Shown one piece after another: positions 1-64,000 of a DNA stretch of 64,000 nucleotides. The DNA lies in the NCBI GenBank assembly GCA_965219995.1, contig CBDCOX010000002.1, forward strand, positions 1,568,001 through 1,632,000. Reading direction: 5' to 3'. Position numbers and translations under genes: made by a program. The DNA is from Candidatus Latescibacterota bacterium (GTDB lineage: Bacteria; Latescibacterota; UBA2968; GCA-2709665). Position 1 is the stretch's first letter. Every line of letters starts with the position of its first letter. Below the pieces are notes generated by a model. That model was not told the origin of the DNA. It ran no database searches and saw only the letters and a list, made by a program, of their open reading frames with translations.

Positions 1-39
1 CATGGAACCGGAGCATTTTTCCTGCTCCTGGCTTTTTCC

Positions 40-142
40 TGGATCGGGTTCTTATCCTGCTCTTGGTTTCTAATCCTGATAATCCTGCAAATCCTGATTG
101 GTTTTGGTTCTTATCCTGTCTATCCTGTCCATCCATGTAAGT
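40..142. repeat. ATCCTG-based short imperfect tandem repeats ending ATCCTGTCCATCCATGTAAGT
   Basis: Repeated ATCCTG units; the terminal 21-mer recurs at 1351-1371. Confidence 0.7.
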
Positions 143-172
143 CTGCGTCTTTGAATTGTAGAAACCCAGGTA

Positions 173-1117
173 TCACCCCAACCGTTTCACCAGCCCGTAA
201 TCCACCAGCTGCCGCACCCGGTATCCGGCGCCGAAATAAATCTCCTGCGCCGGATTGTTGAGCCCCGTATGGAGCGTATTGCGTACCACACCCCGTTTCT
301 TGAACTCCGCACACATCAGATTGAACAGAACCGTACCGATCTTGCCGCGCCGATAGTCCGGATGCGTGCCGATCCCCGTAAAACTGCTCCTTCCATCCGT
401 TCCAACCCGGACCGGTCCGGCGAATCCCACCACCGCGGGGCCGTCCGTCGCAATGAAAACGGGATACGGGGGAACTCCGTCCAGGCATGACTTTACAGAA
501 GCCTCCCAGCCACCGGGGAACAATGCCTCCATAAACGCACACAGCGCCTCGCGGTGTCCGGCGTCGCATTGCCCGAACAGAATTCCTCTGGACCGGTTAT
601 TCTCGATAGCGCCCACGATCTCCTCGCGAAGTTCAAATTCGGCAAACGTCGTTTCCATAAACAGACTTACCGAACCTCGGTTGCGGAATCCCTGATTCAG
701 GAAAAACGTATAGGCCGGCGTCTTAATATCGACGCCGGTCGCGAACGTGATCGGGTTTCCCTTGTAACCGATCCGCATTTCCGTACACCCACGTCCCGCC
801 AGAAATTCTCCCGCGGCATCCAGGAGCCTGCCCCCAAACCCATTTTGCCGAAAGTCCGAATCCACCATCAACACGCTCAGGTAGCCCGTCTCTCCAGTCC
901 CGGGCGCAACCGCCAAAGCAAACCCGACAACCCTTGTATCCATCCGCGCAACCAACGCCCCCTTCCGGTCATAATCCGAATGGGCCAGGACCCGCTGTCG
1001 AAACCCCGCTTCATCCATCCGGAAATCGTACTTCCGGTCCGCAAACGCCCGCTGCCAGAGATCCATCACCGGCGCCAGGTCTTCATCCTTCCAGGATGAA
1101 ATCGAAAAAGTGCTCAT
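173..1117 (-). CDS. tandem-domain GNAT acetyltransferase
   Basis: Two acetyl-CoA motifs (VDSDFRQNGFG; THPDYRRGKIG). Confidence 0.85.
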   Translation of the reverse strand: MSTFSISSWKDEDLAPVMDLWQRAFADRKYDFRMDEAGFRQRVLAHSDYDRKGALVARMDTRVVGFALAVAPGTGETGYLSVLMVDSDFRQNGFGGRLLDAAGEFLAGRGCTEMRIGYKGNPITFATGVDIKTPAYTFFLNQGFRNRGSVSLFMETTFAEFELREEIVGAIENNRSRGILFGQCDAGHREALCAFMEALFPGGWEASVKSCLDGVPPYPVFIATDGPAVVGFAGPVRVGTDGRSSFTGIGTHPDYRRGKIGTVLFNLMCAEFKKRGVVRNTLHTGLNNPAQEIYFGAGYRVRQLVDYGLVKRLG

Positions 1118-1393
1118 ATCAAAACCCACCAATCCACTTAATCCGAATTATTCATGAAAACCGGTGTGTATGTTGTATAATCGGTTGATTTTAAATAACA
1201 TTAGCAGAATATATAACGATAACCTGTAAGAGTCTGGAATCGGGTTGGCCGGCGTAATGTTGGGGTTTCAGGGTGGTCGGAATTACGACGCGCGGTCCAT
1301 GGTGAGTCGATTCACTGCCGTTGCTCGTTTTGTCGCGCTATTTGGTTTTCATCCTGTCCATCCATGTAAGTTCCGTTTTATGAATTAGAGGGT

Positions 1394-1789
1394 TTAACTG
1401 CCGGGAAGGAAAGCGACGGCTTCGATCTCCACCAGGTAATCCGGATGGGCGAGACCGCTGACGAACAGCAGCGTGTTCGGGGGAAAAGCGTCCGTGACGA
1501 AGCGGTTTCGGACGCGGCGAAAGGCCTCGAGGTGGCTGCGTTCGGTGAGATATGTGGTCAACTTGACGATGTCGTCCAGACTGCCTCCGAGTTCCTCCAG
1601 GATGGCCTGAAGGTTCGCGTAGACCTGCCGCGTCTGCGCCTCGATGTCGCCTTGCCCTACCAGGTTGCCGTCCGGGTCGAGGGCGATCTGACCGGCAATG
1701 TAACAGGTGTCGCCGGCCTTCGCGACGTGCGAGTACCCCACACCCGCCGTCGAGTGGACACTTCCCGGATGTATGATCTCACGCGCCAT
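1394..1789 (-). CDS. RidA/YjgF family protein
   Basis: YSHVAKAG..YIAGQ, PPNTLL.VSGL, LVEIEA motifs; start MAREII. Confidence 0.9.
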   Translation of the reverse strand: MAREIIHPGSVHSTAGVGYSHVAKAGDTCYIAGQIALDPDGNLVGQGDIEAQTRQVYANLQAILEELGGSLDDIVKLTTYLTERSHLEAFRRVRNRFVTDAFPPNTLLFVSGLAHPDYLVEIEAVAFLPGS

Positions 1790-1891
1790 CGATCCCCACC
1801 TCCTGTATAATAGTCTCCAATATAATAGTCTCCAATTTCGCACGCTACCCGTCCCTCGAACCGGCGTTTGTACGGGCCCAGGAACCGATCC

Positions 1892-2302
1892 TCACGACCT
1901 TCCGGATAATCTTGCACCAATCCACGCCATCGGGATGTAAGCGCCAACCAGATCCACGACATTGAACAGGACCGGGCCCCCTATCATGATGACATTGGCG
2001 ATTCCTCCGATCAGGAACAGCCCGCCTACAACCATAGCCACTGCCATCCTGCAGCTTGCGGCGATCATGGCGGCCAGATACGCGCCCACGAGGGTCCCCA
2101 GCGCATGCGCCACCCATGGGAATATGAAGTGCCTGAATTCAAACAGGTGCATGGACGCCTTGATGGATTCCACGTTGGTCACGTCGACACCATCGGGAGG
2201 CGGGATGATTACAGGTCCGATCATGACCACAATCATATTGGCGATGCTACCCACCACGACACCGACGACGACGGCCAAGACATTCTTCAGCTTGGACTTC
2301 AT
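1892..2302 (-). CDS. small integral membrane protein
   Basis: 136 aa, about four hydrophobic segments, AGGAG RBS. Confidence 0.8.
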   Translation of the reverse strand: MKSKLKNVLAVVVGVVVGSIANMIVVMIGPVIIPPPDGVDVTNVESIKASMHLFEFRHFIFPWVAHALGTLVGAYLAAMIAASCRMAVAMVVGGLFLIGGIANVIMIGGPVLFNVVDLVGAYIPMAWIGARLSGRS

Positions 2303-2405
2303 AAATCACCTCTCCTGTGTGATGTTAAGTTACACCGGCAAACATGCTCATCAAATGGCTCCATCATAGACTCGCACGAGATCGGACGACACCGCGCCCC
2401 CAAAA

Positions 2406-2530
2406 GGCTACGGAGGACCATCACCGTAGCCCGTGGCCGGGCGTCCACAAGGGACGCCCCTACAAGGCGAGGAAGAGTGAATCGGGGCTGAACGTGCTTG
2501 ATTCGGTACCGCAAACTGGCAGTTTGCGGT
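2406..2530. repeat. cluster of REP-like palindromes
   Basis: Minus-strand GTAGGGGCGTCCCTTGTGGACGCCC (2439-2463), GGCTACGG..CCGTAGCC (2406-2431), ACCGCAAACTGGCAGTTTGCGGT (2508-2530). Confidence 0.6.
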
Positions 2531-2634
2531 GTGGTCGCCGGACCGTCGCCACAAACATACCAGGCGAACCTCAAGCCTTCAAATACTCGAAATCGACACC
2601 CCAGGAAACCCGACGGGGAACTATCGCGGATGCC

Positions 2635-3843
2635 TCAGGCGCGCATTCGATTGAGGCAATCCTCATAAGCCTCGAAGCGCTCTCCTTCGCGTTCTTCGGG
2701 ATCGACCTTCTTGAGGAACAACGCGCTGCCGGGCTTCTTGCCGGTGAATTCGCGGTGGCTTTTGATGTGCGCCGGGTTTTCACCGCTCCACTTAACCTCG
2801 CCGTCCTGCAGATATACGAAATTTCCTCCGTGTTCCTCGATCATCGCATGCATGCGATCGCGATAGAACAGTCCCTGCTCGCAGGCCGTTTCCCTAACCG
2901 TGGCCATGATGGCAGGCGGATCTTCCTCTTCCGAGTCGAATTCGTTCAAGGGGCCCTCGACCTCACTCTTGAAGTCAATTTCGTCGAGATCGACCGTTCC
3001 GAATCCGCTCTGGGCGGCCACGAGGAGATGGTTGCGGTCGCGACGGAATGGCGGCGTGGGCCAATCGGAAGTGGGCTCGTGCCCCATCAGGCGGGCGCCG
3101 ACGGCATCGGTGGCGATGATCTGGTCGCCCGCAATGAGGGCGTTGCAAACGCGGCCCTCGCCGTCCCACTCACGACCCCATTGACCGGTCGTGGCGTCCA
3201 CGATATTGAGACACGGGTTGGTGATGCGCGCCAGGTCGGGGAGCACGTAAGACAGGCGGATTGCATGGTGGAAGTAGGTTCGCACGCGTCCCTCAGGTGG
3301 GATTGTGGGTGTGAGGCCAAACAGATTCTTGGTGCAAAGCGTGACCCCCATGAAGAGGTGATTCTTCATCTTGGCGACGGAAACGACCTCATCTGCTTCG
3401 CTGAAGCAGCGGCTGAGCGTGTAGCGTTGAAACATACAGCCGCCGCCCGGAACGTCGTACTCTGCGAAGGGCGGGAAGTTTGATTCCACGTGCTCGACGT
3501 CGAATTCGTCGAGCAGCGGACGGTAGTTGAAGTAGTCCGTCGCGGCCCCGGACGCGTCACGGCAAAATGTGTCGGCGGCGACAAGGTCCGCAGAGGTCCG
3601 CTCGCGCAGGAGCCGAAGGACGGCGCGGCAGACGGCATCGTCGACGAGTTCTCGGCGGCGGCCCTCGAAATGAGTCACGTTTGTATGCCCCATGTTGAAC
3701 TTCAGGGCGATGCGCCCCGCTTTCTGCAGCTTCTCCCAGGAACGCGCCAGGGGGGCGGTTGCCCGTACAAGGTTCTCGTAGACCTCTTCGTCGGAGGCCC
3801 GGTGATCGCAATGGACTGCACGAACGCTGAATTCATGGTTCAT
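2635..3843 (-). CDS. DUF362 domain protein
   Basis: ALKFN, SVAKMKNH..GVTLCTKNLFG, NIVDA motifs; GAGGAG RBS before MNHEF. Confidence 0.8.
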   Translation of the reverse strand: MNHEFSVRAVHCDHRASDEEVYENLVRATAPLARSWEKLQKAGRIALKFNMGHTNVTHFEGRRRELVDDAVCRAVLRLLRERTSADLVAADTFCRDASGAATDYFNYRPLLDEFDVEHVESNFPPFAEYDVPGGGCMFQRYTLSRCFSEADEVVSVAKMKNHLFMGVTLCTKNLFGLTPTIPPEGRVRTYFHHAIRLSYVLPDLARITNPCLNIVDATTGQWGREWDGEGRVCNALIAGDQIIATDAVGARLMGHEPTSDWPTPPFRRDRNHLLVAAQSGFGTVDLDEIDFKSEVEGPLNEFDSEEEDPPAIMATVRETACEQGLFYRDRMHAMIEEHGGNFVYLQDGEVKWSGENPAHIKSHREFTGKKPGSALFLKKVDPEEREGERFEAYEDCLNRMRA

Positions 3844-3927
3844 CTCAATGTTCTCCTCTAGTAAACGGCGGTTCCGGTGTAGATCCGTCAGAGTCAATTG
3901 TGTCGAGTTTCAGAACGGTGCATCTGT

Positions 3928-3998
3928 CGATAACGGAAGCGGAGTTGTCTGCTGAACGGAAGCGCTTGATGCGCGCAGTCAGGGGTGTGCTGTTGCAA
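3928..3998 (-). repeat. attC-like site (degenerate)
   Basis: R'' TTGCAAC ... R' GTTATCG; GTGCTGTT end shared with other sites. Confidence 0.45.
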
Positions 3999-4067
3999 GC
4001 AGTCGGGTGGGACAATATACCTCAATCCACTCGTGGGACACCATTGCCATCTGTCATCGCCGCCCGA

Positions 4068-4775
4068 TCAGTCCTTGAAATCGTCCCGAACACAACGGAA
4101 TCCCAAATTGCCCGACCCACCCTTCAAGCGCACGCCTCCCCGTCTGGAACACCGCTTATGAAACGGGCTGGTATACCAGTCGCCACCCCGCGCCGACCGC
4201 GTTTCACCGCCCAGGGGTCCTACGGGACAGTACCTGCGGTCTTCTGTATACAGTCGCCGGTCATCTCTGCACCATTGCCACAGCGATCCAACCATGTCGT
4301 AGAGACCAAACCCGTTTGGTGGGTACGCGCCGACGTCGGGCGGGCCTTCGTCTCTCTCGCGATCTGCCGCCTGCGATCCATCAAATGCACCGTCACCCCA
4401 CGGATAAAGTGCATTGACCAGGCCTCCTCGGGCCGCCTTCTCCCATTCAGCCTCTGTGGGTAGCCTTTTTCCCGCCCAATCACAATATTCGAGCACATCC
4501 GGCAATGAAATACTCCTGACAGGCTGCAGAGGGGCATTCAGCCAGCTGTCCTGCCAGGTCTCCGGACGATAGTCTGCTGCCAGCATGAATCTATGATACC
4601 GATCTACGGAAACCAGGTGTACATCAATAGCGTATGCTTCCAGGTTGACGATATGTTGGGGCTTCTCGGCAAGGAAGGCTCCAGTGTAGCCCATATCATC
4701 GTCATTCACTGCGCCCATCAGGAATTCACCGGATGGTATCAGCACCATTTCCGAATCATCGTTCCGGGTGTACAT
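4068..4775 (-). CDS. FGE-sulfatase (SUMF1/EgtB-type) domain protein
   Basis: IPSGEFLMG, RLPTEAEWEKAARGG, NGFGLYDM.G, GFRC motifs. Confidence 0.9.
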   Translation of the reverse strand: MYTRNDDSEMVLIPSGEFLMGAVNDDDMGYTGAFLAEKPQHIVNLEAYAIDVHLVSVDRYHRFMLAADYRPETWQDSWLNAPLQPVRSISLPDVLEYCDWAGKRLPTEAEWEKAARGGLVNALYPWGDGAFDGSQAADRERDEGPPDVGAYPPNGFGLYDMVGSLWQWCRDDRRLYTEDRRYCPVGPLGGETRSARGGDWYTSPFHKRCSRRGGVRLKGGSGNLGFRCVRDDFKD

Positions 4776-5075
4776 ACGTGTTCCGCCGTCTGTATGCGTA
4801 CGTCTGCATCGTCAGGAAGAAGGGAGTCCTTTGGCTGTCTCAGTTCAGGCTCCGCCGCCCCCCCCAACGCACCTGAGCCAGTTTGCGTCGATGCGACTCT
4901 CACGGAGCGAACGAACAGGTCTGCCGACACATCGACGTCTATGAAGCAATACTCACTCGCCGACTCGGGGATCTACCGATGTGGTCTCGTCCTGTCTTTG
5001 CACATAGCCTGCGGATCACCGTCTCTGGCGGCAGAGCTACCGAAATCCAGACAGATGGGAAGTAGATGTATACCG

Positions 5076-5423
5076 TTAACCTCCGTTTTCATCCATTTCC
5101 TGCGATAGATCCACGAGCAACTGCAATTCTGTCACCGATCCTCGAGCCCACGTGTCTCGCTTGAACCGCTGGTGAAAGGCATCGATTTCATGTCTGGATC
5201 GCCCGGCGACCTCACGGGCGCGCTTCAGATCTTCGGATCGCATGTACGAAAGGAGATAATCTTCGCCACCCAATGTCAGCAGGAACCAGGACTCGACCTG
5301 CACTCCTTCATCGCGTAGTGTGTCCAACGCTTCGACCTTGCGCGCATTGATGGTGCTTGCCCATTTCGACACCCGGTCGCCGGAGTTTTTTTTAAGCTTG
5401 ATCAGGTTCGCTCTTACGTCCAT
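5076..5423 (-). CDS. DUF6176-like small protein
   Basis: EALDTLRDEGV..ESWF, H.IDAFHQRFK; stop lies within GGTTAAC. Confidence 0.7.
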   Translation of the reverse strand: MDVRANLIKLKKNSGDRVSKWASTINARKVEALDTLRDEGVQVESWFLLTLGGEDYLLSYMRSEDLKRAREVAGRSRHEIDAFHQRFKRDTWARGSVTELQLLVDLSQEMDENGG

Positions 5424-6457
5424 GGTCGCTCCGGGAATTTATCCGTACGGTATGTTATCTCATTTGATGATTCTGTCAGTCGACTGCCTGCCGCTGACGA
5501 ATCGAGAAGCGTCAGCACGGTTGTCCGGTCCCAGCCTCCCGGCCCCGGACCCTGGTACGCGGCGAGGATGTCCAGCAACCTTGCCAGCGAATGTAGTTTT
5601 AGAACCAACTCTTGCTCCGCACTCAACATTCCATAAGTTCGCCAGAAACATCCGGATATTTCCGGTGTAGTGATGAATACGGTAAGATAAAGATCTCTGG
5701 AGTCGGTAAATGCCGGAGCAATTTTGGCCTTTCCGAAATCGAGAACCGCTACCAGATTCAAGGTTTCCGGATCTACACGAAGATTATGCAACTGAAAGTC
5801 ATGATGGACAAGGGCATCAACTTCCGCTGCTTCCATAGAATCGACCTGGTCGGTCCAGAGCGCAATGCAGCGATCGAGCGTGTCTTTCCCCAGCCAGCCT
5901 TGTTTCCGTAGAAGCCCTATTGCGCGATGGAATCTGTTCTCCTCGGACTTCCGCCACTCGCTTCCGCTAACCGGGTCGCCGAGAATGGCGGCGACATCCG
6001 GCCCGATAGGAATTGCGTGGAGGTCCCTCATTTGCCCGGCGCATTGCGTGAGAATCTTTTCCTTGTCTTCGAAGCCAATCTCACTCCACACCCGGTCGCC
6101 ATCGACGCCTGCCGTGTACTCAATCAGCGCGTGAGGATACGGGACAGTGGCGTCACCCGATGAGACGCAGATCCACAGTGGCGTAGGCACCGAGGATTCA
6201 CGTTGGACTAATCTGACAACCCGTTCCTCCCTTCGCATCACCTCATCGTCCGAGCATCTGACCCAAACCTTTAATATGAGCGAATCACCATCAGGCAAGT
6301 CCAGAAGAAAAATCGCATTCGCTTCCCCTCGCTTCAATCGCCGGATCGAAGTCGGTTCCCGGATGCCGGCTTTTAAACAAACGGCCTGCGCGATTGGGAG
6401 CGAAAGATCATAATTGACGAATTCCTGGTATGTCAGCAGTGGCTTTGGTGAAGTCAT
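5414..6457 (-). CDS. aminoglycoside phosphotransferase (APH)-like kinase
   Basis: LVHHDFQLHNL and VLDFG motifs. Confidence 0.8.
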   Translation of the reverse strand: MTSPKPLLTYQEFVNYDLSLPIAQAVCLKAGIREPTSIRRLKRGEANAIFLLDLPDGDSLILKVWVRCSDDEVMRREERVVRLVQRESSVPTPLWICVSSGDATVPYPHALIEYTAGVDGDRVWSEIGFEDKEKILTQCAGQMRDLHAIPIGPDVAAILGDPVSGSEWRKSEENRFHRAIGLLRKQGWLGKDTLDRCIALWTDQVDSMEAAEVDALVHHDFQLHNLRVDPETLNLVAVLDFGKAKIAPAFTDSRDLYLTVFITTPEISGCFWRTYGMLSAEQELVLKLHSLARLLDILAAYQGPGPGGWDRTTVLTLLDSSAAGSRLTESSNEITYRTDKFPERPWT

Positions 6458-6482
6458 AAGCAAGTGAAAAATGGTCCGACAA

Positions 6483-6854
6483 TCACCTCGACCAATGGCT
6501 GTCGTAGGCCGCACGAAAATTCAACGGTGGTGATGTGACTGACATATAGATAAAGGTCCGGGTACCGGAATTGTAGAACCCATGAAGGTCACCTTCCTCA
6601 AATCGAACAACGTCACCTTCAGCGAACTCTGCGACCGCCCCATTTTCCAGAATCAGATTTCCGGAACCTTGCAAGGCGATCCATATCTGTTCCGATGCGT
6701 TATGTCGATGCGCAGGATTCGTGCCGCCAGGAGGGACAGAAACCTGTGTAATCGTAACCCTTTGCGACGATGAGTTTTCCGGAAACAGCAGTTGTCGAGA
6801 AACAATTCCAGAATTGCTGAACACCTGGATTTCCGCCGAGCGAATCAGTTCCAT
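6483..6854 (-). CDS. cupin domain protein
   Basis: H.H..SEQ.W....G.G and GD......G..HG motifs. Confidence 0.85.
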   Translation of the reverse strand: MELIRSAEIQVFSNSGIVSRQLLFPENSSSQRVTITQVSVPPGGTNPAHRHNASEQIWIALQGSGNLILENGAVAEFAEGDVVRFEEGDLHGFYNSGTRTFIYMSVTSPPLNFRAAYDSHWSR

Positions 6855-6879
6855 ATCGAATCCTTCCCAACCACTTTTC

Positions 6880-6973
6880 GGATAACGCGGTGACGGTTAA
6901 CGAACCGATGCGGATTTCCATAGGCCAAGGTGCCCGACGAATGGTGCAGCGCGGCACCGAACACCTGTTTGAC
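6880..6973 (-). repeat. attC-like site
   Basis: R'' GTCAAAC ... R' GTTATCC; family motifs GGCCAAGG and GCAGCGC (plus strand). Confidence 0.65.
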
Positions 6974-6979
6974 TAAGCT

Positions 6980-7420
6980 TTACTTACGTGCCTCCATCGA
7001 CTCGATCAGCAAGTCAATCTTGTCGTCGTAACCGGCAACGAGCTTTGGAAGTGCCCTGACATCGGCCCAAAAGAAATCGAACGGATGAATGAAAGATCCG
7101 TCCTCCGAATGCTCACCGTGACGCCACGTTTCTGCCGTTGGTCCCACCAAAGACAGATGAGAAAACCAGCGGTACTGTAGTTCATCGCTCCCACAGTCCC
7201 GCATATCCCGGGTGTCCTGCGCCAGAAAACGTACAAATCTGATCCGCGATAATCCCGTTTCCTCCTTTGCTTCTCGCAGCACCGCATCCCGGGGATTCTC
7301 CCCCGGCTCGATCGTACCGGCGGGCACCTGAATGCCAGCATCAGGCGCCCCGGGTTGCGTAAAGAGGAGCAGGCGGAGCTGAAAGGTAATATAGGCGAAA
7401 GCTCTGTGACGGATTTTCAT
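6980..7420 (-). CDS. NUDIX hydrolase (copy 1)
   Basis: GTIEPGE....AVLREAKEETGL; paralog of 14317-14757. Confidence 0.9.
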   Translation of the reverse strand: MKIRHRAFAYITFQLRLLLFTQPGAPDAGIQVPAGTIEPGENPRDAVLREAKEETGLSRIRFVRFLAQDTRDMRDCGSDELQYRWFSHLSLVGPTAETWRHGEHSEDGSFIHPFDFFWADVRALPKLVAGYDDKIDLLIESMEARK

Positions 7421-7562
7421 CGGCGTTGGGGTTGGGGAGACCCGTGTTTCACAAGTCCTGTAACATCGTCGGCACCCCCGTTGCCGGAAGTGCCGTGTCA
7501 ATCGGTGAGGAGATTTGTCAGTTTAGCCAAGGGTCAGGAACCAGACATTGCCCTTGGTTTTC

Positions 7563-7868
7563 TCATTCATTTCCTGCTTGTGCTTCTGACCAACGCGTGG
7601 CCATTCTCCTCAATTCTTCCTCATGGTCCGGCCAATCGTGAAGCGTGGCAGGATCGAAGTCAGCGCCATTAGGCCAGAAGAGAGTATGTACCTCAGAGTC
7701 AATACGCACCTGATTAAAGAGTACTTCATCCGTCAGAGGTCCGAACAACTCGCCCTTAAGAACTGGACGAAAATCAATGACCTGAGTCGTTTTATCGTTG
7801 AATCTGACATGGATCCGATGAGGCCCAACAATCTTAAATTCAACGACTTTATAGATTGGATGACTCAC
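7563..7868 (-). CDS. DUF2442 domain protein (orphan TA-associated)
   Basis: WPNGADFDP..L motif. Confidence 0.85.
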   Translation of the reverse strand: MSHPIYKVVEFKIVGPHRIHVRFNDKTTQVIDFRPVLKGELFGPLTDEVLFNQVRIDSEVHTLFWPNGADFDPATLHDWPDHEEELRRMATRWSEAQAGNE

Positions 7869-8159
7869 TCCATTCTCCCTTACAAAGGGATCTTATCGGT
7901 AACATCCCGCGCGAAATGTACCGAATTCTGCATTGGCAGGCAAAATCCAAATTCGTAGGGTTGCGAGGTTCTTCTGGTCCTCAGAGCTTCTCGAATACGC
8001 CGTTCATACCTCCATGTCGTTAGACTTCCTCGCGGACTGCAAAACCTAGAAGAAGGTCAGAGGACGGGTCCGTTACCTCGAACCCTGGGGCACGTTGTCA
8101 CCAGTGTACGCTACTTCGGTTGGGGGACGGTATGTATCGGGTTGGCTGATTCTCGCCTT

Positions 8160-9138
8160 TCAATCTATGCCTTCGATTGCAGCCTCACCCATACGAATCG
8201 CCGTATCCGGGAGCGCGAGTATCCGGTCTTCCAGGGCCCAGGTCGCCCGATTAGGCGAATTCGGTCCCCACTTCCGGTGGAGTTGGGAGAGACGCCTGGC
8301 ATAGTAGGCGGCAAAGATGAACGGGAGTGCGGTACGTTCATCTTCGGAAGGATGTCGTACTGAGAAGTACCCCTCCACGAACCGCTGCATTTCCTCATCG
8401 GTAAGCTGTCGACCCACGGTCCCCATCAGCCATTGCATCCGTACCATCACGACGTCTTCGAGCGCCGGAGCGAAGTGAGCCGAGTTGAAGTCGGTGAATC
8501 GGATTTCGCCCGAAGGGGAAGCAATCGTGTTCCAGCTTCTCACGTCTCCGCGGCAGAAGAGCCACCGGACATCCATTTTATCCGGCATGCCGTTCAACTG
8601 TGCTCGAAGCCGGGTAACAGCATCCGCCATGTCCAAGGAAAACGTCGTCCTCTCGCAATACTCGAGCGCCTCGGAGATGTACGTCCGCGCATCTTTGACT
8701 TCTGAACTGCAGGCTGGAAAGTCTTCGCTCGCATCGTGAACCCGTGCGAGAGCCTCCCCCACGTCGGCGAGCGTATCGACGCGGTCTACGACCTCTCCTT
8801 CAAGGAAGCTCTCGACCGATATCACCAGGTCTCGAACGGACTTGCAAGCGCCTCCCATCCGTGGTCAGGCGGATGTCGGGGCACGGCGCGCCGCGACAGG
8901 CAAGGTGTCGTACGAACGCCACGATGGTTTTGGGATGGGTCGCGCAGTCCCACCCCGGATTTGCGAGAAACACAACGCGTCCGTGCCGCAAGCTGTCGCA
9001 AAAGAAGACACACCGGGAATTCGCCCTGCGGACGCTGGTTACCTCCAGATCCCAGAATCGCTTGCAGAGATCCGTGATTTCCCCCTGATCAGGCAGCGGC
9101 CCCGTTTCGTCTCTGGATCTGGGATAGCGTGCATCCAT
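8160..9138 (-). pseudogene. phosphotransferase, frameshifted near 8856
   Basis: N-terminal (8800-9186) and C-terminal (8160-8858; RGDVRSWN, FTDF) ORFs overlap out of frame at a G run. Confidence 0.7.
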
Positions 9139-9245
9139 TGGTTTTCCCGGGCCGGGTCCCGGCCTTAACGGCGCATTGCCGCTCACGTTCCCCCGGGCGA
9201 CGACCTGCCGAAGCGCAGCTTAGAAATGTCGGTACGACGGCGCCT

Positions 9246-10244
9246 CTAGCCTTCAACGCCGCGTCCGTAGACCGTGCGAATTACGTCCTCGATGTCGGGC
9301 TCCTGGACGGACACGTCGCGCACCCGATAGTGGGCCGAAAGCTCCGCGATGAGTGCCGACGCAGACACCTGGCTCCTCGCAAAGCGGATGCGGGCGACAT
9401 TGTTGCGACGTTCGAGAATCTCTGCGTTGGGATGCGCGAAGCCACTCAGCGGCTCTCCGGCGCCTGGATCGCATTCCACGATCAGATAACGGTGCGGGGT
9501 GATCGAGTCGACGAGCGTGGCCAGTGGTCCGTCTTCGATGATGCGTCCCTGGTTGATGATGATGAGTCGCTCGCAGAGCTCCTCCACGTCGTCCAGGTCG
9601 TGCGTGGTGAGCAGCACGGTGGTGCGCCGGCGCCGGTTGATGTCGCGGATGAATGCCCGGATCGCAGCTTTCACCTCGATGTCCATGCCTATCGTGGGCT
9701 CGTCGAGAAACAGGATATCCGGCGCGTGCAGCATGGAACCGGCCAACTCCCCGCGCATGCGTTGCCCCAGGGACAACTGCCGCACCGGTGTGTCGAGGAG
9801 GTTGCGGATGCCGAGAACCTCGCAGAGCTCTGCCAGGCTACGCTCGAAGTCGTCGTCGGCAATGCGGTAGATCCGCTTGAAAAGCTCGTAGGATTCGCCC
9901 AGGCGAAGGTCCCAGTTCAGTTGGCTGCGCTGACCGAACACGGCGCCAATGCGCTGTACGACCGCCCGCCGTTGCCTCTGGGGCGACAGGCCGACGACGG
10001 AGACGCGCCCGGACGTGGGATAGAGGATTCCGGAGAGCATCTTGATCGTCGTCGACTTCCCCGCGCCGTTGGGACCGATGAATCCGACCAGTTCGCCCGG
10101 CTGAATCGCGAAGCTCACGTCACGCACCGCGTGCACCTCACGCCGGTTCGGCCGAAACAAGCCCTTCACCGCACCGGCCAGTCCCTTTTCCTTCCCGGTC
10201 ACACGGAAGGTCTTGCAAACCTTCTCCAACTCTATATGGGTCAT
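9246..10244 (-). CDS. ABC transporter ATP-binding protein
   Basis: GPNGAGKST, LSLGQ, FLDEPT. Confidence 0.95.
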   Translation of the reverse strand: MTHIELEKVCKTFRVTGKEKGLAGAVKGLFRPNRREVHAVRDVSFAIQPGELVGFIGPNGAGKSTTIKMLSGILYPTSGRVSVVGLSPQRQRRAVVQRIGAVFGQRSQLNWDLRLGESYELFKRIYRIADDDFERSLAELCEVLGIRNLLDTPVRQLSLGQRMRGELAGSMLHAPDILFLDEPTIGMDIEVKAAIRAFIRDINRRRRTTVLLTTHDLDDVEELCERLIIINQGRIIEDGPLATLVDSITPHRYLIVECDPGAGEPLSGFAHPNAEILERRNNVARIRFARSQVSASALIAELSAHYRVRDVSVQEPDIEDVIRTVYGRGVEG

Positions 10245-10247
10245 AAA

Positions 10248-11063
10248 CTAAGATCCCGCGCTTTCGTAGCGGCGAAGGCCGGCGGCAAAGACGGCCAGCG
10301 CCAGGGCGAGCATGGCGACACCCACTGCGGGGGTCCACAGTGCCACGTCGAGGGGCAGAGAAGTGTTCGCACTCTGGCCGAGGAAGTCGCAGGCGGGGTA
10401 GAACCCGATGAAGCCGAGGGGCAGTACGAAGGTCAATAGCGCCTGCAGGGGCCACGGGTACACGGTCAGTGGGTAGAAGGTGCCGCGCGCCATCAGTTCC
10501 ATGCTGGCGTCCACGAGGGGCTGGCTTCGCATGGTCCAGAACGCGATGGAGCTGATGAGAGTGAGGTTGGACCAGTAGATCAGGGTCCCGCCGGCAATGA
10601 CGAGGAGCACCTCGGCGACGTGCAGCGGTGTCCAGACAAACCCGGACAACCGGGCCCCGTAGAGGAAGTAGCCCGCGCCGATGCCCAGATGCACGAGACC
10701 GACCACATTGATTCGATGGCAGGAAAAGTGGAATGTGATCTCCAGGGGTCTGAGAAGCATCAGGTCGAACTCGCCGCGCGTGACAAAGCGATCGATCTGC
10801 CGCGACTGAAATGACAGGATGGACATGACGCCACGGCTCATCAGGCTCAGCCCATACAGAAAAGCGAGCTGTGGGAAGGTCCATCCCGAAAGCGGCTGGA
10901 ACCGGTCGACCAATACCTTGAGGGCAACGCCAATCCAGATGTAGTTGAAGCCCAGTCCAAGGCAGATGCTCAGCAGCGAGAACGGATACTCCAACGCCCG
11001 CTGAATCGACAAACGGCCATACAGAGCTCCAACGGACAAGTGATGACGCACGTTTGCGATCAT
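10248..11063 (-). CDS. ABC-2 family permease (DUF990-type)
   Basis: GEFD..LLRP, YP..VYP, RRYESAGS C-terminus. Confidence 0.9.
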   Translation of the reverse strand: MIANVRHHLSVGALYGRLSIQRALEYPFSLLSICLGLGFNYIWIGVALKVLVDRFQPLSGWTFPQLAFLYGLSLMSRGVMSILSFQSRQIDRFVTRGEFDLMLLRPLEITFHFSCHRINVVGLVHLGIGAGYFLYGARLSGFVWTPLHVAEVLLVIAGGTLIYWSNLTLISSIAFWTMRSQPLVDASMELMARGTFYPLTVYPWPLQALLTFVLPLGFIGFYPACDFLGQSANTSLPLDVALWTPAVGVAMLALALAVFAAGLRRYESAGS

Positions 11064-11071
11064 GGGCTACC

Positions 11072-11863
11072 CTATCCTCCCTGCACGAAGACCCGCCGCT
11101 GAGCGCGCATCCAGACGAGACCCGCGAGCAGGGCGAAGACCAGAACCCAGAGCGCCTGCACGGAGAGGACGTGGACAACCTCTGCGGCAGAGACGCGACC
11201 AATGTAGATCTCCAGCGGCGCCTGGAACGTGTACTGGAAGGGCATCCACCGCGATGCATCGGCGATGAAGTCGGGGAACAGCCACATGGGCACCAATCGT
11301 CCCGACAGGGCGAAGACGAGGCTGGTCTTTACTGAACTCACGTCCCCAAAGTCGGTGACCCAAAACGCCGTCATGCCAACGAGGACGCTAAGCAGCCACA
11401 GCAGCAGGAAGCTCAGCGCACAGCTCGGCAGAAACAGCAACCACGCTCCCATCCCCGCCGGCAGCGGCGGAGCCACAAAGAGGAGCGAGATGGCCAGCAG
11501 GGGCATGGCGAACTGCGTGACTGCCGCCAGCGAACGCCCCACGTCTTCGGTCAGCCAGTACCAAACGAGATTCACCGGTCGGATCAGATCGAGCGCGATC
11601 TCACCTGCGCGTATCTTACTAAAGAGCACGTTGTCGATGCTGACAATGAAGCATGCGTTCATCAACACGGCGACGACGGCATAGGTGACCATCTGCGCCT
11701 CGGTGACCCCGGCGACCTGGTCGATACCGCGATACGCGGTGCGCCAGAGGAAGACGGAGCCGAGGAGGAAGAACAGGTTCCGTCCAATAGAGGACAGATA
11801 CTCGAAGCGGTAGGCCAGCGCGTTCAGCAGCTGGAGCTTCAGCAAGTAGGGGTACAGGTTCAT
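11072..11863 (-). CDS. ABC-2 family permease (DUF990-type)
   Basis: GEIALDLIRP, LSG..VP...FP, VQGG C-terminus. Confidence 0.9.
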   Translation of the reverse strand: MNLYPYLLKLQLLNALAYRFEYLSSIGRNLFFLLGSVFLWRTAYRGIDQVAGVTEAQMVTYAVVAVLMNACFIVSIDNVLFSKIRAGEIALDLIRPVNLVWYWLTEDVGRSLAAVTQFAMPLLAISLLFVAPPLPAGMGAWLLFLPSCALSFLLLWLLSVLVGMTAFWVTDFGDVSSVKTSLVFALSGRLVPMWLFPDFIADASRWMPFQYTFQAPLEIYIGRVSAAEVVHVLSVQALWVLVFALLAGLVWMRAQRRVFVQGG

Positions 11864-11969
11864 GGACGGTTAATTTTCTGTCCCGGAAACTGGTTGCGTG
11901 AATTCAGTTGAGCAGTATCCGGTAAGTCCGGAACCACGAACGTGCCCTCGTCGTCTCCCGGGCCAACCC

Positions 11970-12578
11970 TCACAGGATCTCCTTGCCGAAGTCGGCGTAG
12001 GTCCCCGCGGCGGAAAGCCTGATCGGGGCGTTGATTCCGTCCAGTTCGGTGGCCACGGAACCAAGTGCTGCGAAATCAGGGATGGTCCACACAGCCAGTC
12101 CGCCGGGTTCGGGTGCCAGCATCCCGATTCTCTGGACGAGGAGATTGAGAGTGAACTCAGGATGTTGTTCTGCGCGGCTTTCGTAGAAACACCTGACGGC
12201 ATCCGCGGTGCCGCGGGCATCGAAAAACTCGGCGTAGTAGGTGCCGTTGCGGGCCGGGACCGGTTCGAGCAGCGGAGTGTAGCACCCGGCAACGTCGATC
12301 CGCGCGACCTGAAAGAACGGAAGTTCCAGGTCGTCCGCCTCGCCGCTGCGAAAGATCCGGTCCCACGCGTCGATCCTTTCAAGGCCGGCGTTGCGCGTGT
12401 GCCAGACCGTCATGTAGCCCGGATCGGGCCCCAATCGCCAGGTGCGGCCGACGGACAGAACAAGCTCGTCCTCATACCCGCTGTCCCACCCCTCCTGCCC
12501 CTGTGCGGCCTGCGAGCGAAACGTCTCCGGATCGACGCCGGGCAGACGGCTGATGTACTCGATGTATACAAGTCCCAT
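11970..12578 (-). CDS. hypothetical protein with internal duplication
   Basis: 202 aa; two similar halves (GRTWRLGPDPGYMTVW / QRIGMLAPEPGGLAVW). Confidence 0.7.
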   Translation of the reverse strand: MGLVYIEYISRLPGVDPETFRSQAAQGQEGWDSGYEDELVLSVGRTWRLGPDPGYMTVWHTRNAGLERIDAWDRIFRSGEADDLELPFFQVARIDVAGCYTPLLEPVPARNGTYYAEFFDARGTADAVRCFYESRAEQHPEFTLNLLVQRIGMLAPEPGGLAVWTIPDFAALGSVATELDGINAPIRLSAAGTYADFGKEIL

Positions 12579-12599
12579 CGTGTGTGTTGTCCTGTTGCC

Positions 12600-13652
12600 T
12601 CACGGCCTGGCCACAGCGACCTCTTTCCCGGACGCCGCCGAGGCATAAAGCGCGTCCATGAGTCGCTGAATTCGCACGATCTCCCTGCCCGATACGGGAG
12701 AAGCCTCACCCTGACGGACGGCACGCAGGAATTCGACGATCAGCGGCCTCATATCGTAGTCGCACGGCTTAACGTCGGGGGTCTCCTCACGCCACGATCG
12801 TCCATCGTCAGTCCAGATTCGAAGTGGTGAAATAGACGCGGCACCGCGGTCGCCGAGAAGGGTCCAGCCTTCGTGTCTGTCAGAAGGCGCCTGAAGAAAA
12901 TTCGCTTCCACAGCCAGGATGGTGTTCCCAGACAACCGAACGAAGCCCGCGCCGAAGTCCTCGAAGTCCGGATCGAGCGACGCCGGGTGGATGTGATCTT
13001 GCATGGGTCCGGCCGCCATCGGGAAATTGGAAACCCGCTGATGGCAGAATGCGCTGGCAGTGAGCGGTTCGGGGTTGCCAAGCAGCCAGAGCACGAGGTC
13101 GAGGTTGTGAATCGTCCAGTGTGCGAGAACGCCTCCGCCGCACGATCCACGCGACCGGTGCGCCATCGCCGGCAGTCCGCGGGCACACCCTCCCCACGTT
13201 CGAACGGCGTGTACGTGACCGAGTACGCCGTCTGCGATCCGGTCTCTCAGATACCGGGACTCGTCCCAGGTCCGGTATTGGAAACAGATGCTCAGCAGTC
13301 GATTGTTTGTTTCGGCGGCATGGATCATGTCCCGTGCCTCGTCCGCATTCATCGCCACGGGCTTTTCGCACAGGACATGGCATCCCGCCTCCAGGCACAT
13401 CACCGCGAGGTCTCGATGACTCGAGGGCAGCGTCGCAATGCTCACGACGTCGGGCCTGGTCCTTTCGAGCATCTCTTCCGCATCCAGAAATCCGGCGACT
13501 TCAAACTGTTTTCCGGCCCGCGCCACCCGTTCGGGTACCAAATCGCACACGCCTACAAGCGAACAGACTCCGGTCTCTTCCGCCTCCCGGTAGGCTGGCA
13601 GATGTTGTGCGGTCGCGATCTGGCCGCACCCGATCACCGCGACTTTAGTCAT
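12600..13652 (-). CDS. Gfo/Idh/MocA oxidoreductase
   Basis: IGCG.IA, HVLCEKP, GGG......H..D. Confidence 0.92.
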   Translation of the reverse strand: MTKVAVIGCGQIATAQHLPAYREAEETGVCSLVGVCDLVPERVARAGKQFEVAGFLDAEEMLERTRPDVVSIATLPSSHRDLAVMCLEAGCHVLCEKPVAMNADEARDMIHAAETNNRLLSICFQYRTWDESRYLRDRIADGVLGHVHAVRTWGGCARGLPAMAHRSRGSCGGGVLAHWTIHNLDLVLWLLGNPEPLTASAFCHQRVSNFPMAAGPMQDHIHPASLDPDFEDFGAGFVRLSGNTILAVEANFLQAPSDRHEGWTLLGDRGAASISPLRIWTDDGRSWREETPDVKPCDYDMRPLIVEFLRAVRQGEASPVSGREIVRIQRLMDALYASAASGKEVAVARP

Positions 13653-13894
13653 GAGCCCCTCGCAGCAGTAGGCTAAACTTCACGCCGGATCGCAACACCG
13701 ATGCGTTGTGCGCCATCGCTCGGGCGTTCGAACCGCCCATCGTCAACGACTCGACGATTCATGGAGCCGCGCCAGTCACGTCGAAGCTCTTAACGGGACC
13801 AACGTTTAGCGCACATCATTGATGATTGTATTGGGTTTTGGCTCATTCACTTCCTGTAAACGACATCTACCGGGCGTGTTGATGAAAACTCTCA

Positions 13895-14071
13895 TTAGAC
13901 GGCAAAGGGCGCTTTGGTTGGTTTGCGACGTGGAAATGACACGGGCTTCTGGGACAATCGGGCTTGCCGCTTTTGAATATCTTCATAAATAGCATCAATA
14001 TCGTGATGAAACTTAGCTGCGTATTGCTCACGGAGCTTTCGTGTTTCTTCTACAATCGGATCTTTCCACAT
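13895..14071 (-). CDS. 58-aa protein (MWKDPIVEETRKLRE...), partner of PIN toxin; absent from ORF track
   Basis: Read manually; begins 3 nt after the PIN fragment stop and ends in GTCTAAT (R''-like). Confidence 0.7.
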   Translation of the reverse strand: MWKDPIVEETRKLREQYAAKFHHDIDAIYEDIQKRQARLSQKPVSFPRRKPTKAPFAV

Positions 14072-14074
14072 GAT

Positions 14075-14238
14075 TCAACCCTCCATCAGTTCCTGAGGTG
14101 TGCAGATGATAGGCGGTTCAAAGCCTTGTTGAAAACAGATCTCTTCTATGCGCGGTCTCAAGGCCGCATTTGCAATGTGCGTGCAAATCCAGGTGAGCAA
14201 ATAATCCATGCCGTTTACCGCTGCAACTGCGATATGGT
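14075..14238 (-). pseudogene. C-terminal fragment of PIN/VapC-like toxin
   Basis: HIAVAAVNGMDYLLTW.CTHIANA...P.ICTP.EL; N-terminus missing. Confidence 0.75.
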
Positions 14239-14316
14239 AGGTACCCCGAGACCCGGCGAGGGGCAGCCGCGGGATATGGCGAAACAGACGCGCCAGCGCG
14301 CAACAGGAGGATTGCA

Positions 14317-14757
14317 CTACCTGGCCGCCTCCATGGACGCTACCAGCAAGTCAATCTTGTCGTCGTAGTTGGCAACGAGTTCCGGAAGTGAACTGACGTC
14401 GGCCCAAAAGAACTCGAATGGATGGATGACGGTTCCGTCCTCCGCATGTTCTCCGTGGCGCCATGTTTCTTCCGTCGGCCCTTCCACAGACAGATGAAAG
14501 AACCAGCGAACCTGCAGTTCATCGCTGCCACAGTCCCGCATGTCCCGCGTATCCCGGCCCAGGAACTGTTCAAATTTCAGCCCGGTTAATCCCGTCTCCT
14601 CCCTTGCTTCACGCATCACGGCATCCCGAGGACTCTCTCCTGGCTCAATCGTACCCGCCGGGACCTGAATGCCTGCATCGGGCGCGCCGGGTTGCGTAAA
14701 GAGAAGCAGCCGGCTCCCGCTGGTTATATAGGCGTAAGCTCTGTGGCGCGTCTTCAT
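14317..14757 (-). CDS. NUDIX hydrolase (copy 2)
   Basis: Nudix box; closely similar to 6980-7420, including an upstream CGGCAC..GTGCCG hairpin. Confidence 0.9.
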   Translation of the reverse strand: MKTRHRAYAYITSGSRLLLFTQPGAPDAGIQVPAGTIEPGESPRDAVMREAREETGLTGLKFEQFLGRDTRDMRDCGSDELQVRWFFHLSVEGPTEETWRHGEHAEDGTVIHPFEFFWADVSSLPELVANYDDKIDLLVASMEAAR

Positions 14758-15060
14758 TGGAGTAGGAGTTGGCTAGCCCCTGGTCCCCCATATGGGCTAT
14801 AATATACTCGGCACCCCGAAGCCGGAGGTGCCGCATAAACCGATGTGGAGTTCTGCCGGACCATCGTAAAATTCAAGACGCAATGAACACGCGAAGCGCG
14901 GTCTGAGCAGTTACAGGACGCGTGCACTACTTGCGGGCATCCGTCCTCCATCCATTCTCTCTGCGTTGCTTGTGCTCAGCTTGTCGCAGTGCACTCACTG
15001 CGGGCGTACTCGTCCTGCCTCTTCACGGAGCTGACGTCAACCGACTGGGTTTTTGATTCA

Positions 15061-15093
15061 AGCTGAGTGCTGATAGCTGACGGCTGATAGCTG
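15061..15093. repeat. short GCTGA(TA)-type 7-mer tandem repeat
   Basis: AGCTGAGTGCTGATAGCTGACGGCTGATAGCTG. Confidence 0.55.
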
Positions 15094-15143
15094 TTTCTGC
15101 TGCTTCCGGTCGGTCGAATCCCGACAGTCAATCACGGGGGCAT

Positions 15144-15785
15144 CTAGGGCCATTTGTAGTGACGTATCTTCGGATCGCGGTATTTCGCTCGAGTGTCCCA
15201 CCACATTGCAATGCCGATCCCTCCCCCGTCGTAGCTGGCATCGGTCACCTGGTTGACGAGTCTACCGTCAATATAGGTCGTCAGCGAGCGGTGCCGGGCC
15301 GAGATGATGAGGTGGTATTCGCGTCCTTTCTCAAGCGGATAGTTGACGACACTGAGCTTGGTGACACCGTGTCGGTCCGGCTCACGCAACGTGACGTTTA
15401 TCGACTGCCAGGCATAATCGAACTCCACGAAATAGAAGCCTTTCCTGTCGTCAGTCACGCGGAACGGGAACTGCATGCACGAGCCCTTTTTCAGCGTAAC
15501 AAAGAGCGAATATTCGTAGTTCTTCCAGTTGGAATCACCCTGAAACAGATGGGACTTGCGTTTGCCATCCAGGTTCCCGATAACGGCGTCGCCATCGCGA
15601 GCCCATGCGCCGGATGACGCGGTCGGCCCCCAGCCTTCGAGGCCGTTACCCTGAAGAAGCGATTGCCAGGGGATGATCAGGCCGTCGGGCCGGCTCCGGC
15701 CATAGTCGTCGCGGGCGCCGGACTCCGCGTCGATGGTCGAAACCGGGAAAAGAAGCACAAGCAGGCAAACAAAGAGAGCATTCAT
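15144..15785 (-). CDS. DUF1080-like secreted beta-sandwich protein
   Basis: Signal peptide, W.SL..G.GL.GW, G.IG motifs. Confidence 0.65.
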   Translation of the reverse strand: MNALFVCLLVLLFPVSTIDAESGARDDYGRSRPDGLIIPWQSLLQGNGLEGWGPTASSGAWARDGDAVIGNLDGKRKSHLFQGDSNWKNYEYSLFVTLKKGSCMQFPFRVTDDRKGFYFVEFDYAWQSINVTLREPDRHGVTKLSVVNYPLEKGREYHLIISARHRSLTTYIDGRLVNQVTDASYDGGGIGIAMWWDTRAKYRDPKIRHYKWP

Positions 15786-15887
15786 GTCTTCGTCCCATTT
15801 CGTTGCAATCGCGTGTCGGCGGCCGGCGGCGATGGAAACGCCACCGTGACGGTAGTCACCTTCAACATTCGCGCGTGGACACATCTG

Positions 15888-16949
15888 TCACAGTCGCACC
15901 CAATCCTTAAGGTTTGCATGCTCGAATATCATCTCGTTCTGTAATTGCAGATCCTGTCCCAGGCCGGCGTCGAGGGATCTCTCATACATGGCGATGGCGA
16001 TCCCGATGTCAACGTAGGCCAGGCCAACCGCATTAAAGTAAATTCTCTCGTCGTCATCTTCCCTTCCCGGCTTCGAGCCGCACACCAACTCCCCAAGATT
16101 CGCATACAGGTCGCTATCCGTCAGCAGACCCTCCTTGTACATGCGACTCAGCGTCTGTGTTCTGTGTTTCACGGTCTCCCAGTCATCGCAGACGATCTTA
16201 TCGCACTGTTTCGCCACGTTGTATTCATCTTCCCAGCCGCCAATATGACTGTAGAAAGCTCCGGGTTTCATCCATTCTGCCTTGAGCAGCGGCGCCTGTG
16301 CGCTTGTTGCCGTGACGATGATATCCGCTCCGTCAACCGCACGTTCGAGGTCTGAATTCGCGATCGAAAACTCCATATCGGGAAGGATCGCAGACATTTC
16401 CCGTGTGAACTGTTCTTCCTCAGCACCCAGTTTCGCGGCCACACGACATGTCGTAAGGGACGGTATGGCGGCCTTCATTGCGATCAGGTGCATCTTTGCC
16501 TGTTCACCGGCGCCGATAAATCCAATCGATGTTGCGTCCTGCCGCGCCAGATGCCTGGCAGCCAGCGCGCCGATGCTTCCAACTCGAATGTTGGAACAAA
16601 GCGTTCCTTCCATAAACGCAATCGGAAATCCATGGACAATCTCGGACAAAATGATCACCGCCGAGAGATTCTGAATCCCATGGATGACCGGATTCGGCGG
16701 AAAGACCGACACCCACTTCATCCCGCATATTCTCTTATCCTTGAACGTCGCCGGCAGGCAGTTGATCCTCTCCTGGGTTTCATCGTTGAAGATTTGCACG
16801 ATCTTGTCAGGAAACAGAATGTCTCCTTTATCGAAGGCACGAATTGCCGATTCGGCAGCGTCCATCGCCATCCGGATATCCAGGCATCCGGCGGCGAGGA
16901 GATCTTCCTGTGAAAGGAAACGGCAATGAATGTCATGACGTGGCATCAA
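15888..16949 (-). CDS. ornithine cyclodeaminase/mu-crystallin family
   Basis: GMKWVSVFP.N, GFIGAG.QA, G.KPGR, GLA..D. Confidence 0.9.
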   Translation of the reverse strand: MMPRHDIHCRFLSQEDLLAAGCLDIRMAMDAAESAIRAFDKGDILFPDKIVQIFNDETQERINCLPATFKDKRICGMKWVSVFPPNPVIHGIQNLSAVIILSEIVHGFPIAFMEGTLCSNIRVGSIGALAARHLARQDATSIGFIGAGEQAKMHLIAMKAAIPSLTTCRVAAKLGAEEEQFTREMSAILPDMEFSIANSDLERAVDGADIIVTATSAQAPLLKAEWMKPGAFYSHIGGWEDEYNVAKQCDKIVCDDWETVKHRTQTLSRMYKEGLLTDSDLYANLGELVCGSKPGREDDDERIYFNAVGLAYVDIGIAIAMYERSLDAGLGQDLQLQNEMIFEHANLKDWVRL

Positions 16950-16973
16950 TGATCCTTCCGTTTGTAGTTGGTA

Positions 16974-17552
16974 TCAGACTCCCCAGTTCGACACATAGGA
17001 TCGACTCTTGAGTCGCTCCGCAAGCTCAATCAATACCGAAACTGACTTTCTTAACCTCGCCGTAGTTGCGTCGTCAAGTTCGCCTTCCTCACCCCAATTA
17101 TCGCCGTGCGCATAGACATTATACGGGCTGACAATGCACTTGAAATCCAGCATAAGGGACGTTGCCAGCGACGCAAACGCCATATAGCTGTGCGGCAAGC
17201 TGGCCGAATTGACAAACATCACGACCTTGTCATAGAAAGCGCCTCTGAGTGATCCGCCTGGAGGCGTAGAGCCTATATACTCGACGAATTTCTTGAGCTC
17301 TGAACAACATGCCCAGTTGTAGACCGGACTGGCCAATATGACCGCATCAGCTGCCGCAATGATCCCATGGCACGATTGGTAAACCTCGGATGAATAGATC
17401 TCGTCGTCGTCGAAATTTGGCGGATCGAGTTGTCGAAGATCGATGAAGTCAACAGAATGCCCCCGGTTCTCCAGGGCGGTCCGACACATGGCAGCAAGCA
17501 CCCTGCTGCGACTACGGGCATCGAGACTGCTGCTGACGACTGAAATCCTCAT
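16974..17552 (-). CDS. NADPH-dependent FMN reductase
   Basis: SSS....SRS, ASPVYN......LK. Confidence 0.85.
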   Translation of the reverse strand: MRISVVSSSLDARSRSRVLAAMCRTALENRGHSVDFIDLRQLDPPNFDDDEIYSSEVYQSCHGIIAAADAVILASPVYNWACCSELKKFVEYIGSTPPGGSLRGAFYDKVVMFVNSASLPHSYMAFASLATSLMLDFKCIVSPYNVYAHGDNWGEEGELDDATTARLRKSVSVLIELAERLKSRSYVSNWGV

Positions 17553-17588
17553 CTGAGACTTCCTTTAGATCGGCCCACTTCGCAGGGC

Positions 17589-17682
17589 CTCGAACGTTAT
17601 CACCACCTGCGACCCCGTGCATGCGGGGTGCGCGCAAGCGCCAGGCACAGAATGTCGTGCAACGCAAATGGACGTGATATAT
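17589..17682 (-). repeat. attC-like site with non-canonical R'' (ATATATC)
   Basis: Aligns with 57248-57392 at both arms; R' GTTCGAG. Confidence 0.7.
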
Positions 17683-17726
17683 TACGTGGGAATTCTCACT
17701 CAGTCAATTCTTTGCCGGTGTATTGC

Positions 17727-18623
17727 TCAGTTCGGGGCTTGCGCAAAAGACGCGACAGATGACGTGTACGCGTGGCCTCCCGCCTGCCTTCGCTTCTCAA
17801 GACTGCTATGAAGTTCGTTAGACTCCCAGTTCCCGCTCTCTGCCTCCTCACGCCACTTCATGTTGTATGTCTCTCGCTTGCAAACGTCCAGGTGCTTCGG
17901 GGCAAGCGTGAGCCACGTCTTCCCTGAAGTAACACATCCGAAACCGTTAACGCATGGCGAGTGCATGTAGAGCAGGTTCTTCGCCAGGTACGTCAGATAG
18001 TCTTCCGAACAGTACCTGGCTCCGTTATGACTCAGTTCGTCGTTGCAGTTGATGGTCTTGTGCCGGCAAAGTCGGTCCCTTGTCTCCCATGGATTCAGGA
18101 TCAGTCCGTCGGAGTCACACAGATACGCATTGTAAGAAGGGTCAACCATCACCCAATTCGAGAGAGTCGAACACCAAACCACCGTAACAACATGATTATC
18201 ATAGTCATACGGATTCAGAGGATTCAGAGATACCAATCTGCTCGGCAATCCCAGAGACAGGCAGGCTTCTGTCAGCACGATAGAAAGCATGTAACAGTTG
18301 ATGCCGTAGTCCTCGCCTTTGCCGAACGAATACCTCAGAAGTCCCGAAGCGTTCATGGGCAGGGATTTGCAGACTTCGGGCAGCGATTTGGTGATGTCGC
18401 CTCTGTGGCATACGCCCTCAGACATCCACTGCATCAAGTTCAGGACCCTGGACCATTCGTCTCCACCTCCGGCAATCCGATCAAGTCCATATACTTTGCG
18501 CAGGCGCTCGAGCTCTGGATGTGAGAGTTCATACTGGAAGCCAGGTGCCAACTCGTCCGGAAACGAATCAAACTCGTCAAATAGGCGTAAGAGCCCGCAG
18601 TATAGCCTGAACTGGTTATTCAT
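17727..18623 (-). CDS. transglutaminase-like domain protein
   Basis: GINC, NHVV, W..VDPS triad motifs. Confidence 0.85.
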   Translation of the reverse strand: MNNQFRLYCGLLRLFDEFDSFPDELAPGFQYELSHPELERLRKVYGLDRIAGGGDEWSRVLNLMQWMSEGVCHRGDITKSLPEVCKSLPMNASGLLRYSFGKGEDYGINCYMLSIVLTEACLSLGLPSRLVSLNPLNPYDYDNHVVTVVWCSTLSNWVMVDPSYNAYLCDSDGLILNPWETRDRLCRHKTINCNDELSHNGARYCSEDYLTYLAKNLLYMHSPCVNGFGCVTSGKTWLTLAPKHLDVCKRETYNMKWREEAESGNWESNELHSSLEKRRQAGGHAYTSSVASFAQAPN

Positions 18624-18664
18624 CGTTGCTTCCTCAAGTTATGTTGATTCTATCTTCCCATTTT

Positions 18665-18750
18665 ATATATCGTCCTCGCAGGCTGCGAACCTGCGAAGCG
18701 GGTTGAGCGAAGGCGCGAATACGCAGGAGCCACAGCCCGTCGTGTTATAC
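18665..18750 (-). repeat. attC-like site with non-canonical R' (GATATAT)
   Basis: R'' GTATAAC; family GCGAACC arm. Confidence 0.75.
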
Positions 18751-18763
18751 GATGGCGGCCTGA

Positions 18764-19110
18764 TCACGCGAAGCCCAGGAGGGCAATAGTCTTCATAACC
18801 TGGGTCGCCAGTACCAGCATGTGGTACACTTTTCCGCCTCCGCTTTCCTCAACGTCTACACAGGAGAACCCAATCTCACGAGCCGTCAGCAAGAAAGCTT
18901 CCGTGTTCCTGGTTAGACGGCGCGACGCGTGCATACGGTTACCCAGGACGGCGGGCATGGGAAGGTGCTGAAGAGCTTTTCAGTGACGTCTCCAGTCTGA
19001 GCAGGGCAAGGAGGTGTTATAGGAAGTGCCAAACCTGTTCCCTTACCACAGCAATCTCAATTCCGCACACATTCCCGCCAGACGGCTTTGAAAGGCTTTC
19101 CTGTGTAATT
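18764..19110 (-). pseudogene. degraded cassette ORF remnant
   Basis: Only a short C-terminal ORF (18764-18958) remains between two attC-like sites. Confidence 0.35.
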
Positions 19111-19139
19111 CCATCAGGTACGAATAGGTGCTCGATCTC

Positions 19140-19204
19140 GAGATGCGTCCACTCTTGAAAGTGACCTTCAAGCTCGGATTGGGAGCGGCAACAGGTTGTT
19201 ATGA
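19140..19204 (-). repeat. attC remnant (R'' half)
   Basis: GAGCGGCAACAGGTT-GTTATGA; matches R' GTTATGTGAAA at 20184. Confidence 0.55.
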
Positions 19205-19230
19205 GAAAGTTTCATCTCGGTCGGCTGCCG

Positions 19231-20148
19231 CTACTCGGGAGCCCCAAGTTCACGGAGTCTATCAATTTCCCGGTAGACCGCACGTTGTTCACGGTCCAGA
19301 GTGCCGTCCGGCCCGGTGCGCCATCTCTGACGCGCCAATGCATAACCCAAGGGCGTGACTTCCTTGATTTCGCTGCCTACATAACATCTCGCCCGCATGG
19401 ATAGATCCGGTCCGTGTCGCAGGAGACAATCGAAGGCTTCGTAGCAAGAGCCAAAGGCGCGCCCAATTGTGTGAAAGATGGGCGTCTGTTCACCGGTTCC
19501 ATCAAAGATGATCTGGGTACGTCGCCCATCATTCGTCTCATGGATCGGACCGATCGCATCAATGTCAGCTCCATAATTGAGCAACAGCTCCACGAACTCC
19601 GCATCGTTGTGGGCCGCAGCCACGTGAAGCAACGTGCCGCTGGTTGGTATGGCGTGCGAAGTGTCTTCGTGGATCTGGTGAATCAATAACGGGTCCCGTT
19701 GAATTCGCCGCTCAAGGGAACTCAAATCGCCGCGATGAATATCCATGTAGGGTCCATCTTCATAATCAGCTCCGGCGTCGATGAGAACATTCACGAATTC
19801 GTAACGCCACTGACCGGCAGAACCCAACCCGGCCATGAGTCCCGGATTGGGTCGCACGCCACGAGCGAGTAGACGCTTGACCTGCGCCATGTCCCGATTC
19901 CCAACGCAATGGGCAAGCGAGTGGTTCAGGAAATCAAGGTTTGCGCCCGCGGCTAATAGCGCATCAATGCTTCCCTGTTGATCGCGCGCATTTGCGTAAC
20001 GGATCGGCGTGATCAATCGCCGGCGTCCCTTGCTATCGGTCCATAGGAACTCCTGGCCGATCTGAGTTGGATCCCGATCCAGAAGTTCATTGATGCGCGA
20101 GATATCGCCTTTCTCAATGGCTCTCTTCAACGGATTATCGGTGCCCAT
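19231..20148 (-). CDS. ankyrin repeat protein
   Basis: TLLHVAA......VELLLNYGADID, TPI/TPL repeats. Confidence 0.88.
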   Translation of the reverse strand: MGTDNPLKRAIEKGDISRINELLDRDPTQIGQEFLWTDSKGRRRLITPIRYANARDQQGSIDALLAAGANLDFLNHSLAHCVGNRDMAQVKRLLARGVRPNPGLMAGLGSAGQWRYEFVNVLIDAGADYEDGPYMDIHRGDLSSLERRIQRDPLLIHQIHEDTSHAIPTSGTLLHVAAAHNDAEFVELLLNYGADIDAIGPIHETNDGRRTQIIFDGTGEQTPIFHTIGRAFGSCYEAFDCLLRHGPDLSMRARCYVGSEIKEVTPLGYALARQRWRTGPDGTLDREQRAVYREIDRLRELGAPE

Positions 20149-20525
20149 GCCTATTCGATGTTGTGATTTGGAATTTCACATAACTACGGTATTACCAAAC
20201 AGTTACGGTAATTTGTATCTGGTCGGAGGATCTGCGAACGTTCGATTACGTTGGCACTTATAGCCGAAGATGTTGCGGATCCCGGATCTTCTGTCAACTG
20301 ACTCGACCACGTGATTGTGGGCCACTGTCCAGGTCGCTTAAGCGGTCGTAGCGTCCCGGCTGCGCGAGGGTTTCCCACGTTATTCCCCTGCCCTGAGACG
20401 ACCCAATTCGATCACGGTCGGCATCGTCACCTCCCCCTTGGGACCCAATCCCGCAACCGTCCGGAAATTTCTCAACGCCTGACGTGTGGCCTCGCTTAGT
20501 TCACTGTCCACCAGCCCGGTACGAT

Positions 20526-21026
20526 TCACGCCTCATCAGCGCAGTCGTCCTTCTTCTCGTGGCGTAATGTGCGTTCAAGTTCTGCCAGGAATCCGCTCTC
20601 ACTAATAAATCCTGAAAATCCTCCGTAGTCGCTCAAGTCTGAACAGGCTGTCAGAATCGAATTTGCCGCCATATCACTGGATATCTTCGCTTTAATCCCA
20701 TTCAAATAAGATTCAAGATCCGGACGGTCCTGCAAAGCGCCTAACGCTCTGGGCCTGATTCCGGCGATTTCACGTTCCACGTCAATTCGCCATCCCTTAT
20801 GCTTGAGAAATGACCGAAACGCGATTTCCTCGGCTTTTTCCAGATGACCATCGATATAGAGCGTCATCACCGCAGCTTCAAGAAAGGCCAATTGTTCATC
20901 TGTCGTAAGCTTTCGCGGATCGATAATTGAGCGCATTCTGGAACTGAAGAGCTTAAAGAGAGTGCCTACGAGGATTGGTGCAAGAATGAAAATAGCTATC
21001 ACTGCAATTGAGTCATCTGAGAACAT
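20526..21026 (-). CDS. membrane-anchored TerB-like protein
   Basis: N-terminal TM helix, IDG.L..AE motif. Confidence 0.55.
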   Translation of the reverse strand: MFSDDSIAVIAIFILAPILVGTLFKLFSSRMRSIIDPRKLTTDEQLAFLEAAVMTLYIDGHLEKAEEIAFRSFLKHKGWRIDVEREIAGIRPRALGALQDRPDLESYLNGIKAKISSDMAANSILTACSDLSDYGGFSGFISESGFLAELERTLRHEKKDDCADEA

Positions 21027-21058
21027 CGATCCCCCTGCAACAGGTGTTTGTCCTATTT

Positions 21059-21137
21059 GTCTGACGTTCGGCGAACATACCGACGGCAAGTCGGGTGAGG
21101 GATGGGACGGACCGAGCCGCAAGTGCTGCCGTCACCC
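21059..21137 (-). repeat. attC-like site
   Basis: R'' GGGTGAC ... R' GTCAGAC; resembles 54789-54879. Confidence 0.6.
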
Positions 21138-21230
21138 GACGCCGGGACGATCGTGCTGCACTCCATGACGCCGAGGCCGCGAACCAGCGACATCCGCTAA
21201 TCGATTCAGCCCCGCGCGTTTCACATTGTT

Positions 21231-21857
21231 TCACATCATCAGGAAGTTCCTGCCATACTGATACGCGGTCTCGAGATTTCTTGCCCTGTTGCTCGATGTT
21301 GCAAAGTGATCCGCCATACCAGGGAGGAGCGCGAACTCACAATGCTTCACACCCGCGTCAGGGCGGAGGCGATCATGGGTGTATAACCGCCTCATGGCTT
21401 CAGCAATTCCAGTCTCTTCCAAACCTTCCAGAGTATTCCCCACCGGACAGAGAACGAGAGCCCTTTCGACTGAGAGTCGAGGAAACGGATAGGTCTCCCC
21501 GGCAAACTGGTACTCGTAGGCGTATCCGCAGACCCAAACCCGGTCGAACCATCCCTTCAGCTTTGCCGGACAATCGCTCCACCAGACGGGAAAGACAAAG
21601 GCCAGGCCGTCTGCCCTGCCGATCTTGCTGTGTTCGGCCTGCACGTCCAATGGTATGGGGAGAGTGGCGCGATTGCCCTGGACGTTCATCTCGCGAACGT
21701 ACTCATCCGGACTCATCTCGCATTTGAAGTCCATTTCATACAGGTCGCCGATCTCGTATGAATGCCCTCCGTCGTCGAGTCCTCGACACAACTCGCCCAA
21801 GACCTTCCCGGTAAAGGACCCTCTCGTCGGGTGCGCAAAGACGACGTATGCATGCAT
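21231..21857 (-). CDS. NAD(P)H:quinone oxidoreductase (flavodoxin-2)
   Basis: AHP...SF, FPVWW..CPA.LKGWFDRV. Confidence 0.9.
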   Translation of the reverse strand: MHAYVVFAHPTRGSFTGKVLGELCRGLDDGGHSYEIGDLYEMDFKCEMSPDEYVREMNVQGNRATLPIPLDVQAEHSKIGRADGLAFVFPVWWSDCPAKLKGWFDRVWVCGYAYEYQFAGETYPFPRLSVERALVLCPVGNTLEGLEETGIAEAMRRLYTHDRLRPDAGVKHCEFALLPGMADHFATSSNRARNLETAYQYGRNFLMM

Positions 21858-21986
21858 AAAAAGGTTCTCCGTCAAAAGCGGTGTGGGACACGCCGCCCAT
21901 GATTTTGATATCTATCCCCGGTTGGGCGTATCGACAATCCGTTAACTGACCCCTGATGCTCGGTTAAGGGTTCGCGCCGGCGACAT

Positions 21987-22859
21987 TCATCCTCCCATCA
22001 TGTCCGGTTGAGGAAGTCCAAGTTCCTGAATCGTCCACTCAAGACCTGTAATTAGATGCGCCCTCTGCAGTTTGCGAACCAACGTTGTATGAGGCAGGTC
22101 CGGCAACCCTGCACGCGAAGCGAAATAACCCGTAACGTACGACGCCAGGTGACCCGCGCCCGCAAGGATATCCCGTGGTGGCGGTCCACCCTCGTGGCGA
22201 AGGCCGGGCAGCCAAAAGGCAATGTCGAGGTCGGGATTGCCGGAGCAGGCGTTGTTCCAGTCGATCAATACAGCCCGGTCGGCGCGAAAGCAGATATTGT
22301 CACTTCTCACGTCAAGATGGACAAGCGCCTTGCCTTCCGGTTCAACGCGATCGTGCGCCTCCAGAAGGGTGGGTAGACACTCTGTCAACCACGATTCGCT
22401 TGCAACGCGTATCGACAGGAAGGCCTCGGGGTGCTCCGCAACGTCGTGCCAACCTCTATGGGCAAAGGCCTCGCGATATTCAGGCACACTCGCCTGGCTC
22501 CCATGTATCATTGCCAGGCTGTCAAGAACCATATCGATACCTGAGGTCGTCCAGGGCGGAGGCCATAGGTTCCCGGACAGATCCTCCAATATCAGCAACG
22601 GAGGTTCCTCCTCGTCCCACGCAAGAGCGGCCGCCATGAAATCGCCGGAAAGTTGGCGATAGATCGAAATCTCGGAATGTAGCCACCTACTGGTGCGCCG
22701 GTCCGTCGCACACTTCGCAAATGCCGTGTTTCCGTCCCGGAAATTTACGATTCTTCGGCAGGCGTTTGTGTAACCTCCCTGAACCGGTAGCAGCCGGTCC
22801 ACTTCTCGTCCGGTCAGATCCGCTATTCGCGATTCAAGTACTTCGCAGCTATAATCCAT
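21987..22859 (-). CDS. APH-like phosphotransferase
   Basis: LVHLDVRSDN, LIDW. Confidence 0.85.
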   Translation of the reverse strand: MDYSCEVLESRIADLTGREVDRLLPVQGGYTNACRRIVNFRDGNTAFAKCATDRRTSRWLHSEISIYRQLSGDFMAAALAWDEEEPPLLILEDLSGNLWPPPWTTSGIDMVLDSLAMIHGSQASVPEYREAFAHRGWHDVAEHPEAFLSIRVASESWLTECLPTLLEAHDRVEPEGKALVHLDVRSDNICFRADRAVLIDWNNACSGNPDLDIAFWLPGLRHEGGPPPRDILAGAGHLASYVTGYFASRAGLPDLPHTTLVRKLQRAHLITGLEWTIQELGLPQPDMMGG

Positions 22860-22880
22860 GGCCCGCCTGAAGGAGATAAC

Positions 22881-22990
22881 AGACAACGTGGCGCCGTATT
22901 GCGTACCTCGAAGGTGATTGAACAAGACCAGCGCGTCATCCGTCAAGCTAAGGACAGGCTTTGCCGCAAAGCGGAAGCCGGTTGTCAGTC
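22881..22990 (-). repeat. degenerate attC-like site with REP-like remnant
   Basis: R'' GACTGAC ... R' GTTGTCT; internal CAAGCTAAGGACAGG. Confidence 0.45.
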
Positions 22991-23012
22991 GGTATACGGG
23001 GTTTTGCGGAGC

Positions 23013-23633
23013 CTACCGGCAGGCCTTCGACAGCGGCTGGTCCTCAGACACCGTGATATACCTCCTCGGAATTGTGATCCCCTTGTCCTTTCTGATCGCC
23101 TGCACTCCCGGAGCGACGTGCCCTCCACGGTAATCCAAAACAGGAACCAGGGAGTGGACAGTCGCACGCACGACTTCGTGCCCCGTTCGACAGTCGTATC
23201 CGAGATCCATAGCCGGGCGCCCTCGCCTGGTTACATGCTTGCACTCGAAACCGTGCGCGTGATCGACGACATACAGACCGGGAAAATTAGACCGCACCTC
23301 TATCCGAAGCAGGTAGTCGCCCACGGCATGTCGTACCATTTCAAGTGGCAGATCGCCGAAATATGACCCGCTGAGCCATTTCGGGTCCGGCGACAGCAAG
23401 CCCTCAACAAAGAAACATCCCTCGAATTCCGGCGTCAGATCGGTCGCGAGAACCGGAAGCCTTGCCCGCAGGCCTCCCGAGTCCATAATCTCGTCGAGTT
23501 TGTTCCGGTGCGTGTAGTGGTAGAATACGACGTTGCCCGCGTCGGATTTCTCGATCCTGGCAGGATCGCCTTTGTACCCGAGGTCGGCCAGGAACGTCCC
23601 CCTGCACGTAAGAAAAGTCTCGCAGACTCTCAT
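23013..23633 (-). CDS. hypothetical protein
   Basis: 206-aa ORF; FYHYT......I...GGL motif. Confidence 0.7.
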   Translation of the reverse strand: MRVCETFLTCRGTFLADLGYKGDPARIEKSDAGNVVFYHYTHRNKLDEIMDSGGLRARLPVLATDLTPEFEGCFFVEGLLSPDPKWLSGSYFGDLPLEMVRHAVGDYLLRIEVRSNFPGLYVVDHAHGFECKHVTRRGRPAMDLGYDCRTGHEVVRATVHSLVPVLDYRGGHVAPGVQAIRKDKGITIPRRYITVSEDQPLSKACR

Positions 23634-23686
23634 TATGCCAAACCAGAATTCAAGATTGAAAAGGGATGGAAACTCCGGTGTATTGC

Positions 23687-23944
23687 TCAGTTCGGCGCTT
23701 GCGCAAAGGACTCGACGGATGACGTGTACGCGAGGCTTCCGGTCTGCATCGCATTCAAAACCTTCGACAAGTCGTCACCGCCTCCTGCGACCTGATCAAG
23801 TCGATATGCTTCGCGCAGCCGCTCGAGCTCAGGATGTGAGACCTCGTATTGGAAGCCTGGCGCCGACTCGTCCGGTAACGAATCAAACTCGTCAAACAAG
23901 CGTAAGAGCCCGCAGTTTAGCCTGAACTGGTAATTCATCGTCAC
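23687..23944 (-). pseudogene. internally deleted copy of transglutaminase-like gene 17727-18623
   Basis: N-terminal ~65 aa joined directly to the last ~14 aa; flanks also homologous. Confidence 0.9.
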
Positions 23945-23979
23945 TGCCTCAAGTTATGTTGATTCTCTCTTCCCACTTT

Positions 23980-24080
23980 ATAAATCGTTCATCCGTTACC
24001 GAACCCCGGGAGCACAGCGAAGTGGGTTGCCGGAGGCCAAGCCGCCACCGGCCCCGCAGCGCAACACCGTGCTGTTAGAC
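23980..24080 (-). repeat. attC site (R'' GTCTAAC containing stop codon; R' GATTTAT)
   Basis: Family core GGTTGCCGGAGGCCAAG...GCAGCGCAACACCGTGCTGTTAGAC. Confidence 0.85.
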
Positions 24081-25523
24081 GGTGTCGCCCCCTGCATTCA
24101 GATGCTGATCAGCAAATCTTTGGTAGACATCAGAGTCCGGTTTGCTCGCGCTGTGGAGCCAATTCACTGATGTCGCCATCATATAGGGACGCCACATTGG
24201 ACTTACGATTCCGTAATTTTGGAATATCGCGACTGGGAACTTGTAGTCGTGTGCGTCAGGGTTGGCCTTTCTCTGGACAAGCTGACGCGATCTGCGCAAA
24301 AACGTGTCCAGGCCAAACGCCTTCTTGCCATATGTGAACGCCAACTTCTCCGCTTCTTCAATTCCAGACCTGTCCTCTATCTGTTGCCTCATCTCTCGAC
24401 TTGGGAGCAGCGAGAACACTTCCTCCGTCGCGTCCTCACTCGATTCAATGCCTTCCTTCGGGGCAAGGTCCGTAATCTTCCTGTCCCGCAAATTCCCGTG
24501 TTCGTGCTCAATGCCAATAAAGTTCGCGACCCATCCCACCGCTTGCAACAGAACGAAGAGCCGAGTCGTCTGACTCACAGTATCCTCGAACGCATAGTGC
24601 ATCGCGTTGGCTACGGTATTCGAATGCAATGGACGCGTGTTAATGCCTCCGGATCCTGCGTATCCCCCCTGTTTATGTCGGTGCATGAACTCACCAGCCG
24701 AAAGGAAAACTGCGTCCCAGACTGCTCCGGCAGGCACCCCAGAATCGACTATCTGACTGTACGCCATATCAGTGGCGCGATCCATCTCGCCAGCGCGAAT
24801 CTCCGAAAGCAACTCCAAAGTGGAGGTCTCATCGAAGCCTGCTCTCACCCAATCTGGCGCCAAACTCGAAGCCCTCGTGGCTCGTTCCATGTTCTCTCGG
24901 TATGGTTGCGAATCCAAGTCCCCAACGCGAGACATCAGATCCGATACGATGAATCGAAGGATTGGCTCAGAGTAGTGCCATCCCACGGTTTGGAGACTTC
25001 GCCAACAATTAGCGACAGCTATGATCTTGTGGCCGATGAAGCCCCATTCCTTCGCCCCATAGTGCCAGAGTTCCTCGATAATGTCACGCGGGCTCCACGA
25101 CCTACTCAGCCCAATCAGGGATCGCTCGGCTCGCCCTTGATCCCAGGAGTCCATCGCTTCTCTGAATTCCAGCAATGCTTTATCGCCCGTTGGGTATACG
25201 CCTTCCAGAGCGTCACGTGGCGGCTTTGCGTAATTCTCTTGAGCCCTCTTCAGGCTGTCGAGACCCCAAAAGACAGGGATGAGTCGATCTGCCCCAACTG
25301 AATCCAGGCTCATCTGATGAGCGGAATAAACCAGATACACTTCGTGATGCGTGCCTTCACAGGAACTGGCGGCAACCAGTAGGGCTGCAAGTGCCTGCCT
25401 GTACGTGAGCCCCTTTCTGAACTCGTCGGCAAGCATCTCAACCGCTCCTTCACGCGGCACATCTATCATTCGCTTGACAATGGGCTGAAGAGCCTCGCTC
25501 AGCTCTGTATGTCGTAGCGTCAT
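24075..25523 (-). CDS. hypothetical helical protein (482 aa), intact cassette
   Basis: GAGG RBS; His-rich motifs (GHK.I, LHSNT, HDYK); bounded by 16/17 complementary termini. Confidence 0.8.
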   Translation of the reverse strand: MTLRHTELSEALQPIVKRMIDVPREGAVEMLADEFRKGLTYRQALAALLVAASSCEGTHHEVYLVYSAHQMSLDSVGADRLIPVFWGLDSLKRAQENYAKPPRDALEGVYPTGDKALLEFREAMDSWDQGRAERSLIGLSRSWSPRDIIEELWHYGAKEWGFIGHKIIAVANCWRSLQTVGWHYSEPILRFIVSDLMSRVGDLDSQPYRENMERATRASSLAPDWVRAGFDETSTLELLSEIRAGEMDRATDMAYSQIVDSGVPAGAVWDAVFLSAGEFMHRHKQGGYAGSGGINTRPLHSNTVANAMHYAFEDTVSQTTRLFVLLQAVGWVANFIGIEHEHGNLRDRKITDLAPKEGIESSEDATEEVFSLLPSREMRQQIEDRSGIEEAEKLAFTYGKKAFGLDTFLRRSRQLVQRKANPDAHDYKFPVAIFQNYGIVSPMWRPYMMATSVNWLHSASKPDSDVYQRFADQHLNAGGDTV

Positions 25524-25553
25524 GGGTTCACCTCATACCTATTGGGCGATACC

Positions 25554-25645
25554 GTCTAACGTCTCGCCGGTTTGCGAACAGCGAAGGTGGTTGCCCAAGG
25601 CAAAGGCGATAGTAGCCGTCGCAGCGCAACACCGTGCTGTCAGCG
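25554..25645 (-). repeat. attC site
   Basis: R'' CGCTGAC ... R' GTTAGAC; family core. Confidence 0.85.
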
Positions 25646-25682
25646 GACGTGGCATCCTGGTCGGGCCTTACAATGCAGACCG

Positions 25683-26291
25683 CTATTCAGACAGAAACCG
25701 TTGCCAGCGATGACCCTCGGGATACAAGACTTCCAACCCGGCTCCCAACCATCTCTTTGCCTCGGCGGACATCAGCGGCAGGCAGGTCTGAAAGTCCAGG
25801 TCATCTTTCGAACGAGGATTCTTGGCTTTGTGCAGAAGCTGGACCTCAATCCGTATACAGGGAACACTCCCGTATGCAACGATCAAGTCGCCTCGCTGCC
25901 CGCCAATCAGTCTGCTGCGCTTGCTGAACCACCTGTCGCCTTCGCTTTCGGTCAACATGATCTGAAGCTGCCATACCTGTATGCCGGCATGGCCCCATAT
26001 GTCATGTATCCCGTAAGGCAAGTATTCTGATTCGGCCCATGGTCGCAATGAACCGGGCGGATCGGCCGCGTACAGATGCCAATCCGAGAGCCAGCGCTTT
26101 ACCTCGAGTTGTTGATCCCGGTACACGATGACGTCAATATCACCGTGGTCCCGTACACGGGTTCCCACGAACTGCTCTACCGCATGGCCGCCGGCGAGTC
26201 CCCACATGAAAGGAGCGTTGGCGAACAATTTCGTCAACTCCTTGACGGACAAGGGTTTCCATTGGCTGAAGGGAATCTCAGGAGTGGTCAT
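25683..26291 (-). CDS. nucleotidyltransferase (ANT(2'')/LinA-like fold)
   Basis: LAGG.A......R.HGDID, KD..DF motifs. Confidence 0.85.
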   Translation of the reverse strand: MTTPEIPFSQWKPLSVKELTKLFANAPFMWGLAGGHAVEQFVGTRVRDHGDIDVIVYRDQQLEVKRWLSDWHLYAADPPGSLRPWAESEYLPYGIHDIWGHAGIQVWQLQIMLTESEGDRWFSKRSRLIGGQRGDLIVAYGSVPCIRIEVQLLHKAKNPRSKDDLDFQTCLPLMSAEAKRWLGAGLEVLYPEGHRWQRFLSE

Positions 26292-26439
26292 ACAGTTCGC
26301 ATTCTGCGCACAAACGACGTCCGCTAATGCGCGAGCATTGCGGACGCAGCACCTTGTCGATCAGTGTATGAGATTCCTGGTACTCAGTCAACGACTCTCG
26401 CAGGTCCGTTTGGGCGAAGTGACGAAGGAGCGGAGAATC

Positions 26440-28254
26440 TTATAGATCTTCATTCGGCATCTGCGGATGTTGGGCAGGAAAGAGCGCATCCAGGAGCTCT
26501 GCCGCATCTCCTGTAAACAACATGCCCAACCGTTCGGCAATTTCACCAGGTGGTTCTTTTCCAATGATGATTTGTGCAAACTCATGACCACATTCAATGG
26601 TGTTTTCTGCTTTGCCGCCGGGCTGCACAGAGATTTCACTGTTGTCGATGGATAGCACTGCAGACTGGTCCGGGATAGAAATCTTCAATGTGCCCATGAA
26701 ATCTCCGAGACCCGATTTTCGTATACGTCGAGACAGTTCAGGTGCGATCTTACTCAGCGTCGTCTCCAGGTTGATGATGCGAATCTGGTTCCCCGTCCGA
26801 CCATTGTGGTTTCTGGCTGAATAAAGATGAGGCAACTGTCGCACGCGTCGTGCCAGCGCGCTGCGCCAGGGGAGTCGGACGAATTGCACCCTGGGTCCCT
26901 GGTATTGCCGGGCAAGTTGCCCTAAAACGCGCAGGATCTGTTCCGGATCACCGGCTGAATCCGTATGACGCAGGTCGCGTCCCTCGTGATCTTTCTCTGT
27001 ATTCGGGCCATCGTAGAGATAACCCACCGCACGTCCGGTTTTATCGTTGAAAATGTACGCTGTCCACGGATCGTCGTCTTCCGGCGGGCATTTGCCTCTT
27101 CGGTATGTTGGACGGACGGTCGTGCCGGTCAATCCGTCGTGCCATCGATTGTGAAGTTCGGCCAGGTCTCTGCGCCCGTGAATCACGTTGACATGTACTT
27201 CCTCCAGCTCTATTTCCGGCGCTGCTTCAGGCAGGTGCTCGGTGTCTATAAAATACGTCTCCTGATCCGGCCAGGCAAGCACGTAGCCGAAATTCGCAAA
27301 GCGATCGAGCGGTTCGGTACGTGTACACGACATATCATAGCCATGGGCATACATGGCGTCCAGCGCCGCCTGAATTGTTGCCGCGTAGATCCCCTCATCC
27401 CGATAGTCGGGATGCACGGTCGGCAGATTGATGCCCCCGGTCCGGACTGTTGCGCTGCCGATGCGCATCGACAGATCGTAAATGCCCGCGTGCGTGACCA
27501 CATCACCATCCATCGTTCCGATCCGCGACGTCAGCCAGTCGTAGTGACTGTGCGCGATGCGTCCTGCGCGACACTGACGGCTGATGGCGTTCCAGCGCCT
27601 ATCCAGCAACTCATAGATATCTTCGCTATGATCCGCTTTATCCGGCGCCAGGATTTCTCGCACACGGTCAATGAACCGCTCGTCCCGCGAAGGCCGGTTC
27701 TCATGTATATTGTCCTTCACCATATCGAATAGCCTTTCCTTGAGCCGTTTCCGCGCCGACCGCAAACGGTTCTTCACGACGGCGACTGACACACCCAGAA
27801 AAGCGGCCACTTCCCGCTGTGAATAATCCGAAATGTAGAACAAAGACACGGCCTGACGTTCGGTTTCGGGCAATGTGTCGATCGCTTCTCGCACAAGGCA
27901 CCGCATCTCGTTTTCTTCTGTTGTCCGATCCGGATGCCGGTCTTCCGATGCGATCTCGACAAGCTGTTCCATGGATACGATCTCGACCTTCTTTCCCCGG
28001 CGCGTGATCCGATCGCAATATTTGAACACGATCCTGCGCAACAGGGCAGGAAAAGCAAAGACATCGTACACGCGCTCCAGATTCACCCAGGCCTCTGTAA
28101 ACGCCTCCTGCGCCGCGTCCTGCGCCAGGTGAAAATCCCTCAACAACGCGAATCCGTATCCCACGGCGAGATCCTGGAAGTGTGTCACAATCTGCTCGTA
28201 GGCCTTCAGATCTCCTTGCTTCGCGCGTTCGAATATCGGTTTCAGTGTCTCCAT
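26440..28254 (-). CDS. ECF sigma-70 factor fused to Eis-like GNAT/SCP2 domains
   Basis: AQDAAQEAF, S..EVA.FLG......KNRL..AR; C-terminal GGI....VHPDYR.EG. Confidence 0.85.
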   Translation of the reverse strand: METLKPIFERAKQGDLKAYEQIVTHFQDLAVGYGFALLRDFHLAQDAAQEAFTEAWVNLERVYDVFAFPALLRRIVFKYCDRITRRGKKVEIVSMEQLVEIASEDRHPDRTTEENEMRCLVREAIDTLPETERQAVSLFYISDYSQREVAAFLGVSVAVVKNRLRSARKRLKERLFDMVKDNIHENRPSRDERFIDRVREILAPDKADHSEDIYELLDRRWNAISRQCRAGRIAHSHYDWLTSRIGTMDGDVVTHAGIYDLSMRIGSATVRTGGINLPTVHPDYRDEGIYAATIQAALDAMYAHGYDMSCTRTEPLDRFANFGYVLAWPDQETYFIDTEHLPEAAPEIELEEVHVNVIHGRRDLAELHNRWHDGLTGTTVRPTYRRGKCPPEDDDPWTAYIFNDKTGRAVGYLYDGPNTEKDHEGRDLRHTDSAGDPEQILRVLGQLARQYQGPRVQFVRLPWRSALARRVRQLPHLYSARNHNGRTGNQIRIINLETTLSKIAPELSRRIRKSGLGDFMGTLKISIPDQSAVLSIDNSEISVQPGGKAENTIECGHEFAQIIIGKEPPGEIAERLGMLFTGDAAELLDALFPAQHPQMPNEDL

Positions 28255-28560
28255 CTCGCTCCTCTGATTATGAAGGCCTTCACCGGTAATATCCCAATTG
28301 GGGTGGATTGGGTGTACTTATCCTATGTATTTTGGTCTCCTGAGAGGAACAGGAAGATCGCAAAATATTAATAAACAATGGTTTAAAAGATTCCAAAAGA
28401 CGAACGCCACATTGTGCTATTCGATGATATTGGGCCTGCCCGGAGAGTGTTCGGGGCTGGCAGTCGGAAGGAAATGAAGGGAGGGCCTAAAAAGGCTGGG
28501 TTGTTGGGGATTATTGTCAATGCCTGTTATATGTCGTCTTTTTCAGGGCGGTCAAATGTC

Positions 28561-28661
28561 GGCCTGCATTCCCGCCACTTGCTAACCCGCCCGGCTCTAT
28601 TGGCCGGGCTGCCCGCGGGACCAGGGCGAGAATGGGCCGCAGCGGCAACAAGCTGTTACAC
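28561..28661 (-). repeat. attC-like site (R' degenerate)
   Basis: GCCACTTGCTAACCCGCCCGG arm as in 57248; R'' GTGTAAC. Confidence 0.7.
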
Positions 28662-28696
28662 GATTATGATTCACAACCGACACCGGATGGTGCCAT

Positions 28697-29464
28697 TCAA
28701 GTCGGCCTTTCCTTTTGCGCTTCGATCAGGAATTTCCTTGCCGTAAACGTCAACTCATCGCCGCCATCAAGTCGATGTTGCAGGCTTAACAGGTGCTGCA
28801 TGTGGGTTTCGACTGAAAACCCGGGTACCAGCCAGGGAACAGCCTTCAAGTAATAGACCACGGCGCCCACGTCGGCGAAAGCCAGCCGGCCAGACCATTC
28901 TTCGGCAGTGAAAATGGTCAGGCCCGTCGTTCTCAATTGAGTCACAACCCTTTCAAGTGTGGATCCGGGCCATTGCGGTTTAACGTCAAACGCTGCCAGT
29001 AAGTCACAGGCCCATAACCCGTGAACCTGCTGTGTCAGGAACGTGCCGCCAGTCGTGAGAATACGGGCAACTTCATTAGGGTTGAATGCAGAGTGGCGAT
29101 TTAGAACAAGATCAAACTCGCTATCGGGAAAAGGCATCGGATCGCAATCAGTCAATCGAACATCTGCAACTTTCGCTCCCAACGGAACGAGACGATTTGT
29201 TGCCAACTTGAGGTGAGGTGCATATTCCTCCTTCGCCACAACCTCTTCAGGCCAGAATTCCTGTAAGTTCAGGAACCGCTCACCACCACCTGTACCCAGG
29301 TCAATGACAGATGAACAACGACGCAAGAGCTCGGCAGCCCGTAAAGAATAAGACCATGGCGTCTTCTCTTCGAACATCCTGCCATCCAGCCAGGAAAAGT
29401 CCCATCCCGAGAAAGGCTGTTCTTCTTCACCCTTCCACGTATCAACAAGCTTGTCCAAGCCCAT
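28697..29464 (-). CDS. class I SAM-dependent methyltransferase
   Basis: IDLGTGGGE, FDLV.NRH, GG.FLTQQV. Confidence 0.9.
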   Translation of the reverse strand: MGLDKLVDTWKGEEEQPFSGWDFSWLDGRMFEEKTPWSYSLRAAELLRRCSSVIDLGTGGGERFLNLQEFWPEEVVAKEEYAPHLKLATNRLVPLGAKVADVRLTDCDPMPFPDSEFDLVLNRHSAFNPNEVARILTTGGTFLTQQVHGLWACDLLAAFDVKPQWPGSTLERVVTQLRTTGLTIFTAEEWSGRLAFADVGAVVYYLKAVPWLVPGFSVETHMQHLLSLQHRLDGGDELTFTARKFLIEAQKERPT

Positions 29465-29678
29465 ATTGCACGCTATCCGTGAACATCGAAGGCCAAATTA
29501 TCGTTCAGGCACTCGTTTTACGTGTTGTGCATTCCCGCAGCCGCGAATCGATTAGGCGAGGGGAATGCCCGAAGTAGAAAACGCTGCTGTTACGCCACGT
29601 GGAAAAATCGAAAACATAGCCCACTCCGGTGATTCGCTTTCTTGAGGTGGCGACTTTGTTGGCAGTGTTTCACATCAC

Positions 29679-30433
29679 TCATCCAGGTCTGGTTGGTAAC
29701 TTATCTGCCATGTCCGATATCACGCTGATGCAGAGCCCCATAAGATCCTGAGCGCTTTCCACATCATACCGAGCCTCCGGATGTTGAGTTGGGTTCCGGT
29801 ATTCCACCCTCACTAGGTCGAGCGTGTCCAAAAGGTTCGCTGGAGGCTTGTTCCGTGACTTAGACCTTAGCGCGTAAACCATTGCCCCCACGTTGGATTC
29901 TCAAGGCGATTCCGTCGGATGTGGAGCCGGTAGTAGGTTCGCAATACATCCTCGGTCGCCCGGAGCCAGTGAAACGCAGCAGCAGTGCCTTCACCAAAGA
30001 GGACGCATCGACCAGCACTCCCGATATCGAATTGGGCTAGGTCAGGCAGCTTCTGAAAGACGCTGTCGCGAAAGAACTTGGCCGGCTCGTTGAGTAGCCA
30101 GGTGGTGTTATATCTTCGTTCTGGCAATATGTAGATGGACTTCGTTCTGGACTCAGCGAAGATGATCTGTTCAAGGATCGCGATGTTCGCAACAATGTCC
30201 TTGGCTCTGGGCCCGAGCAACTCAGTTGGTTCGCACTCGGAAAGCTCTGTCTTGATAGCAATTAGCTTGGCCATTCCACTGATTGACACGGTGAGGCCAG
30301 CGCCCACGATCTGTCGCTCAAGAGCTGTGATGTTCCGAACCGCATAGTCGATGTCGTTGGACGCACTGGTATGGCGAAGGTGCCTAATCAATAGACCCAC
30401 ATGAATCAGTGAGTAACTGTTTCTTGATTCCAT
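29679..30433 (-). pseudogene. HEPN/DUF4145-like protein, frameshift in G5 run at 29885-29889
   Basis: AAAFH..RA.E helix and RNPTQH (RxxxxH) split across two ORFs. Confidence 0.6.
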
Positions 30434-30497
30434 GTAATCCTCACGCTTTACGCTGGATCGGTTAAGAACGAAAACGGTGTTAAAAGAAGATCGATCG

Positions 30498-31439
30498 CTA
30501 TTCAAGACTCTCGATGTGAGGCTTTAGCGAAGAGACGAAGTTGCCCATTGCTGTAATCATGACATCCTGTATGTGAGGCCAATTGTCTTCTTCAGATTTC
30601 AGCCCGCCTTCTTCAATGACATGTCTTACCCTCGAAGCTCTTCGCTGATCCAGCCGCTCCCATTGAAGCTCCCGTCCAAACCGCTTTTCAATTTGCTCGC
30701 GCTTTGCCGCCAGCGAATCGAAGTGTCGCTTGTTCTTCTCGCCGTCGCCGGTGTCGATATAGAGTTCAACAGCTGTCCTGTGCTTTAGCCAGACCACATA
30801 ATTGAAGGAAAGACCTGACTTGCCTGCCCCGGCGCCGATCCAATGTTCTTTAGTGGGCGATCTAGAACTGTGGATGGCAACGCCATGGCTCTTGGCACGT
30901 TCCAGCAACTGTTGCCAGAATCTGATTCTAAGATGATGTCGCTCTGCAAGATCCTTCTTGGATTGACCGATGGACGTTGGCTCCTCACTAGGTCCAACAA
31001 TCACGGTGAAGAGCGGCGCGGGGTCTGAATTCCCAATCTGAAAGGCTGTCAGCTTCACCAAATAGAATGCTGTATCGGGTGGAGTCGACTCGTTCAACCA
31101 GGCGATTGCTCTTGCATGTTCTGGTCGAGCGTGACTGGTGATCCAGACCGCGGTTTTCGCATTTATATTTGAAAGATAAGTAAGAACTTGCCCAAGGTGC
31201 TTGTGATCCGTCTGTTCAATTTGGTTTTCGATCACAACCACCTCACCGCTACCATCCTCGGCAACCAGATCGATCTCGAAATCCCCCGCAGATTTCTCTT
31301 TCTGGACTTCGGCAAGTCTGATGTCGAGCTTATCAGCCAGTACTTCGATGTTTTGCTCTAGCCACTGGGAGAAACCTCGTTCTTCATTCTCCCACACTTT
31401 CCGTAGCGGCACCTCATCCAAATTTCCAATACGTGTCAT
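30498..31439 (-). CDS. DUF4268 domain protein with N-terminal PD-(D/E)xK-like domain
   Basis: IDLVAE...VVIENQ....DH.HLGQ; FW..L, W.RL....ASR. Confidence 0.85.
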   Translation of the reverse strand: MTRIGNLDEVPLRKVWENEERGFSQWLEQNIEVLADKLDIRLAEVQKEKSAGDFEIDLVAEDGSGEVVVIENQIEQTDHKHLGQVLTYLSNINAKTAVWITSHARPEHARAIAWLNESTPPDTAFYLVKLTAFQIGNSDPAPLFTVIVGPSEEPTSIGQSKKDLAERHHLRIRFWQQLLERAKSHGVAIHSSRSPTKEHWIGAGAGKSGLSFNYVVWLKHRTAVELYIDTGDGEKNKRHFDSLAAKREQIEKRFGRELQWERLDQRRASRVRHVIEEGGLKSEEDNWPHIQDVMITAMGNFVSSLKPHIESLE

Positions 31440-31693
31440 CTGTTGAAGCTCCCCCCTTGTAGTTTGGATTACGTAACCTCAGACTTTGTCGTGATTCTTC
31501 GGTCACTTCGATATGGCCAACTAGAACACGGCAAGAATGCGGAAGTTCTCTAACAATTCAGGCCTACCCTATATATACCCATCGTATCGCGTAAAAGGAC
31601 GGTACGCCGTCCGCGTTCAATGAAAGCTTCCACAAGTTCACCGCCATTCGGTGTAGAAATGCCGGGGAAGGCGTCCAAAACACGGCGACAACA

Positions 31694-32172
31694 TTAATCA
31701 TTTCCGCCGATCGTTACATCGTTCGTGCCCTGCACCCAGCCCTGTACCAACGGCAGTTTCATACGAGCCATCGGGGCGGCGTCGGTAGTGTCACGGATCG
31801 CCCCAGTCAGGCCACCCATGATCGGCATAATGGAGCCACCTGGCCTACTGTTCGTCCAGCAGTGCGTACAGGGTTGAATTCCATCCGCCAATCGTACCGA
31901 GCCGACCATTGTCTCAATTGGAGTTCGACTCAATCAATGTCCCGGATCGTTGCGGAAGCAGTGGACACTTTCTTGAGTACCTCAGTTAGCTCCAACGCGT
32001 CGGACTCATAGGCGACCCATAGGCAGTGTTCGCCCAGTCTCGGGATGGCGAACCACCGCTGCGTCTCTGGGCAATCGATTTCGTCTATCTTCTCAGCACT
32101 CTCGAGTATTGTGACATCGGGCCTTGTCAGAGGAAACGGATGATTTGCTATCATACCGTTTTCGAGAATCAT
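31694..32172 (-). pseudogene. fragmented hypothetical gene
   Basis: Two short adjacent ORFs (79 and 80 aa) overlapping by 4 nt. Confidence 0.35.
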
Positions 32173-32358
32173 GGCTTTCTCTCGGATGACTTGGCGAAAC
32201 TTCAGGCCACTTCACACGTTGCGAAATTTGTACTCGTGACAAGGCACAAGACATTTGTGCGGCCGCGACGCCCGCGCTCGCCGGTTTGAGGGGTCGGGAT
32301 GGTGTTGGTAACGCGGTCGTGGTGTTACATCTGAAGTTGGCGATTGCACTGAAACTTG

Positions 32359-33303
32359 CTATCTGGGTACCTCACCCAAGTTGTCGGAAACATCAAGACG
32401 ATCGCTTACGCGTTGGGCCGCCATCGAAATCGCTTCGGCAACCGCTTGGGTGCCCTGCCCCGAGAGATTGGGGAATGCAGAGACGGCGAGGTAGCGATCT
32501 AGGTGTCCCCACAAGTGTCGTAAGACTTCTTGGCCGTAGGTCGTTAGTGAGACTATGATGTCTGGAACCATGCAGAGTTCGTACCACATCAGTTCGAATT
32601 CGCTGAAAAATGGATCAGTTATCCTGCTACCCCAGCATTTGACAACACATCGATGGATGAATTCATAGGCTTCTGAGCCTATCGTTATGCCGCCATTGTC
32701 CCCAGCCATTCTAACCACTTCCGCGACTCGACACAGACGCAACTCAAGATAAGTCGCAGAACGGTTGGTGCAGGCTAACAGAAATTCTATTCCGGATATA
32801 TGCCCTTGCCTAACTGGAAGGATCGCCTTCTGAAAGCCAAGGAGTGTGTCATCGACGGATGGGAGAACTGTATCGTCACGCGCCAGCTCTAAGAGATCCT
32901 CTCGAGCACTTTTTTCGAAGTAGGAATCCCTACGCAGTAAAATTGGCCCTTCGTTCGCCAGCTGATGCTTGACCCTAGCATAGATCGTTAGATCCTCGGA
33001 TGGATCGTGAAGAATGAGGACGACTGGAAGATTTAGGCGTTGCCAGTATCGCCTATGCCTCTTGCTTGGGTAGTACTTGACGTGCATTGAGTTACTTTGA
33101 CGGAAGTAGCTTTCACCTGACTTGACCTGAACTGCGATAATGGATCCCGTACTGACTGCAGACTCGGGCGCAAGGAATTCGACCTGTCCGTCGATTCCCA
33201 GATCGGAGCTTGGCGTAGCGCGCCATATCGCGTCCATCTCCGCACAGACAGAGTGGACTTTCGCAAGCCCTCTATGTTCTTGAGTAACATTGCTGGGCCG
33301 CAA
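32359..33303 (-). CDS. DUF4365 (PD-(D/E)xK) domain protein
   Basis: DLGIDGQVE, VQVKSG, YW..LNLPVVL. Confidence 0.8.
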   Translation of the reverse strand: MRPSNVTQEHRGLAKVHSVCAEMDAIWRATPSSDLGIDGQVEFLAPESAVSTGSIIAVQVKSGESYFRQSNSMHVKYYPSKRHRRYWQRLNLPVVLILHDPSEDLTIYARVKHQLANEGPILLRRDSYFEKSAREDLLELARDDTVLPSVDDTLLGFQKAILPVRQGHISGIEFLLACTNRSATYLELRLCRVAEVVRMAGDNGGITIGSEAYEFIHRCVVKCWGSRITDPFFSEFELMWYELCMVPDIIVSLTTYGQEVLRHLWGHLDRYLAVSAFPNLSGQGTQAVAEAISMAAQRVSDRLDVSDNLGEVPR

Positions 33304-33394
33304 AGGGTGAAGATCCTTGTTTTAATGGTGGGCGCTGCTTAGCAGAATCGGACAACCCTCCAAGCTCCAGCCACATACCGTTCTCGCCAATTTT

Positions 33395-33420
33395 AGGTGA
33401 CGTCCCGCGCACTTGCGAAC
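33395..33420 (-). repeat. attC remnant (R' half)
   Basis: AGGTGAC-GTCCCGCGCACTTGCGAAC; partly matches R'' at 32324. Confidence 0.5.
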
Positions 33421-33440
33421 TCAGGTCTTTCAGCGCTTTG

Positions 33441-33764
33441 TCATGTTTTTTTTAACTCTGCTATTACTTCGTTGATATAGCGCAGTCTAAATCTTTCAAA
33501 TCTATCAAGAACATAACAATCAATTGGTCTTACCTCATATGAAGGCATCCTTAGGAGTTCATCGAGCAACTGATCTCTGCTTGCAAGGAATAGCTTCCCA
33601 TACAGATAGCCATATACACACGATTTCGCTAGGTGTTCATCGTAAAGGAATTCATAATTGGGATTGAATTTGATTTTTTCCTTGATTTCTTTGCAGTAGT
33701 TTTCTGCGTCTTGGGCACGAAAACGGTATATGCTGCTGATTTGATCTTTGTCCCATTGTTCCAT
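33441..33764 (-). CDS. low-GC hypothetical protein
   Basis: AT-rich ORF MEQWDK..., AAGGA RBS. Confidence 0.6.
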   Translation of the reverse strand: MEQWDKDQISSIYRFRAQDAENYCKEIKEKIKFNPNYEFLYDEHLAKSCVYGYLYGKLFLASRDQLLDELLRMPSYEVRPIDCYVLDRFERFRLRYINEVIAELKKT

Positions 33765-33985
33765 CGTGAAGTTCCTTTCTTCTTCAATGGAATTGTTCCG
33801 CTGCGAGAAGGGATAGAAGCTGCGAACCTTCCCCTCCACGGACATTCCGACTGTTTCGGGACGCTCCCCGATGATAGCGACTACAGCGAAGATCGGCGGT
33901 TTGTGTCAGGACGAAATTACGATGGGTTGCAGCAGCAACAGGCTGTTACATTACGATGATTTCCAATCGATACAAACGGAGTCTT

Positions 33986-34597
33986 TCAAGTTTGCCCCAC
34001 CTTCTGCGCTTCGATCAGGAATCTCCTTGCTGTGAACGCCAACTCATCGTCGCTATCAAGTCGGTGTTCTAGCCCCATCAGCGGCAGGCACGTCTGAAAG
34101 TCCAGGTCATCTTTCGAACGAGGATTCTTGGATTTGTACAGAAGTCGAACCTCAATCCGTATACAGGGAACACTCCTGTATGCAACGATCAAGTCTCCTC
34201 GTTGCCCGTCATTCAGCCTGCTGCGCTTGCTGAAACACCCGGCGCCTTCGCCTTCAGTCAACATGATCTGAAGCTGCCACGCCTGTATGCCGGTATGGCC
34301 CCAGATGTCATGTATCCCGTACGGCGAGTATTCTGACTCCGCCCACGGCCGCAATGAGCCGGATGGATCGGCCGCGTACAGATGCCAATCCGAGAGCCAG
34401 CGCTGTACGTCGATTTGCTGATCGCGAAACACGATGACGTCGATATCACCGTGGTCCCGAAAACGCTTTCCCACGAACTGCTCAACCGCATAGCCACCGG
34501 CGAGTCCCCACAGGAAAGGAGCGCCAACGAACAATTGCGTCATTTCCCGGACGGATAGAGGCTGCCAATTGCTGTAGGGAATCTCAGGAGTGGTCAT
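33986..34597 (-). CDS. chimeric nucleotidyltransferase with methyltransferase C-terminal tail
   Basis: Paralog of 25683-26291 up to CLPLM, then matches the C-terminus of 28697-29464. Confidence 0.85.
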   Translation of the reverse strand: MTTPEIPYSNWQPLSVREMTQLFVGAPFLWGLAGGYAVEQFVGKRFRDHGDIDVIVFRDQQIDVQRWLSDWHLYAADPSGSLRPWAESEYSPYGIHDIWGHTGIQAWQLQIMLTEGEGAGCFSKRSRLNDGQRGDLIVAYRSVPCIRIEVRLLYKSKNPRSKDDLDFQTCLPLMGLEHRLDSDDELAFTARRFLIEAQKVGQT

Positions 34598-34627
34598 AAA
34601 GTTCGCATTCTGCGCGTGAAAGATGTC

Positions 34628-34719
34628 CGCTAACGTGACTCACGATATGCGATCCTGTGAAGCAGGTTGCCGAGGGCCAAGCCGCCGAAGGCGGCGAAGC
34701 GCAAACCAACGCGTTAGAA
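34628..34719 (-). repeat. attC site
   Basis: R'' TTCTAAC ... R' GTTAGCG; family core GGTTGCCGAGGGCCAAG. Confidence 0.85.
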
Positions 34720-34735
34720 GACGTGCGTAAAGCAT

Positions 34736-35507
34736 CTATACGGCAAGCGAGTCGTAATTCTCATTAAGCCACGTGTTTTCTTCTTCCAGTTCCGCAAGAT
34801 CCCCACGCTGGTAGAAGATGGACCAGGGGAGGAGTCCTTGCCTGCCCAGAGTCTCGGTCCTTCGGTACTCTTCCAGTTGCAGCTCGTTCAAGGTGTCTAA
34901 AATCGCGTTGGCGTCCGTGCCGAACGTGTCAGAAACGACTGCTAACCTGGACCTGAAATCCGGCTCTTCGGAAAATCCAGCCTCTCTCCAGTGGTCTTCG
35001 CCTCGGAGAGGCACCGCGTACCAGGCAAAACTGGCTGACATCGCAGAGAGGATCACCTGGTTCAGCGAAATCCCAGTCGATTACTCCTTTGAAGGTTCGC
35101 CCTTCCCAGACAGTATTCCAGGGTCCAAGATCCCCGTGTCGGATGGTCATCCCCGGTTGCCAGTTCACATTGGGAACAACCCATTCAGCATCCTCGGGAG
35201 GCTCGAAATCCCTCACTGCATCGTGATATCCGGACAGGAATCGCGCGACCTCAGCCAGGCCCTCTTCCTCAAGCATCACGTCCGGCCAAGGTCGCCGGGC
35301 AACCTCGCCAGGTATAAACGAAAGCACCTCGCGCCCGAGTTCGTCGAATCCGAGGGCACGAGGAACACCTGAAAAGCCAACCGCCTCCAGGTAGCGCAGC
35401 AAGGAATGGACGGCCGGAGTCCACCGATGGACAGGTCTGCGCACGGTGTCTCCAATCCGCACAACGGGATTGACACAACCCCGGGCGGATTCGCCCTCTT
35501 GCATCAT
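34736..35507 (-). pseudogene. APH-like phosphotransferase, frameshift in T4 run near 35028
   Basis: VVRIGDTVRRP, HGDLGPWN, IDWDFA; C-terminus in another frame. Confidence 0.75.
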
Positions 35508-36260
35508 CGTCAGATCCTCCCGAGCCTGATAAGTGATTACCGCCCTTCAGGCCGGTGTTCCGCGCCAGAAATCGTTGTACGCCGCCAGGGGCCCGTCCCC
35601 GTGCGGCCCGGTAGCCAGATCCAGCCCCCCAAAGAGATAGACGGACTCGCCCCCCACTGCCATAACGGGGATTCGCCTGACACCGGGACGTTCGGCGCCG
35701 GCAGAGTAGTCCTTCGCACCGTTGTGTGGATACAGACAGTCCCACCGGCCGGCACGAAGATCGTACTGCCACAGATCGTTCAGCTGGGGGTGCTCCCCTT
35801 TCCCTCCTGCAAATCCTCCGAACAGATACAGGTGATCTCCGATTACAGCGTGTCCCAGCCCGTACCGAGGGGAAGGCCGCGTTACATCATCCGCCCGGTT
35901 CTCCTGAATGCAGGTCCAGGCGCCTTTGTCGGGATCGAATTCCCACAGATCGTTGAAGAACTCCGGCGTTCGCCCCTGACTGTCCCGACCGCCCCACAGG
36001 TAGAGCCTGCCGTTCCAGCCGGCAAGCACGGGACAGTATCGTTTCGGCGGCCAACCGTCGCGCCCATTCGATGCAGGCCCCAGGTACTCCCATCTCCCGG
36101 CCGGTGCCCCGTAGGTCCACAGCTGTGCGTGCGTCATCGCGCCATGCCCCCCCATCAGATACAGGGAGTCGCCCAGAGCAACCGCCCCCATCCCGCCGTA
36201 CCCGGCGGGGCGATGCCCCTCCGCCGCAATTCCTGATGCGCGCCCGTCGTCGGGCTCTAA

Positions 36261-37813
36261 CCTCAATGTGAAATAAATCAGGCTGCATTCTGTAGTGCGT
36301 TGCAGATTTTGCGGTATTGTTTTTCGGTGTGCTTGTTGCGTTGGAGACGCAGGGTAAGCCGCCCTTCGGGTCGGATAAGGTGTCCGGCGCGGTTGATGAT
36401 CTCGAACCGGAGGGTGCGTATGGATTTGAGGGGCCATCGGTTGGTATTTTTCAAGGTGCGATTGCGTTGTGTCAGTCCGGTTTCGATCTGGAAGTTGACC
36501 AGGAGGTTGTGCGCGAGAATGACGAACTGTTGCCAGGCACTATTGGCGTTGTAATCGTGTGTGGGGATGGTATCGAAGCTGAGACCGGTCTTGAGTTCCC
36601 CGATGGCTTTTTCGTGCATGCCGCGCCCTGCCATGAAGCGCCAGAGCGCGCGCAACTTGAAGGGTAGATTGCTGGCCACGGCAGAGTATTCGAAGGTGCC
36701 GTCATCGGGATCGAACAGGTCCAACTGGTAATTCTTGCGGGTTTTATGGAAGACGCGTTTTCGAAAGATGGCAATGTTGAGGGTGCGTTCCCATTTTTTG
36801 ACCGTCAGCGTTGACGGAAAGCCGTCGACGCCTTTCTCGATGCGCTGCCAGTTGCTGCATTGACGGATTTTGTGCTGTAAGTCCAGGCCATTCCAAAAGG
36901 GAACCTTGATGGCATACGAGGCCTTGTTCTTGATAAGCGTGTTCACCACATCCTCTTTGAAAAAGTCGCCATCCATGCGGAATCGCAGGGAGTAGGCGTG
37001 TCCCAGGCTTTCTTTGATCTGAGAGAACACATCCTTTAGAAACTCGATGGAGGCGCTGCCATCGTTGATGTTGCCGGGCCGGTTGTGCGCGCGGAGAAAA
37101 TGACCACTGTCGGCCAGATAAGCGGTAATCGGATAGTAACTGGGGACTTTGCGATGATGCGGATTATACCCACGGCGGGCGCCGTCGACGCGTTTGCCCG
37201 TGCACAAGACGGTGCCGTCCACGTCGATCGTCAATTTTCGTGCGCGCAACAACTTGATCTTATGAGCAACCACGGCGGCGTTGAGGGCTTTCAGGGCGTC
37301 GAGACCCTTGTCGGTAAACCGTCTCAGAAACAGGCTCATGCTGCGGGGCGTCGGTAGATCCTTCAGACCGCAGAACCGCTGCAGCAGGGGATCTCCTTTC
37401 AAGAAATCCAGATGCCGCAACCGACGGCCGCCTACCACCAGCAAACCCAACAGAACACGGGAAAGGCTCACCACACCGAAGTCGCCGCCAAAGCACGCAC
37501 TGCCCAGGTGACGGCGCAATTGTCTGTTCCAATCGATGGTTCGCAAATACCGCATCAACAGCTCCAAACCCGCATACGAGGTGAGGCCTTCACCCGTGAA
37601 TTCGATCTTCAAATCGTCGTTGACACGCGCGTGCAAATCCGCTTTCTTTCGTCTCACTGTACGTGGCCTTTCGTTTTGGGTGAATTGGGGGTTTCGTCGC
37701 TTCCCAATATACCAAAATGGAAGGCCTTTTCCTATTGATAAATATAGACTTATTCGTGTTTTCGCCTGGTCTTCAATGCTCCGAATTTCATCAACATTAT
37801 TTTCGCATTGAGG
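36261..37813 (-). mobile_element. IS1380-family element, 1553 bp
   Basis: Terminal IRs CCTCAATG(T/C)GAAA; CTAA duplicated at 36257-36260 and 37814-37817. Confidence 0.9.
36278..37657 (-). CDS. IS1380-family DDE transposase
   Basis: LTSYAGL, IDVDGT, RMDGDF, RG..E..I.ELK motifs. Confidence 0.92.
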   Translation of the reverse strand: MRRKKADLHARVNDDLKIEFTGEGLTSYAGLELLMRYLRTIDWNRQLRRHLGSACFGGDFGVVSLSRVLLGLLVVGGRRLRHLDFLKGDPLLQRFCGLKDLPTPRSMSLFLRRFTDKGLDALKALNAAVVAHKIKLLRARKLTIDVDGTVLCTGKRVDGARRGYNPHHRKVPSYYPITAYLADSGHFLRAHNRPGNINDGSASIEFLKDVFSQIKESLGHAYSLRFRMDGDFFKEDVVNTLIKNKASYAIKVPFWNGLDLQHKIRQCSNWQRIEKGVDGFPSTLTVKKWERTLNIAIFRKRVFHKTRKNYQLDLFDPDDGTFEYSAVASNLPFKLRALWRFMAGRGMHEKAIGELKTGLSFDTIPTHDYNANSAWQQFVILAHNLLVNFQIETGLTQRNRTLKNTNRWPLKSIRTLRFEIINRAGHLIRPEGRLTLRLQRNKHTEKQYRKICNALQNAA

Positions 37814-38355
37814 CTAACAGCTCCCACGAGGCTGTCTTCGGATCATAGGCCCAGAGATCGTTCAGCTTGATCTCCCCCTTTCCGGGCCCACGCACCGAGG
37901 ACCCGCCGAAAAGGTAAAGCCTGCCGTTCATTGGCAGCCAGGTCGTGAGCTTCCGGGTGCACGGTCTGGTATCGGACGGTCTGAACCCGATGCGCCCATT
38001 GTGGTCTTCCAACCGCGTCCACCGGCCTCGACCCGGGTCGTAGCGCCACAGGTCGTTCAATGAGCCCTGGACGGAAAGATCTCCAGGCCCTTTCGGCCGG
38101 CCGTACATCACTTTTATCCCGCCGAACAGGTAGACGCATCCATTGTAGCTCAACATCCCGCCGAAGGCCGCCCGCCTGCAGGGTACATCCTCGGCCTGCT
38201 CCTGGTCCGGATACAGCAGTTCCCACTTCATAGTGGACCTCCGCACCGCCTGACTTGTGATTCTGCGGAGAAAGTTCGGCATATTCCATTCGTAGCCGAT
38301 CCCCGAGTCGGCGAAGCGACGAGTCCCGCAGATAAGTCCCGCAACGGGCGCATGC

Positions 38356-39732
38356 CTACCTGCTGAACGCGTCGGGCCTGCTGGATTCCGAGGGCCAGTA
38401 CCCGTCGCGGCTCGGGTGCCAGCGCTTGCCGCACAGGTCGGAGATCACGCTCCATTCGGGGGCGCTCAGATCAGGGTCCGGCTGGAACAGGAAGCGCTGC
38501 AGGCCGGCCCGCTCGGAGGCGGTCAGGATGCCGTGCAGGTCGCGGGCGGTCATGGGCTCGCCCCCGTGCGGACGGCGCCCCGTCGATACCCAGGCGATCA
38601 CCTTGTTCACATCCCCGATGGCCTCCAGCGCTCGGCGCGTCTCGTTGTACACCAGCTCCGAGAAGAACTCCTCGGGGAACCCCAGTTCCATGTCCGCCAG
38701 GGTCTGCACCCCGGGAAGCTCCAGCCCCAGGAAGGCCTTGACCACGGCGAAGCCGTCTGCCTCCAACAGGGTCGGGTTCCAGTCCAGGACCTGCTGCACC
38801 CAGCGGGCCATGGTGCCGTAGAGGCCGTCATTCCCGCGGTGCCAGAAGTAGTGCTTGGGGAAGACGTAGTCGAAGTACTCCGCCATCTCGCCAAATTCGT
38901 GCCCGGTCAGTGACGAGAAAGCGGCGGTGCGCGGAATGCCCCCCAGCTCCACCTTCCCTCCCACTCTCTGCATCTGCGCGTGCACGGCGTGCATGAACCC
39001 CCGCGCCGCTTCGCGGCGGGCGCGCAGCCAGTACAGGGCATCCTCGTTCAGGTCGAACAGGTTCAGTGCCCCCAGCATGCCGCCGGACGCGTGGTAGCGC
39101 ACCAGATCCGGAGTCAGGTTGTGGAAACGCTCGTTCAGGTGCGCCATGCCGCGGGCGACGCGCTCCACATCGGCGCCGATGGCTTCCAGGCGGTGCCGCA
39201 TGCGACCGTCCAGTTCCAGTAGGGCCTGACCCCGATGGAAGGCAAGTTCGTAGAAGGTCTCACCGGGCTGGTCCAGGATGACGCCGTGGGCCTGGGGATA
39301 GGCACTGGCCAGGTCGTGCACCCCGGCGGCCACCTCGATGGCCCCGAAAGGGTCCTCCTCCTCGGCCAGGCCGCTGGTGGTACCCTGGCCCCGCTGGTAG
39401 AGCAGCCGGAGCCCGTCTCTGGAGTCGAAGATCATGATGTGCCAGCCCCGGGAGGCGGCGTTGTCGAGGAGCGCGTGGAGCTGCTTCTCCCTCTCGGGGG
39501 TGCGGGCCGTTTCCGGGGGCGGCTTGATGCCGAACGCGGCGTACACCTTTGGGTCCGCCGCAAACGAGGGGGTGAGGGTGTCCCCCCACAACGGCATGCC
39601 GGCCTCGTTCCTGAGCCACATCCGTCCCACCACGATGCCGCCCACCCCTCCCGCCTCCCACGCGTCGAAGATGCGCGGATAGTCGTCCAGCCAGCGCTCC
39701 AGGGGATTGTGCACGAAGATCCAGGGTACCAT
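38356..39732 (-). CDS. uncharacterised protein (458 aa), paralog of 45018-46331
   Basis: GC-rich; FPKHYFWHRG.DG.YGT and WVSTGRRPHGG motifs shared. Confidence 0.85.
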   Translation of the reverse strand: MVPWIFVHNPLERWLDDYPRIFDAWEAGGVGGIVVGRMWLRNEAGMPLWGDTLTPSFAADPKVYAAFGIKPPPETARTPEREKQLHALLDNAASRGWHIMIFDSRDGLRLLYQRGQGTTSGLAEEEDPFGAIEVAAGVHDLASAYPQAHGVILDQPGETFYELAFHRGQALLELDGRMRHRLEAIGADVERVARGMAHLNERFHNLTPDLVRYHASGGMLGALNLFDLNEDALYWLRARREAARGFMHAVHAQMQRVGGKVELGGIPRTAAFSSLTGHEFGEMAEYFDYVFPKHYFWHRGNDGLYGTMARWVQQVLDWNPTLLEADGFAVVKAFLGLELPGVQTLADMELGFPEEFFSELVYNETRRALEAIGDVNKVIAWVSTGRRPHGGEPMTARDLHGILTASERAGLQRFLFQPDPDLSAPEWSVISDLCGKRWHPSRDGYWPSESSRPDAFSR

Positions 39733-39857
39733 CGCGTCACCTCTCTCTGGGGTTACCCCAGTTTAGTGGACGGTTCCTTAACTGCACATTCAATGAGCAT
39801 CCACAGCCACTTCGGTCTTCGCATGCAACTACGGAATCTCCTTTAAGAAATGCCCTG

Positions 39858-40083
39858 TCAGGCCGGTGCTCCGCGCCAGAAATCGTTGTACGCCGCCAGC
39901 GGCCCGTCCCCGCGCGGCCCGGTAGCCAGGTCGTGAGCTTCCGGGTACACGGTCTGGTATCGGACGGTCTGAACCCGATGCGCCCATCGTGGTCTTCCAA
40001 CCGCGTCCACCGGCCTCGACGCGGGTCGTAGCGCCACAGGTCGTTCAATGAGCCCTGGCCGGATGCAGAAGTTCCCACTTCAT
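39858..40083 (-). pseudogene. miniature doubly-deleted copy of Kelch gene
   Basis: Start, a ~130-bp middle piece and the last ~70 bp of the Kelch gene joined together. Confidence 0.88.
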
Positions 40084-40203
40084 CGTTGACCTCCGAACGG
40101 TGTGACTTGTGATTCTGGGGTGAAAGTCCGGCGAATTCCATTGGTTGCCAAAAACCCGATACAGTTTATTCGCGGCGGATGATTGTTGAACCCACAATTG
40201 GCT

Positions 40204-41661
40204 TCAGGACGCATAAAGAGCAAACAGCCTGGCGCGGTCCAGGTACACTTTGACCTTGACCCCTCCTCGTGCCTGCGAGACCATCTTCTCTTCGAGCCCA
40301 CCCACATTAACTCCGACTGCGCCCGGCGGATCGCTTTTCCATTGTACCCGGTACTCCGTATCATTCGCCGAGAAGGGTATGCAGTCTTCTTTGCCAAAAC
40401 CCGGCACGACCCGGTCAAACGGATCGACGATCTCCACTCTCAGCGACCCGCCTGTCGCATCGGCGTTGATCCACAATGCATTGGCCTCGATACTCAGCGG
40501 GACCGTGGTCACGACCCCCTGCGCCTCCGTCTTCAGACAGACCAGCCGGTCCTTTTCGATCTTTGCCAGATTGATTCCCCGCCGGGATTCTTCGCCGTAG
40601 CGCGTCCCCTCGCCGTGCAATTCGTTTGAGCAGCTGTGATAGACCCAGATTTCATCGCCGCGCACAAACGGGGCATGGGACGGATAGACACTTCCACTGT
40701 CGTGGCTGCCGCGGGGGCCGCATTCCAGAATCGGTTCGCGGTTGCCGGCCCGATGCCAGGTCCGGCCGTTCTTCGAGTAGGTCAATTGGACGTCCATCCG
40801 GTTCATCCATTCGGGCATCCAATCTTCGATCCGGTTCCGGGCGATCCACCCCTCGTGGAGCGTATGAAACACGGACAGGAAGCCGATCCGAAAGCCGCGA
40901 TACGCCAGCGAACTCATGCCGTAAAACTCCTGGTCCTGCGGCGGATCGTACTCATCGGGCGCGACGATGATCTTGCGCGGGGTCCAGTTTTCGAAATCAT
41001 CACTCTCGGCCATGCAAATGATGCGCACGTTAGGCCGTCCCCGAAGATAAACGACGTAGCGGTGAATTTTCGCGTCCCAATAAGCGACCAGGTGGGTATC
41101 CGAGCCCTGTGGAATGACCGGGTTGAGCCAGCGCTGGGGCACGTCCCAATGAATCCCGTCGGCAGAATACGCCACACATACCGGCTGCACAATGCCGGCG
41201 AATATCATGTCTCCGCTCTGGAACATAAAGAGCATCTTGTAGCGCCTGGCCGGGTCTGTTTCGATAGGGTCTTTCATGACTCCTGTCCCGGCCCCCCACC
41301 TCAGAAAGGGGAAGACCAGGTTATTCTCTTTGCTGCCGCCATCCTCGACGAGGTTGAGGATGGGTTTTTCCCAGTGGATGCCGTCCCTGGACACGGCGTA
41401 GGCCAGCCCGTCCGCCGCTTCGCCGCGCGCTTCGCTCAATCTTCGGCTCACGCCGTACCACATCTTGAAGATGTCTTCGTCGTCGTCGTACAGGACGTTG
41501 ACGTAGCCCCCGATCAGCCACTCCTCTTCCCAGGCCCGATCCTTCTCAATCAACGGTTGTTGCGAGACCTTCTTTGCGGGTACGACCCATTGCACGACGC
41601 TGTCGAGACTTTCGACAAACGTATTGTCAATGAATAGGTAGGCCGCTTTCTCGTCCGTCAT
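40204..41661 (-). CDS. beta-propeller glycoside hydrolase-like protein (GH32/GH130-like)
   Basis: Repeated S.DG.HW boxes. Confidence 0.7.
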   Translation of the reverse strand: MTDEKAAYLFIDNTFVESLDSVVQWVVPAKKVSQQPLIEKDRAWEEEWLIGGYVNVLYDDDEDIFKMWYGVSRRLSEARGEAADGLAYAVSRDGIHWEKPILNLVEDGGSKENNLVFPFLRWGAGTGVMKDPIETDPARRYKMLFMFQSGDMIFAGIVQPVCVAYSADGIHWDVPQRWLNPVIPQGSDTHLVAYWDAKIHRYVVYLRGRPNVRIICMAESDDFENWTPRKIIVAPDEYDPPQDQEFYGMSSLAYRGFRIGFLSVFHTLHEGWIARNRIEDWMPEWMNRMDVQLTYSKNGRTWHRAGNREPILECGPRGSHDSGSVYPSHAPFVRGDEIWVYHSCSNELHGEGTRYGEESRRGINLAKIEKDRLVCLKTEAQGVVTTVPLSIEANALWINADATGGSLRVEIVDPFDRVVPGFGKEDCIPFSANDTEYRVQWKSDPPGAVGVNVGGLEEKMVSQARGGVKVKVYLDRARLFALYAS

Positions 41662-41839
41662 TGGTCTCTCCGTGTATTGAATAACTCCCTGATCTGCGCG
41701 AACGAGCAAAGCTTACAATGAGACCGAGAGGTGAATCCACTCGCCGTGATGCGATCAGGATGGAGTGGCTATTGTCTCTTGTGCGCAATTTTCCGGGTTG
41801 GAGTGTTGGGTTGCGGCCGATTCCTCGCTCTTACACAAC

Positions 41840-42715
41840 CTATATCTCAACAGTCGTAAGCTCGTCAGGACGCACGATACAACCGCTATATCCATTCCCA
41901 TGGTAGCCCCGGCGGAGCCTGCCGACGATGTCCTCACTGCGCGGCGAACCGCAGTGGATGACCACGACCCTCGATATTCCAGCTTCATTAGCGATGTCAA
42001 CGACCTCTGATATGTCCGCGCTGACGCCCCGGATCGGGTGCGAAGCATCTTCGTCATTCTCTTTGAAATTGCGCATGGAGAGCCCCGTAACGAATGTATC
42101 AACCCCCCTGGCCAATGGCCTCAGTTCGGGACAGTCCGCTGCATCGCACAGGAAGAGCACGCTGCCGCTATCCGTATCGATCCGGTACGCCAGCTCGGTC
42201 AGGTAAGGCTCGACGTGAGGAACCTGTACAGCCGTCGCCTTCCAACCTTTGCCCTCGACAACCGCTCCTGAACTGATATCGGATACATCGACCTTCATGC
42301 CCGGACGGGGAAGCGTTCCGCCTCTCCCCACGTGCCCGTGGTGGCTGATGTGGTGTTTTCGACGCGCAACGATGTCGGGAAGGAAGGCGCCGTCCTTGCC
42401 AAAAAGGCGATCGACGAATTTGAAAGTCGGAGGCGGACCAAAGACTCTGAGGCGAGGAAGATCGCCGGGGTCGAGATCGAACCGTAGCAAGGCAAAGCAC
42501 GGGAAATCAACGATATGATCCGAATGATGGTGAGTCAGGAAAATCGAATTCACCTGTGTAGGGCTCATTCCCATGCGTGCCATCTTGTAGGTTGTGCCGG
42601 GGCCGCAGTCAACCATGATACGATCGTCACCGATCTCGAGAATGCAGGAACACCCGTAGCGTTCACCCATACGGCTGGGACGAGGACCACCATTTCCGAG
42701 AATGTGTAGCTTCAT
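41840..42715 (-). CDS. MBL-fold hydrolase (RNase Z/AtsA-like)
   Basis: LG.GGP, VDCG.G, THHHSDH. Confidence 0.88.
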   Translation of the reverse strand: MKLHILGNGGPRPSRMGERYGCSCILEIGDDRIMVDCGPGTTYKMARMGMSPTQVNSIFLTHHHSDHIVDFPCFALLRFDLDPGDLPRLRVFGPPPTFKFVDRLFGKDGAFLPDIVARRKHHISHHGHVGRGGTLPRPGMKVDVSDISSGAVVEGKGWKATAVQVPHVEPYLTELAYRIDTDSGSVLFLCDAADCPELRPLARGVDTFVTGLSMRNFKENDEDASHPIRGVSADISEVVDIANEAGISRVVVIHCGSPRSEDIVGRLRRGYHGNGYSGCIVRPDELTTVEI

Positions 42716-42816
42716 TTGGCCGTCACCGGGTAACCATTCACTTATTGTGCACTCATATTGGTCTTCTCGCCGCCAACTCTTGCTTATGACGATCAAGTCT
42801 CCCCGTTTCCCGCCTC

Positions 42817-44157
42817 TCAGCCTGCTTCGCGACGTTGACCCAGACGTAGAGCCCAGGGATCACCCAGTCGGTCAATAACCGCTTTTTCGCTCAATCCTGA
42901 ATGCTTCACCACCCAATTCAATTCCTCCTCGAGTGTGATCTCGAATCCGCCAGGATCGTCCGTGCAGATTGCAAGATCCACCTCTGATTCAAGGAATCTG
43001 TGAATCGGGTGGGCGCCGGGGTGCGGGATGCCGCCGATACGAAGATTTGAGGTCGGGCAACACTCGATCGCTGTTCCCAACCGTGCCAATTCGTCAAGCA
43101 CGTACTCCTGGCGTGGGTGAATATTGGAGATTCTCGTGCTGTCATAGTGTGAGCGTACGACATCACCGGGATCCATCGTTTCCAGACGGCGGCTCTCGGA
43201 TTTCAGTTCGTTTTCTTTCACGACCACACCGTACTCGGACAGTTCCTCGGCTCGATCCAGGTCATAGGCAATCTGATCGAGACGTTCCTCTACCGATTCC
43301 CGTTCATGCGCTCCGGCGCGCCTTGCAAGTGCTGTACGAGCGTCCAGGCCCAACGCGATCGCGTGACCCAATCTTCTGACGCCCAATTCGGCGACTTCGT
43401 GACACCACCGGATTGCGCTTTCAAGCGACTTGTCAAAGTATTGTTCGCCAACGTGATATACGACATCAAGAGCCTGATCCGGTCGGGCTTCATTGTCAGT
43501 CTCCAACTGAGTCAACAATGGGGCCACATGCTTTGGTGGATTCCCTTCCTCAACGCTCGCGAAATCAACACCCACGAGTGTTTCCACCAGCTCCGGATGT
43601 TTCTGGAGTAAATCACGGGTGAGTTTATAAGCATCCTCAGCAGCATGACGCGGTATACTCACAATGTACCTGGCCGTAAACGTTGCGTCGCTGGCCCATT
43701 GAAGAGCCCTGGCACAGAAGGAATGCCAGAACATAAACCCATCCATTCCGCTGCCGCAGCGATATTCGACGTAGCGACAGCCCTCCGCCTTGTGGCGAGC
43801 GAGCATGTGCCGAAGGAGGTCACCCTCACGATCGTTTTCACGGAGATGACTCCACACTCGCAAAAAGAACCCGTTCTTCGCCTCCCACTTCCCAAAATCC
43901 CCTCCGTCCTCGACGGTGTACACGTAGGCTCGCCGGAGTTCTTCAAGTCCTGCAGCATCCCTTACCGCTCGATCGAATATTCCAATCGGATCCAATGAGG
44001 TCTCGTACAGCTCATTATAGCGGTCGACAAAGCCTTCCTCGTTCCAATTAACATCGGTGTAAACGTCCTTCCCGAGATCAAAGAAGTCCTGCGTCGTATA
44101 CGCACCCAGTATGTGAAGATGTAGATCTGTTGTGCTCAGATCCTTCAACGAAGGCAT
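42817..44157 (-). CDS. adenosine deaminase-like amidohydrolase
   Basis: DLHLH, YHVGE, RLGHA, ECCPTSN, TDDP. Confidence 0.85.
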   Translation of the reverse strand: MPSLKDLSTTDLHLHILGAYTTQDFFDLGKDVYTDVNWNEEGFVDRYNELYETSLDPIGIFDRAVRDAAGLEELRRAYVYTVEDGGDFGKWEAKNGFFLRVWSHLRENDREGDLLRHMLARHKAEGCRYVEYRCGSGMDGFMFWHSFCARALQWASDATFTARYIVSIPRHAAEDAYKLTRDLLQKHPELVETLVGVDFASVEEGNPPKHVAPLLTQLETDNEARPDQALDVVYHVGEQYFDKSLESAIRWCHEVAELGVRRLGHAIALGLDARTALARRAGAHERESVEERLDQIAYDLDRAEELSEYGVVVKENELKSESRRLETMDPGDVVRSHYDSTRISNIHPRQEYVLDELARLGTAIECCPTSNLRIGGIPHPGAHPIHRFLESEVDLAICTDDPGGFEITLEEELNWVVKHSGLSEKAVIDRLGDPWALRLGQRREAG

Positions 44158-44274
44158 CAGGTGCCTTTCCGAAAGCCAAAGGAATCGCGTGGGTCGTCGC
44201 GAATCGTGATTCCCTCCCAAGCTTTTCGTCCGCAACGGGAGGAATCGCGCGACAGAAACTCAATTGAAACAGCA

Positions 44275-44925
44275 CTAAGTCTGCATCAGCTCATGGATCA
44301 GCGGAGGGACCTGGCGGATATCGGTCAGTTGCCGGAATGCGCCGGTGAAGTCCAGGCCGTGCGTGAGGCCCTGCGGTATGACGATGCAGCGCAGCCCGGC
44401 CGCCAGTGCGGCGCGCAGCCCGCGGTCCGAGTCTTCGATTACGACGCACTCTGCGGCGCGAAGGCCGTTCTTCCGCATGGCCGTGAGGTAGGGCTCGGGA
44501 TCGGGCTTGGAATTCCGGTATTCTTCGCGCAGGAGCGTGAAATCGATGCAGTCCAGCAGGCCGGTGCCGGCGTGGATGATCTCAAAGTGCTCCCGCCGCG
44601 AACTGGTGACGATGCCCATGCGCACCGTGCCGTGGAGTTCGCGCAGCACCTGGCGGGCGCCGTCGATGACGGGTACGCCGGCGCGCAAGAGTTCGGTGTA
44701 GCGGGCGTTTCGCCTGATGCGGGCAGGTTCCAGCGCCTGTTCGTCTATGCCGTGTTCGGCGCCGACCCTGTTAAAGCCGCCGCTGGCCTTGAGGAAGAAC
44801 TCGATGAAACGGGCTTCGCTCAGGTGCACGCCGAGGGGTTCCAGGGTTTCGCGGCAGGCCTGGTAGTACAGGCCTTCGGTGTCGACCAGAACGCCGTCGT
44901 TGTCCCAGAGAATGGCTTTCAGCAT
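44275..44925 (-). CDS. HAD family phosphatase
   Basis: WDNDGVLVD, KPDP.PY, IEDS..G. Confidence 0.92.
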   Translation of the reverse strand: MLKAILWDNDGVLVDTEGLYYQACRETLEPLGVHLSEARFIEFFLKASGGFNRVGAEHGIDEQALEPARIRRNARYTELLRAGVPVIDGARQVLRELHGTVRMGIVTSSRREHFEIIHAGTGLLDCIDFTLLREEYRNSKPDPEPYLTAMRKNGLRAAECVVIEDSDRGLRAALAAGLRCIVIPQGLTHGLDFTGAFRQLTDIRQVPPLIHELMQT

Positions 44926-45017
44926 AGCGCCTTATATCCTTTCCACTGCGCGGAAGTCGAAGCAGGCCTTCGTTCGCGCCCGCGGCAAACCCTCCCGCAA
45001 CGAGTCGAAGATCCTGC

Positions 45018-46331
45018 TCATATCCGGCCCTCTTCGGGTACCTCGCGCCCGCCGTCCCAGAAGCCTGGCTTGTCGGTCGCCGACGGCCAGTACCCGTCGG
45101 CGTCTTCATCCCATTGGTTTCCGCACATCGACGAGATGATGGTCCATTCCGCGGCCCCGAAATCCGGCTCGGGATGGTACAGGAAGCGCTTCAACCCCGC
45201 CTCGCGAGAAGCATTCAGGATGCCGTAGAGGTCGCGCGCCTGCATCGGGTCGCCCCCGTGGGGGCGGCGCCCGGTGGACACCCAGGCGATCACCTTGTCG
45301 GGATCACCTACGGCCGCCAGGGCCCGCCGGGTCTCGTTGTAGACCACCCTGGAGAAGAATTCGTCGGGGAAACCCATCTCCATGTCCATCAGCGAGTTGA
45401 CGCCGGGCAGTTCGATGCCCAACAGCGCCTTCACGACGGCGAAACACTCCGCCTCGCTCAGGGACGGATTCCACTTTCGCAACCGTCGTACCCAGCGGGA
45501 CATGGTTCCGTACATGCCGTCCATGCCGCGGTGCCAATAATAGTGCTTCGGAAAGATATAGTCGAAATACTCCGCCATCTGACTGTAATTCTGTCCGGTG
45601 AGCGATGACCATGCCGGGGCCCGCGGGATGCCGCCCAGCTCCACCTTGCGATCGACGGCGTCGACCTGTTGCCGCATGTACTGCCAGTCGAAGCGCGAGC
45701 GCTCCTGCCGCTTGCGCAGCCAGTAGAGCACGTCCTCGTTGACGTCGAACAGGAGCATTGCCCCCAGCATCCCCCCGTCGGCGTGGTACCGAACCATTTC
45801 CGGCGTCAGATTGTGCAGACGCTCCCGAAAGTGGGTGATGCCGCGCTGGATTCGATCCATCTCGGCGCCGACCTGGGCGAAGCGGGCCTCCTCGCCCGGA
45901 CGGATCTCCAGGAGCTCGCCCCCATGGTGGAACGCCAACTCGTAGTGATTTTCGCCCGGACCGTCGACAATGACGCCGTGCACCTGCGGAAAGGCGTTCA
46001 TCTGGTCCTGCACGTGTGCGGTCGGGCCGCCTCCGGCGAAGATCAGGATTCGCCAGCCCCGTTCCGCGGCGTTGTCCAGCATTGCGCGCAGCTTTTTCTC
46101 TTTTGAGACGTCGCGCGGACGCTGCTCCGGGACTTCCGCCCCCAGGGCCTCGTACACCTTCGGGTCGGGCGCCCAAGCGGGAATGGTCGTGCCATCCTCC
46201 TGGAGGAACGTCATGCGGCCGACGGCCAGACCGCGCACGCCGCCATCCTCCCAGGCGTCGAACCGCTCCTCGAACCCGTCGAGCCAGTGTTCGAACGGGC
46301 TGTCACTGCAGGTGAATACCCAGAGTTTCAT
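45018..46331 (-). CDS. uncharacterised protein (437 aa), paralog of 38356-39732
   Basis: Shared motifs; AAGGAGG RBS. Confidence 0.85.
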   Translation of the reverse strand: MKLWVFTCSDSPFEHWLDGFEERFDAWEDGGVRGLAVGRMTFLQEDGTTIPAWAPDPKVYEALGAEVPEQRPRDVSKEKKLRAMLDNAAERGWRILIFAGGGPTAHVQDQMNAFPQVHGVIVDGPGENHYELAFHHGGELLEIRPGEEARFAQVGAEMDRIQRGITHFRERLHNLTPEMVRYHADGGMLGAMLLFDVNEDVLYWLRKRQERSRFDWQYMRQQVDAVDRKVELGGIPRAPAWSSLTGQNYSQMAEYFDYIFPKHYYWHRGMDGMYGTMSRWVRRLRKWNPSLSEAECFAVVKALLGIELPGVNSLMDMEMGFPDEFFSRVVYNETRRALAAVGDPDKVIAWVSTGRRPHGGDPMQARDLYGILNASREAGLKRFLYHPEPDFGAAEWTIISSMCGNQWDEDADGYWPSATDKPGFWDGGREVPEEGRI

Positions 46332-46377
46332 TATTCCCTCCTTTGGGGTGGCAGGGACGATTCACGTTCACGTTCCC

Positions 46378-46420
46378 GCCGTGCGCAAAGAGAACAGTTC
46401 GTGTGGGAGGGCTTTCCATC
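46378..46420 (-). pseudogene. 5' fragment of sulfotransferase-like cassette
   Basis: Near-identical to 51362-51404 (ME.PPTRTVLFAHG). Confidence 0.8.
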
Positions 46421-46485
46421 TGAATCTCTGTCCACGATGGGAATCAATAGACCAATCACACTCCAAATACTCAGGCTGCGATTTC

Positions 46486-46579
46486 ATACGACGTTTCGCC
46501 GGTTTGCGAACACCAGACGAGGGATGCCCGAAGGGTCAAGGCGCGAACAGCTCCGCAGCGCAACACCGCACCGTTACAA
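46486..46579 (-). repeat. attC site
   Basis: R'' TTGTAAC ... R' GTCGTAT; arms match 25554-25645. Confidence 0.8.
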
Positions 46580-46599
46580 GATGACGAGAGAATTCCACC

Positions 46600-46628
46600 T
46601 TGACAAGCGTCACGTTACACCTTACACT
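46600..46628 (+). promoter_or_regulatory. sigma70 promoter of higBA (likely leaderless)
   Basis: TTGACA-17-TACACT; GTG start 6 nt downstream. Confidence 0.8.
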
Positions 46629-46634
46629 TTGTCG

Positions 46635-47079
46635 GTGATAAAAACATTCGCAGACAAGGAAACCCAACGCATTTACCGTACCGGCGAATCCAGGAGGTTG
46701 CCCGTTGACCTGGTGCGAAGAGCAATCCGCCGCCTAGATTACATCGACCTCGCCAACACGTTGAATGATCTGAGAGTTCCATCTGGTGTCCTGTCCCAAA
46801 AATACCTCACCATTCTTCCTCAGATTCATCCCGTCTCGCAGCGTTGCCATCGCTCGCCGACCGTGCCAGGTCGCCTGCGCTCCGGCGCCTTGCGAGCCGG
46901 GCGACTCTGCGGCCGAATTTTGGCAACTTATTTCCGGGACAGAACACTGCAACCGCCTGCACCAGTTGAAGAAGGACCGTAAGGGACAACACGCCATCGC
47001 CATCAACGAACAATGGCGCATCTGTTTTCGGTTTGTCGACGGGGACGCTTACGACGTAGAAATCACGGACTATCAATGA
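46635..47079 (+). pseudogene. higB: HigB toxin interrupted by a MITE
   Basis: MIKTFADKET...LRVPS | NRLHQLK.DR.GQHAI.IN.QWRICFRF. Confidence 0.9.
46786..46947. mobile_element. 162-bp MITE
   Basis: 19-bp TIRs GTGTCCTGTCCCAAAAATA / TATTTCCGGGACAGAACAC (16/19); removing 46786-46948 restores the higB frame. Confidence 0.85.
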
Positions 47080-47091
47080 AAGGAACATCCC

Positions 47092-47406
47092 ATGGCCATC
47101 ACAAATACACAGAAACGCGCCATCCCGCCAACTCATCCTGGTGAGATGCTGCGTGAGGATTTCTTGCCGGACTACGCGCAAACAGTGACTTCCCTGGCGG
47201 AGGCATTGGGTGTATCCCGTCAAACGATAAATGAGCTTCTGCGGGAGCGGCGCGCCATCTCGCCCCTCATGGCATTGAGACTTGCCCGCTTGTTTGGAAA
47301 CGCTCCAGAATTTTGGATGAAGGCCCAACACAAACGAGATCTTTGGGAATCAGAACAGCGACATCAAGGCGAGCTGGCTGACATCGAACCGCTCGCTGTT
47401 CCGTAG
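47092..47406 (+). CDS. higA: HigA antitoxin
   Basis: PTHPGEMLREDFL, ALRLARLFG..PEFW..AQ. Confidence 0.92.
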   Translation: MAITNTQKRAIPPTHPGEMLREDFLPDYAQTVTSLAEALGVSRQTINELLRERRAISPLMALRLARLFGNAPEFWMKAQHKRDLWESEQRHQGELADIEPLAVP

Positions 47407-47435
47407 ACGACGATCCCCTGCCCAAACCCTTCCCT

Positions 47436-47503
47436 GCCCCCGAACCGCGTCGCGGTTGCGCGAAGGGGTTTCTTGCCCCGAAGCCGGGGGCACGGTGTTA
47501 GAG
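47436..47503 (-). repeat. attC site lacking R'
   Basis: R'' CTCTAAC; aligns with 49067-49148 except for the R' end. Confidence 0.75.
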
Positions 47504-47536
47504 GCTGTGTGGCCAGGTGTGAAGTTGGGTGGTTGC

Positions 47537-47827
47537 TCAAGCGCTCAACGACCGCGCCACGGTTTCGGGATTTTCCGAAGCAATCTTCAGGAGAGCCCGA
47601 GCGGGACCCTCCGGACGGCGGCGTCCCTGCTCCCAATTCTGCAACGTAGAGACGCTGACGCCAATCATCAGGGCAAATTCAGATTGCGATTTATCCAGTT
47701 TTTCCCGGATCATTCGAATATCGGCGGGATCCATTTGGATCGTGCGTCCTGGTTTCAGCTTGCCGCGCTTGATCGCTCCGGCCTGCTTGACGCTGGTTAC
47801 AAGTTGGTCAAGGTCGCGCTCATTCAT
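47537..47827 (-). CDS. Xre-HTH antitoxin (HigA2/NadS-like)
   Basis: SQSEFA..IGVS..TL.NWEQGRR.P.GPA. Confidence 0.9.
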   Translation of the reverse strand: MNERDLDQLVTSVKQAGAIKRGKLKPGRTIQMDPADIRMIREKLDKSQSEFALMIGVSVSTLQNWEQGRRRPEGPARALLKIASENPETVARSLSA

Positions 47828-48141
47828 GCCAGATGCTCCTTTACGAGTTCACTAAGCAACTTACACTGTCGAGGGGTGAGATCGTCCTGGCGGCCCTTGC
47901 GATACACCCACAGCATGTAAAGGACCTCGGCCGGCTTGTCCCAATAGTAGATCACACGAAGACCGCCCCGTTTGCCAGCGTGCGCCAATTTCCATCTCAG
48001 TTTTCGCAACCCACCCGTACGCCGAATTATCTCTCCTGATTCTGGCCGGAATAGGAGCGCCAGCTGCATTGCCCGGTAGTCCTCATCCGATAGTAGGGTC
48101 GAGATCTCTCTTGTGAAGATGGGTGTTTCGGCGAAGGTCAT
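47824..48141 (-). CDS. RelE/HigB2-like toxin
   Basis: F.ET..F, TGGLRKLRW...GKRGG.RVIYY; 4-nt overlap with antitoxin. Confidence 0.9.
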   Translation of the reverse strand: MTFAETPIFTREISTLLSDEDYRAMQLALLFRPESGEIIRRTGGLRKLRWKLAHAGKRGGLRVIYYWDKPAEVLYMLWVYRKGRQDDLTPRQCKLLSELVKEHLA

Positions 48142-48147
48142 ATACCA

Positions 48148-48176
48148 ATTATACGCCAATGACGCATAGTGCGCAA
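48148..48176 (-). promoter_or_regulatory. sigma70 promoter of RelE-HTH TA with overlapping imperfect palindrome
   Basis: TTGCGC-17-TATAAT; ATG 6 nt downstream. Confidence 0.75.
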
Positions 48177-48199
48177 CCTCTTTACTTTGGCCACATGGC

Positions 48200-48266
48200 C
48201 TCTAACGTTCAGCCGGTTGCAGCGGAGACAACCTAAACGACCGGAGTCGCATCCCGCGTGTTAGCC
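48200..48266 (-). repeat. attC site (67 bp)
   Basis: R'' GGCTAAC ... R' GTTAGAG. Confidence 0.85.
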
Positions 48267-48318
48267 GTTGGCGACGTGCTGCTTTTCCGAAGTTCTGAGC
48301 TCTTCAGAAATACGTCGT

Positions 48319-49044
48319 TCAACTTAGTAGCGTGAATATTTCATTGAGGTTCCGGAAAGTCGGAGTGTAGCTGTAAGGAGATGCATCAGCGGACCGTAGC
48401 AGCAACGCTGCGTCGAGTCCCGCCGCCCGCGCACCCAGGATATCCGATTCGTAATTGTCACCGATGTGCAGCACCCGATCTCGACTGACGGCGACCCCCT
48501 CAACCGCATCGTCGAAGATCGCAGCCGCAGGCTTGGCGTACCCTCGCCGCAGGGAGTACACGAGAGCATTGAAGTACTGACTGAGGTTCAGATGGTCGAG
48601 TGTTAGCTCGAGTGTTGGCGGCCAGTTTGATACTACGGCGAGCTTGATTCCGTTCGCCCGGAGCGTGGTCAGTACGGACGTGAACTCTGGATATGGCGCC
48701 CAGGTGCGGTAGAGCCATACGTCCCACATGATCTGGACCGCGGCTCCGGTGTCACCCCTAAAGCCAGCGGCCGTGAGCGTCTGTCGATATATCCCCGACC
48801 ACTTCGCTTGATGGGCCACTAGCGACTCCGCTTCAGCCGGACGCGCTTGCCTTTCTCCAAGTACGTCCTCGAACGCTGCCGACAGTGCATCCGCGGATGG
48901 TCCGCCAAGACCCGATAGAGCATTGGCCCAAACAACCTCGCTCGGCTCTACGTACTCCAGCAGAGTGTGTCCTGCATCGAAGAATAGGGCGTCGTATCGC
49001 GCGTTCACTGTCTCTTGGCAGCTGGGCTTCAGGGCGTGTGCCAT
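48319..49044 (-). CDS. HAD family hydrolase
   Basis: FDAGHTL, VVSN, KP...IF, HIGD...D. Confidence 0.9.
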   Translation of the reverse strand: MAHALKPSCQETVNARYDALFFDAGHTLLEYVEPSEVVWANALSGLGGPSADALSAAFEDVLGERQARPAEAESLVAHQAKWSGIYRQTLTAAGFRGDTGAAVQIMWDVWLYRTWAPYPEFTSVLTTLRANGIKLAVVSNWPPTLELTLDHLNLSQYFNALVYSLRRGYAKPAAAIFDDAVEGVAVSRDRVLHIGDNYESDILGARAAGLDAALLLRSADASPYSYTPTFRNLNEIFTLLS

Positions 49045-49066
49045 AGGGTCTCTGCGCGTCGCTTAC

Positions 49067-49148
49067 GGCTGACGTCGCGCCCCCGAACCCCGGAGCGGTT
49101 GGGCGAAGGGGCTCTTGCCCGGATGCCGGGGGCAGGGGCGTGGTATGT
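49067..49148 (-). repeat. attC site
   Basis: R'' ACATACC (mutated) ... R' GTCAGCC; GCCCCCG/CGGGGGC arms. Confidence 0.75.
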
Positions 49149-49171
49149 GTAGTGCAAGCCTTGGGTCTTGT

Positions 49172-49891
49172 TCAGGACTGTATCTGATGGAAGTACCAGA
49201 CATTTGGCTCGAAGTAGGTTCCTTGACCTTTCTCGCAGTCTATTGTGATCGGAACCAACCCCTCCGGAATGCTGTATGATCCCGCCACCGGGAATCGCAT
49301 TTCAGTCCAGCTTTCCCATTCCTCGATTGATCCGATGACAGAAACTGCTTCCAGTGCGACACCAAGCCTCTCGCCGCCCAGCTTTTCATGGACTCGAAGC
49401 CACGGATCCGCCAGGCGCCCCTTCTCATCCCGTCGATCAGCATAGGATTCGATTGACTCTTCCGGGTGCTCGTGTTTTCGATTCGGTCTCACCGGTGCGA
49501 GGACACCCTGCAATCCGTTTATCTCTGACAGGTTACGCATTTCGAGCAGAATCGTTCGGCTCAGTCCTTGGCGTCGATACTCTGGCCTTACGAGAATGCC
49601 GAGTGCGCAGAGTACTCCAGTCGATTCAAGAGGCCAACGGGCTGAGTAGACCACCTCATCTATGGTTGATGGTGGCGGCAGACCTACATTCCACTCAAAC
49701 GGGACCGCCAGCCCTGCGGCCACCAGATTGTTCCCGTCGAGGGCAAGCACCTGAAAGCTCTGAAATTCGCTATAGATCGAGGACCAATTTCGCACATCGG
49801 CACTAAGCAGAAACCTCGGCCAGGTGGCGTCGTTCAACTCCTTCAATGCGGCCGACAGCTTGGGCGCTTTGTTCAGCGTAATAAACCTCAT
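49172..49891 (-). CDS. GNAT-like acetyltransferase
   Basis: VRPEYRRQGLS, APVRP..K, DPWLRVH..LGG, YFEPNVW. Confidence 0.8.
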   Translation of the reverse strand: MRFITLNKAPKLSAALKELNDATWPRFLLSADVRNWSSIYSEFQSFQVLALDGNNLVAAGLAVPFEWNVGLPPPSTIDEVVYSARWPLESTGVLCALGILVRPEYRRQGLSRTILLEMRNLSEINGLQGVLAPVRPNRKHEHPEESIESYADRRDEKGRLADPWLRVHEKLGGERLGVALEAVSVIGSIEEWESWTEMRFPVAGSYSIPEGLVPITIDCEKGQGTYFEPNVWYFHQIQS

Positions 49892-50039
49892 TTGGGTATG
49901 CCACATGGCCTCACGTCAAAGGTTCTCCGAAGGCTTGCAATTTCACATAACGTCCCTTTTGGTCTTGTTTCTCAGGTAATCTTGCCTCCCATCGATAGCA
50001 GTAAAAACACCTGGCTTTTCGAGTTTTCAACTTCGCCAA

Positions 50040-50534
50040 TTAGATGGGGTTAGCCTTGATGAGTTGGAAGAGGTCGCCTTTTCTGAGGCGTTCGGATGTC
50101 AATATCTCCATCAATTTATCCAGCAGGTCAGCCCGGTCGAAACGTTTGAATTCTGGATACAGCCCGATACGCCAATGGAGATAGCCTACAAGCTGTTTCA
50201 AATCTGGAAAAATCTGTTTGGCCGCGAGAAACTCTGTTTGCAAGGCACGACGATGTGCATAGGCATGTGAACGTGAGGCCAGCTTGTGCCGAATTTCCAC
50301 ATGCTCGTGTAGTGCAGACAAATGCGCGTACTGCTCGTTCAATTCGATCAGTTCTGCTGGAATGTAGATCGTGCCTGCTTCGTCGTAGAAAGCCAGATCG
50401 GGTGTATTGCCTCCATAGCGAAACACCGCACAGGAGAGGGGAATATCAGCCACGACTGCCTGCTCGGTGCGGATGACATTCTACTTAACGGCGTCGAGAA
50501 ACCTGATAGCTTCCGAGTGTGGCAATCGGAGCAT
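50040..50534 (-). pseudogene. hypothetical protein with in-frame TAG at 50481-50483
   Basis: ORFs 50481-50666 and 50040-50453 are in the same frame; His-rich LHEH.E...H..AH. Confidence 0.5.
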
Positions 50535-50614
50535 TCGTCTGCCTCGGGGGTTACGCTTCTTGTGCACAATCTGCCGGGATTGGGTGGTGTGTGCTCGTTC
50601 CCAGCACCCCTGTA

Positions 50615-51403
50615 TCAAACTCTGGTCTCCACGAGTGCTCCTACATCGTCGTCGCCGAACAGCCATCCAGTGTCACCGTTTCCAAAGCGCTCGTTGATCT
50701 CGTGCGCGTTGGGAAGCAATGCGTAGGTTTCCGGCGTATTTATCTTCGACCTGCGAGGGTCAAGGTGGAGGTCAAGCTTGTCAACATCAGGCGACTCAAG
50801 CCCCAGGAAGTTGAAGATACCATTGGCAACTACGCGACTCTTCTTGATGTCTTCAGTGTAAAGCTCCTCATAGAACACCTTCAAGGTACTTCCTCGCGGG
50901 CGCTGCTCTATCACGTTACTGTAATAGTCTCTGAGTTCCGTCGCGTATTCGAGACCGTCCGCAATCTTCTTCAAGGAGACTGGCTTCAGATTCCGGTAGA
51001 TTCGCCTGGTTTCCTCATTCAAGTCCGAGATCTGCCAGACTTTCGTTTGTTCGGCGATGCATCCGGAGACTTCGGCTCGCAGAAAATTAGCCCTTTGCAG
51101 GAAAATGACTGTGGCGTCAGCAGAAAGCAACAGATGGGTGTATAACTTTTTTGGAAGTTGGTAGCTGAGGATCTTTATCCCGTTGTACCTGGCGAAGAGA
51201 TCGTCAAGGGCTTTCTCAAGCGACGGAACGTCCTGGATGAAGTCCACGTAGTTCCTCTCGCCGGGATTTTCCCTCGCATATCCATGCCAAAATGGCTCGA
51301 GAGCGAAATTCAAGCGAGGATGTGTCTGGAGAACACGATACAGCGTCGTACTGCCGCTTCGGCCGTGCGCAAAGAGAACAGTTCGTGTGGGAGGACCTTC
51401 CAT
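50615..51403 (-). CDS. sulfotransferase-like (Stf0-type) protein
   Basis: HGRSGSTTL, EPF, IFL.R.N.L....S, YEEL. Confidence 0.8.
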   Translation of the reverse strand: MEGPPTRTVLFAHGRSGSTTLYRVLQTHPRLNFALEPFWHGYARENPGERNYVDFIQDVPSLEKALDDLFARYNGIKILSYQLPKKLYTHLLLSADATVIFLQRANFLRAEVSGCIAEQTKVWQISDLNEETRRIYRNLKPVSLKKIADGLEYATELRDYYSNVIEQRPRGSTLKVFYEELYTEDIKKSRVVANGIFNFLGLESPDVDKLDLHLDPRRSKINTPETYALLPNAHEINERFGNGDTGWLFGDDDVGALVETRV

Positions 51404-51420
51404 CAAAGTCTCTGCCTGGT

Positions 51421-53559
51421 TCAGTCTCCGGCCTCCGTCCACTGGTACACGTGGACATCCAGCGGCAGGAACAGATCAATGAACTCACGAGACTCGCTGT
51501 TCGCCATGCGATCCTCGAACAGCACCCTGGGCTGAACCGGTCTGTCGAACCGCCACGTGCCCAGGACCAGGGCCGGTTCCACGTTGACCGCGATCAGGGT
51601 GTGGACCCCGTCGTGCAGCCGCTCGATGAAGTGAATGGCGTCGCCCTGCTGCTCGAGCTGCACGCTCCGTACCCGGGCGCCCGCCGCCAGTGTGGGGGCC
51701 AGGTGTCGCACCTCGCTGGCGACCTTGAGCACTTCGGTCCATTGCCTCGGATAGATGGCCACATCGTCGGTGTACTCCGTGCCGGGGATCTCGCCCCCGG
51801 GCGCGTAGAACAGCAGCCCTTTGACACCCCTCGTCAGTGCGAGGTAGTTCATGGACCGGATCTCCTCGCGACTGGGCCGGAAACCCCCTTCGAGGGTTAC
51901 GACCTCGCCGCGCTTGCTGTCGAGACGATAGTCGAAGGCCTGGGAGATGAACCACACATGCTTGCCCTTGCCCTCCACCCGCGCAGCCTCGAAGGCATCG
52001 TCGAGGACCAGCTCGTAGATCGAGGTGATCGAGTCGTCGGGCAGCAGCGGGTTCAGGATGGGGTAGCCATAAACGAAGTAGGCATCGCTGAGTCTCCCAC
52101 CCCAGGTGAGCATGAAGATGACCGGGTGGTCCCTGTCGTGCTGTCGAATGAGCTCGTAGGTCTCGGTCGCCAGGGGAGACTGGTTGTCGCTGGCGTACTC
52201 GTTCCACCACCCCAGCGTGGCCGGGTGGTCCTTCGCCTGCTGCACCACCTCCATGAGTTGCCCGGGCTCGCCTCTGCCCAGGGCCAGCGAGGCGTAGTAC
52301 ACGTGCACCAGCCCCTTCATCCCGAGATCCAGCAGATCGTCCAGCATGCCCACGGCGCCTTCGCCGATCAGCTTGTAGTTGATCCCGGCCTCGGCCGCCT
52401 GGGCGATATAGGGCATCCTGCTCGCGGGTGAGACGTTTGACGAGTAGATCCCCACCGGAAAAAAGGGCTCGCTGTTGACACGAAACACGTCCCCGTCGAA
52501 ACGCGACTCCAATGATACCGGCTCGTTGACGCCGAAGCGCCAGCGCAGGCGATTGCCGGCGTTGCCGGCGCGGTCGTTGACGACCACCTCCACCTGGTGG
52601 ATGCCGTCCTCCAGGGCTCCGGTCTCCGAGAAGGTGAATCCGCCCTCCTCTACGGCGGCGCCGGCGGTGACGTCCTCGCCGTCCAGCAGGACCCGCGCGG
52701 AGGCGACGTCGATGCCCGAGCCCTCGTCATCGAAGACAGCCGAGATGACTGGCGAACCGTCGACCCTCGTGTCCGGCGCGGGGCTGGGGAGCACGAGCGC
52801 CGGCGGGCTGGTGTCCCTCTCCACCACCGGTGTGGTCTGCGCCATCAGGCGATCCCGCATCGATATCCTCAGGTCCTTTTCCGACTCGTATAGAGCGGCG
52901 ATTTCCCGGTCTGACAGGGCGCGGTTGTACACCCGGACGTCGTCGATCTGCCCCGTGAAGTGGCCGCCCAGGCCGGAGCCGTAGAAGCTGGCGCCGATGT
53001 ACATCGGCGCCTCCAGGGTGCCGGTCACGAAGGGCTCACCGTACCGCCCTCTCAGGCCGCCGTTCACGTAGACCCTGATCCCGTCGCCGTCGTACGTGCC
53101 GGCCAGGTGAAACCAGCTGTCCTGTTTGACGTCCCCGCCGGCGGCGCTCTTGCCGTGCTCGGGACACTCCACCAGGGAGAACCGGACCGCGTTCTGGCCG
53201 AGGCTGAGCCGGTAGTTCTGGCGCAGCGTGCTGCAGCCGTTCTTCGACAGCACGGTCTGCCCGGATATGACGGACGTGTTCACCCAGCAGGTCACCGTGA
53301 CCGCATCGGAGAGTCTCAGCATCTCCGAGTCCGGGATCTCCACGTAGTCATCCACCCCGTCGAAGCGGAGGGCGTAGCCCTGATCCAATTCCACGTACTC
53401 GGCCCCGTGAATGGCGCCCTGGAGGCCGTGGCCCGAGGCATCGCCGGCCACCGAGCCGGCCCCCTCATCGAACCTGTAGTGCGCCACGAGGCCCTCCTCC
53501 TCCGCCGCCGCGGCGCCGACGGCGAGGGCGAGGAGGATCAGCAATATCTTCGTTCCCAT
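51421..53559 (-). CDS. secreted LamG + Ig-like + glycoside hydrolase-like protein
   Basis: Signal peptide; LVAHYRFDEG, F.GQIDDVRVYNRALS; EPFFPVGIY; very GC-rich. Confidence 0.82.
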   Translation of the reverse strand: MGTKILLILLALAVGAAAAEEEGLVAHYRFDEGAGSVAGDASGHGLQGAIHGAEYVELDQGYALRFDGVDDYVEIPDSEMLRLSDAVTVTCWVNTSVISGQTVLSKNGCSTLRQNYRLSLGQNAVRFSLVECPEHGKSAAGGDVKQDSWFHLAGTYDGDGIRVYVNGGLRGRYGEPFVTGTLEAPMYIGASFYGSGLGGHFTGQIDDVRVYNRALSDREIAALYESEKDLRISMRDRLMAQTTPVVERDTSPPALVLPSPAPDTRVDGSPVISAVFDDEGSGIDVASARVLLDGEDVTAGAAVEEGGFTFSETGALEDGIHQVEVVVNDRAGNAGNRLRWRFGVNEPVSLESRFDGDVFRVNSEPFFPVGIYSSNVSPASRMPYIAQAAEAGINYKLIGEGAVGMLDDLLDLGMKGLVHVYYASLALGRGEPGQLMEVVQQAKDHPATLGWWNEYASDNQSPLATETYELIRQHDRDHPVIFMLTWGGRLSDAYFVYGYPILNPLLPDDSITSIYELVLDDAFEAARVEGKGKHVWFISQAFDYRLDSKRGEVVTLEGGFRPSREEIRSMNYLALTRGVKGLLFYAPGGEIPGTEYTDDVAIYPRQWTEVLKVASEVRHLAPTLAAGARVRSVQLEQQGDAIHFIERLHDGVHTLIAVNVEPALVLGTWRFDRPVQPRVLFEDRMANSESREFIDLFLPLDVHVYQWTEAGD

Positions 53560-53570
53560 ATTGACACTCG

Positions 53571-53880
53571 CATCTCCGCTACACAAAAACGCGCCATCCC
53601 GCCAACTCATCCTGGTGAGATGCTGCGTGAGGATTTCTTGCCGGATTACGCGCAAACAGTGACTTCCCTGGCGGAGGCATTGGGTGTATCCCGTCAAACG
53701 ATAAATGAGCTTCTGCGGGAGCGGCGCGCCATCTCGCCCATCATGGCATTGAGACTTGCCCGCTTTTTTGGTAACTCTCCGGAATTCTGGATGAAGGCCC
53801 AACACAAACGAGATCTTTGGGAATCAGAGCAGCGACATCAAGGCGAGCTGGCGGACATCGAACCGCTCGCTATTCCGTAG
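53571..53880 (+). pseudogene. higA: second higA copy lacking start codon, promoter and higB
   Basis: Near-identical to 47097-47406, including downstream flank. Confidence 0.85.
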
Positions 53881-53917
53881 ACGACGTTCCCCTGCACAAA
53901 CCCCTTCCCTCTTTTGC

Positions 53918-54012
53918 TTGTAACGTTTTTCGGTTGCCGAACCCCGAGCTTGTCGAGGGGTTGCCAAAGGCCAAGGCGCGAACGCGCCGCAGCGTAAGAC
54001 GTACTGTTTAAC
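53918..54012 (-). repeat. attC site
   Basis: R'' GTTAAAC ... R' GTTACAA; family core. Confidence 0.85.
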
Positions 54013-54035
54013 TGAAGTCCGCCTTTTCTTCATCA

Positions 54036-55844
54036 CTACCAAGATTTCCGCTTTTTTTCAATAGCATTAACGTATTCTTCTGCTTTTTCACACAATGCAA
54101 GAAACGCATCTACAGTATCAATGCGTGAGGTGCGCACAGCGAAGGCGTGATGCACAATATGATCTCCAACATGACCCAAAGATTGGGTCAATTTCTTATA
54201 AGATGGATCGAATGGAAGACCATATTCAGCTTCTACTTCCACAAACGCAAGATGAAGGATCATCTTTGCAAATCCTGGTGCCCTCAATTTACCTATACCA
54301 TTCATTCTTCTTATGCTATGAATACTTCTCTGAATTTGTTCAATCAGATGCCGTGCCTCCTCGCTTAGTGACCAACGTTCTACTTTAAGAGTTGTCAGAT
54401 CGATATGCTGCCCCCATACTCGTCTAAAAAATGGAAACTGTTTCACCCAAAGCGGTAAAGGTATGAATTGATCTCTTTCCATATCACCGGCCAACTCGGA
54501 TAGTGTAATACGTGCTAATGAAGCTTTTATACCTGTTTGACTGGTGAATTCTGTTCGAAGATAGGCATCCACATCTGCTGCTTCTCTGCCATCAAAATCA
54601 TCCTTGACCACCGATAGGAGATCAACATCGCTTGAAGGGAGTTCGTCTTGAGTGCCAAATGAACCACATAGGTATAGCGAAATCAAGCCTTTGTCTTTTA
54701 GTCTGGCAACCACTTCGGCGACAGAGCGATCCAATACGGTATCTGTCATCTGCTTCCGTTCGCTGTGAGGTTGATAATAACGGATTTCAGTTAACGTTCC
54801 TGGCGTGGTGCGAACCTGGCGGCGCCAGGTTGGGTCGGAGGGAGCGGAAGCGACCGGAGCCGCACACGCCGTGTTATAGGCTGTGCCCGGCCGACCTGAA
54901 CAGAGGCGTTTACTATTGGCCGAGCGTCTGGTACCCAGATCTTTGACGTAGGCGAGTGAAGTATCGCGGGTTATATAGCCCTCCGCCAGGTAAAGTGACA
55001 CGGCTGCATGATTCTTCTCCCGACAATTCAATACAGCCGATTTGTACCCCTCACACCGCATTTCGTGAAGTGCGCGCCGCAGGAGATGCCTGCCGATTCC
55101 CTTCCGGCGATAGTTCTCCTTCACGCCTATCCAACGCGTATAACTGAGCCACTCCAACGAATCCTGATCCGCGTAGGTGCGTCCGGATTGGGAACGACAG
55201 CTTCCTATGGCCTGGCCGTCGATTGTGCCCTTAACCCAGGTGTTGGGGAGGGCGCCGACGCCGTCTGACCCTTCGATTATGATCTCGACGCCTGGATGCG
55301 GATTGGGAAGGGAAGCAGAATCCAATGATCGTTGCATCGTCAGGTGCCCATCGTGAGCCCTGTACCCGGTCTCCTTAAGCAGCGACGAAACGTGAGTCAT
55401 ATGAGACGAGAGGATGCCGACCTTATGGTTGTGGAAGGGGTATCCGTGGTACAGTGGAAAGGCGTCTACGCGTGTGAGACCCTCCGATTGGAAGATCTGT
55501 TCCGCGTAGCTGAGGAGTGCCTGACCAACTTCCCTTCGACGAGGTGAAAATGCAAGAAAGCGGATGATCCCGCATTCGATTTCCTCACCGTCGACCTCGA
55601 CGTCGCTACCGACACAAAGATGTGCGAATCCGACCGGTCCCGTAGCGTCTGACGCAACGAGCAGCTTTTGTGACTGAGCCGAGGCACAGGACTCGTCGTC
55701 GGATTCCACAGGGATGATTCCGGCCGCGAATTCCGCTGGCTCAACGGGATACGCGAACGGCGCGCTGGCTGTTGCATCCGCCCATACGGCTTGCAGCCGG
55801 GCTGCCTCGTCCATATCCCAATGCTTGATTGATACGGTCCTCAT
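54036..55844 (-). CDS. tandem GNAT reading through attC into a Pol-beta-type nucleotidyltransferase (internal ATG 54749)
   Basis: RRREVGQAL and YRRKGIG; LCGSFG...SDVD; attC inside ORF; GC drops in 3' half. Confidence 0.8.
   Translation of the reverse strand: MRTVSIKHWDMDEAARLQAVWADATASAPFAYPVEPAEFAAGIIPVESDDESCASAQSQKLLVASDATGPVGFAHLCVGSDVEVDGEEIECGIIRFLAFSPRRREVGQALLSYAEQIFQSEGLTRVDAFPLYHGYPFHNHKVGILSSHMTHVSSLLKETGYRAHDGHLTMQRSLDSASLPNPHPGVEIIIEGSDGVGALPNTWVKGTIDGQAIGSCRSQSGRTYADQDSLEWLSYTRWIGVKENYRRKGIGRHLLRRALHEMRCEGYKSAVLNCREKNHAAVSLYLAEGYITRDTSLAYVKDLGTRRSANSKRLCSGRPGTAYNTACAAPVASAPSDPTWRRQVRTTPGTLTEIRYYQPHSERKQMTDTVLDRSVAEVVARLKDKGLISLYLCGSFGTQDELPSSDVDLLSVVKDDFDGREAADVDAYLRTEFTSQTGIKASLARITLSELAGDMERDQFIPLPLWVKQFPFFRRVWGQHIDLTTLKVERWSLSEEARHLIEQIQRSIHSIRRMNGIGKLRAPGFAKMILHLAFVEVEAEYGLPFDPSYKKLTQSLGHVGDHIVHHAFAVRTSRIDTVDAFLALCEKAEEYVNAIEKKRKSW
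54789..54879 (-). repeat. attC site (inside fused ORF)
   Basis: R'' CTATAAC ... R' GTTAACT; AACCTGGC/GCCAGGTT hairpin. Confidence 0.85.
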
Positions 55845-57118
55845 TTTTCAGTGTCAGTTTCTGCCGGGACGGATTCCGAATCCTCGGGCGCTTCCTTCGA
55901 TATGCGGACAGCTGCATATCCGTATATCGGAATGACAAGCGAAAGCATCGCCGCCGACATGGTGATGCCCCACCTTACGGAAAGCCATCTGCCAACCACG
56001 CCAGTTGGAGGGCCCCCGGCGATCTGTCCAATCGAGTCAGCCTGGGCCCGGACCGACAACATGGTTGCCCGCACGCTCGAATCCTTGATCTGCTGATTGT
56101 ACCACGTGACAAGCAGCGGGCCTCCAGTATGCCTTAACCCGCTGATTACCCAGAGCGCCGCCAGCGCTCCCCAGAAGTAATCCGTCCATGCCAAAAAGAG
56201 AATCGCGGCGACGATCCCTGTGTTCGAAAACATCAGGGCCATCGAAACAGCCGACCCACTCCTGAGGTCGATACCTCGCGTGGCCGCCTCGGTCATCGCG
56301 AGTGAAATTATGGATGAGATCAGGCTAATGAGCCCGAACCAGGCGACAGGTACCACCGTCTCTTTAAACGGCAGCTCGTAATCCCGAAGTATATGGGGTG
56401 CAGTCAGCCGATCGTATCCTTCGCTCGACAGACCGTAAAGAAATGAGATCGCAAGAATCAACAACAGGTAATGCTCGGTTCGAATCTGCAGGAAGGCTGT
56501 TGAGAATGTGGCGCGCATCGAAACCCAAGTCTTTCTTTGTTCCGCGGGCACGGGCTTGAACCCGCGCTCCCGCATTGTGAAACACAGGGCAACTGAAACT
56601 ACCAACAGCCCGCCGCCCCCAATCAGAATCGGCACAGATACATCCTGCCATCCGAGGGCGACGCCCAGCAGAATCCCGATAATCGATCCCACGCTTGACG
56701 CCTGTGAAGCGCGCATGAAGACCATACCAACGGAATTGTCTTTGCTGTTTTCGGCAATCATCTCATCGACAAGCCAGGCCTCATACGCGCCGCTCATGAA
56801 GGTTCCACCAATCCCGCGGATCACGTTGCTGGCGACCACAGCCCAAAACAGGGGTATCCACCCCATCAGCATCAGGCCCAACCCGTTCAAGAAATAACCC
56901 AGAATCACCGACAACCTTCGGCTCTTGAGGTCTGCAACCACCCCAGTTGGGACTTCAAACAGAAATGCCGTTACCTCCATTGTCGTACCAACCAAAACCA
57001 GTTGCAGCGGATCAAGTTTCACAACATTGACCTGATACACCATCACCACGGTAAGTGCAATCGTAAACAGAACCGACGAACAGAACGAGCTTAGTATATA
57101 AACAGTTTTCGCTTGCAT
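55841..57118 (-). CDS. MFS transporter, TetA(P)-like family
   Basis: L.PLQLVLVGT..E...FLFEVPTGVVAD..SR.LS; SSEG.DRL; RAT.LS...Q. Confidence 0.85.
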   Translation of the reverse strand: MQAKTVYILSSFCSSVLFTIALTVVMVYQVNVVKLDPLQLVLVGTTMEVTAFLFEVPTGVVADLKSRRLSVILGYFLNGLGLMLMGWIPLFWAVVASNVIRGIGGTFMSGAYEAWLVDEMIAENSKDNSVGMVFMRASQASSVGSIIGILLGVALGWQDVSVPILIGGGGLLVVSVALCFTMRERGFKPVPAEQRKTWVSMRATFSTAFLQIRTEHYLLLILAISFLYGLSSEGYDRLTAPHILRDYELPFKETVVPVAWFGLISLISSIISLAMTEAATRGIDLRSGSAVSMALMFSNTGIVAAILFLAWTDYFWGALAALWVISGLRHTGGPLLVTWYNQQIKDSSVRATMLSVRAQADSIGQIAGGPPTGVVGRWLSVRWGITMSAAMLSLVIPIYGYAAVRISKEAPEDSESVPAETDTEK

Positions 57119-57247
57119 TTAACCACCAAACCAAGGCTGAAATAGCTCCTCATCCACGGATCGATCATCCCGGAATCTGAGTCAGCATCTGGATGTTCTT
57201 GGGACGGTCAACCAGGTGGGTTGCCCATAAATTCAGCCAGGCATTGC

Positions 57248-57392
57248 CTATAACGTTCTCGCCACTTGCGAACCCGCCCGGCTTCATGGGTGGGTTGCCG
57301 TCAGGCCAAGGAACCCTTCGACATTTCGACAGGCTCAATGCAAGCAAGCTCAGATTAAATTCCGCGACGCTGCGCAAGTGGATGTGTTATGC
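57248..57392 (-). repeat. attC site (145 bp) with nested REP-like insert
   Basis: R'' GCATAAC ... R' GTTATAG; close copy at 63018-63162. Confidence 0.85.
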
Positions 57393-57468
57393 GTCTGCAG
57401 AGGTTTTCGCAGATCAAGCGGCCAAACGGGCACCCTGTATGGGTTTTTCCGATTATTGACTTTCGGTC

Positions 57469-58026
57469 TCATTCCCCCGAGCGAGCCAGATGCTGGAGCG
57501 TCAACGAAACTGTCGCAGCCCACGACAGGACTTTGAACTCCCCGGTCCTTAGAGCATCCTCCAGCTCTTCGCGAGCAAGATGCAGAAGCTCCTGGTCCTC
57601 GATGTCATCACTCGAAGGTTCTGCTACCAGTACAGCATCGCGGGCCAGGAATAGATACCGAACGCCAACGCCGCGATTGGGATCGACTTTGTAGCTGCCG
57701 AGGTCAATCCACTCGGTCGATTGAAATCCGGTCTCCTCCAGCAGTTCACGCTTGGCGGCGTCCAGAGGATCTTCCCCAGGTTCGATCATTCCTCCTACTG
57801 GAGCCAGGGATGTTCCCTCCACTGCATATTTCGTCTGTCGAAAACAAAGGAACTTGCCGTCGCAAGTGGTGGCGAGGACAATCGCAGCGTCAGGCCCAAC
57901 AATCCATGGCCAGTCAGAGATAACCTGCCCATCCGGCCATTCCACTGTATGACTCTCAACGGTCAGGTACGGACCCCGATTGATGATAGTGCGACGGGAG
58001 AGGGTCTTGAACGGTCGCAGTTCCAT
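57469..58026 (-). CDS. NUDIX hydrolase (ADP-ribose pyrophosphatase-like)
   Basis: GGMIEPGE....AAKRELLEETG. Confidence 0.9.
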   Translation of the reverse strand: MELRPFKTLSRRTIINRGPYLTVESHTVEWPDGQVISDWPWIVGPDAAIVLATTCDGKFLCFRQTKYAVEGTSLAPVGGMIEPGEDPLDAAKRELLEETGFQSTEWIDLGSYKVDPNRGVGVRYLFLARDAVLVAEPSSDDIEDQELLHLAREELEDALRTGEFKVLSWAATVSLTLQHLARSGE

Positions 58027-58106
58027 ACCTTCGGGTCCCATCTGTCCTCCACCTTCTCCGGTTTTGTGCCGATTCTGAGTTTGGTGTCACCTAAAACCAG
58101 TGTTGC

Positions 58107-58191
58107 ACATAACGGCCCGGCTGATCCTGAATCGCGCAGCTGTTTTCTGCTCCGTCAAACGCAGCGGGGCCTACGTCGCACGACGTAAGCC
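58107..58191 (-). repeat. degenerate attC-like site
   Basis: R' GTTATGT matches the NUDIX cassette R''; its own R'' GGCTTAC is degenerate. Confidence 0.5.
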
Positions 58192-58313
58192 CCTTTCGTT
58201 TTGCCTCCTCGATGAGGTCCAACCCAAGTCACCTTCATCGGCCCTCCCCTTCCGGCACGCCATCGCCCGGAAGGACGAGGAGAAGGGCAGTGTCGACCTG
58301 CTCCTGTTTCGGT

Positions 58314-59366
58314 CTATAGCAGATGGTCCAGAATGAGATTGGTTGATTCAACGATGCGTTGATCGCGAGGCCGTAGATCCGGCTCGAATGCCTTGCTCGT
58401 CAGGTGTTGCAGACCCTGAATGTAGCGGACAGCGATTTCTCCCGCCTGCTCGTCCGTGAACTGCTGGTCCTTCTCGGTAACCATTCCTCGCGCGAATTCT
58501 TTCGAAAACGAAACCGGCTTGCCACCCCGCGTCAGCGGCTGTCCGCCGTCGTCCATACGCCAGAAGCGGCTCGAGTCCATCGTGTATAATTCGTCTGCCG
58601 CCACGATCCGATCGTCTGTGTTGACCCCGTGTTCCGTTTTCGTGTCCACGAGGATCATTCCGCGCTCGGCGAGATACTGGGAGACCATCCCGAAAGCCAT
58701 GATGGATGCGTTGCGGAGCTCGTTGTATTGGCCGGGGGTGCAGACATTGTTGTCAAAGAGATACTGCGGATCGATCGTACGATCCACCTTGTCCTTGGTA
58801 CTCGGCGTATCCATCAGGTATGGCAGCACGCCATTGGCGGACAACTGGTCCACGTCGATCTGATGGCCCGCATAGTCGAGCGTCGTCTCACCCGCCTCCC
58901 TGGCTTGCAGCCAGTGCTGAAAGAGAGACGTCGAGGTACTGCTCTCGGCGTTATACATCCGAAGGACGTTTTCCACCATGATCAGCTTCAGATTCTCTGC
59001 CGGAATCACCGTCGAACTGGCCTGAAGACCAGGCACCTTGAACTGAGAACTGCCCAATACGTGTTCCACCAGACGCAGCATGTGGTCATGATTGATCGCC
59101 AGCACCTGATCTTTGAACGGGATGGCCCCGCGATTCACATCGTGCGTCGATATCCGGTTGTTCCGGAACATCAGCCGGATCGGCTGGCCTTCGCTGGTCG
59201 CGAGGTTCTCGCCAAACACCGAGTCCGATACCTTCCCCTCCAGGATGGTGCAACCATCGAGACGCGGAAGATCACCATCGGCGATAATCTGCTTGATCGG
59301 ACGCCCCTCATTGACGCGTGCACCGTTCTCGGCCACTAATACTCTGATCTGGGTATCATTTAGCAT
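58314..59366 (-). CDS. purC: SAICAR synthetase-like protein
   Basis: GKV.D, RISTHD...IPFK.QVL, TPSTK, LVDTKTE.G, DE..T.DSSRFW, SKEF.R. Confidence 0.82.
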   Translation of the reverse strand: MLNDTQIRVLVAENGARVNEGRPIKQIIADGDLPRLDGCTILEGKVSDSVFGENLATSEGQPIRLMFRNNRISTHDVNRGAIPFKDQVLAINHDHMLRLVEHVLGSSQFKVPGLQASSTVIPAENLKLIMVENVLRMYNAESSTSTSLFQHWLQAREAGETTLDYAGHQIDVDQLSANGVLPYLMDTPSTKDKVDRTIDPQYLFDNNVCTPGQYNELRNASIMAFGMVSQYLAERGMILVDTKTEHGVNTDDRIVAADELYTMDSSRFWRMDDGGQPLTRGGKPVSFSKEFARGMVTEKDQQFTDEQAGEIAVRYIQGLQHLTSKAFEPDLRPRDQRIVESTNLILDHLL

Positions 59367-59607
59367 GGGTACAGTCCTGTTCAGGTGAAGGCCTCTGGGG
59401 GGAGACGCTCAAGGGAACAGCGATCGTCGTAGAGGCTGGCTTTCGGAAGCGGATGGTCGTCAGGTCAAAGCCGGCGGGATGCCATGCGGGGGGAGTATAT
59501 GGGCGTCGCAATAACCAGTCGGCTTGTTACAATATTTAAGATACATGGTGTGTTCGCGCAGAGCAAGGAAAACCGGCTCGGACATGGATTGGGCAGCCGG
59601 GTGGACG

Positions 59608-60087
59608 TCACCTGTCGTCCATAGCCGGAAGCTCGTCAATCCGGACGGTATTCAGACGTTCGTTAAGTTCCCATAGTGCGATTCGGTTGCTTTCCCATGT
59701 GAGCAGCCTCGTGGCTTCCCTGAAAGACAACCACCTCACCTTGTCATGTTCATGGGACAAATCAAGTTCTTGACCGCTTACATCAACCGCAAATGAGTAT
59801 TCAGGCACGACAAAGATGGCCTTGGACCAGTGTTCAATTGGTGAGAATACCGTCCTGGGGACGGATGCGCGAGAATCCAGCCGAAAGAAACGGGCCCCCT
59901 TTGGAATGCCTGCCTCCTCTTCTGCCTCACGCCGTGCGGTTTGCTCTGCCGTCTCATCGTCTTCGGCGCCACCCGCAATGAACTGCCACATAGAGTCATC
60001 CGCCCGATGGAAGACGGCAAACTGGTATCCGAGACTCTCACTCTCCCTGAACGGTATCACGATCACCTGTAGTGGTTGCCTTGCCAT
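59608..60087 (-). CDS. NUDIX hydrolase (NudB-like)
   Basis: WQFIAGG.E..ET....ARRE..EEAG, LS.EH. Confidence 0.9.
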   Translation of the reverse strand: MARQPLQVIVIPFRESESLGYQFAVFHRADDSMWQFIAGGAEDDETAEQTARREAEEEAGIPKGARFFRLDSRASVPRTVFSPIEHWSKAIFVVPEYSFAVDVSGQELDLSHEHDKVRWLSFREATRLLTWESNRIALWELNERLNTVRIDELPAMDDR

Positions 60088-60160
60088 ACTGACTATTCTC
60101 TCGGGTTGAGTCGCTCAAACTCGTCCATCACAGCAGAAATATAGCCCCGCCACGGTTTTC

Positions 60161-60244
60161 GTGTAACGTTTGGCTGTTGACAACCCCCGGAGCGCAGCGA
60201 AGGGGATTGCCGAAGGCCAGGGAGCGCAAGTGGACGTGTCAGTG
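60161..60244 (-). repeat. attC site
   Basis: R'' CACTGAC (contains stop codon) ... R' GTTACAC; family core. Confidence 0.8.
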
Positions 60245-60760
60245 GCCTGTGCGGTCGCTGGCAGGGTTAAATCCCTGGACACCGATCTCATCGTGTAGAA
60301 TCCGATCAACGATGCAGCCAAGTTGCTGCACTTTCGCAAATTCCGCAGAGAGTTTCTCAATCAGGTCATCGTCGCCGAAGCGAACGTCTCGACTGAAGAC
60401 CTTCATCGTACTGTTCGACACCTTGTATCCCTTCCATGTCTCAATCATACCGCGTGCTTTTTTCACGAACGGCCGGCTGAAAGCAGCGCGCTTCAATCGA
60501 GTTCCCGGGAATGTGTCTTGATGAAGCACGTGCATGACAAGACGTGTCTTCTTCTGTTGCATTTCACGGTCAGTAATCCAGGTCTCGAAATGGATACCCA
60601 TTCCGTCTTGATTGAACCATAGGTCCCTGAACAGTTGAAGCCCTGATCCACCACTCTCGGGAAACATGTCCAGTCGCGTTTCCCACCCATCCGAAAACCA
60701 GTCTGCCGTACGCAAATTACCGTCCAGCTTCTCCATCAAGGACGAATATTCACTCCCCAT
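60239..60760 (-). CDS. hypothetical protein
   Basis: 173 aa, W.N..G.GIHFETW; overlaps upstream gene stop. Confidence 0.75.
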   Translation of the reverse strand: MGSEYSSLMEKLDGNLRTADWFSDGWETRLDMFPESGGSGLQLFRDLWFNQDGMGIHFETWITDREMQQKKTRLVMHVLHQDTFPGTRLKRAAFSRPFVKKARGMIETWKGYKVSNSTMKVFSRDVRFGDDDLIEKLSAEFAKVQQLGCIVDRILHDEIGVQGFNPASDRTGH

Positions 60761-61868
60761 CGGCCTCTCCTCTGCTTTCTGACGGGTGATCTGTCACTGC
60801 AGGCAAGACATGCCTTGTCAGGATGCGAAAGACCTGGTTGGCGACTGCGGATCCGTAATTTCCACCCGTGAAGACAATCACCATCTCAACATCGGGAATC
60901 ACGAACAGGAACTGACCGCCATTTCCTTCGGCAACGAAGGTTTTGACAGGATGTCCGGCAACACGGAAGCGATCCAGCCACCAGCCAAACCCATATCGTT
61001 CGTTTCCAAACTGAGGGCTGACAGATTCTTCGATCCATTCCGCAGGCAGTACCTCAACTCCGTTCCACACCCCACGGTCCAGGTACAGCTGACCGATCTT
61101 GGCCAAATCACGGGGTCTGAGACGAAGACCTGCATGCGTTTGCGGCAATCCTGTCTTCGTCCGCCACCAATCACTCCGAACGACGCCCAGAGGTCCAAAG
61201 AGATATTCGTTGGCGAAAGCATCTGCGTGCAGGCCGGAAACCTTCTTGATAACCCCCGCAAGAAGAATTGCACATCCGCTATTGTAGTTAAATCGTCTGC
61301 CGGGTTCGTCAGACATGTCAGTTGACAGTACATATCCGATGAAGTCGTAACTGTTCTCCATCTGAGCTTCTGAGTTTGGAGAACCGGGCTCAGATTTATG
61401 CACTCCCGATTGGTCCCACCTGAACCCGGAAGTCATCGTCAGCAGATGCCTCAAAGTGATCTGTTTTTTCTCTTCGGTTATGTGCGCGGAGTGATCCGGG
61501 AAGAATTGATGCATGGGCACATCAACAGAATCGATAAAGCCCTTGTCAATTGCGATTCCAACGAGCGCGGACGTTACACTCTTTGAAACAGAGCGTGTGT
61601 CATGTAGCTGGTCCTTGTCGAATACGACATGCCCCCTCCACCCATCGTTGCCCGCAAAGTACTCCTCCAGTACGAGAATGCCTCGCCGAGCGATCAGAAA
61701 GCTGTGGAGATTCTTGTACTCCCCATCCCGGATCCTGGCCAGACACTCCGCTATCGTATCCGCATCCAGACCTTGCCCAGCCAGAGTACCAGTCCTCCAA
61801 CCATCGGATGCATCAGCATGACCTGTGCTGCACAGCGTGAGGAACATTGACAAGAACAGACGGTTCAC
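60750..61868 (-). CDS. serine hydrolase (class C beta-lactamase-like fold)
   Basis: SVSK, LLTMTSG, FNYNSG, EGNGGQ. Confidence 0.9.
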   Translation of the reverse strand: MNRLFLSMFLTLCSTGHADASDGWRTGTLAGQGLDADTIAECLARIRDGEYKNLHSFLIARRGILVLEEYFAGNDGWRGHVVFDKDQLHDTRSVSKSVTSALVGIAIDKGFIDSVDVPMHQFFPDHSAHITEEKKQITLRHLLTMTSGFRWDQSGVHKSEPGSPNSEAQMENSYDFIGYVLSTDMSDEPGRRFNYNSGCAILLAGVIKKVSGLHADAFANEYLFGPLGVVRSDWWRTKTGLPQTHAGLRLRPRDLAKIGQLYLDRGVWNGVEVLPAEWIEESVSPQFGNERYGFGWWLDRFRVAGHPVKTFVAEGNGGQFLFVIPDVEMVIVFTGGNYGSAVANQVFRILTRHVLPAVTDHPSESRGEADGE

Positions 61869-61969
61869 CGATCTGACTCCTAACAGCCCGTTGAAAAAGT
61901 CCATCCGGGCTACGTCCGGCCCTTGTGACCGAATACCGGCGTTGCGCTCCCTCCCGGAACTACATGGAT

Positions 61970-62929
61970 CTACCCCGGAAACTCAGTCCTCAACAGCGGT
62001 TGAACACGATACCTCCATTGGCTCTCAATCAAGGAATGGTCTGGAGACTTTGCGGCTGCTTCCAGGATATTCGCAGCTGCTCGACTGGCCATGAGGGTAG
62101 GTATGTACTCTTCCAGATCCATGCTGAGTGAACGAACTTCACGATACCCCTTCAATAACGCATCAGACCTCTCCTGGAAACCGGGACGACCGTAGGGGCC
62201 GGCCAGGATCACAGCGATTTCATACAGGTAGTAGCCGAATCCGCAGTCGCCGAAATCAATTGCGATGGCGTGACCCGGTCGAAAGAGGACATTTCCGAAA
62301 CTGAGGTCTGCGTGAATGAGGCCGAACATCTCTGTGTCGCAGCCCATCTGTTGTTCCGCTTCTGTCAGCCGACCATAGACCGTTTCCAGATCGCGGCGAA
62401 CAGGAGCCGGTCCGATCTCATCTAAAGGAAACTTCGAACGGGAACCAAAAAGCCCCTCAGCGTCATACGTGGGGCGGTCAAAACCCGTGGGCGGCGACCA
62501 CGCTTCAGAGTGATTGTGCAACTCACCCGCAACGCGGCCAAGCAATTCGAAGTGCCGAGGCGACCGGTGGTCCTGATCCAGGATACGTCCGTTGAGCCAG
62601 GATGTAACGGATACCGGGAATGGTCCGGGTACGCCTGGAACATCTGCCACGATAACTCTTTTGCCGTCAGGCGATCTATAGGGCTGTGGAACGGAGAGCG
62701 TGGTATCGTGGCAGAGAGCCTCCAGCCAATCCAATTCCGATTCAATGATCCGGGGCGCCTTCCTGTCACGGTGAATCCGCACTCGATACTCGCCTGAATC
62801 GCAGGTCCACTTCGACTTGCGACAACGGCATTCTCCCAAACCCAGTTCGCGGAGCGCGGCCTTTGCCACCCTGTGTAACCGACGGATCCGTCCCTGGTGA
62901 GTTAGTTCTTCGAAGCTCCGTATGGCCAT
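61970..62929 (-). CDS. phosphotransferase (type II homoserine kinase/SrkA-like)
   Basis: GLIHADL..GN, IDFGD. Confidence 0.85.
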   Translation of the reverse strand: MAIRSFEELTHQGRIRRLHRVAKAALRELGLGECRCRKSKWTCDSGEYRVRIHRDRKAPRIIESELDWLEALCHDTTLSVPQPYRSPDGKRVIVADVPGVPGPFPVSVTSWLNGRILDQDHRSPRHFELLGRVAGELHNHSEAWSPPTGFDRPTYDAEGLFGSRSKFPLDEIGPAPVRRDLETVYGRLTEAEQQMGCDTEMFGLIHADLSFGNVLFRPGHAIAIDFGDCGFGYYLYEIAVILAGPYGRPGFQERSDALLKGYREVRSLSMDLEEYIPTLMASRAAANILEAAAKSPDHSLIESQWRYRVQPLLRTEFPG

Positions 62930-63017
62930 TCCGACCTCCACAAAAGCACCGTCACCGTCGGTGGAGTACCGGCTCTCTCTTGTGCCGCAGGACCCGGTGT
63001 CCTGTCCCAGCAATGCC

Positions 63018-63162
63018 GCCTTACGTTCTTGCCACTTGCGAACCCGCCCAGCTCTATGGGCGGGTTGCCGTCAGGCCAAGGAGCCCTTCGACATTTCGAC
63101 AGGCTCAATACAAGCAAGCTCAGGACAAACTCCGCGACGCAGCGCAAGTGGACGTGAAAAAT
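63018..63162 (-). repeat. attC-like site with nested REP-like insert (cores degenerate)
   Basis: Near copy of 57248-57392. Confidence 0.75.
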
Positions 63163-63259
63163 GCTGGCAGCGGCCCTCTCTTCGCGAAGCACCTTTGGGG
63201 CGGAGTTCATGCGCACACCAAAACCTCGGTTTGTGTCATGTGAATCCTATGGCGGCCTT

Positions 63260-64000
63260 TTAGCGTCCGTCAGGACGTTGTGGAGAGCATCCTTCCTCTG
63301 TCGCTGCCTGAATGCAACCGAGATTATCGTAGACCCACCAGGCGCATTCGAACGTCTCCTCAGCGTTGTCCCGCGGACCATACTCCTGGAAGTGATCGAC
63401 CAGCGTTAACAAGAAGAACGGAATTCCCAGGGAAAAGGCGGTTTCCTCTTCTGACCTGATTTCGGTGGCGCTGCCGTAGCCTTCAAGAAGGCGAGGAAGG
63501 TGGTGGAGCCATGGACGTGTTCGCCCATGGCTGCAGTCCCGAGCAACCAGGTTGGCCGCGAAATTCGCAAGATCGCAGATGCGTGGCCCGACACTGATAT
63601 GGTCACAGTCAACAAAACCGCTAACTTGACCGTTATGGAGTAGCGTGTTGCCTAAGTGGCAATCCCAAAGCACGGGCTGCTGGACAAGTCGAGGCGAAAT
63701 GTCCGCGATTGGGTCTTCCAGACCCGAAAGAATGACTTCCAGTCGGTCACGGCTCCTGCCGGTCATCCGCTCACGCATGCGCGGGACGCTAACCTCAAAC
63801 AGGCGCGAATAGAGTTCGGTCTTCCACGTATCAATCTGGCCATCATACATCGCAAGGACCTGATGCAGGTTGGCGTAAACTCGGCCAATGTTGTAGTAGA
63901 TCGGCCCCGCGTCATCGGCGTACAGGTCCGTACTTTCGCGCTCTATGCGAGGCAAAAGGATGAATGCATTTGATCCGTCGGATGCATGAAATCCACCACT
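63260..64000 (-). CDS. phosphotransferase, probably 5'-truncated by window edge
   Basis: WDCHLGN, FVDCD. Confidence 0.7.
   Translation of the reverse strand, partial: SGGFHASDGSNAFILLPRIERESTDLYADDAGPIYYNIGRVYANLHQVLAMYDGQIDTWKTELYSRLFEVSVPRMRERMTGRSRDRLEVILSGLEDPIADISPRLVQQPVLWDCHLGNTLLHNGQVSGFVDCDHISVGPRICDLANFAANLVARDCSHGRTRPWLHHLPRLLEGYGSATEIRSEEETAFSLGIPFFLLTLVDHFQEYGPRDNAEETFECAWWVYDNLGCIQAATEEGCSPQRPDGR

Follow-up and report, generated by a model that had tools for sequence, protein, structure and literature searches.

What defines an integron is its integrase, which can recombine folded single-stranded sites by means of an extra domain, and this IntI-specific (I2) domain is thought to be necessary for recombining folded single-stranded attC sites. 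Because the definition runs through the extra domain, surveys discard domain-less recombinases that adjoin attC sites and file their arrays as orphan CALINs, which comprise at least two attC sites that have no integron integrase nearby. Cury et al. (2016) judged attC-adjacent recombinases without the IntI-specific region not to be IntI. The phylum list in PMC8618304 omits Latescibacterota, and a full-text literature search for Latescibacter together with integron returned no paper that was on the subject, judged by title.

We analyzed a stretch of 64,000 nucleotides (hereafter the window) on contig CBDCOX010000002.1 (C2) of a Candidatus Latescibacterota bacterium, which an earlier note had read as a large integron cassette array. 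We consider it highly probable that positions 3928-64000 of the window belong to a gene cassette array of the integron type, ~87 kb long, on this chromosome and make up its distal two-thirds.

Extent and gene content of the array

The whole array covers C2:~1,571,900-1,658,576, with its right end outside the window at window coordinate ~90,576, and its genes in 3928-64000 are read on the minus strand. A cassette would consist of one or a few minus-strand genes with a site 67-145 nt long after them. Greedy ORF calling in 3928-64000 gave 76 frames of 60 aa or more; 41 of them matched Pfam at E<=1e-3, and 39 of the 41 are on the minus strand. The remaining two, on the plus strand at 46287-47403, are a HigB-like/HTH pair, annotated as an inverted toxin-antitoxin-like pair at 46641-47403; the HigB-like domain scores 23.9 bits, short of its Pfam cut-off (27), and the HTH_3 protein 35.3 bits. 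The Pfam families are mutually unrelated, with five APH, four NUDIX and two ANT(2'')-like ORFs found alongside GNAT, HAD, cupin, beta-lactamase fold and methyltransferase families, and GC per kb spans 0.463-0.663 across the window. The earlier description of this DNA as holding nearly all of its genes on the minus strand, unrelated in function and variable in GC, is borne out by these results. An IS insertion at 36262-37813 on the minus strand, with a DDE_Tnp_1_4 transposase at 36278-37657, is missing from the related genomes G010 and G013.

A clustered, one-way family of attC-like sites

Sites were detected with R2, a covariance model of the repeat that was built from arrays of relatives found with a first model, R1, made from 6 seeds; R1 was overly sequence-specific inside the window, yet it located the relatives' arrays. 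With filters off, R2 gave 22 window matches at E<=1, the best 16 of which (E<=0.031) are all on the plus strand, the inferred bottom strand. These attC-like sites begin with 6880-6973 (15.0 bits, E 0.031; nhmmer E 1.2e-8), 17589-17682 (19.9 bits, E 5.8e-4) and 18665-18750 (42.3 bits), followed by 23980-24080 (57.1 bits), whose R'' contains the stop codon of gene 24075-25523(-), and by 25554-25645 (71.7 bits), which has an extra C in L'' (CGCAAcACCG). The sites at 34628-34719 (58.4 bits) and 46486-46579 (59.3 bits) precede one at 47421-47503 (47.8 bits) that belongs to a subfamily with the L box TGCCCCCG/CGGGGGCA, a short site at 48200-48266 (15.1 bits, E 0.029), a site with degenerate cores at 49067-49146 (18.6 bits, E 0.0017) and a site at 53918-54012 (68.1 bits). 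The site at 54789-54879 (36.4 bits) lies within a 602-aa open frame, 54036-55844, which is probably two cassettes, GNAT and NTP-transferase. A long site of 145 nt at 57248-57392 (50.3 bits) shares 90% identity (repeat family D8) with the last site, 63018-63160 (49.3 bits), in which the R boxes have decayed; between them lie 58107-58181 (16.4 bits, E 0.0099) and 60161-60244 (25.0 bits), the latter containing the stop codon of gene 60239-60760(-).

About 6-8 further degenerate sites were found by eye or with nhmmer, for example at 29515-29595, 32246-32330, ~33900, ~19130 and ~3930, and at 28566-28665 on the plus strand, where the R'/L' arm has diverged (nhmmer E 2.3e-14 as seed; absent from the R2 list at E<=1). 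The count of about 25 palindromes originally proposed is therefore an upper estimate, made up of 16 model-supported sites plus the degenerate ones, while the proposed palindrome consensus string agrees with the one computed here. The earlier note names stop codons in R'' among the marks of integron cassettes; here the upstream gene's stop codon is inside the site in 2/16 cases (24075 and 60239) and within 60 nt in 10/16. Model-supported sites occur about once per 4 kb here versus once per 0.8 kb in the related genome G073, and the roughly 21 model-supported sites for ~90 genes in the array amount to far fewer than one per gene, which counts against the cassette reading.

Hairpins of the REP/BIME or terminator type, accumulated between genes in a variable island that grew by homologous recombination and accretion, could also give rise to repeated palindromes, and the location of the hairpins just 3' of genes fits such an origin. 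Repeats of that kind would be scattered over the genome in either orientation. Instead, all 16 R2 matches at E<=1 in the 5.44-Mb genome fall within C2:1,585,589-1,655,161, a 70-kb stretch, and all are on the plus strand. Iterated nhmmer on a 120-kb region likewise gave 17 matches, all on the plus strand, and the arrays of three genomes gave 47 matches, every one on the same strand. Scans that used structure alone do give similar-scoring AAC...GTT hairpins across the region. A strict scan for AAC..GTT with a 7-bp L-stem produced 96 matches per strand genome-wide that were not concentrated in the array and recovered one real site only, and two further scans, one by constrained MFE and one by dynamic programming of arm pairing, each produced >100 matches over 100-120 kb. 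These matches occur within the array and beyond it alike, so structure by itself does not set the sites apart. With one mismatch allowed, the bare 9-mer GCAGCGCAA was not enriched in the window (23 seen versus 20.35 expected), a result that counts against the observation, and Rfam 15 at gathering thresholds gave 0 matches there.

On the plus strand, R' (nnnTAAC) comes first and is set apart from L' by a spacer of 6-7 nt; a branched middle part with two hairpins leads to L'', and R'' (GTTAnnn) follows after a further spacer of 3-4 nt. The inverse R''/R' cores of attC (RYYYAAC, GTTRRRY) are found at both ends, with the 5' AAC present in 31/47 and the 3' GTT in 38/47 aligned sites on the plus strand, a level of core decay that counts against the attC reading. 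Within the R helix, pairs 5-7 form in 38-43 of the 45 distinct sites, and the two L-box helices, which correspond to L''/L' of attC, are 82.9-88.0% paired and show compensatory change at all 9 of their pairs. Across the 45 distinct sites, 86.3% of cells pair versus 71.9% after shuffling, and 163 cells versus 54.2 show double-sided changes, values that were reached in 0/500 shuffles; the alignment behind these counts had been fitted to the structure of the model itself and so leans towards it. Sliding the partners by 1-3 columns, as a control, left 32-47% of cells paired. The unpaired spacers expected of attC are 6-7 nt long on the 5' side and 3-4 nt long on the 3' side, each in 43/47 sites, and this asymmetry appears larger than in classical attC sites.

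An extra base is located in L'' in 25/47 sites, plus one site with four, compared with L' in 2/47 and none in 21/47. Its identity varies between C, G and A, where classical attC has a conserved G, and a second extrahelical base was not identified in the 47 sites. A G directly follows AAC in 43/47 sites. In attC, the extrahelical bases are on the R''-L'' arm, a G follows AAC, and R' of the bottom strand is cut between C and A (PMC2727003). When single sites were folded as DNA, only 2/8 beat z = -2 (-0.48, +1.17, -0.99, -2.15, -2.66, -0.71, -0.87 and -1.16, with the fourth and fifth values belonging to the sites at 47421 and 54789), a modest stability that counts against attC sites and in favor of ordinary hairpins, while the minimum-energy folds retain L-box pairing in 7/8. 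GC skew indicates that the plus strand is the leading-strand template, as for the bottom strands of 25/30 sedentary integrons (PMC5371416). The covarying R and L boxes, the unpaired spacer, an extra base on the arm that gene orientation predicts, and breakpoints at R' (see below) support the view that these sites behave as attC-type, a status assigned by R2, a model made in the present analysis, and not by IntegronFinder's model. AAC/GTT cores, spacer asymmetry and a one-sided extra base are also foreign to terminators.

Comparison with relatives located breakpoints of homology. Blocks of homology to G010 or G013 have 123 ends, 10 of which fall within 3 nt of AA|C in the R' of 20 sites, versus a random mean of 0.18 and a maximum of 3 in 2000 trials. 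In the window, blocks begin at 17593, 46490 and 58111 and stop at 18673, 34635 and 49072, each inside one of the sites given above. Exchange at AA|C of R' is what is expected of attC, whereas the 110/123 block ends that are not near any recognized site count against it. Some cassettes are 97-99.4% identical to G013 versus 81.5% in the flanking core, cassette order differs between genomes, and relatives carry mosaic, reshuffled versions of the array. Breakpoints that coincide with the R' core at single-nucleotide precision, and a site family that trails a recombinase gene in many genomes, largely refute intergenic hairpins in an accreting island as the explanation, and we regard it as very improbable.

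The site family is present in 71/132 genomes of the class Latescibacterota, its arrays reaching 13 sites in 10.6 kb, and a MAG labelled Gemmatimonadota (L057) also carries the sites. These data support a family that is specific to this class, in keeping with the lineage-specific attC family of the earlier note, whose tests by clustering and by cassette order likewise turned out in its favor.

The array head and its recombinase in relatives

The head of the array is at window coordinate ~90,550, 26.5 kb past the window, beside conserved PG-binding and PolB genes. An attI-like element is found here, with a 7-bp inverted repeat around an 8-nt gap (ATTACCG-N8-CGGTAAT, top-strand reading). It has exactly 3 copies in the genome, all within the array, one of which is internal to the window (core AAC|TACGGTATTACC.AACAGTTACGG, 20182-20208, plus strand). 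At loci L043 and L044 and in G013, the element follows the stop codon of a recombinase gene, and homology among copies stops at GTAG|TT. The element may serve as the insertion point for cassettes.

No integron integrase was found in the whole genome with TIGR02249, whose best score was 92 bits versus a cut-off of 265, and no intI pseudogene was recognizable by this family. PF00589 identified only two Xer-like genes in the whole genome, at 2.16 and 3.16 Mb, far from the array. A weak R1 match beside an Xer-like gene at C2:2,159,712 (E 1.3) did not recur with R2 and was dropped. The array thus lacks the adjoining intI with an IntI-specific region that marks a complete integron, and since there is no integron integrase in the genome, it is of the CALIN type. 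Of the two labels offered earlier, super-integron or CALIN, the second applies; attI and intI had been predicted to the right of 64000, and the head and attI-like element are indeed there, but the recombinase gene is absent. A 12-codon 3' piece of it persists at window coordinates 83,293-83,331, and no match to the P0002 family, to which the head recombinase of relatives belongs, was found in this genome at E<=1e-35.

In G013, G012 and at L043/L044, a tyrosine recombinase has the array on one side and the syntenic PG-binding/PolB genes on the other; within this genus its direction is that of the cassettes. Among solved structures it is closest to VchIntIA (2a3v), at 152-158 bits versus 109-127 for archaeal Xer chains, and the same IntI ranked first in Foldseek with 33% identity. 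The C-terminal SPLD tail is common to both. This recombinase is not a canonical IntI, since it lacks the IntI-specific insertion and scores under the TIGR02249 cut-off: near patch III, 18-27 residues take the place of the 60-69 of IntI4, so that ~41-42 residues are missing, while canonical IntI of the same class keep the ~41-residue insertion in the same alignment, and it reached 213-224 bits with TIGR02249 (cut-off 265) and 212-223 bits with NF040815 (XerA/integron integrase). Its forms include proteins of 376 aa and 293 aa, the long form having an extra ~95-residue N-terminal domain (strand-strand-helix-strand-strand-helix) that is absent from IntI. A 14-sequence tree split off only the two host Xer-like proteins and did not separate the branching of canonical IntI and the insertion-less family, so we draw no ancestry from it.

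The insertion-less recombinase could instead be an unrelated passenger, such as a mobile-element integrase that targets this locus, next to an array that was built by a canonical IntI later lost from the genus. With 7800 relatives in various phyla at E<=1e-20 and identities of 55-73% between phyla, the recombinase family is spread so widely as to suggest the enzyme of a mobile element, the head gene is often broken or fragmentary within the genus, and Cury et al. (2016) reached such a conclusion for similar cases. Canonical IntI above the TIGR02249 cut-off was found in 0/14 same-genus genomes and in 6/61 related genomes, of which G017 and G060 also have sites. However, the other 4 IntI-positive genomes have no sites, no R2 site was found within ~20 kb of the canonical intI of G060 and G054 (74 kb in total), and the region beside the canonical intI of G017 gave no match to the site HMM and contains an IS. 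In contrast, sites adjoin the insertion-less recombinase in 13 genomes, and 10 of 20 further recombinase loci have sites downstream of the 3' end in one fixed relative orientation, with no sites found at the other 10. The attI-like junction also ends in GTT, like the R' core. We therefore consider an unrelated passenger unlikely. Against the recombinase as the enzyme of the sites, co-occurrence over the class is loose, as the recombinase is present in 30/132 genomes and sites are found in 22/30 positive versus 49/102 negative genomes. Nine loci of distant homologues in other phyla contained neither R2 sites nor clear repeat arrays, so we make no claim beyond Latescibacterota.

We conclude that the locus is, in all likelihood, a real integron-type cassette array that has lost its enzyme in this genome. 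As in integrons, the folded bottom strand, here the plus strand, would be the recombination substrate, folding as a single strand in vivo, with exchange at AA|C of R'. Cassettes would be excised, reinserted at the attI-like site at the array head and reshuffled, and the genomic association points to the head recombinase as the candidate cognate enzyme of the sites. Deletion probably removed its gene in this genome, leaving the attI-like element and the 12-codon remnant. With the recombinase gene gone, the array would now be a reservoir of the CALIN type, either frozen or in slow decay.

The chances are about even that these arrays represent a class-wide Latescibacterota integron lineage using an IntI relative that lacks the I2 domain, either as a pre-I2 "proto-integron" or through a compensated secondary loss, with the array in the window as a member that lost the enzyme; the additional N-terminal domain seen in the long form might provide such compensation. 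If the domain-less enzyme is the catalyst, integron-type cassette capture would not need the I2 domain, the puzzling abundance of CALINs would be accounted for in part, and the step from Xer-type to integron-type recombination would become testable with a natural enzyme-substrate pair. Even conservatively, a poorly known phylum is added to the hosts of large sedentary cassette arrays.

Comparison with integrons, CALINs and Xer systems

The array resembles the Vibrio cholerae superintegron and its VCR attC sites in being a long one-way array of promoter-poor, unrelated cassettes, and in its relatively homogeneous, lineage-specific site family with R''/L''/L'/R' boxes, a spacer and a branched end, to which many sites add a one-sided extra base that may correspond to the extrahelical base(s). 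Like sedentary integrons, it shows exchange at the R' core, an inverted toxin-antitoxin cassette and bottom strands on the leading-strand template. It differs from them in having no intI, with the candidate enzyme of relatives lacking the IntI-specific insertion, in the spacer excess on the R'-L' side (6-7 versus 3-4 nt), in an extra base that varies and is missing in 21/47 sites, in the sparseness of model-supported sites here, and, within this genus, in a recombinase that is co-oriented with the cassettes and followed, after its stop codon, by the attI-like element.

Taking the sites as attC-type, the locus has the composition of a CALIN, but it is much larger than the average CALIN, for which Cury et al. 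(2016) give 5 sites, and its history can be read in relatives, where the head recombinase that was apparently deleted here is retained.

The head recombinase itself is like IntI (VchIntIA; TIGR02249) in its best match, SPLD tail and position at the array head, and it groups with the canonical IntI found in this class, apart from the two Xer-like genes of the host, but it differs in the missing insertion, the lower family score and the N-terminal domain of the long form. With Xer/XerA acting on dif-type sites it shares size and an insertion-less domain layout, and the attI-like inverted repeat resembles a simple core site. Unlike Xer/XerA, it is not part of the housekeeping pair, since two other Xer-like genes are kept, and it occurs in 30 of the 132 genomes, tied to arrays of folded sites.

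Number, polarity and anatomy of the repeated sites

The palindromes that the earlier note described between the genes of this stretch proved to be real, with a consensus of six copies (nTCTAACGTTTCGCCGGTTTGCGAACCCC...GGGGTTGCCGAAGGCCAAGGCGCC...GGCGCCGCAGCGCAACACCGCGCnGTTAGAn) agreeing with the string it gave. A covariance model built from six copies (R1) recruited 41 copies from the array of the window's genome (G000; 5.44 Mb in two contigs, the window being C2:1,568,001-1,632,000) and the arrays of two relatives, and these 41 copies were used to build a second model (R2). With filters off, R2 gave 22 matches in the window at E<=1, the best 16 of which (E<=0.031) lay on the + strand only. Since another 6-8 degenerate copies were found by nhmmer or by eye, the earlier figure of about 25 holds as an upper estimate for the window but not as a firm count, for which 16 sites are solid. 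Further R2 sites lie to the right of the window at window coordinates 70,824, 79,880, 81,952 and 87,022, with weaker ones at 78,365 and 87,908. Genome-wide, all 16 R2 matches at E<=1 fell inside C2:1,585,589-1,655,161 on the + strand, in a scan that scored 150 of 3523 candidates after a first-look filter, while sequence profiles alone recovered 17 copies in 120 kb, every one on the + strand. The other contig of G000 (C1, 9,612 bases) contained no R2 sites and no PF00589 matches.

Read on the + strand, a site begins with R' (nnnTAAC), a spacer starting with G and L' (9 nt), continues through a hairpin (AACC...GGTT), GCCnnnGGCCAAGG, a second hairpin and GCAG, and ends with L'' (9-10 nt), a second spacer and R'' (GTTAnnn). 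The 5' spacer measured 6-7 nt and the 3' spacer 3-4 nt, each in 43 of 47 sites. In the 45 distinct sites, which come from three genomes, paired cells made up 86.3% compared to 71.9% after shuffling, and 163 cells were changed on both sides compared to 54.2; these values were reached in none of 500 shuffles, in an alignment that was fitted to the model itself and so favours the modelled structure. Pairing dropped to 32-47% of cells when partners were slid by 1-3 columns, and compensatory change was present at all nine L-box pairs.

According to Bouvier et al. 2009 (PMC2727003), classical attC sites carry extrahelical bases on the R''-L'' arm, usually have a G after the AAC of R', are cleaved between C and A in the bottom-strand R', and can have a branched terminal structure. 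Because the cassette genes are on the minus strand, the + strand would be the bottom strand of our sites, which places their extra base on the arm expected from classical attC: L'' carried one unpaired base in 25 of 47 sites and four in a further site, but L' had one in just 2 of 47. In naked-DNA folds, L pairing was kept in seven of eight minimum-energy folds, yet z<-2 was obtained for just two of the eight sites, and structure-only scans did not distinguish the sites from background. The unremarkable stability of these sites as naked DNA and the outcome of the scans both count against the attC reading.

Cassette content and exchange among relatives

The array spans window coordinates ~3,930 to 90,576, and the genes on its right flank encode a PG-binding protein, a family-B DNA polymerase and cytochrome oxidase. 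Its genes had been described as almost uniformly minus-strand, functionally unrelated and variable in GC, and this was borne out: between 3928 and 64000, 39 of 41 Pfam-supported ORFs are on the minus strand, GC ranges from 0.463 to 0.663 per kb, and the Pfam families are mutually unrelated (5 APH, 4 NUDIX, 2 ANT(2'')-like, GNAT, HAD, cupin, beta-lactamase and metallo-beta-lactamase folds, and methyltransferases). The + strand exception is a HigB-like/HTH pair.

The array also contains duplicated cassettes or cassette parts with 73-95% identity (47097-47396 and 53571-53870; 25770-26069 and 34076-34375; 38419-38718 and 45111-45410), one of which includes a second copy of the HTH antitoxin-like gene. 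A 602-aa open frame (54036-55844) spans an attC-like site (54789-54879) between its GNAT and NTP-transferase domains; it probably joins two cassettes in a single reading frame, or is possibly a genuine fusion. An insertion sequence encoding a DDE_Tnp_1_4 transposase (36,262-37,813) sits in a CTAAC sequence and has what looks like a short target duplication; this insertion is private to G000, and the same cassette occurs without it in two same-genus genomes, G010 and G013.

Of 14 other same-genus genomes, 12 had R1 matches to this site family, mostly confined to one region and one strand per genome. In blastn comparisons with the arrays of G010 and G013, the G000 array was mosaic: blocks the size of cassettes occurred in a shuffled order, and some had been gained or lost. 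Several blocks were 97-99.4% identical to G013, compared to 81.5% for the right flank. When block ends were compared with 20 model-supported sites, 10 of 123 distinct ends lay <=3 nt from the AA|C of R', against a random mean of 0.18 and a maximum of 3 in 2000 trials, and 13 of the 20 sites had a block end within 15 nt. The breakpoints at R' AA|C coincide with the integron crossover point.

The recombinase and attI-like element at the array head

The earlier note saw no integrase, and the search of the whole G000 genome agreed: no integron integrase was detected with TIGR02249 (cut-off 265 bits), whose best matches were two Xer-like genes at 2.16 and 3.16 Mb, reaching 92 bits at most. None of the 14 same-genus genomes exceeded the cut-off either. 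Two relatives, G013 and G012, carry a gene for a tyrosine recombinase in the interval that separates the array from the syntenic PG-binding and PolB genes; in G000 this interval amounts to only 500 bp. This head recombinase is intact (376 aa) in one fetched locus (L043), lacks ~95 N-terminal residues in G013 and G012, and has an internal deletion in G008; C-terminal fragments of it are present within several arrays.

The best-scoring profiles for the head recombinase were NF040815 (XerA/integron integrase; 212-223 bits) and TIGR02249 (213-224 bits in two stretches, against the cut-off of 265), compared to 175-194 bits for XerC and XerD. Its best solved relative was VchIntIA (2a3v; 152-158 bits), with archaeal Xer chains (XerA 5hxy and Xer-like 4a8e) scoring 109-127 bits, and 2a3v also ranked first against the structure that AlphaFold predicted for the 376-aa form (pLDDT 82.3). 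Where IntI4 has 60-69 residues, the head recombinase has 18-27. In one alignment, the four canonical IntI of the class carry the ~41-residue insertion, which is missing from the head recombinases and host Xer proteins. The predicted structure also has a small, confident N-terminal strand-strand-helix-strand-strand-helix domain, at residues 10-70 of the long form (P0002). This domain bears the motif IPGRRW..KCW..P, belongs to no Pfam family and was covered by full-length lambda integrase in a fold search.

Beyond the stop codon of the recombinase, a stretch of approximately 150 nt is conserved among L043, a second fetched locus (L044), G013 and three places in G000. Read on the top strand, this attI-like stretch ends ...ATTACCGTAACTGTTCGGTAATcCCGTAG|TT, beyond which the copies diverge. 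Its core occurs in exactly three copies in G000, on the + strand at window coordinates 20,182, 83,163 and 90,550, and the copy at 83,163 retains the last 12 recombinase codons (83,293-83,331). The copy at 90,550 would be the array's attI, and the recombinase gene next to it has presumably been deleted. Immediately right of the internal copy at 20,182, a 198-aa minus-strand ORF (20526-21122) shares 55% identity at its N-terminus with the unusual 60-residue segment that precedes the truncated recombinase of G013 as an N-terminal fusion, a placement that hints at an old rearrangement at an array head.

Class-wide distribution, mechanism and comparison with known integrons

Of 132 genomes of the class, 71 (in 19 of 31 genera) had R2 sites, and 30, G000 not among them, had a member of the recombinase family at E<=1e-35 to P0002. 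Sites occurred in 22 of 30 recombinase-positive and 49 of 102 recombinase-negative genomes, which are kin rather than independent samples. Sites adjoin the recombinase gene in G013, G012, G044, G008, G073, G074, G069, G016, G072, G057, G070, G066 and G020. In G073, a run of 13 sites in 10.6 kb stops ~700 bp from the gene, and in G069 a 293-aa recombinase is divergent from the first cassette, as in a classical integron. Among 20 further loci fetched regardless of sites (one of which, L080, probably repeats L043), 10 had sites at E<=0.001, always 3' of the gene and in one relative orientation; none were found in the other 10, several of which are short contigs. The 74 kb surrounding the canonical intI genes of G060 and G054 contained no R2 sites.

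G020 has six near-identical short head recombinase copies (C1:1448646, 2071955, 3850038, 4651470, 4843419 and 5171585), five with sites beside them, which suggests that the whole platform is able to move or multiply. In G017, a canonical intI is directly followed by an insertion-less recombinase family gene (C1:2493564-2495721); the recombinase gene recurs three times, and copies of it lie near 2159579 and 5718976. This arrangement may be a composite mobile unit. L057, a record labelled Gemmatimonadota, holds six matches to the site family and a recombinase fragment, explained either by transfer from one phylum to another or by a fault in binning or labelling.

The array is most likely an integron-type platform. 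The bottom strand of a site would fold and recombine at AA|C through an IntI-like recombinase, with recombination between two sites excising a cassette and recombination with an attI-like site inserting one at the array head. In G000, the enzyme would have been lost and the array would persist as a CALIN. Of this picture, the data show the site structure, its polarity and clustering, the breakpoints and the associations, from which folding in vivo, the catalyst and the attI function are inferred.

Cury et al. 2016 found only 21 attC-adjacent recombinases that lack the IntI-specific region where the replicon has no IntI elsewhere. Four of the 21 fell between IntI and Xer, each of them beside <3 sites, and such attC-adjacent recombinases were concluded not to be IntI. 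On that account, class-wide arrays that carry tens of sites and have at their head an IntI-like enzyme lacking the IntI-specific domain are new. We found no published description of such headed arrays in titles and abstracts, and the supplements of integron surveys may list them as CALINs.

Compared with known systems, the array falls outside the definition of a complete integron and within that of a CALIN, and its sites have most of the features that define attC. GC skew places the terminus near 0.92 Mb and the origin near 3.94 Mb, which makes the + strand the template for leading-strand synthesis. The array thereby shares its orientation relative to replication with 25 of 30 sedentary integrons (PMC5371416), an arrangement thought to limit folding.

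Follow-up and report, generated by a model that had tools for sequence, protein, structure and literature searches.

The window analysed here, a stretch of 64,000 nucleotides from a Candidatus Latescibacterota bacterium, contains most of a large array of gene cassettes separated by attC sites. The array occupies positions 17589..64000 on the minus strand and, as delimited by nhmmer, runs approximately 23 kb past the end of the window. Genome-wide, the nhmmer matches of this attC family are confined to C2:1585587-1655164, which gives an array of about 70 kb, and there are 17 profile matches in the 90-kb stretch searched. The sites were located with a profile seeded with attCs picked by eye, and not with IntegronFinder; the strict RYYYAAC...GTTRRRY pattern, which is too strict for this family, has only two matches on the minus strand, and an Rfam scan of the window gave none. 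The cassettes lie in tandem on the same strand and their content varies between relatives. As in integrons generally, the ORFs share one orientation with attCs between them, and the sites are imperfect palindromes with outer R''/R' and inner L boxes.

The attC inverse core, R'', has the sequence RYYYAAC and the core, R', the sequence GTTRRRY; the GTT/AAC triplet is taken as a fixed signature and is built into detection models. In the circular cassette the attC hairpin closes when R'' pairs with R'. On integration the cut falls behind the G of R', and the remaining six bases, together with the sequence beyond, travel at the 5' end of the cassette.

The cassette under study encodes a 298-amino acid protein (17727..18623, minus strand) which is weakly transglutaminase-like (Pfam PF01841, E 2.9e-4, 21.5 bits against a cut-off of 23); searches of NCBIfam and of PDB sequences produced no match. 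Behind the gene lies the final attC of the array (17589..17682, minus strand; nhmmer E 1.4e-05 genome-wide and 1.7e-08 at the locus), which is in register with its sisters and is predicted to fold as a hairpin. Its R'' is ATATATC (17682-17676) and its in-array R' is GTTCGAG (17595-17589). The 5' end of the cassette (18655..18671, minus strand) reads GATATAT, with the junction after the G, followed by an outer arm; here begins the high identity between the two copies of the cassette. The G (18671) is part of the upstream attC (18665..18750, minus strand; nhmmer E 1.5e-13), which by its register against the sisters has GTATAAC as R'' and a hybrid R', GATATAT.

The initial annotation had drawn attention to three 17-mers, and these are present exactly where it placed them: GATATATTACGTGGGAA on the plus strand at 17676..17692, GATATATAAAATGGGAA on the minus strand from 18671, and GATTTATAAAGTGGGAA on the minus strand from 23986. 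The first is the reverse complement of R'' together with the 10-nt outer arm upstream of it, and the agreement of 14/17 with the cassette start that had been claimed is confirmed (3/17 positions differ). With up to three mismatches allowed the 17-mer has three matches in the window against 0.03 expected (100 shuffles); a degenerate version with one mismatch finds the same three array sites and nothing else in the whole 5.4-Mb genome, with no control matches.

Alignment of the boxes in register agrees with the placing of GAT and ATC where sister attCs have GTT and AAC. R'' ATATATC aligns to GCATAAC, CACTGAC and ATTTTTC of sisters which have in common the following ACGT/ACAT and CCA(C/T)TTGCG, and R' GATATAT (18671-18665) is preceded by ..GAGGAC where elsewhere ..GAGAAC precedes GTT. 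The cassette ends do not read RYYYAAC/GTTRRRY: they deviate on either side at the second position of the triplet, and retain the invariant G/C and the pattern of purines and pyrimidines only in part. The change is indeed compensated, the start GATATAT being complementary to the cassette's own R'' ATATATC at 7/7 positions, and this is so in G000, G008 and G013. The proposed pairing of GAT with ATC stands in so far as R'' finds its partner, in line with the cassette model, at the 5' end of its own cassette; it does not extend to the site's own R' in the array, which is the canonical GTTCGAG. When the circular form is rebuilt, the top strand of the GAT attC gives the expected stem and the minimum-energy fold of the bottom strand adopts a shifted register (TATCAC/GTGATA instead of ATATATC/GATATAT); a GTT control cassette in its rebuilt form folds as expected. 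An alternative core 10 nt further out, GTGGGAA/TTCCCAC, was ruled out because identity between contexts begins at the G of GAT and the sisters place R' there. The ATG at positions 11-13 was likewise rejected as a cassette start codon, with only 6/34 such ATGs opening an ORF of ≥60 codons.

Properties of the attC family as a whole were derived from 71 non-redundant adjacent attC pairs in six arrays which are kin, so that the counts overstate independence. Comparing the R' of each site with the R'' of its successor gives complementarity at 7/7 positions in 20 of these pairs and at 6/7 in 10; identity averages 5.21, shuffled partners give 4.29 +/- 0.10, and none of 2000 shuffles reaches the observed value. 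In the 36 pairs that reach 6/7 or better, position 2 is never mismatched: 32 are T/T there and four A/A. Complementarity between the cassette start and the flank of R'' reaches position 17 in GTT cassettes as well (outer-arm mean 6.89 of 12 against 3.95 +/- 0.26 shuffled). The stem is about 10 bp longer than the R boxes, a difference from integron attCs generally, and shows a fixed A-versus-G asymmetry at position 11. Judged by these comparisons, this array family follows the cassette model, and the 17-nt inverted repeat is nothing special: it consists of the R box and the 10-nt outer arm common to the whole family.

A second copy of the cassette (23640..23986, minus strand) is a remnant in which the 5' end and some 66 initial codons survive; about 660 bp have been lost internally, a 3' fragment of ~60 nt is left, and the copy is without an attC of its own. 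Fused behind it, here and in G010, is a 206-amino acid ORF (23013..23633, minus strand) with no Pfam match. The attC upstream of copy 2 (23980..24080, minus strand; nhmmer E 3.9e-09) has R'' GTCTAAC and a hybrid R', GATTTAT. Its 5' half resembles a sister attC at 25554..25645 (minus strand; R'' CGCTGAC, R' GTTAGAC) that served as the register reference: GATTTAT (23986-23980) aligns to GTTAGAC (25560-25554), and the latter complements R'' of the next attC at 7/7 positions. Counting from the G of GAT, copies 1 and 2 are identical at 195/230 positions without a gap; the bases preceding GAT match at 7/20. The upstream attCs of the two copies are distinct sites, as the initial annotation had it. 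Copy 2 did not arise by recent duplication, for the DNA is 85% identical and a full-length orthologue occurs in G010 in the same context both upstream and downstream.

Homologues of the 298-amino acid protein, 82-90% identical, are encoded in 13 other genomes, and a 14th (G028) has a truncated copy. The comparison with other genomes that had been suggested as a check favours the GAT start: it is found in 12/16 homologous loci and, counting only the loci other than the two described above, is kept in 10/14. Eleven of the 16 loci adjoin an attC detected by nhmmer, and the upstream L' arms fall into five unrelated types, which places the cassette behind at least five upstream attC types. GAT-start homologues are spread over two bacterial families, and the copies from the second family nest within those of the first. 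In the tree, none of the supported subclades formed by the 14 Latescibacterota copies is without GAT; GTT, GGT and AAT occur as single tips, two of them with GAT sisters. On this distribution GAT is the ancestral state of the transglutaminase-like cassette. G003 has a cassette starting with GTT, and G001 has the same attC body behind the gene but an R'' region which does not match the GAT start. An unrelated 286-amino acid cassette in a relative (best pairwise E to the 298-amino acid protein, 0.051) also starts GATATAT and has R'' ATATATC. The GAT start in 12/16 loci, the variety of upstream attCs, the spread over two families and this unrelated GAT/ATC cassette together argue that the site has been used in recombination.

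No integron integrase was detected in the genome: the only matches to TIGR02249 and PF00589 are XerD and XerC, tblastn with the IntI of a relative returns Xer proteins only, and no intI pseudogene was seen. The ORFs upstream of the first attC contain no recombinase domain, and neither intI nor attI lies beside the array. IntI is likewise missing from all 14 genus-mates (0/14) and from the 21 genomes of a second genus which holds the cassette, and is present in other genera of the class. Near the IntI of a genome from the same family, G017, there is one weak match to this attC family, 22 kb away, and no cognate integrase was identified there. The array is a CALIN, since the genome encodes XerC and XerD but no integron integrase. 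It resembles other members of that category in having ≥2 attC sites with intI neither nearby nor in the genome, and differs in that the integrase-less state is genus-wide. Cury et al. (2016, PMC4889954) define CALIN elements, describe them as common and give 83% as having fewer than six sites, against the ~70 kb and 17 matches found here. Contigs of four public runs, which cannot show rare forms, contained neither an empty site nor a circle junction when compared with 16000-21000. One X1 contig has a junction of the copy 2 type; in X19 a single weak joint, 16959 to 18840, has 21 letters on its short side and is not interpretable. A metagenome search with the 17-mer (15 fixed bases) matched at least 120 stretches; the collection is very large and the attC family and the gene were absent from all 80 loci fetched, so these matches are attributed to chance.

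We consider it probable, at roughly 75%, that the 17-mers mark the two ends of an ordinary integron-type cassette with a compensated GAT/ATC core that known integrases accept. The stem ATATATC/GATATAT would replace RYYYAAC/GTTRRRY through the replacement of T by A at the core's second position, matched by the complementary change in R''. This state may have arisen once in an attC lineage and thereafter served again and again in site-specific recombination; the crossover would fall between G and A, as in integron cassettes, where it follows the G of R' and the start complements the cassette's own R''. The enzyme responsible would have been an integron integrase of the ordinary kind, at work in an ancestor or a donor or supplied in trans, and the array in this genome would now be a relic or passive reservoir in which other cores are decaying.

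Activity of an integron integrase on the GAT/ATC site is suggested by analogy with IntI1. According to Frumerie et al. (2010, PMC2811028), all integrons characterised by 2009 had the same conserved triplet, IntI1 recombines compensated T2->A2 sites at or above the wild-type level, and GAT is a preferred secondary site. Loot et al. (bioRxiv 10.1101/2022.09.11.507474) give GWT as the consensus for genome insertion by IntI1, IntI2 and IntI3, which includes GAT. The engineered attC/attI1 mutants show the same base change and complementary change as the present cassette; however, they are laboratory constructs and the attG sites are double-stranded genome targets, whereas here a natural, inherited attC lineage is A/T-swapped at the second core position.

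The initial annotation had instead drawn from the compensated change an integrase with relaxed core specificity, and had cited GTC/GAC cores in its support. Since IntI1 accepts compensated T2->A2 sites and all three integrases target GWT, that inference is not needed, and neither the genome and its 14 genus-mates nor the 21 genomes from the second genus yielded an integron integrase to which the property could be ascribed. Spelled out, this explanation makes the GAT, GTC, GTA and similar cores the footprint of a lineage-specific integrase looser than the known ones. The non-redundant R' triplets of the six arrays (n=103) are GTT 74, GTC 10, GTA 6, GAT 6 and others 7, and the R'' triplets (n=98) AAC 73, GAC 10, ATC 4 and others 11; GTT/AAC thus accounts for 72-74% and non-canonical cores for 26-28%, a proportion which keeps a lineage-wide loosening in play. 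A cassette of G008 has GTC at both ends (GTCGCAC and GTCACAC, 6/7). The GTC/GAC cores exist at the five places named, 21059, 25639, 46486, 49067 and 60238 (that at 25639 in the sister attC described above), but most GTC/GAC cases are uncompensated, including those of the window where a partner is readable. GTCAGAC (21059..21065, minus strand) is R'-like, was picked by eye and has no nhmmer detection; GTCGTAT (46486..46492, minus strand) is, from the alignment of sites, the R' of attC 46486-46590; GTCAGCC (49067..49073, minus strand) is an R' which faces GGCTAAC, the own R'' of the following cassette, with its C uncompensated; and CACTGAC (60238..60244, minus strand) is the R'' of a hybrid attC whose partner start, GTAAGGC, does not match. 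T3->C3 is moreover a kind of change that IntI1 did not cleave (PMC2811028), and in G010 the counterpart of ATTTTTC at 63162 in G000 reads ATTTAAC between unchanged flanks, as would be expected of decay. The window's GTC/GAC cores look like decay, and a looser integrase of this kind seems unlikely.

Also unlikely is the proposal that the arrays are still being exchanged by a recombinase supplied in trans or other than IntI (Xer, for example) which would read the 17-bp outer stem, a bottom-strand G.T wobble at position 11 and a G-W core alone, with GAT/ATC as an allele of a wider natural core code. Another explanation does without an integron integrase and has the cassettes moved by XerC/XerD acting on folded attC hairpins, or by conserved stretches of the attCs undergoing homologous recombination once DNA has been taken up. 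The genome has no tyrosine recombinases besides XerC and XerD, the arrays of G008 and G013 have blocks in common that are 98-99.9% identical and differently ordered, and the two families which have the cassette in common are both without IntI in the genomes searched. Against this, junctions that fall on one exact base between unrelated arms are in keeping with integron-type site-specific recombination, which could have taken place in donors bearing IntI, given its occurrence elsewhere in the class; we regard movement by such other means as very unlikely.

Mutational decay of a dead array, with GAT and ATC as random substitutions that were never used, would suit the lack of an integrase, the many non-canonical and hybrid attCs and the deletion that left copy 2 as a remnant. 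It is highly improbable and already largely refuted: three species retain both of the complementary changes, which lie 1 kb from each other, the same pair recurs on an unrelated cassette, GAT is ancestral on the tree, and the junction falls at the same base behind five attC types. A small transposon or a MITE-like element with the 17-nt repeats as its termini is scarcely credible, for although a 14/17 terminal inverted repeat surrounds a single gene, the end complementarity is equally long in GTT cassettes (36 pairs), the register of the repeats is that of the R boxes, the gene does not encode a transposase and is the only one inside, the bases before the 5' end and after R'' vary with context without a duplicated target, and the motif occurs in the genome only at the three array sites.

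The ordinary integron-type reading makes the GAT/ATC cassette a modestly new natural variant of a known attC type. No natural GAT-core attC was found in a limited search of the open-access literature, and a lineage which is natural, inherited and repeatedly recombined would mean that the tolerance measured in the laboratory is used in nature. It adds nothing on mechanism, because the same change is already active with IntI1. Detectors anchored on the core may under-call GAT/ATC cassettes. The surroundings may interest specialists more than the GAT core, in particular the very large, genus-wide integrase-less arrays, the cassettes common to two families and the long outer stem with its strand-asymmetric position. 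The arrays belong to two genera of sponge-associated Latescibacterota; they are large, differ between species and are without an encoded integron integrase.

The three 17-mers noted in the initial annotation were confirmed by reading the window: GATATATTACGTGGGAA on the plus strand (17676-17692), and GATATATAAAATGGGAA and GATTTATAAAGTGGGAA on the minus strand from 18671 and 23986, respectively. With ≤3 mismatches the motif has three matches in the window against 0.03 expected, and a degenerate form finds the same three sites only across the 5.4-Mb genome. The first two bound a minus-strand cassette (copy 1; start 18671, own attC 17589-17682) carrying a 298-aa, weakly transglutaminase-like ORF, while the third lies at the 5' end of a remnant, copy 2. 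When aligned with sister attCs having the same following spacer and L (inner) box, the cassette's own attC has ATATATC as its outer R'' box, where the sisters possess GCATAAC, CACTGAC or ATTTTTC; similarly, the outer box R' upstream of copy 2 is GATTTAT in place of the sister's GTTAGAC. The GAT cores at the cassette ends are therefore confirmed, and the box alignment supports their location where sister attCs have GTT/AAC. Within the array, canonical GTTCGAG closes the attC of the cassette, and ATATATC has its partner at the start of the cassette itself, which is what a crossover after the G of R' would produce.

The long ORFs of the window are almost all on the minus strand, and the gaps between them contain imperfect palindromes whose ends resemble RYYYAAC and GTTRRRY. 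A self-built nhmmer attC profile, seeded with 13 sites picked by eye, gave genome-wide matches (E ≤0.02) confined to positions 1585587-1650016 of contig CBDCOX010000002.1; one weaker match (E 0.51) stretches the span to 1655164. The array thus extends from window position 17587 onward and ca. 23 kb past the window end. No integron integrase was found in the whole genome using TIGR02249, PF00589 and NCBIfam, the first two revealing only two tyrosine recombinases, named XerD and XerC by NCBIfam. The ORFs upstream of the first attC contained no recombinase domain, and tblastn of the genome with IntI from a member of the same family returned the Xer genes only. IntI was found in 0 of 14 genus-mates and 0 of 21 genomes of the second genus carrying the cassette; five further genera in the class have it. 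Since attC sites are present and no integron integrase was found, the array is a CALIN, going by the definition of that category in Cury et al. 2016 (PMC4889954). The metagenomes containing the stretch are from sponge, coral and marine sources. The arrays of this genome and its relatives are large and differ between species, despite no integron integrase having been found. A well-scoring attC (54789-54879) lies inside a mechanically called 602-aa ORF (54036-55844), which is probably not a single gene.

To the 80-90 kb around the gene, fetched in six genomes of the genus, the iterated profile gave 123 matches, with R'' readable in register in 115 and R' in 116. Adjacent sites <4 kb apart form 80 pairs (71 non-redundant), more distant pairs and matches with unreadable boxes being left out. 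R' and the next site's R'' were complementary at 7/7 positions in 20 of the 71 pairs, 6/7 in 10, 5/7 in 18, 4/7 in 14, 3/7 in six and 2/7 in three. The mean identity of 5.21, against 4.29 ± 0.10 with shuffled partners, was reached in 0 of 2000 shuffles, though counts from kin genomes overstate the independence of the pairs. For the transglutaminase-like cassette the complementarity is 7/7 in the source genome, G008 and G013, in agreement with the claim that the change to GAT is compensated at both ends.

The complementarity extends beyond the R boxes. Among 77 pairs kept under a stricter redundancy key, from window 17589-64000 and the arrays of five relatives (G008, G009, G010, G013, G014; loci L050-L069), 36 have an R-box match of ≥6/7. 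In these the match between the cassette start and the reverse-complemented R'' flank runs to position 17 and falls to background at 18, averaging 6.89 matches over the following 12 positions (3.95 ± 0.26 when shuffled). At position 11 the start has A and the partner G in 27 of the 36 pairs, and only one pair matches; this would leave the bottom strand with a G.T wobble and the top strand with an A.C mismatch, and the asymmetry may be a strand-choice feature. The 14/17 match of the 17-mers includes this mismatch. Because complementarity to position 17 and the position-11 mismatch are typical of the family, reading the 17-mers as transposon ends is needless. When the circular form of the site is rebuilt, the minimum-energy fold of its bottom strand settles on a shifted register. 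Of the 103 non-redundant R' sites, 34 have an ATG at cassette positions 11-13, and in six of these it starts a long ORF; in the cassette studied (18661-18649) it opens a three-codon frame only, ahead of the real RBS and start.

Thirteen further genomes encode full-length copies of the protein (82-90% identity) and one more (G028) a truncated copy; these genomes comprise 10 of 14 genus-mates and 4 of 21 members of a genus of another family. The homologues do not all start with GTT: GAT stands at the 5' junction in 12 of 16 loci, both copies of the source genome included, the exceptions being GTT in G003, GGT in G044, AAT in G014, and G002, which is without a homologous 5' end. Eleven of the 16 loci adjoin a profile-detected attC, and the arms immediately before the junction are of five unrelated types, which bears out the claim that the cassette lies behind different upstream attCs. 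In the protein tree the 14 Latescibacterota copies show GAT in each of their supported subclades, the exceptions being single tips. Inspected by eye, a homologue in a Stygiobacter MAG (68% identity) appears to be a cassette whose ends read GTT and AAC. An N-terminal extension, absent from the cassette copies, is present in the homologues from Chitinophaga and Stygiobacter (loci L047 and L048; 66-68% identity); it contains an RR-x-FLK motif which we take to be a twin-arginine signal.

Copy 2 has ca. 660 bp deleted internally. From the G onward it shares 85% identity (195/230) with copy 1, while the 20 bases preceding the G agree at only 7 positions. Its ortholog in G010 is full-length and has the same neighbours. 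By these comparisons copy 2 did not arise through recent duplication.

In G008 a cassette for an unrelated 286-aa protein has the start GATATAT, the R'' box ATATATC and the same attC type, and ATC R'' boxes are found on other attC bodies too; GAT/ATC therefore belongs to an attC lineage and not to the gene. The non-redundant R' triplets (103) comprise GTT (74), GTC (10), GTA (6), GAT (6) and others (7), and those of R'' (98) AAC (73), GAC (10), ATC (4) and others (11). In the 36 good pairs, core position 2 shows no mismatches (32 T/T, four A/A), and position 3 is T/T in 34, C/C in one and T/C in one. The GTC/GAC cores of the window, which had been taken as a further sign of a relaxed integrase, are uncompensated wherever the partner is readable and lend that idea no support. 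The R'' box ATTTTTC at 63156-63162 has ATTTAAC as its counterpart in G010, where the flanks agree (in G008 a similar ATTTAAC site is flanked differently); it is probably a local double substitution, as expected of decay.

A special integrase is likewise not needed for GAT. In the data of Frumerie et al. (PMC2811028) that bear on this core, changing T2 to A together with the complementary position increased the frequency of IntI1 recombination, and such compensated sites were cleaved in vitro, while the T3 to C3 sites assayed there gave no cleavage; the same paper cites earlier reports of GAT as a preferred secondary site. Loot et al. (bioRxiv 10.1101/2022.09.11.507474) give GWT as the genome insertion consensus of IntI1, IntI2 and IntI3. 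Given the T2 to A2 data and this consensus, a GAT/ATC attC requires no unusual integrase, and the one inferred from GAT is not supported, the published IntI1-IntI3 data as cited fitting GAT and IntI not having been found in the genus. The sequences point instead to a GAT/ATC attC lineage that is natural and compensated, has been used historically, and sits in an array lacking an integrase. A limited search of the open-access literature found no natural GAT-core attC in print. No recombination was observed in contigs of four public runs, in which rare forms are invisible. One contig of a single run (X19) joins 16959 to 18840, skipping 1880 bases including the cassette, but its short side has just 21 letters, which makes the joint unreliable. 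Two attCs of the window (60161-60244 and 23980-24080) are hybrids whose L'' and L' halves derive from different sister types and pair poorly, which suggests recombination or deletion inside the conserved central part. The arrays of G008 (L050-L053) and G013 (L058-L061) share blocks 98-99.9% identical in differing order, and the cassette studied lies on opposite sides of one common neighbour cassette in the two genomes.
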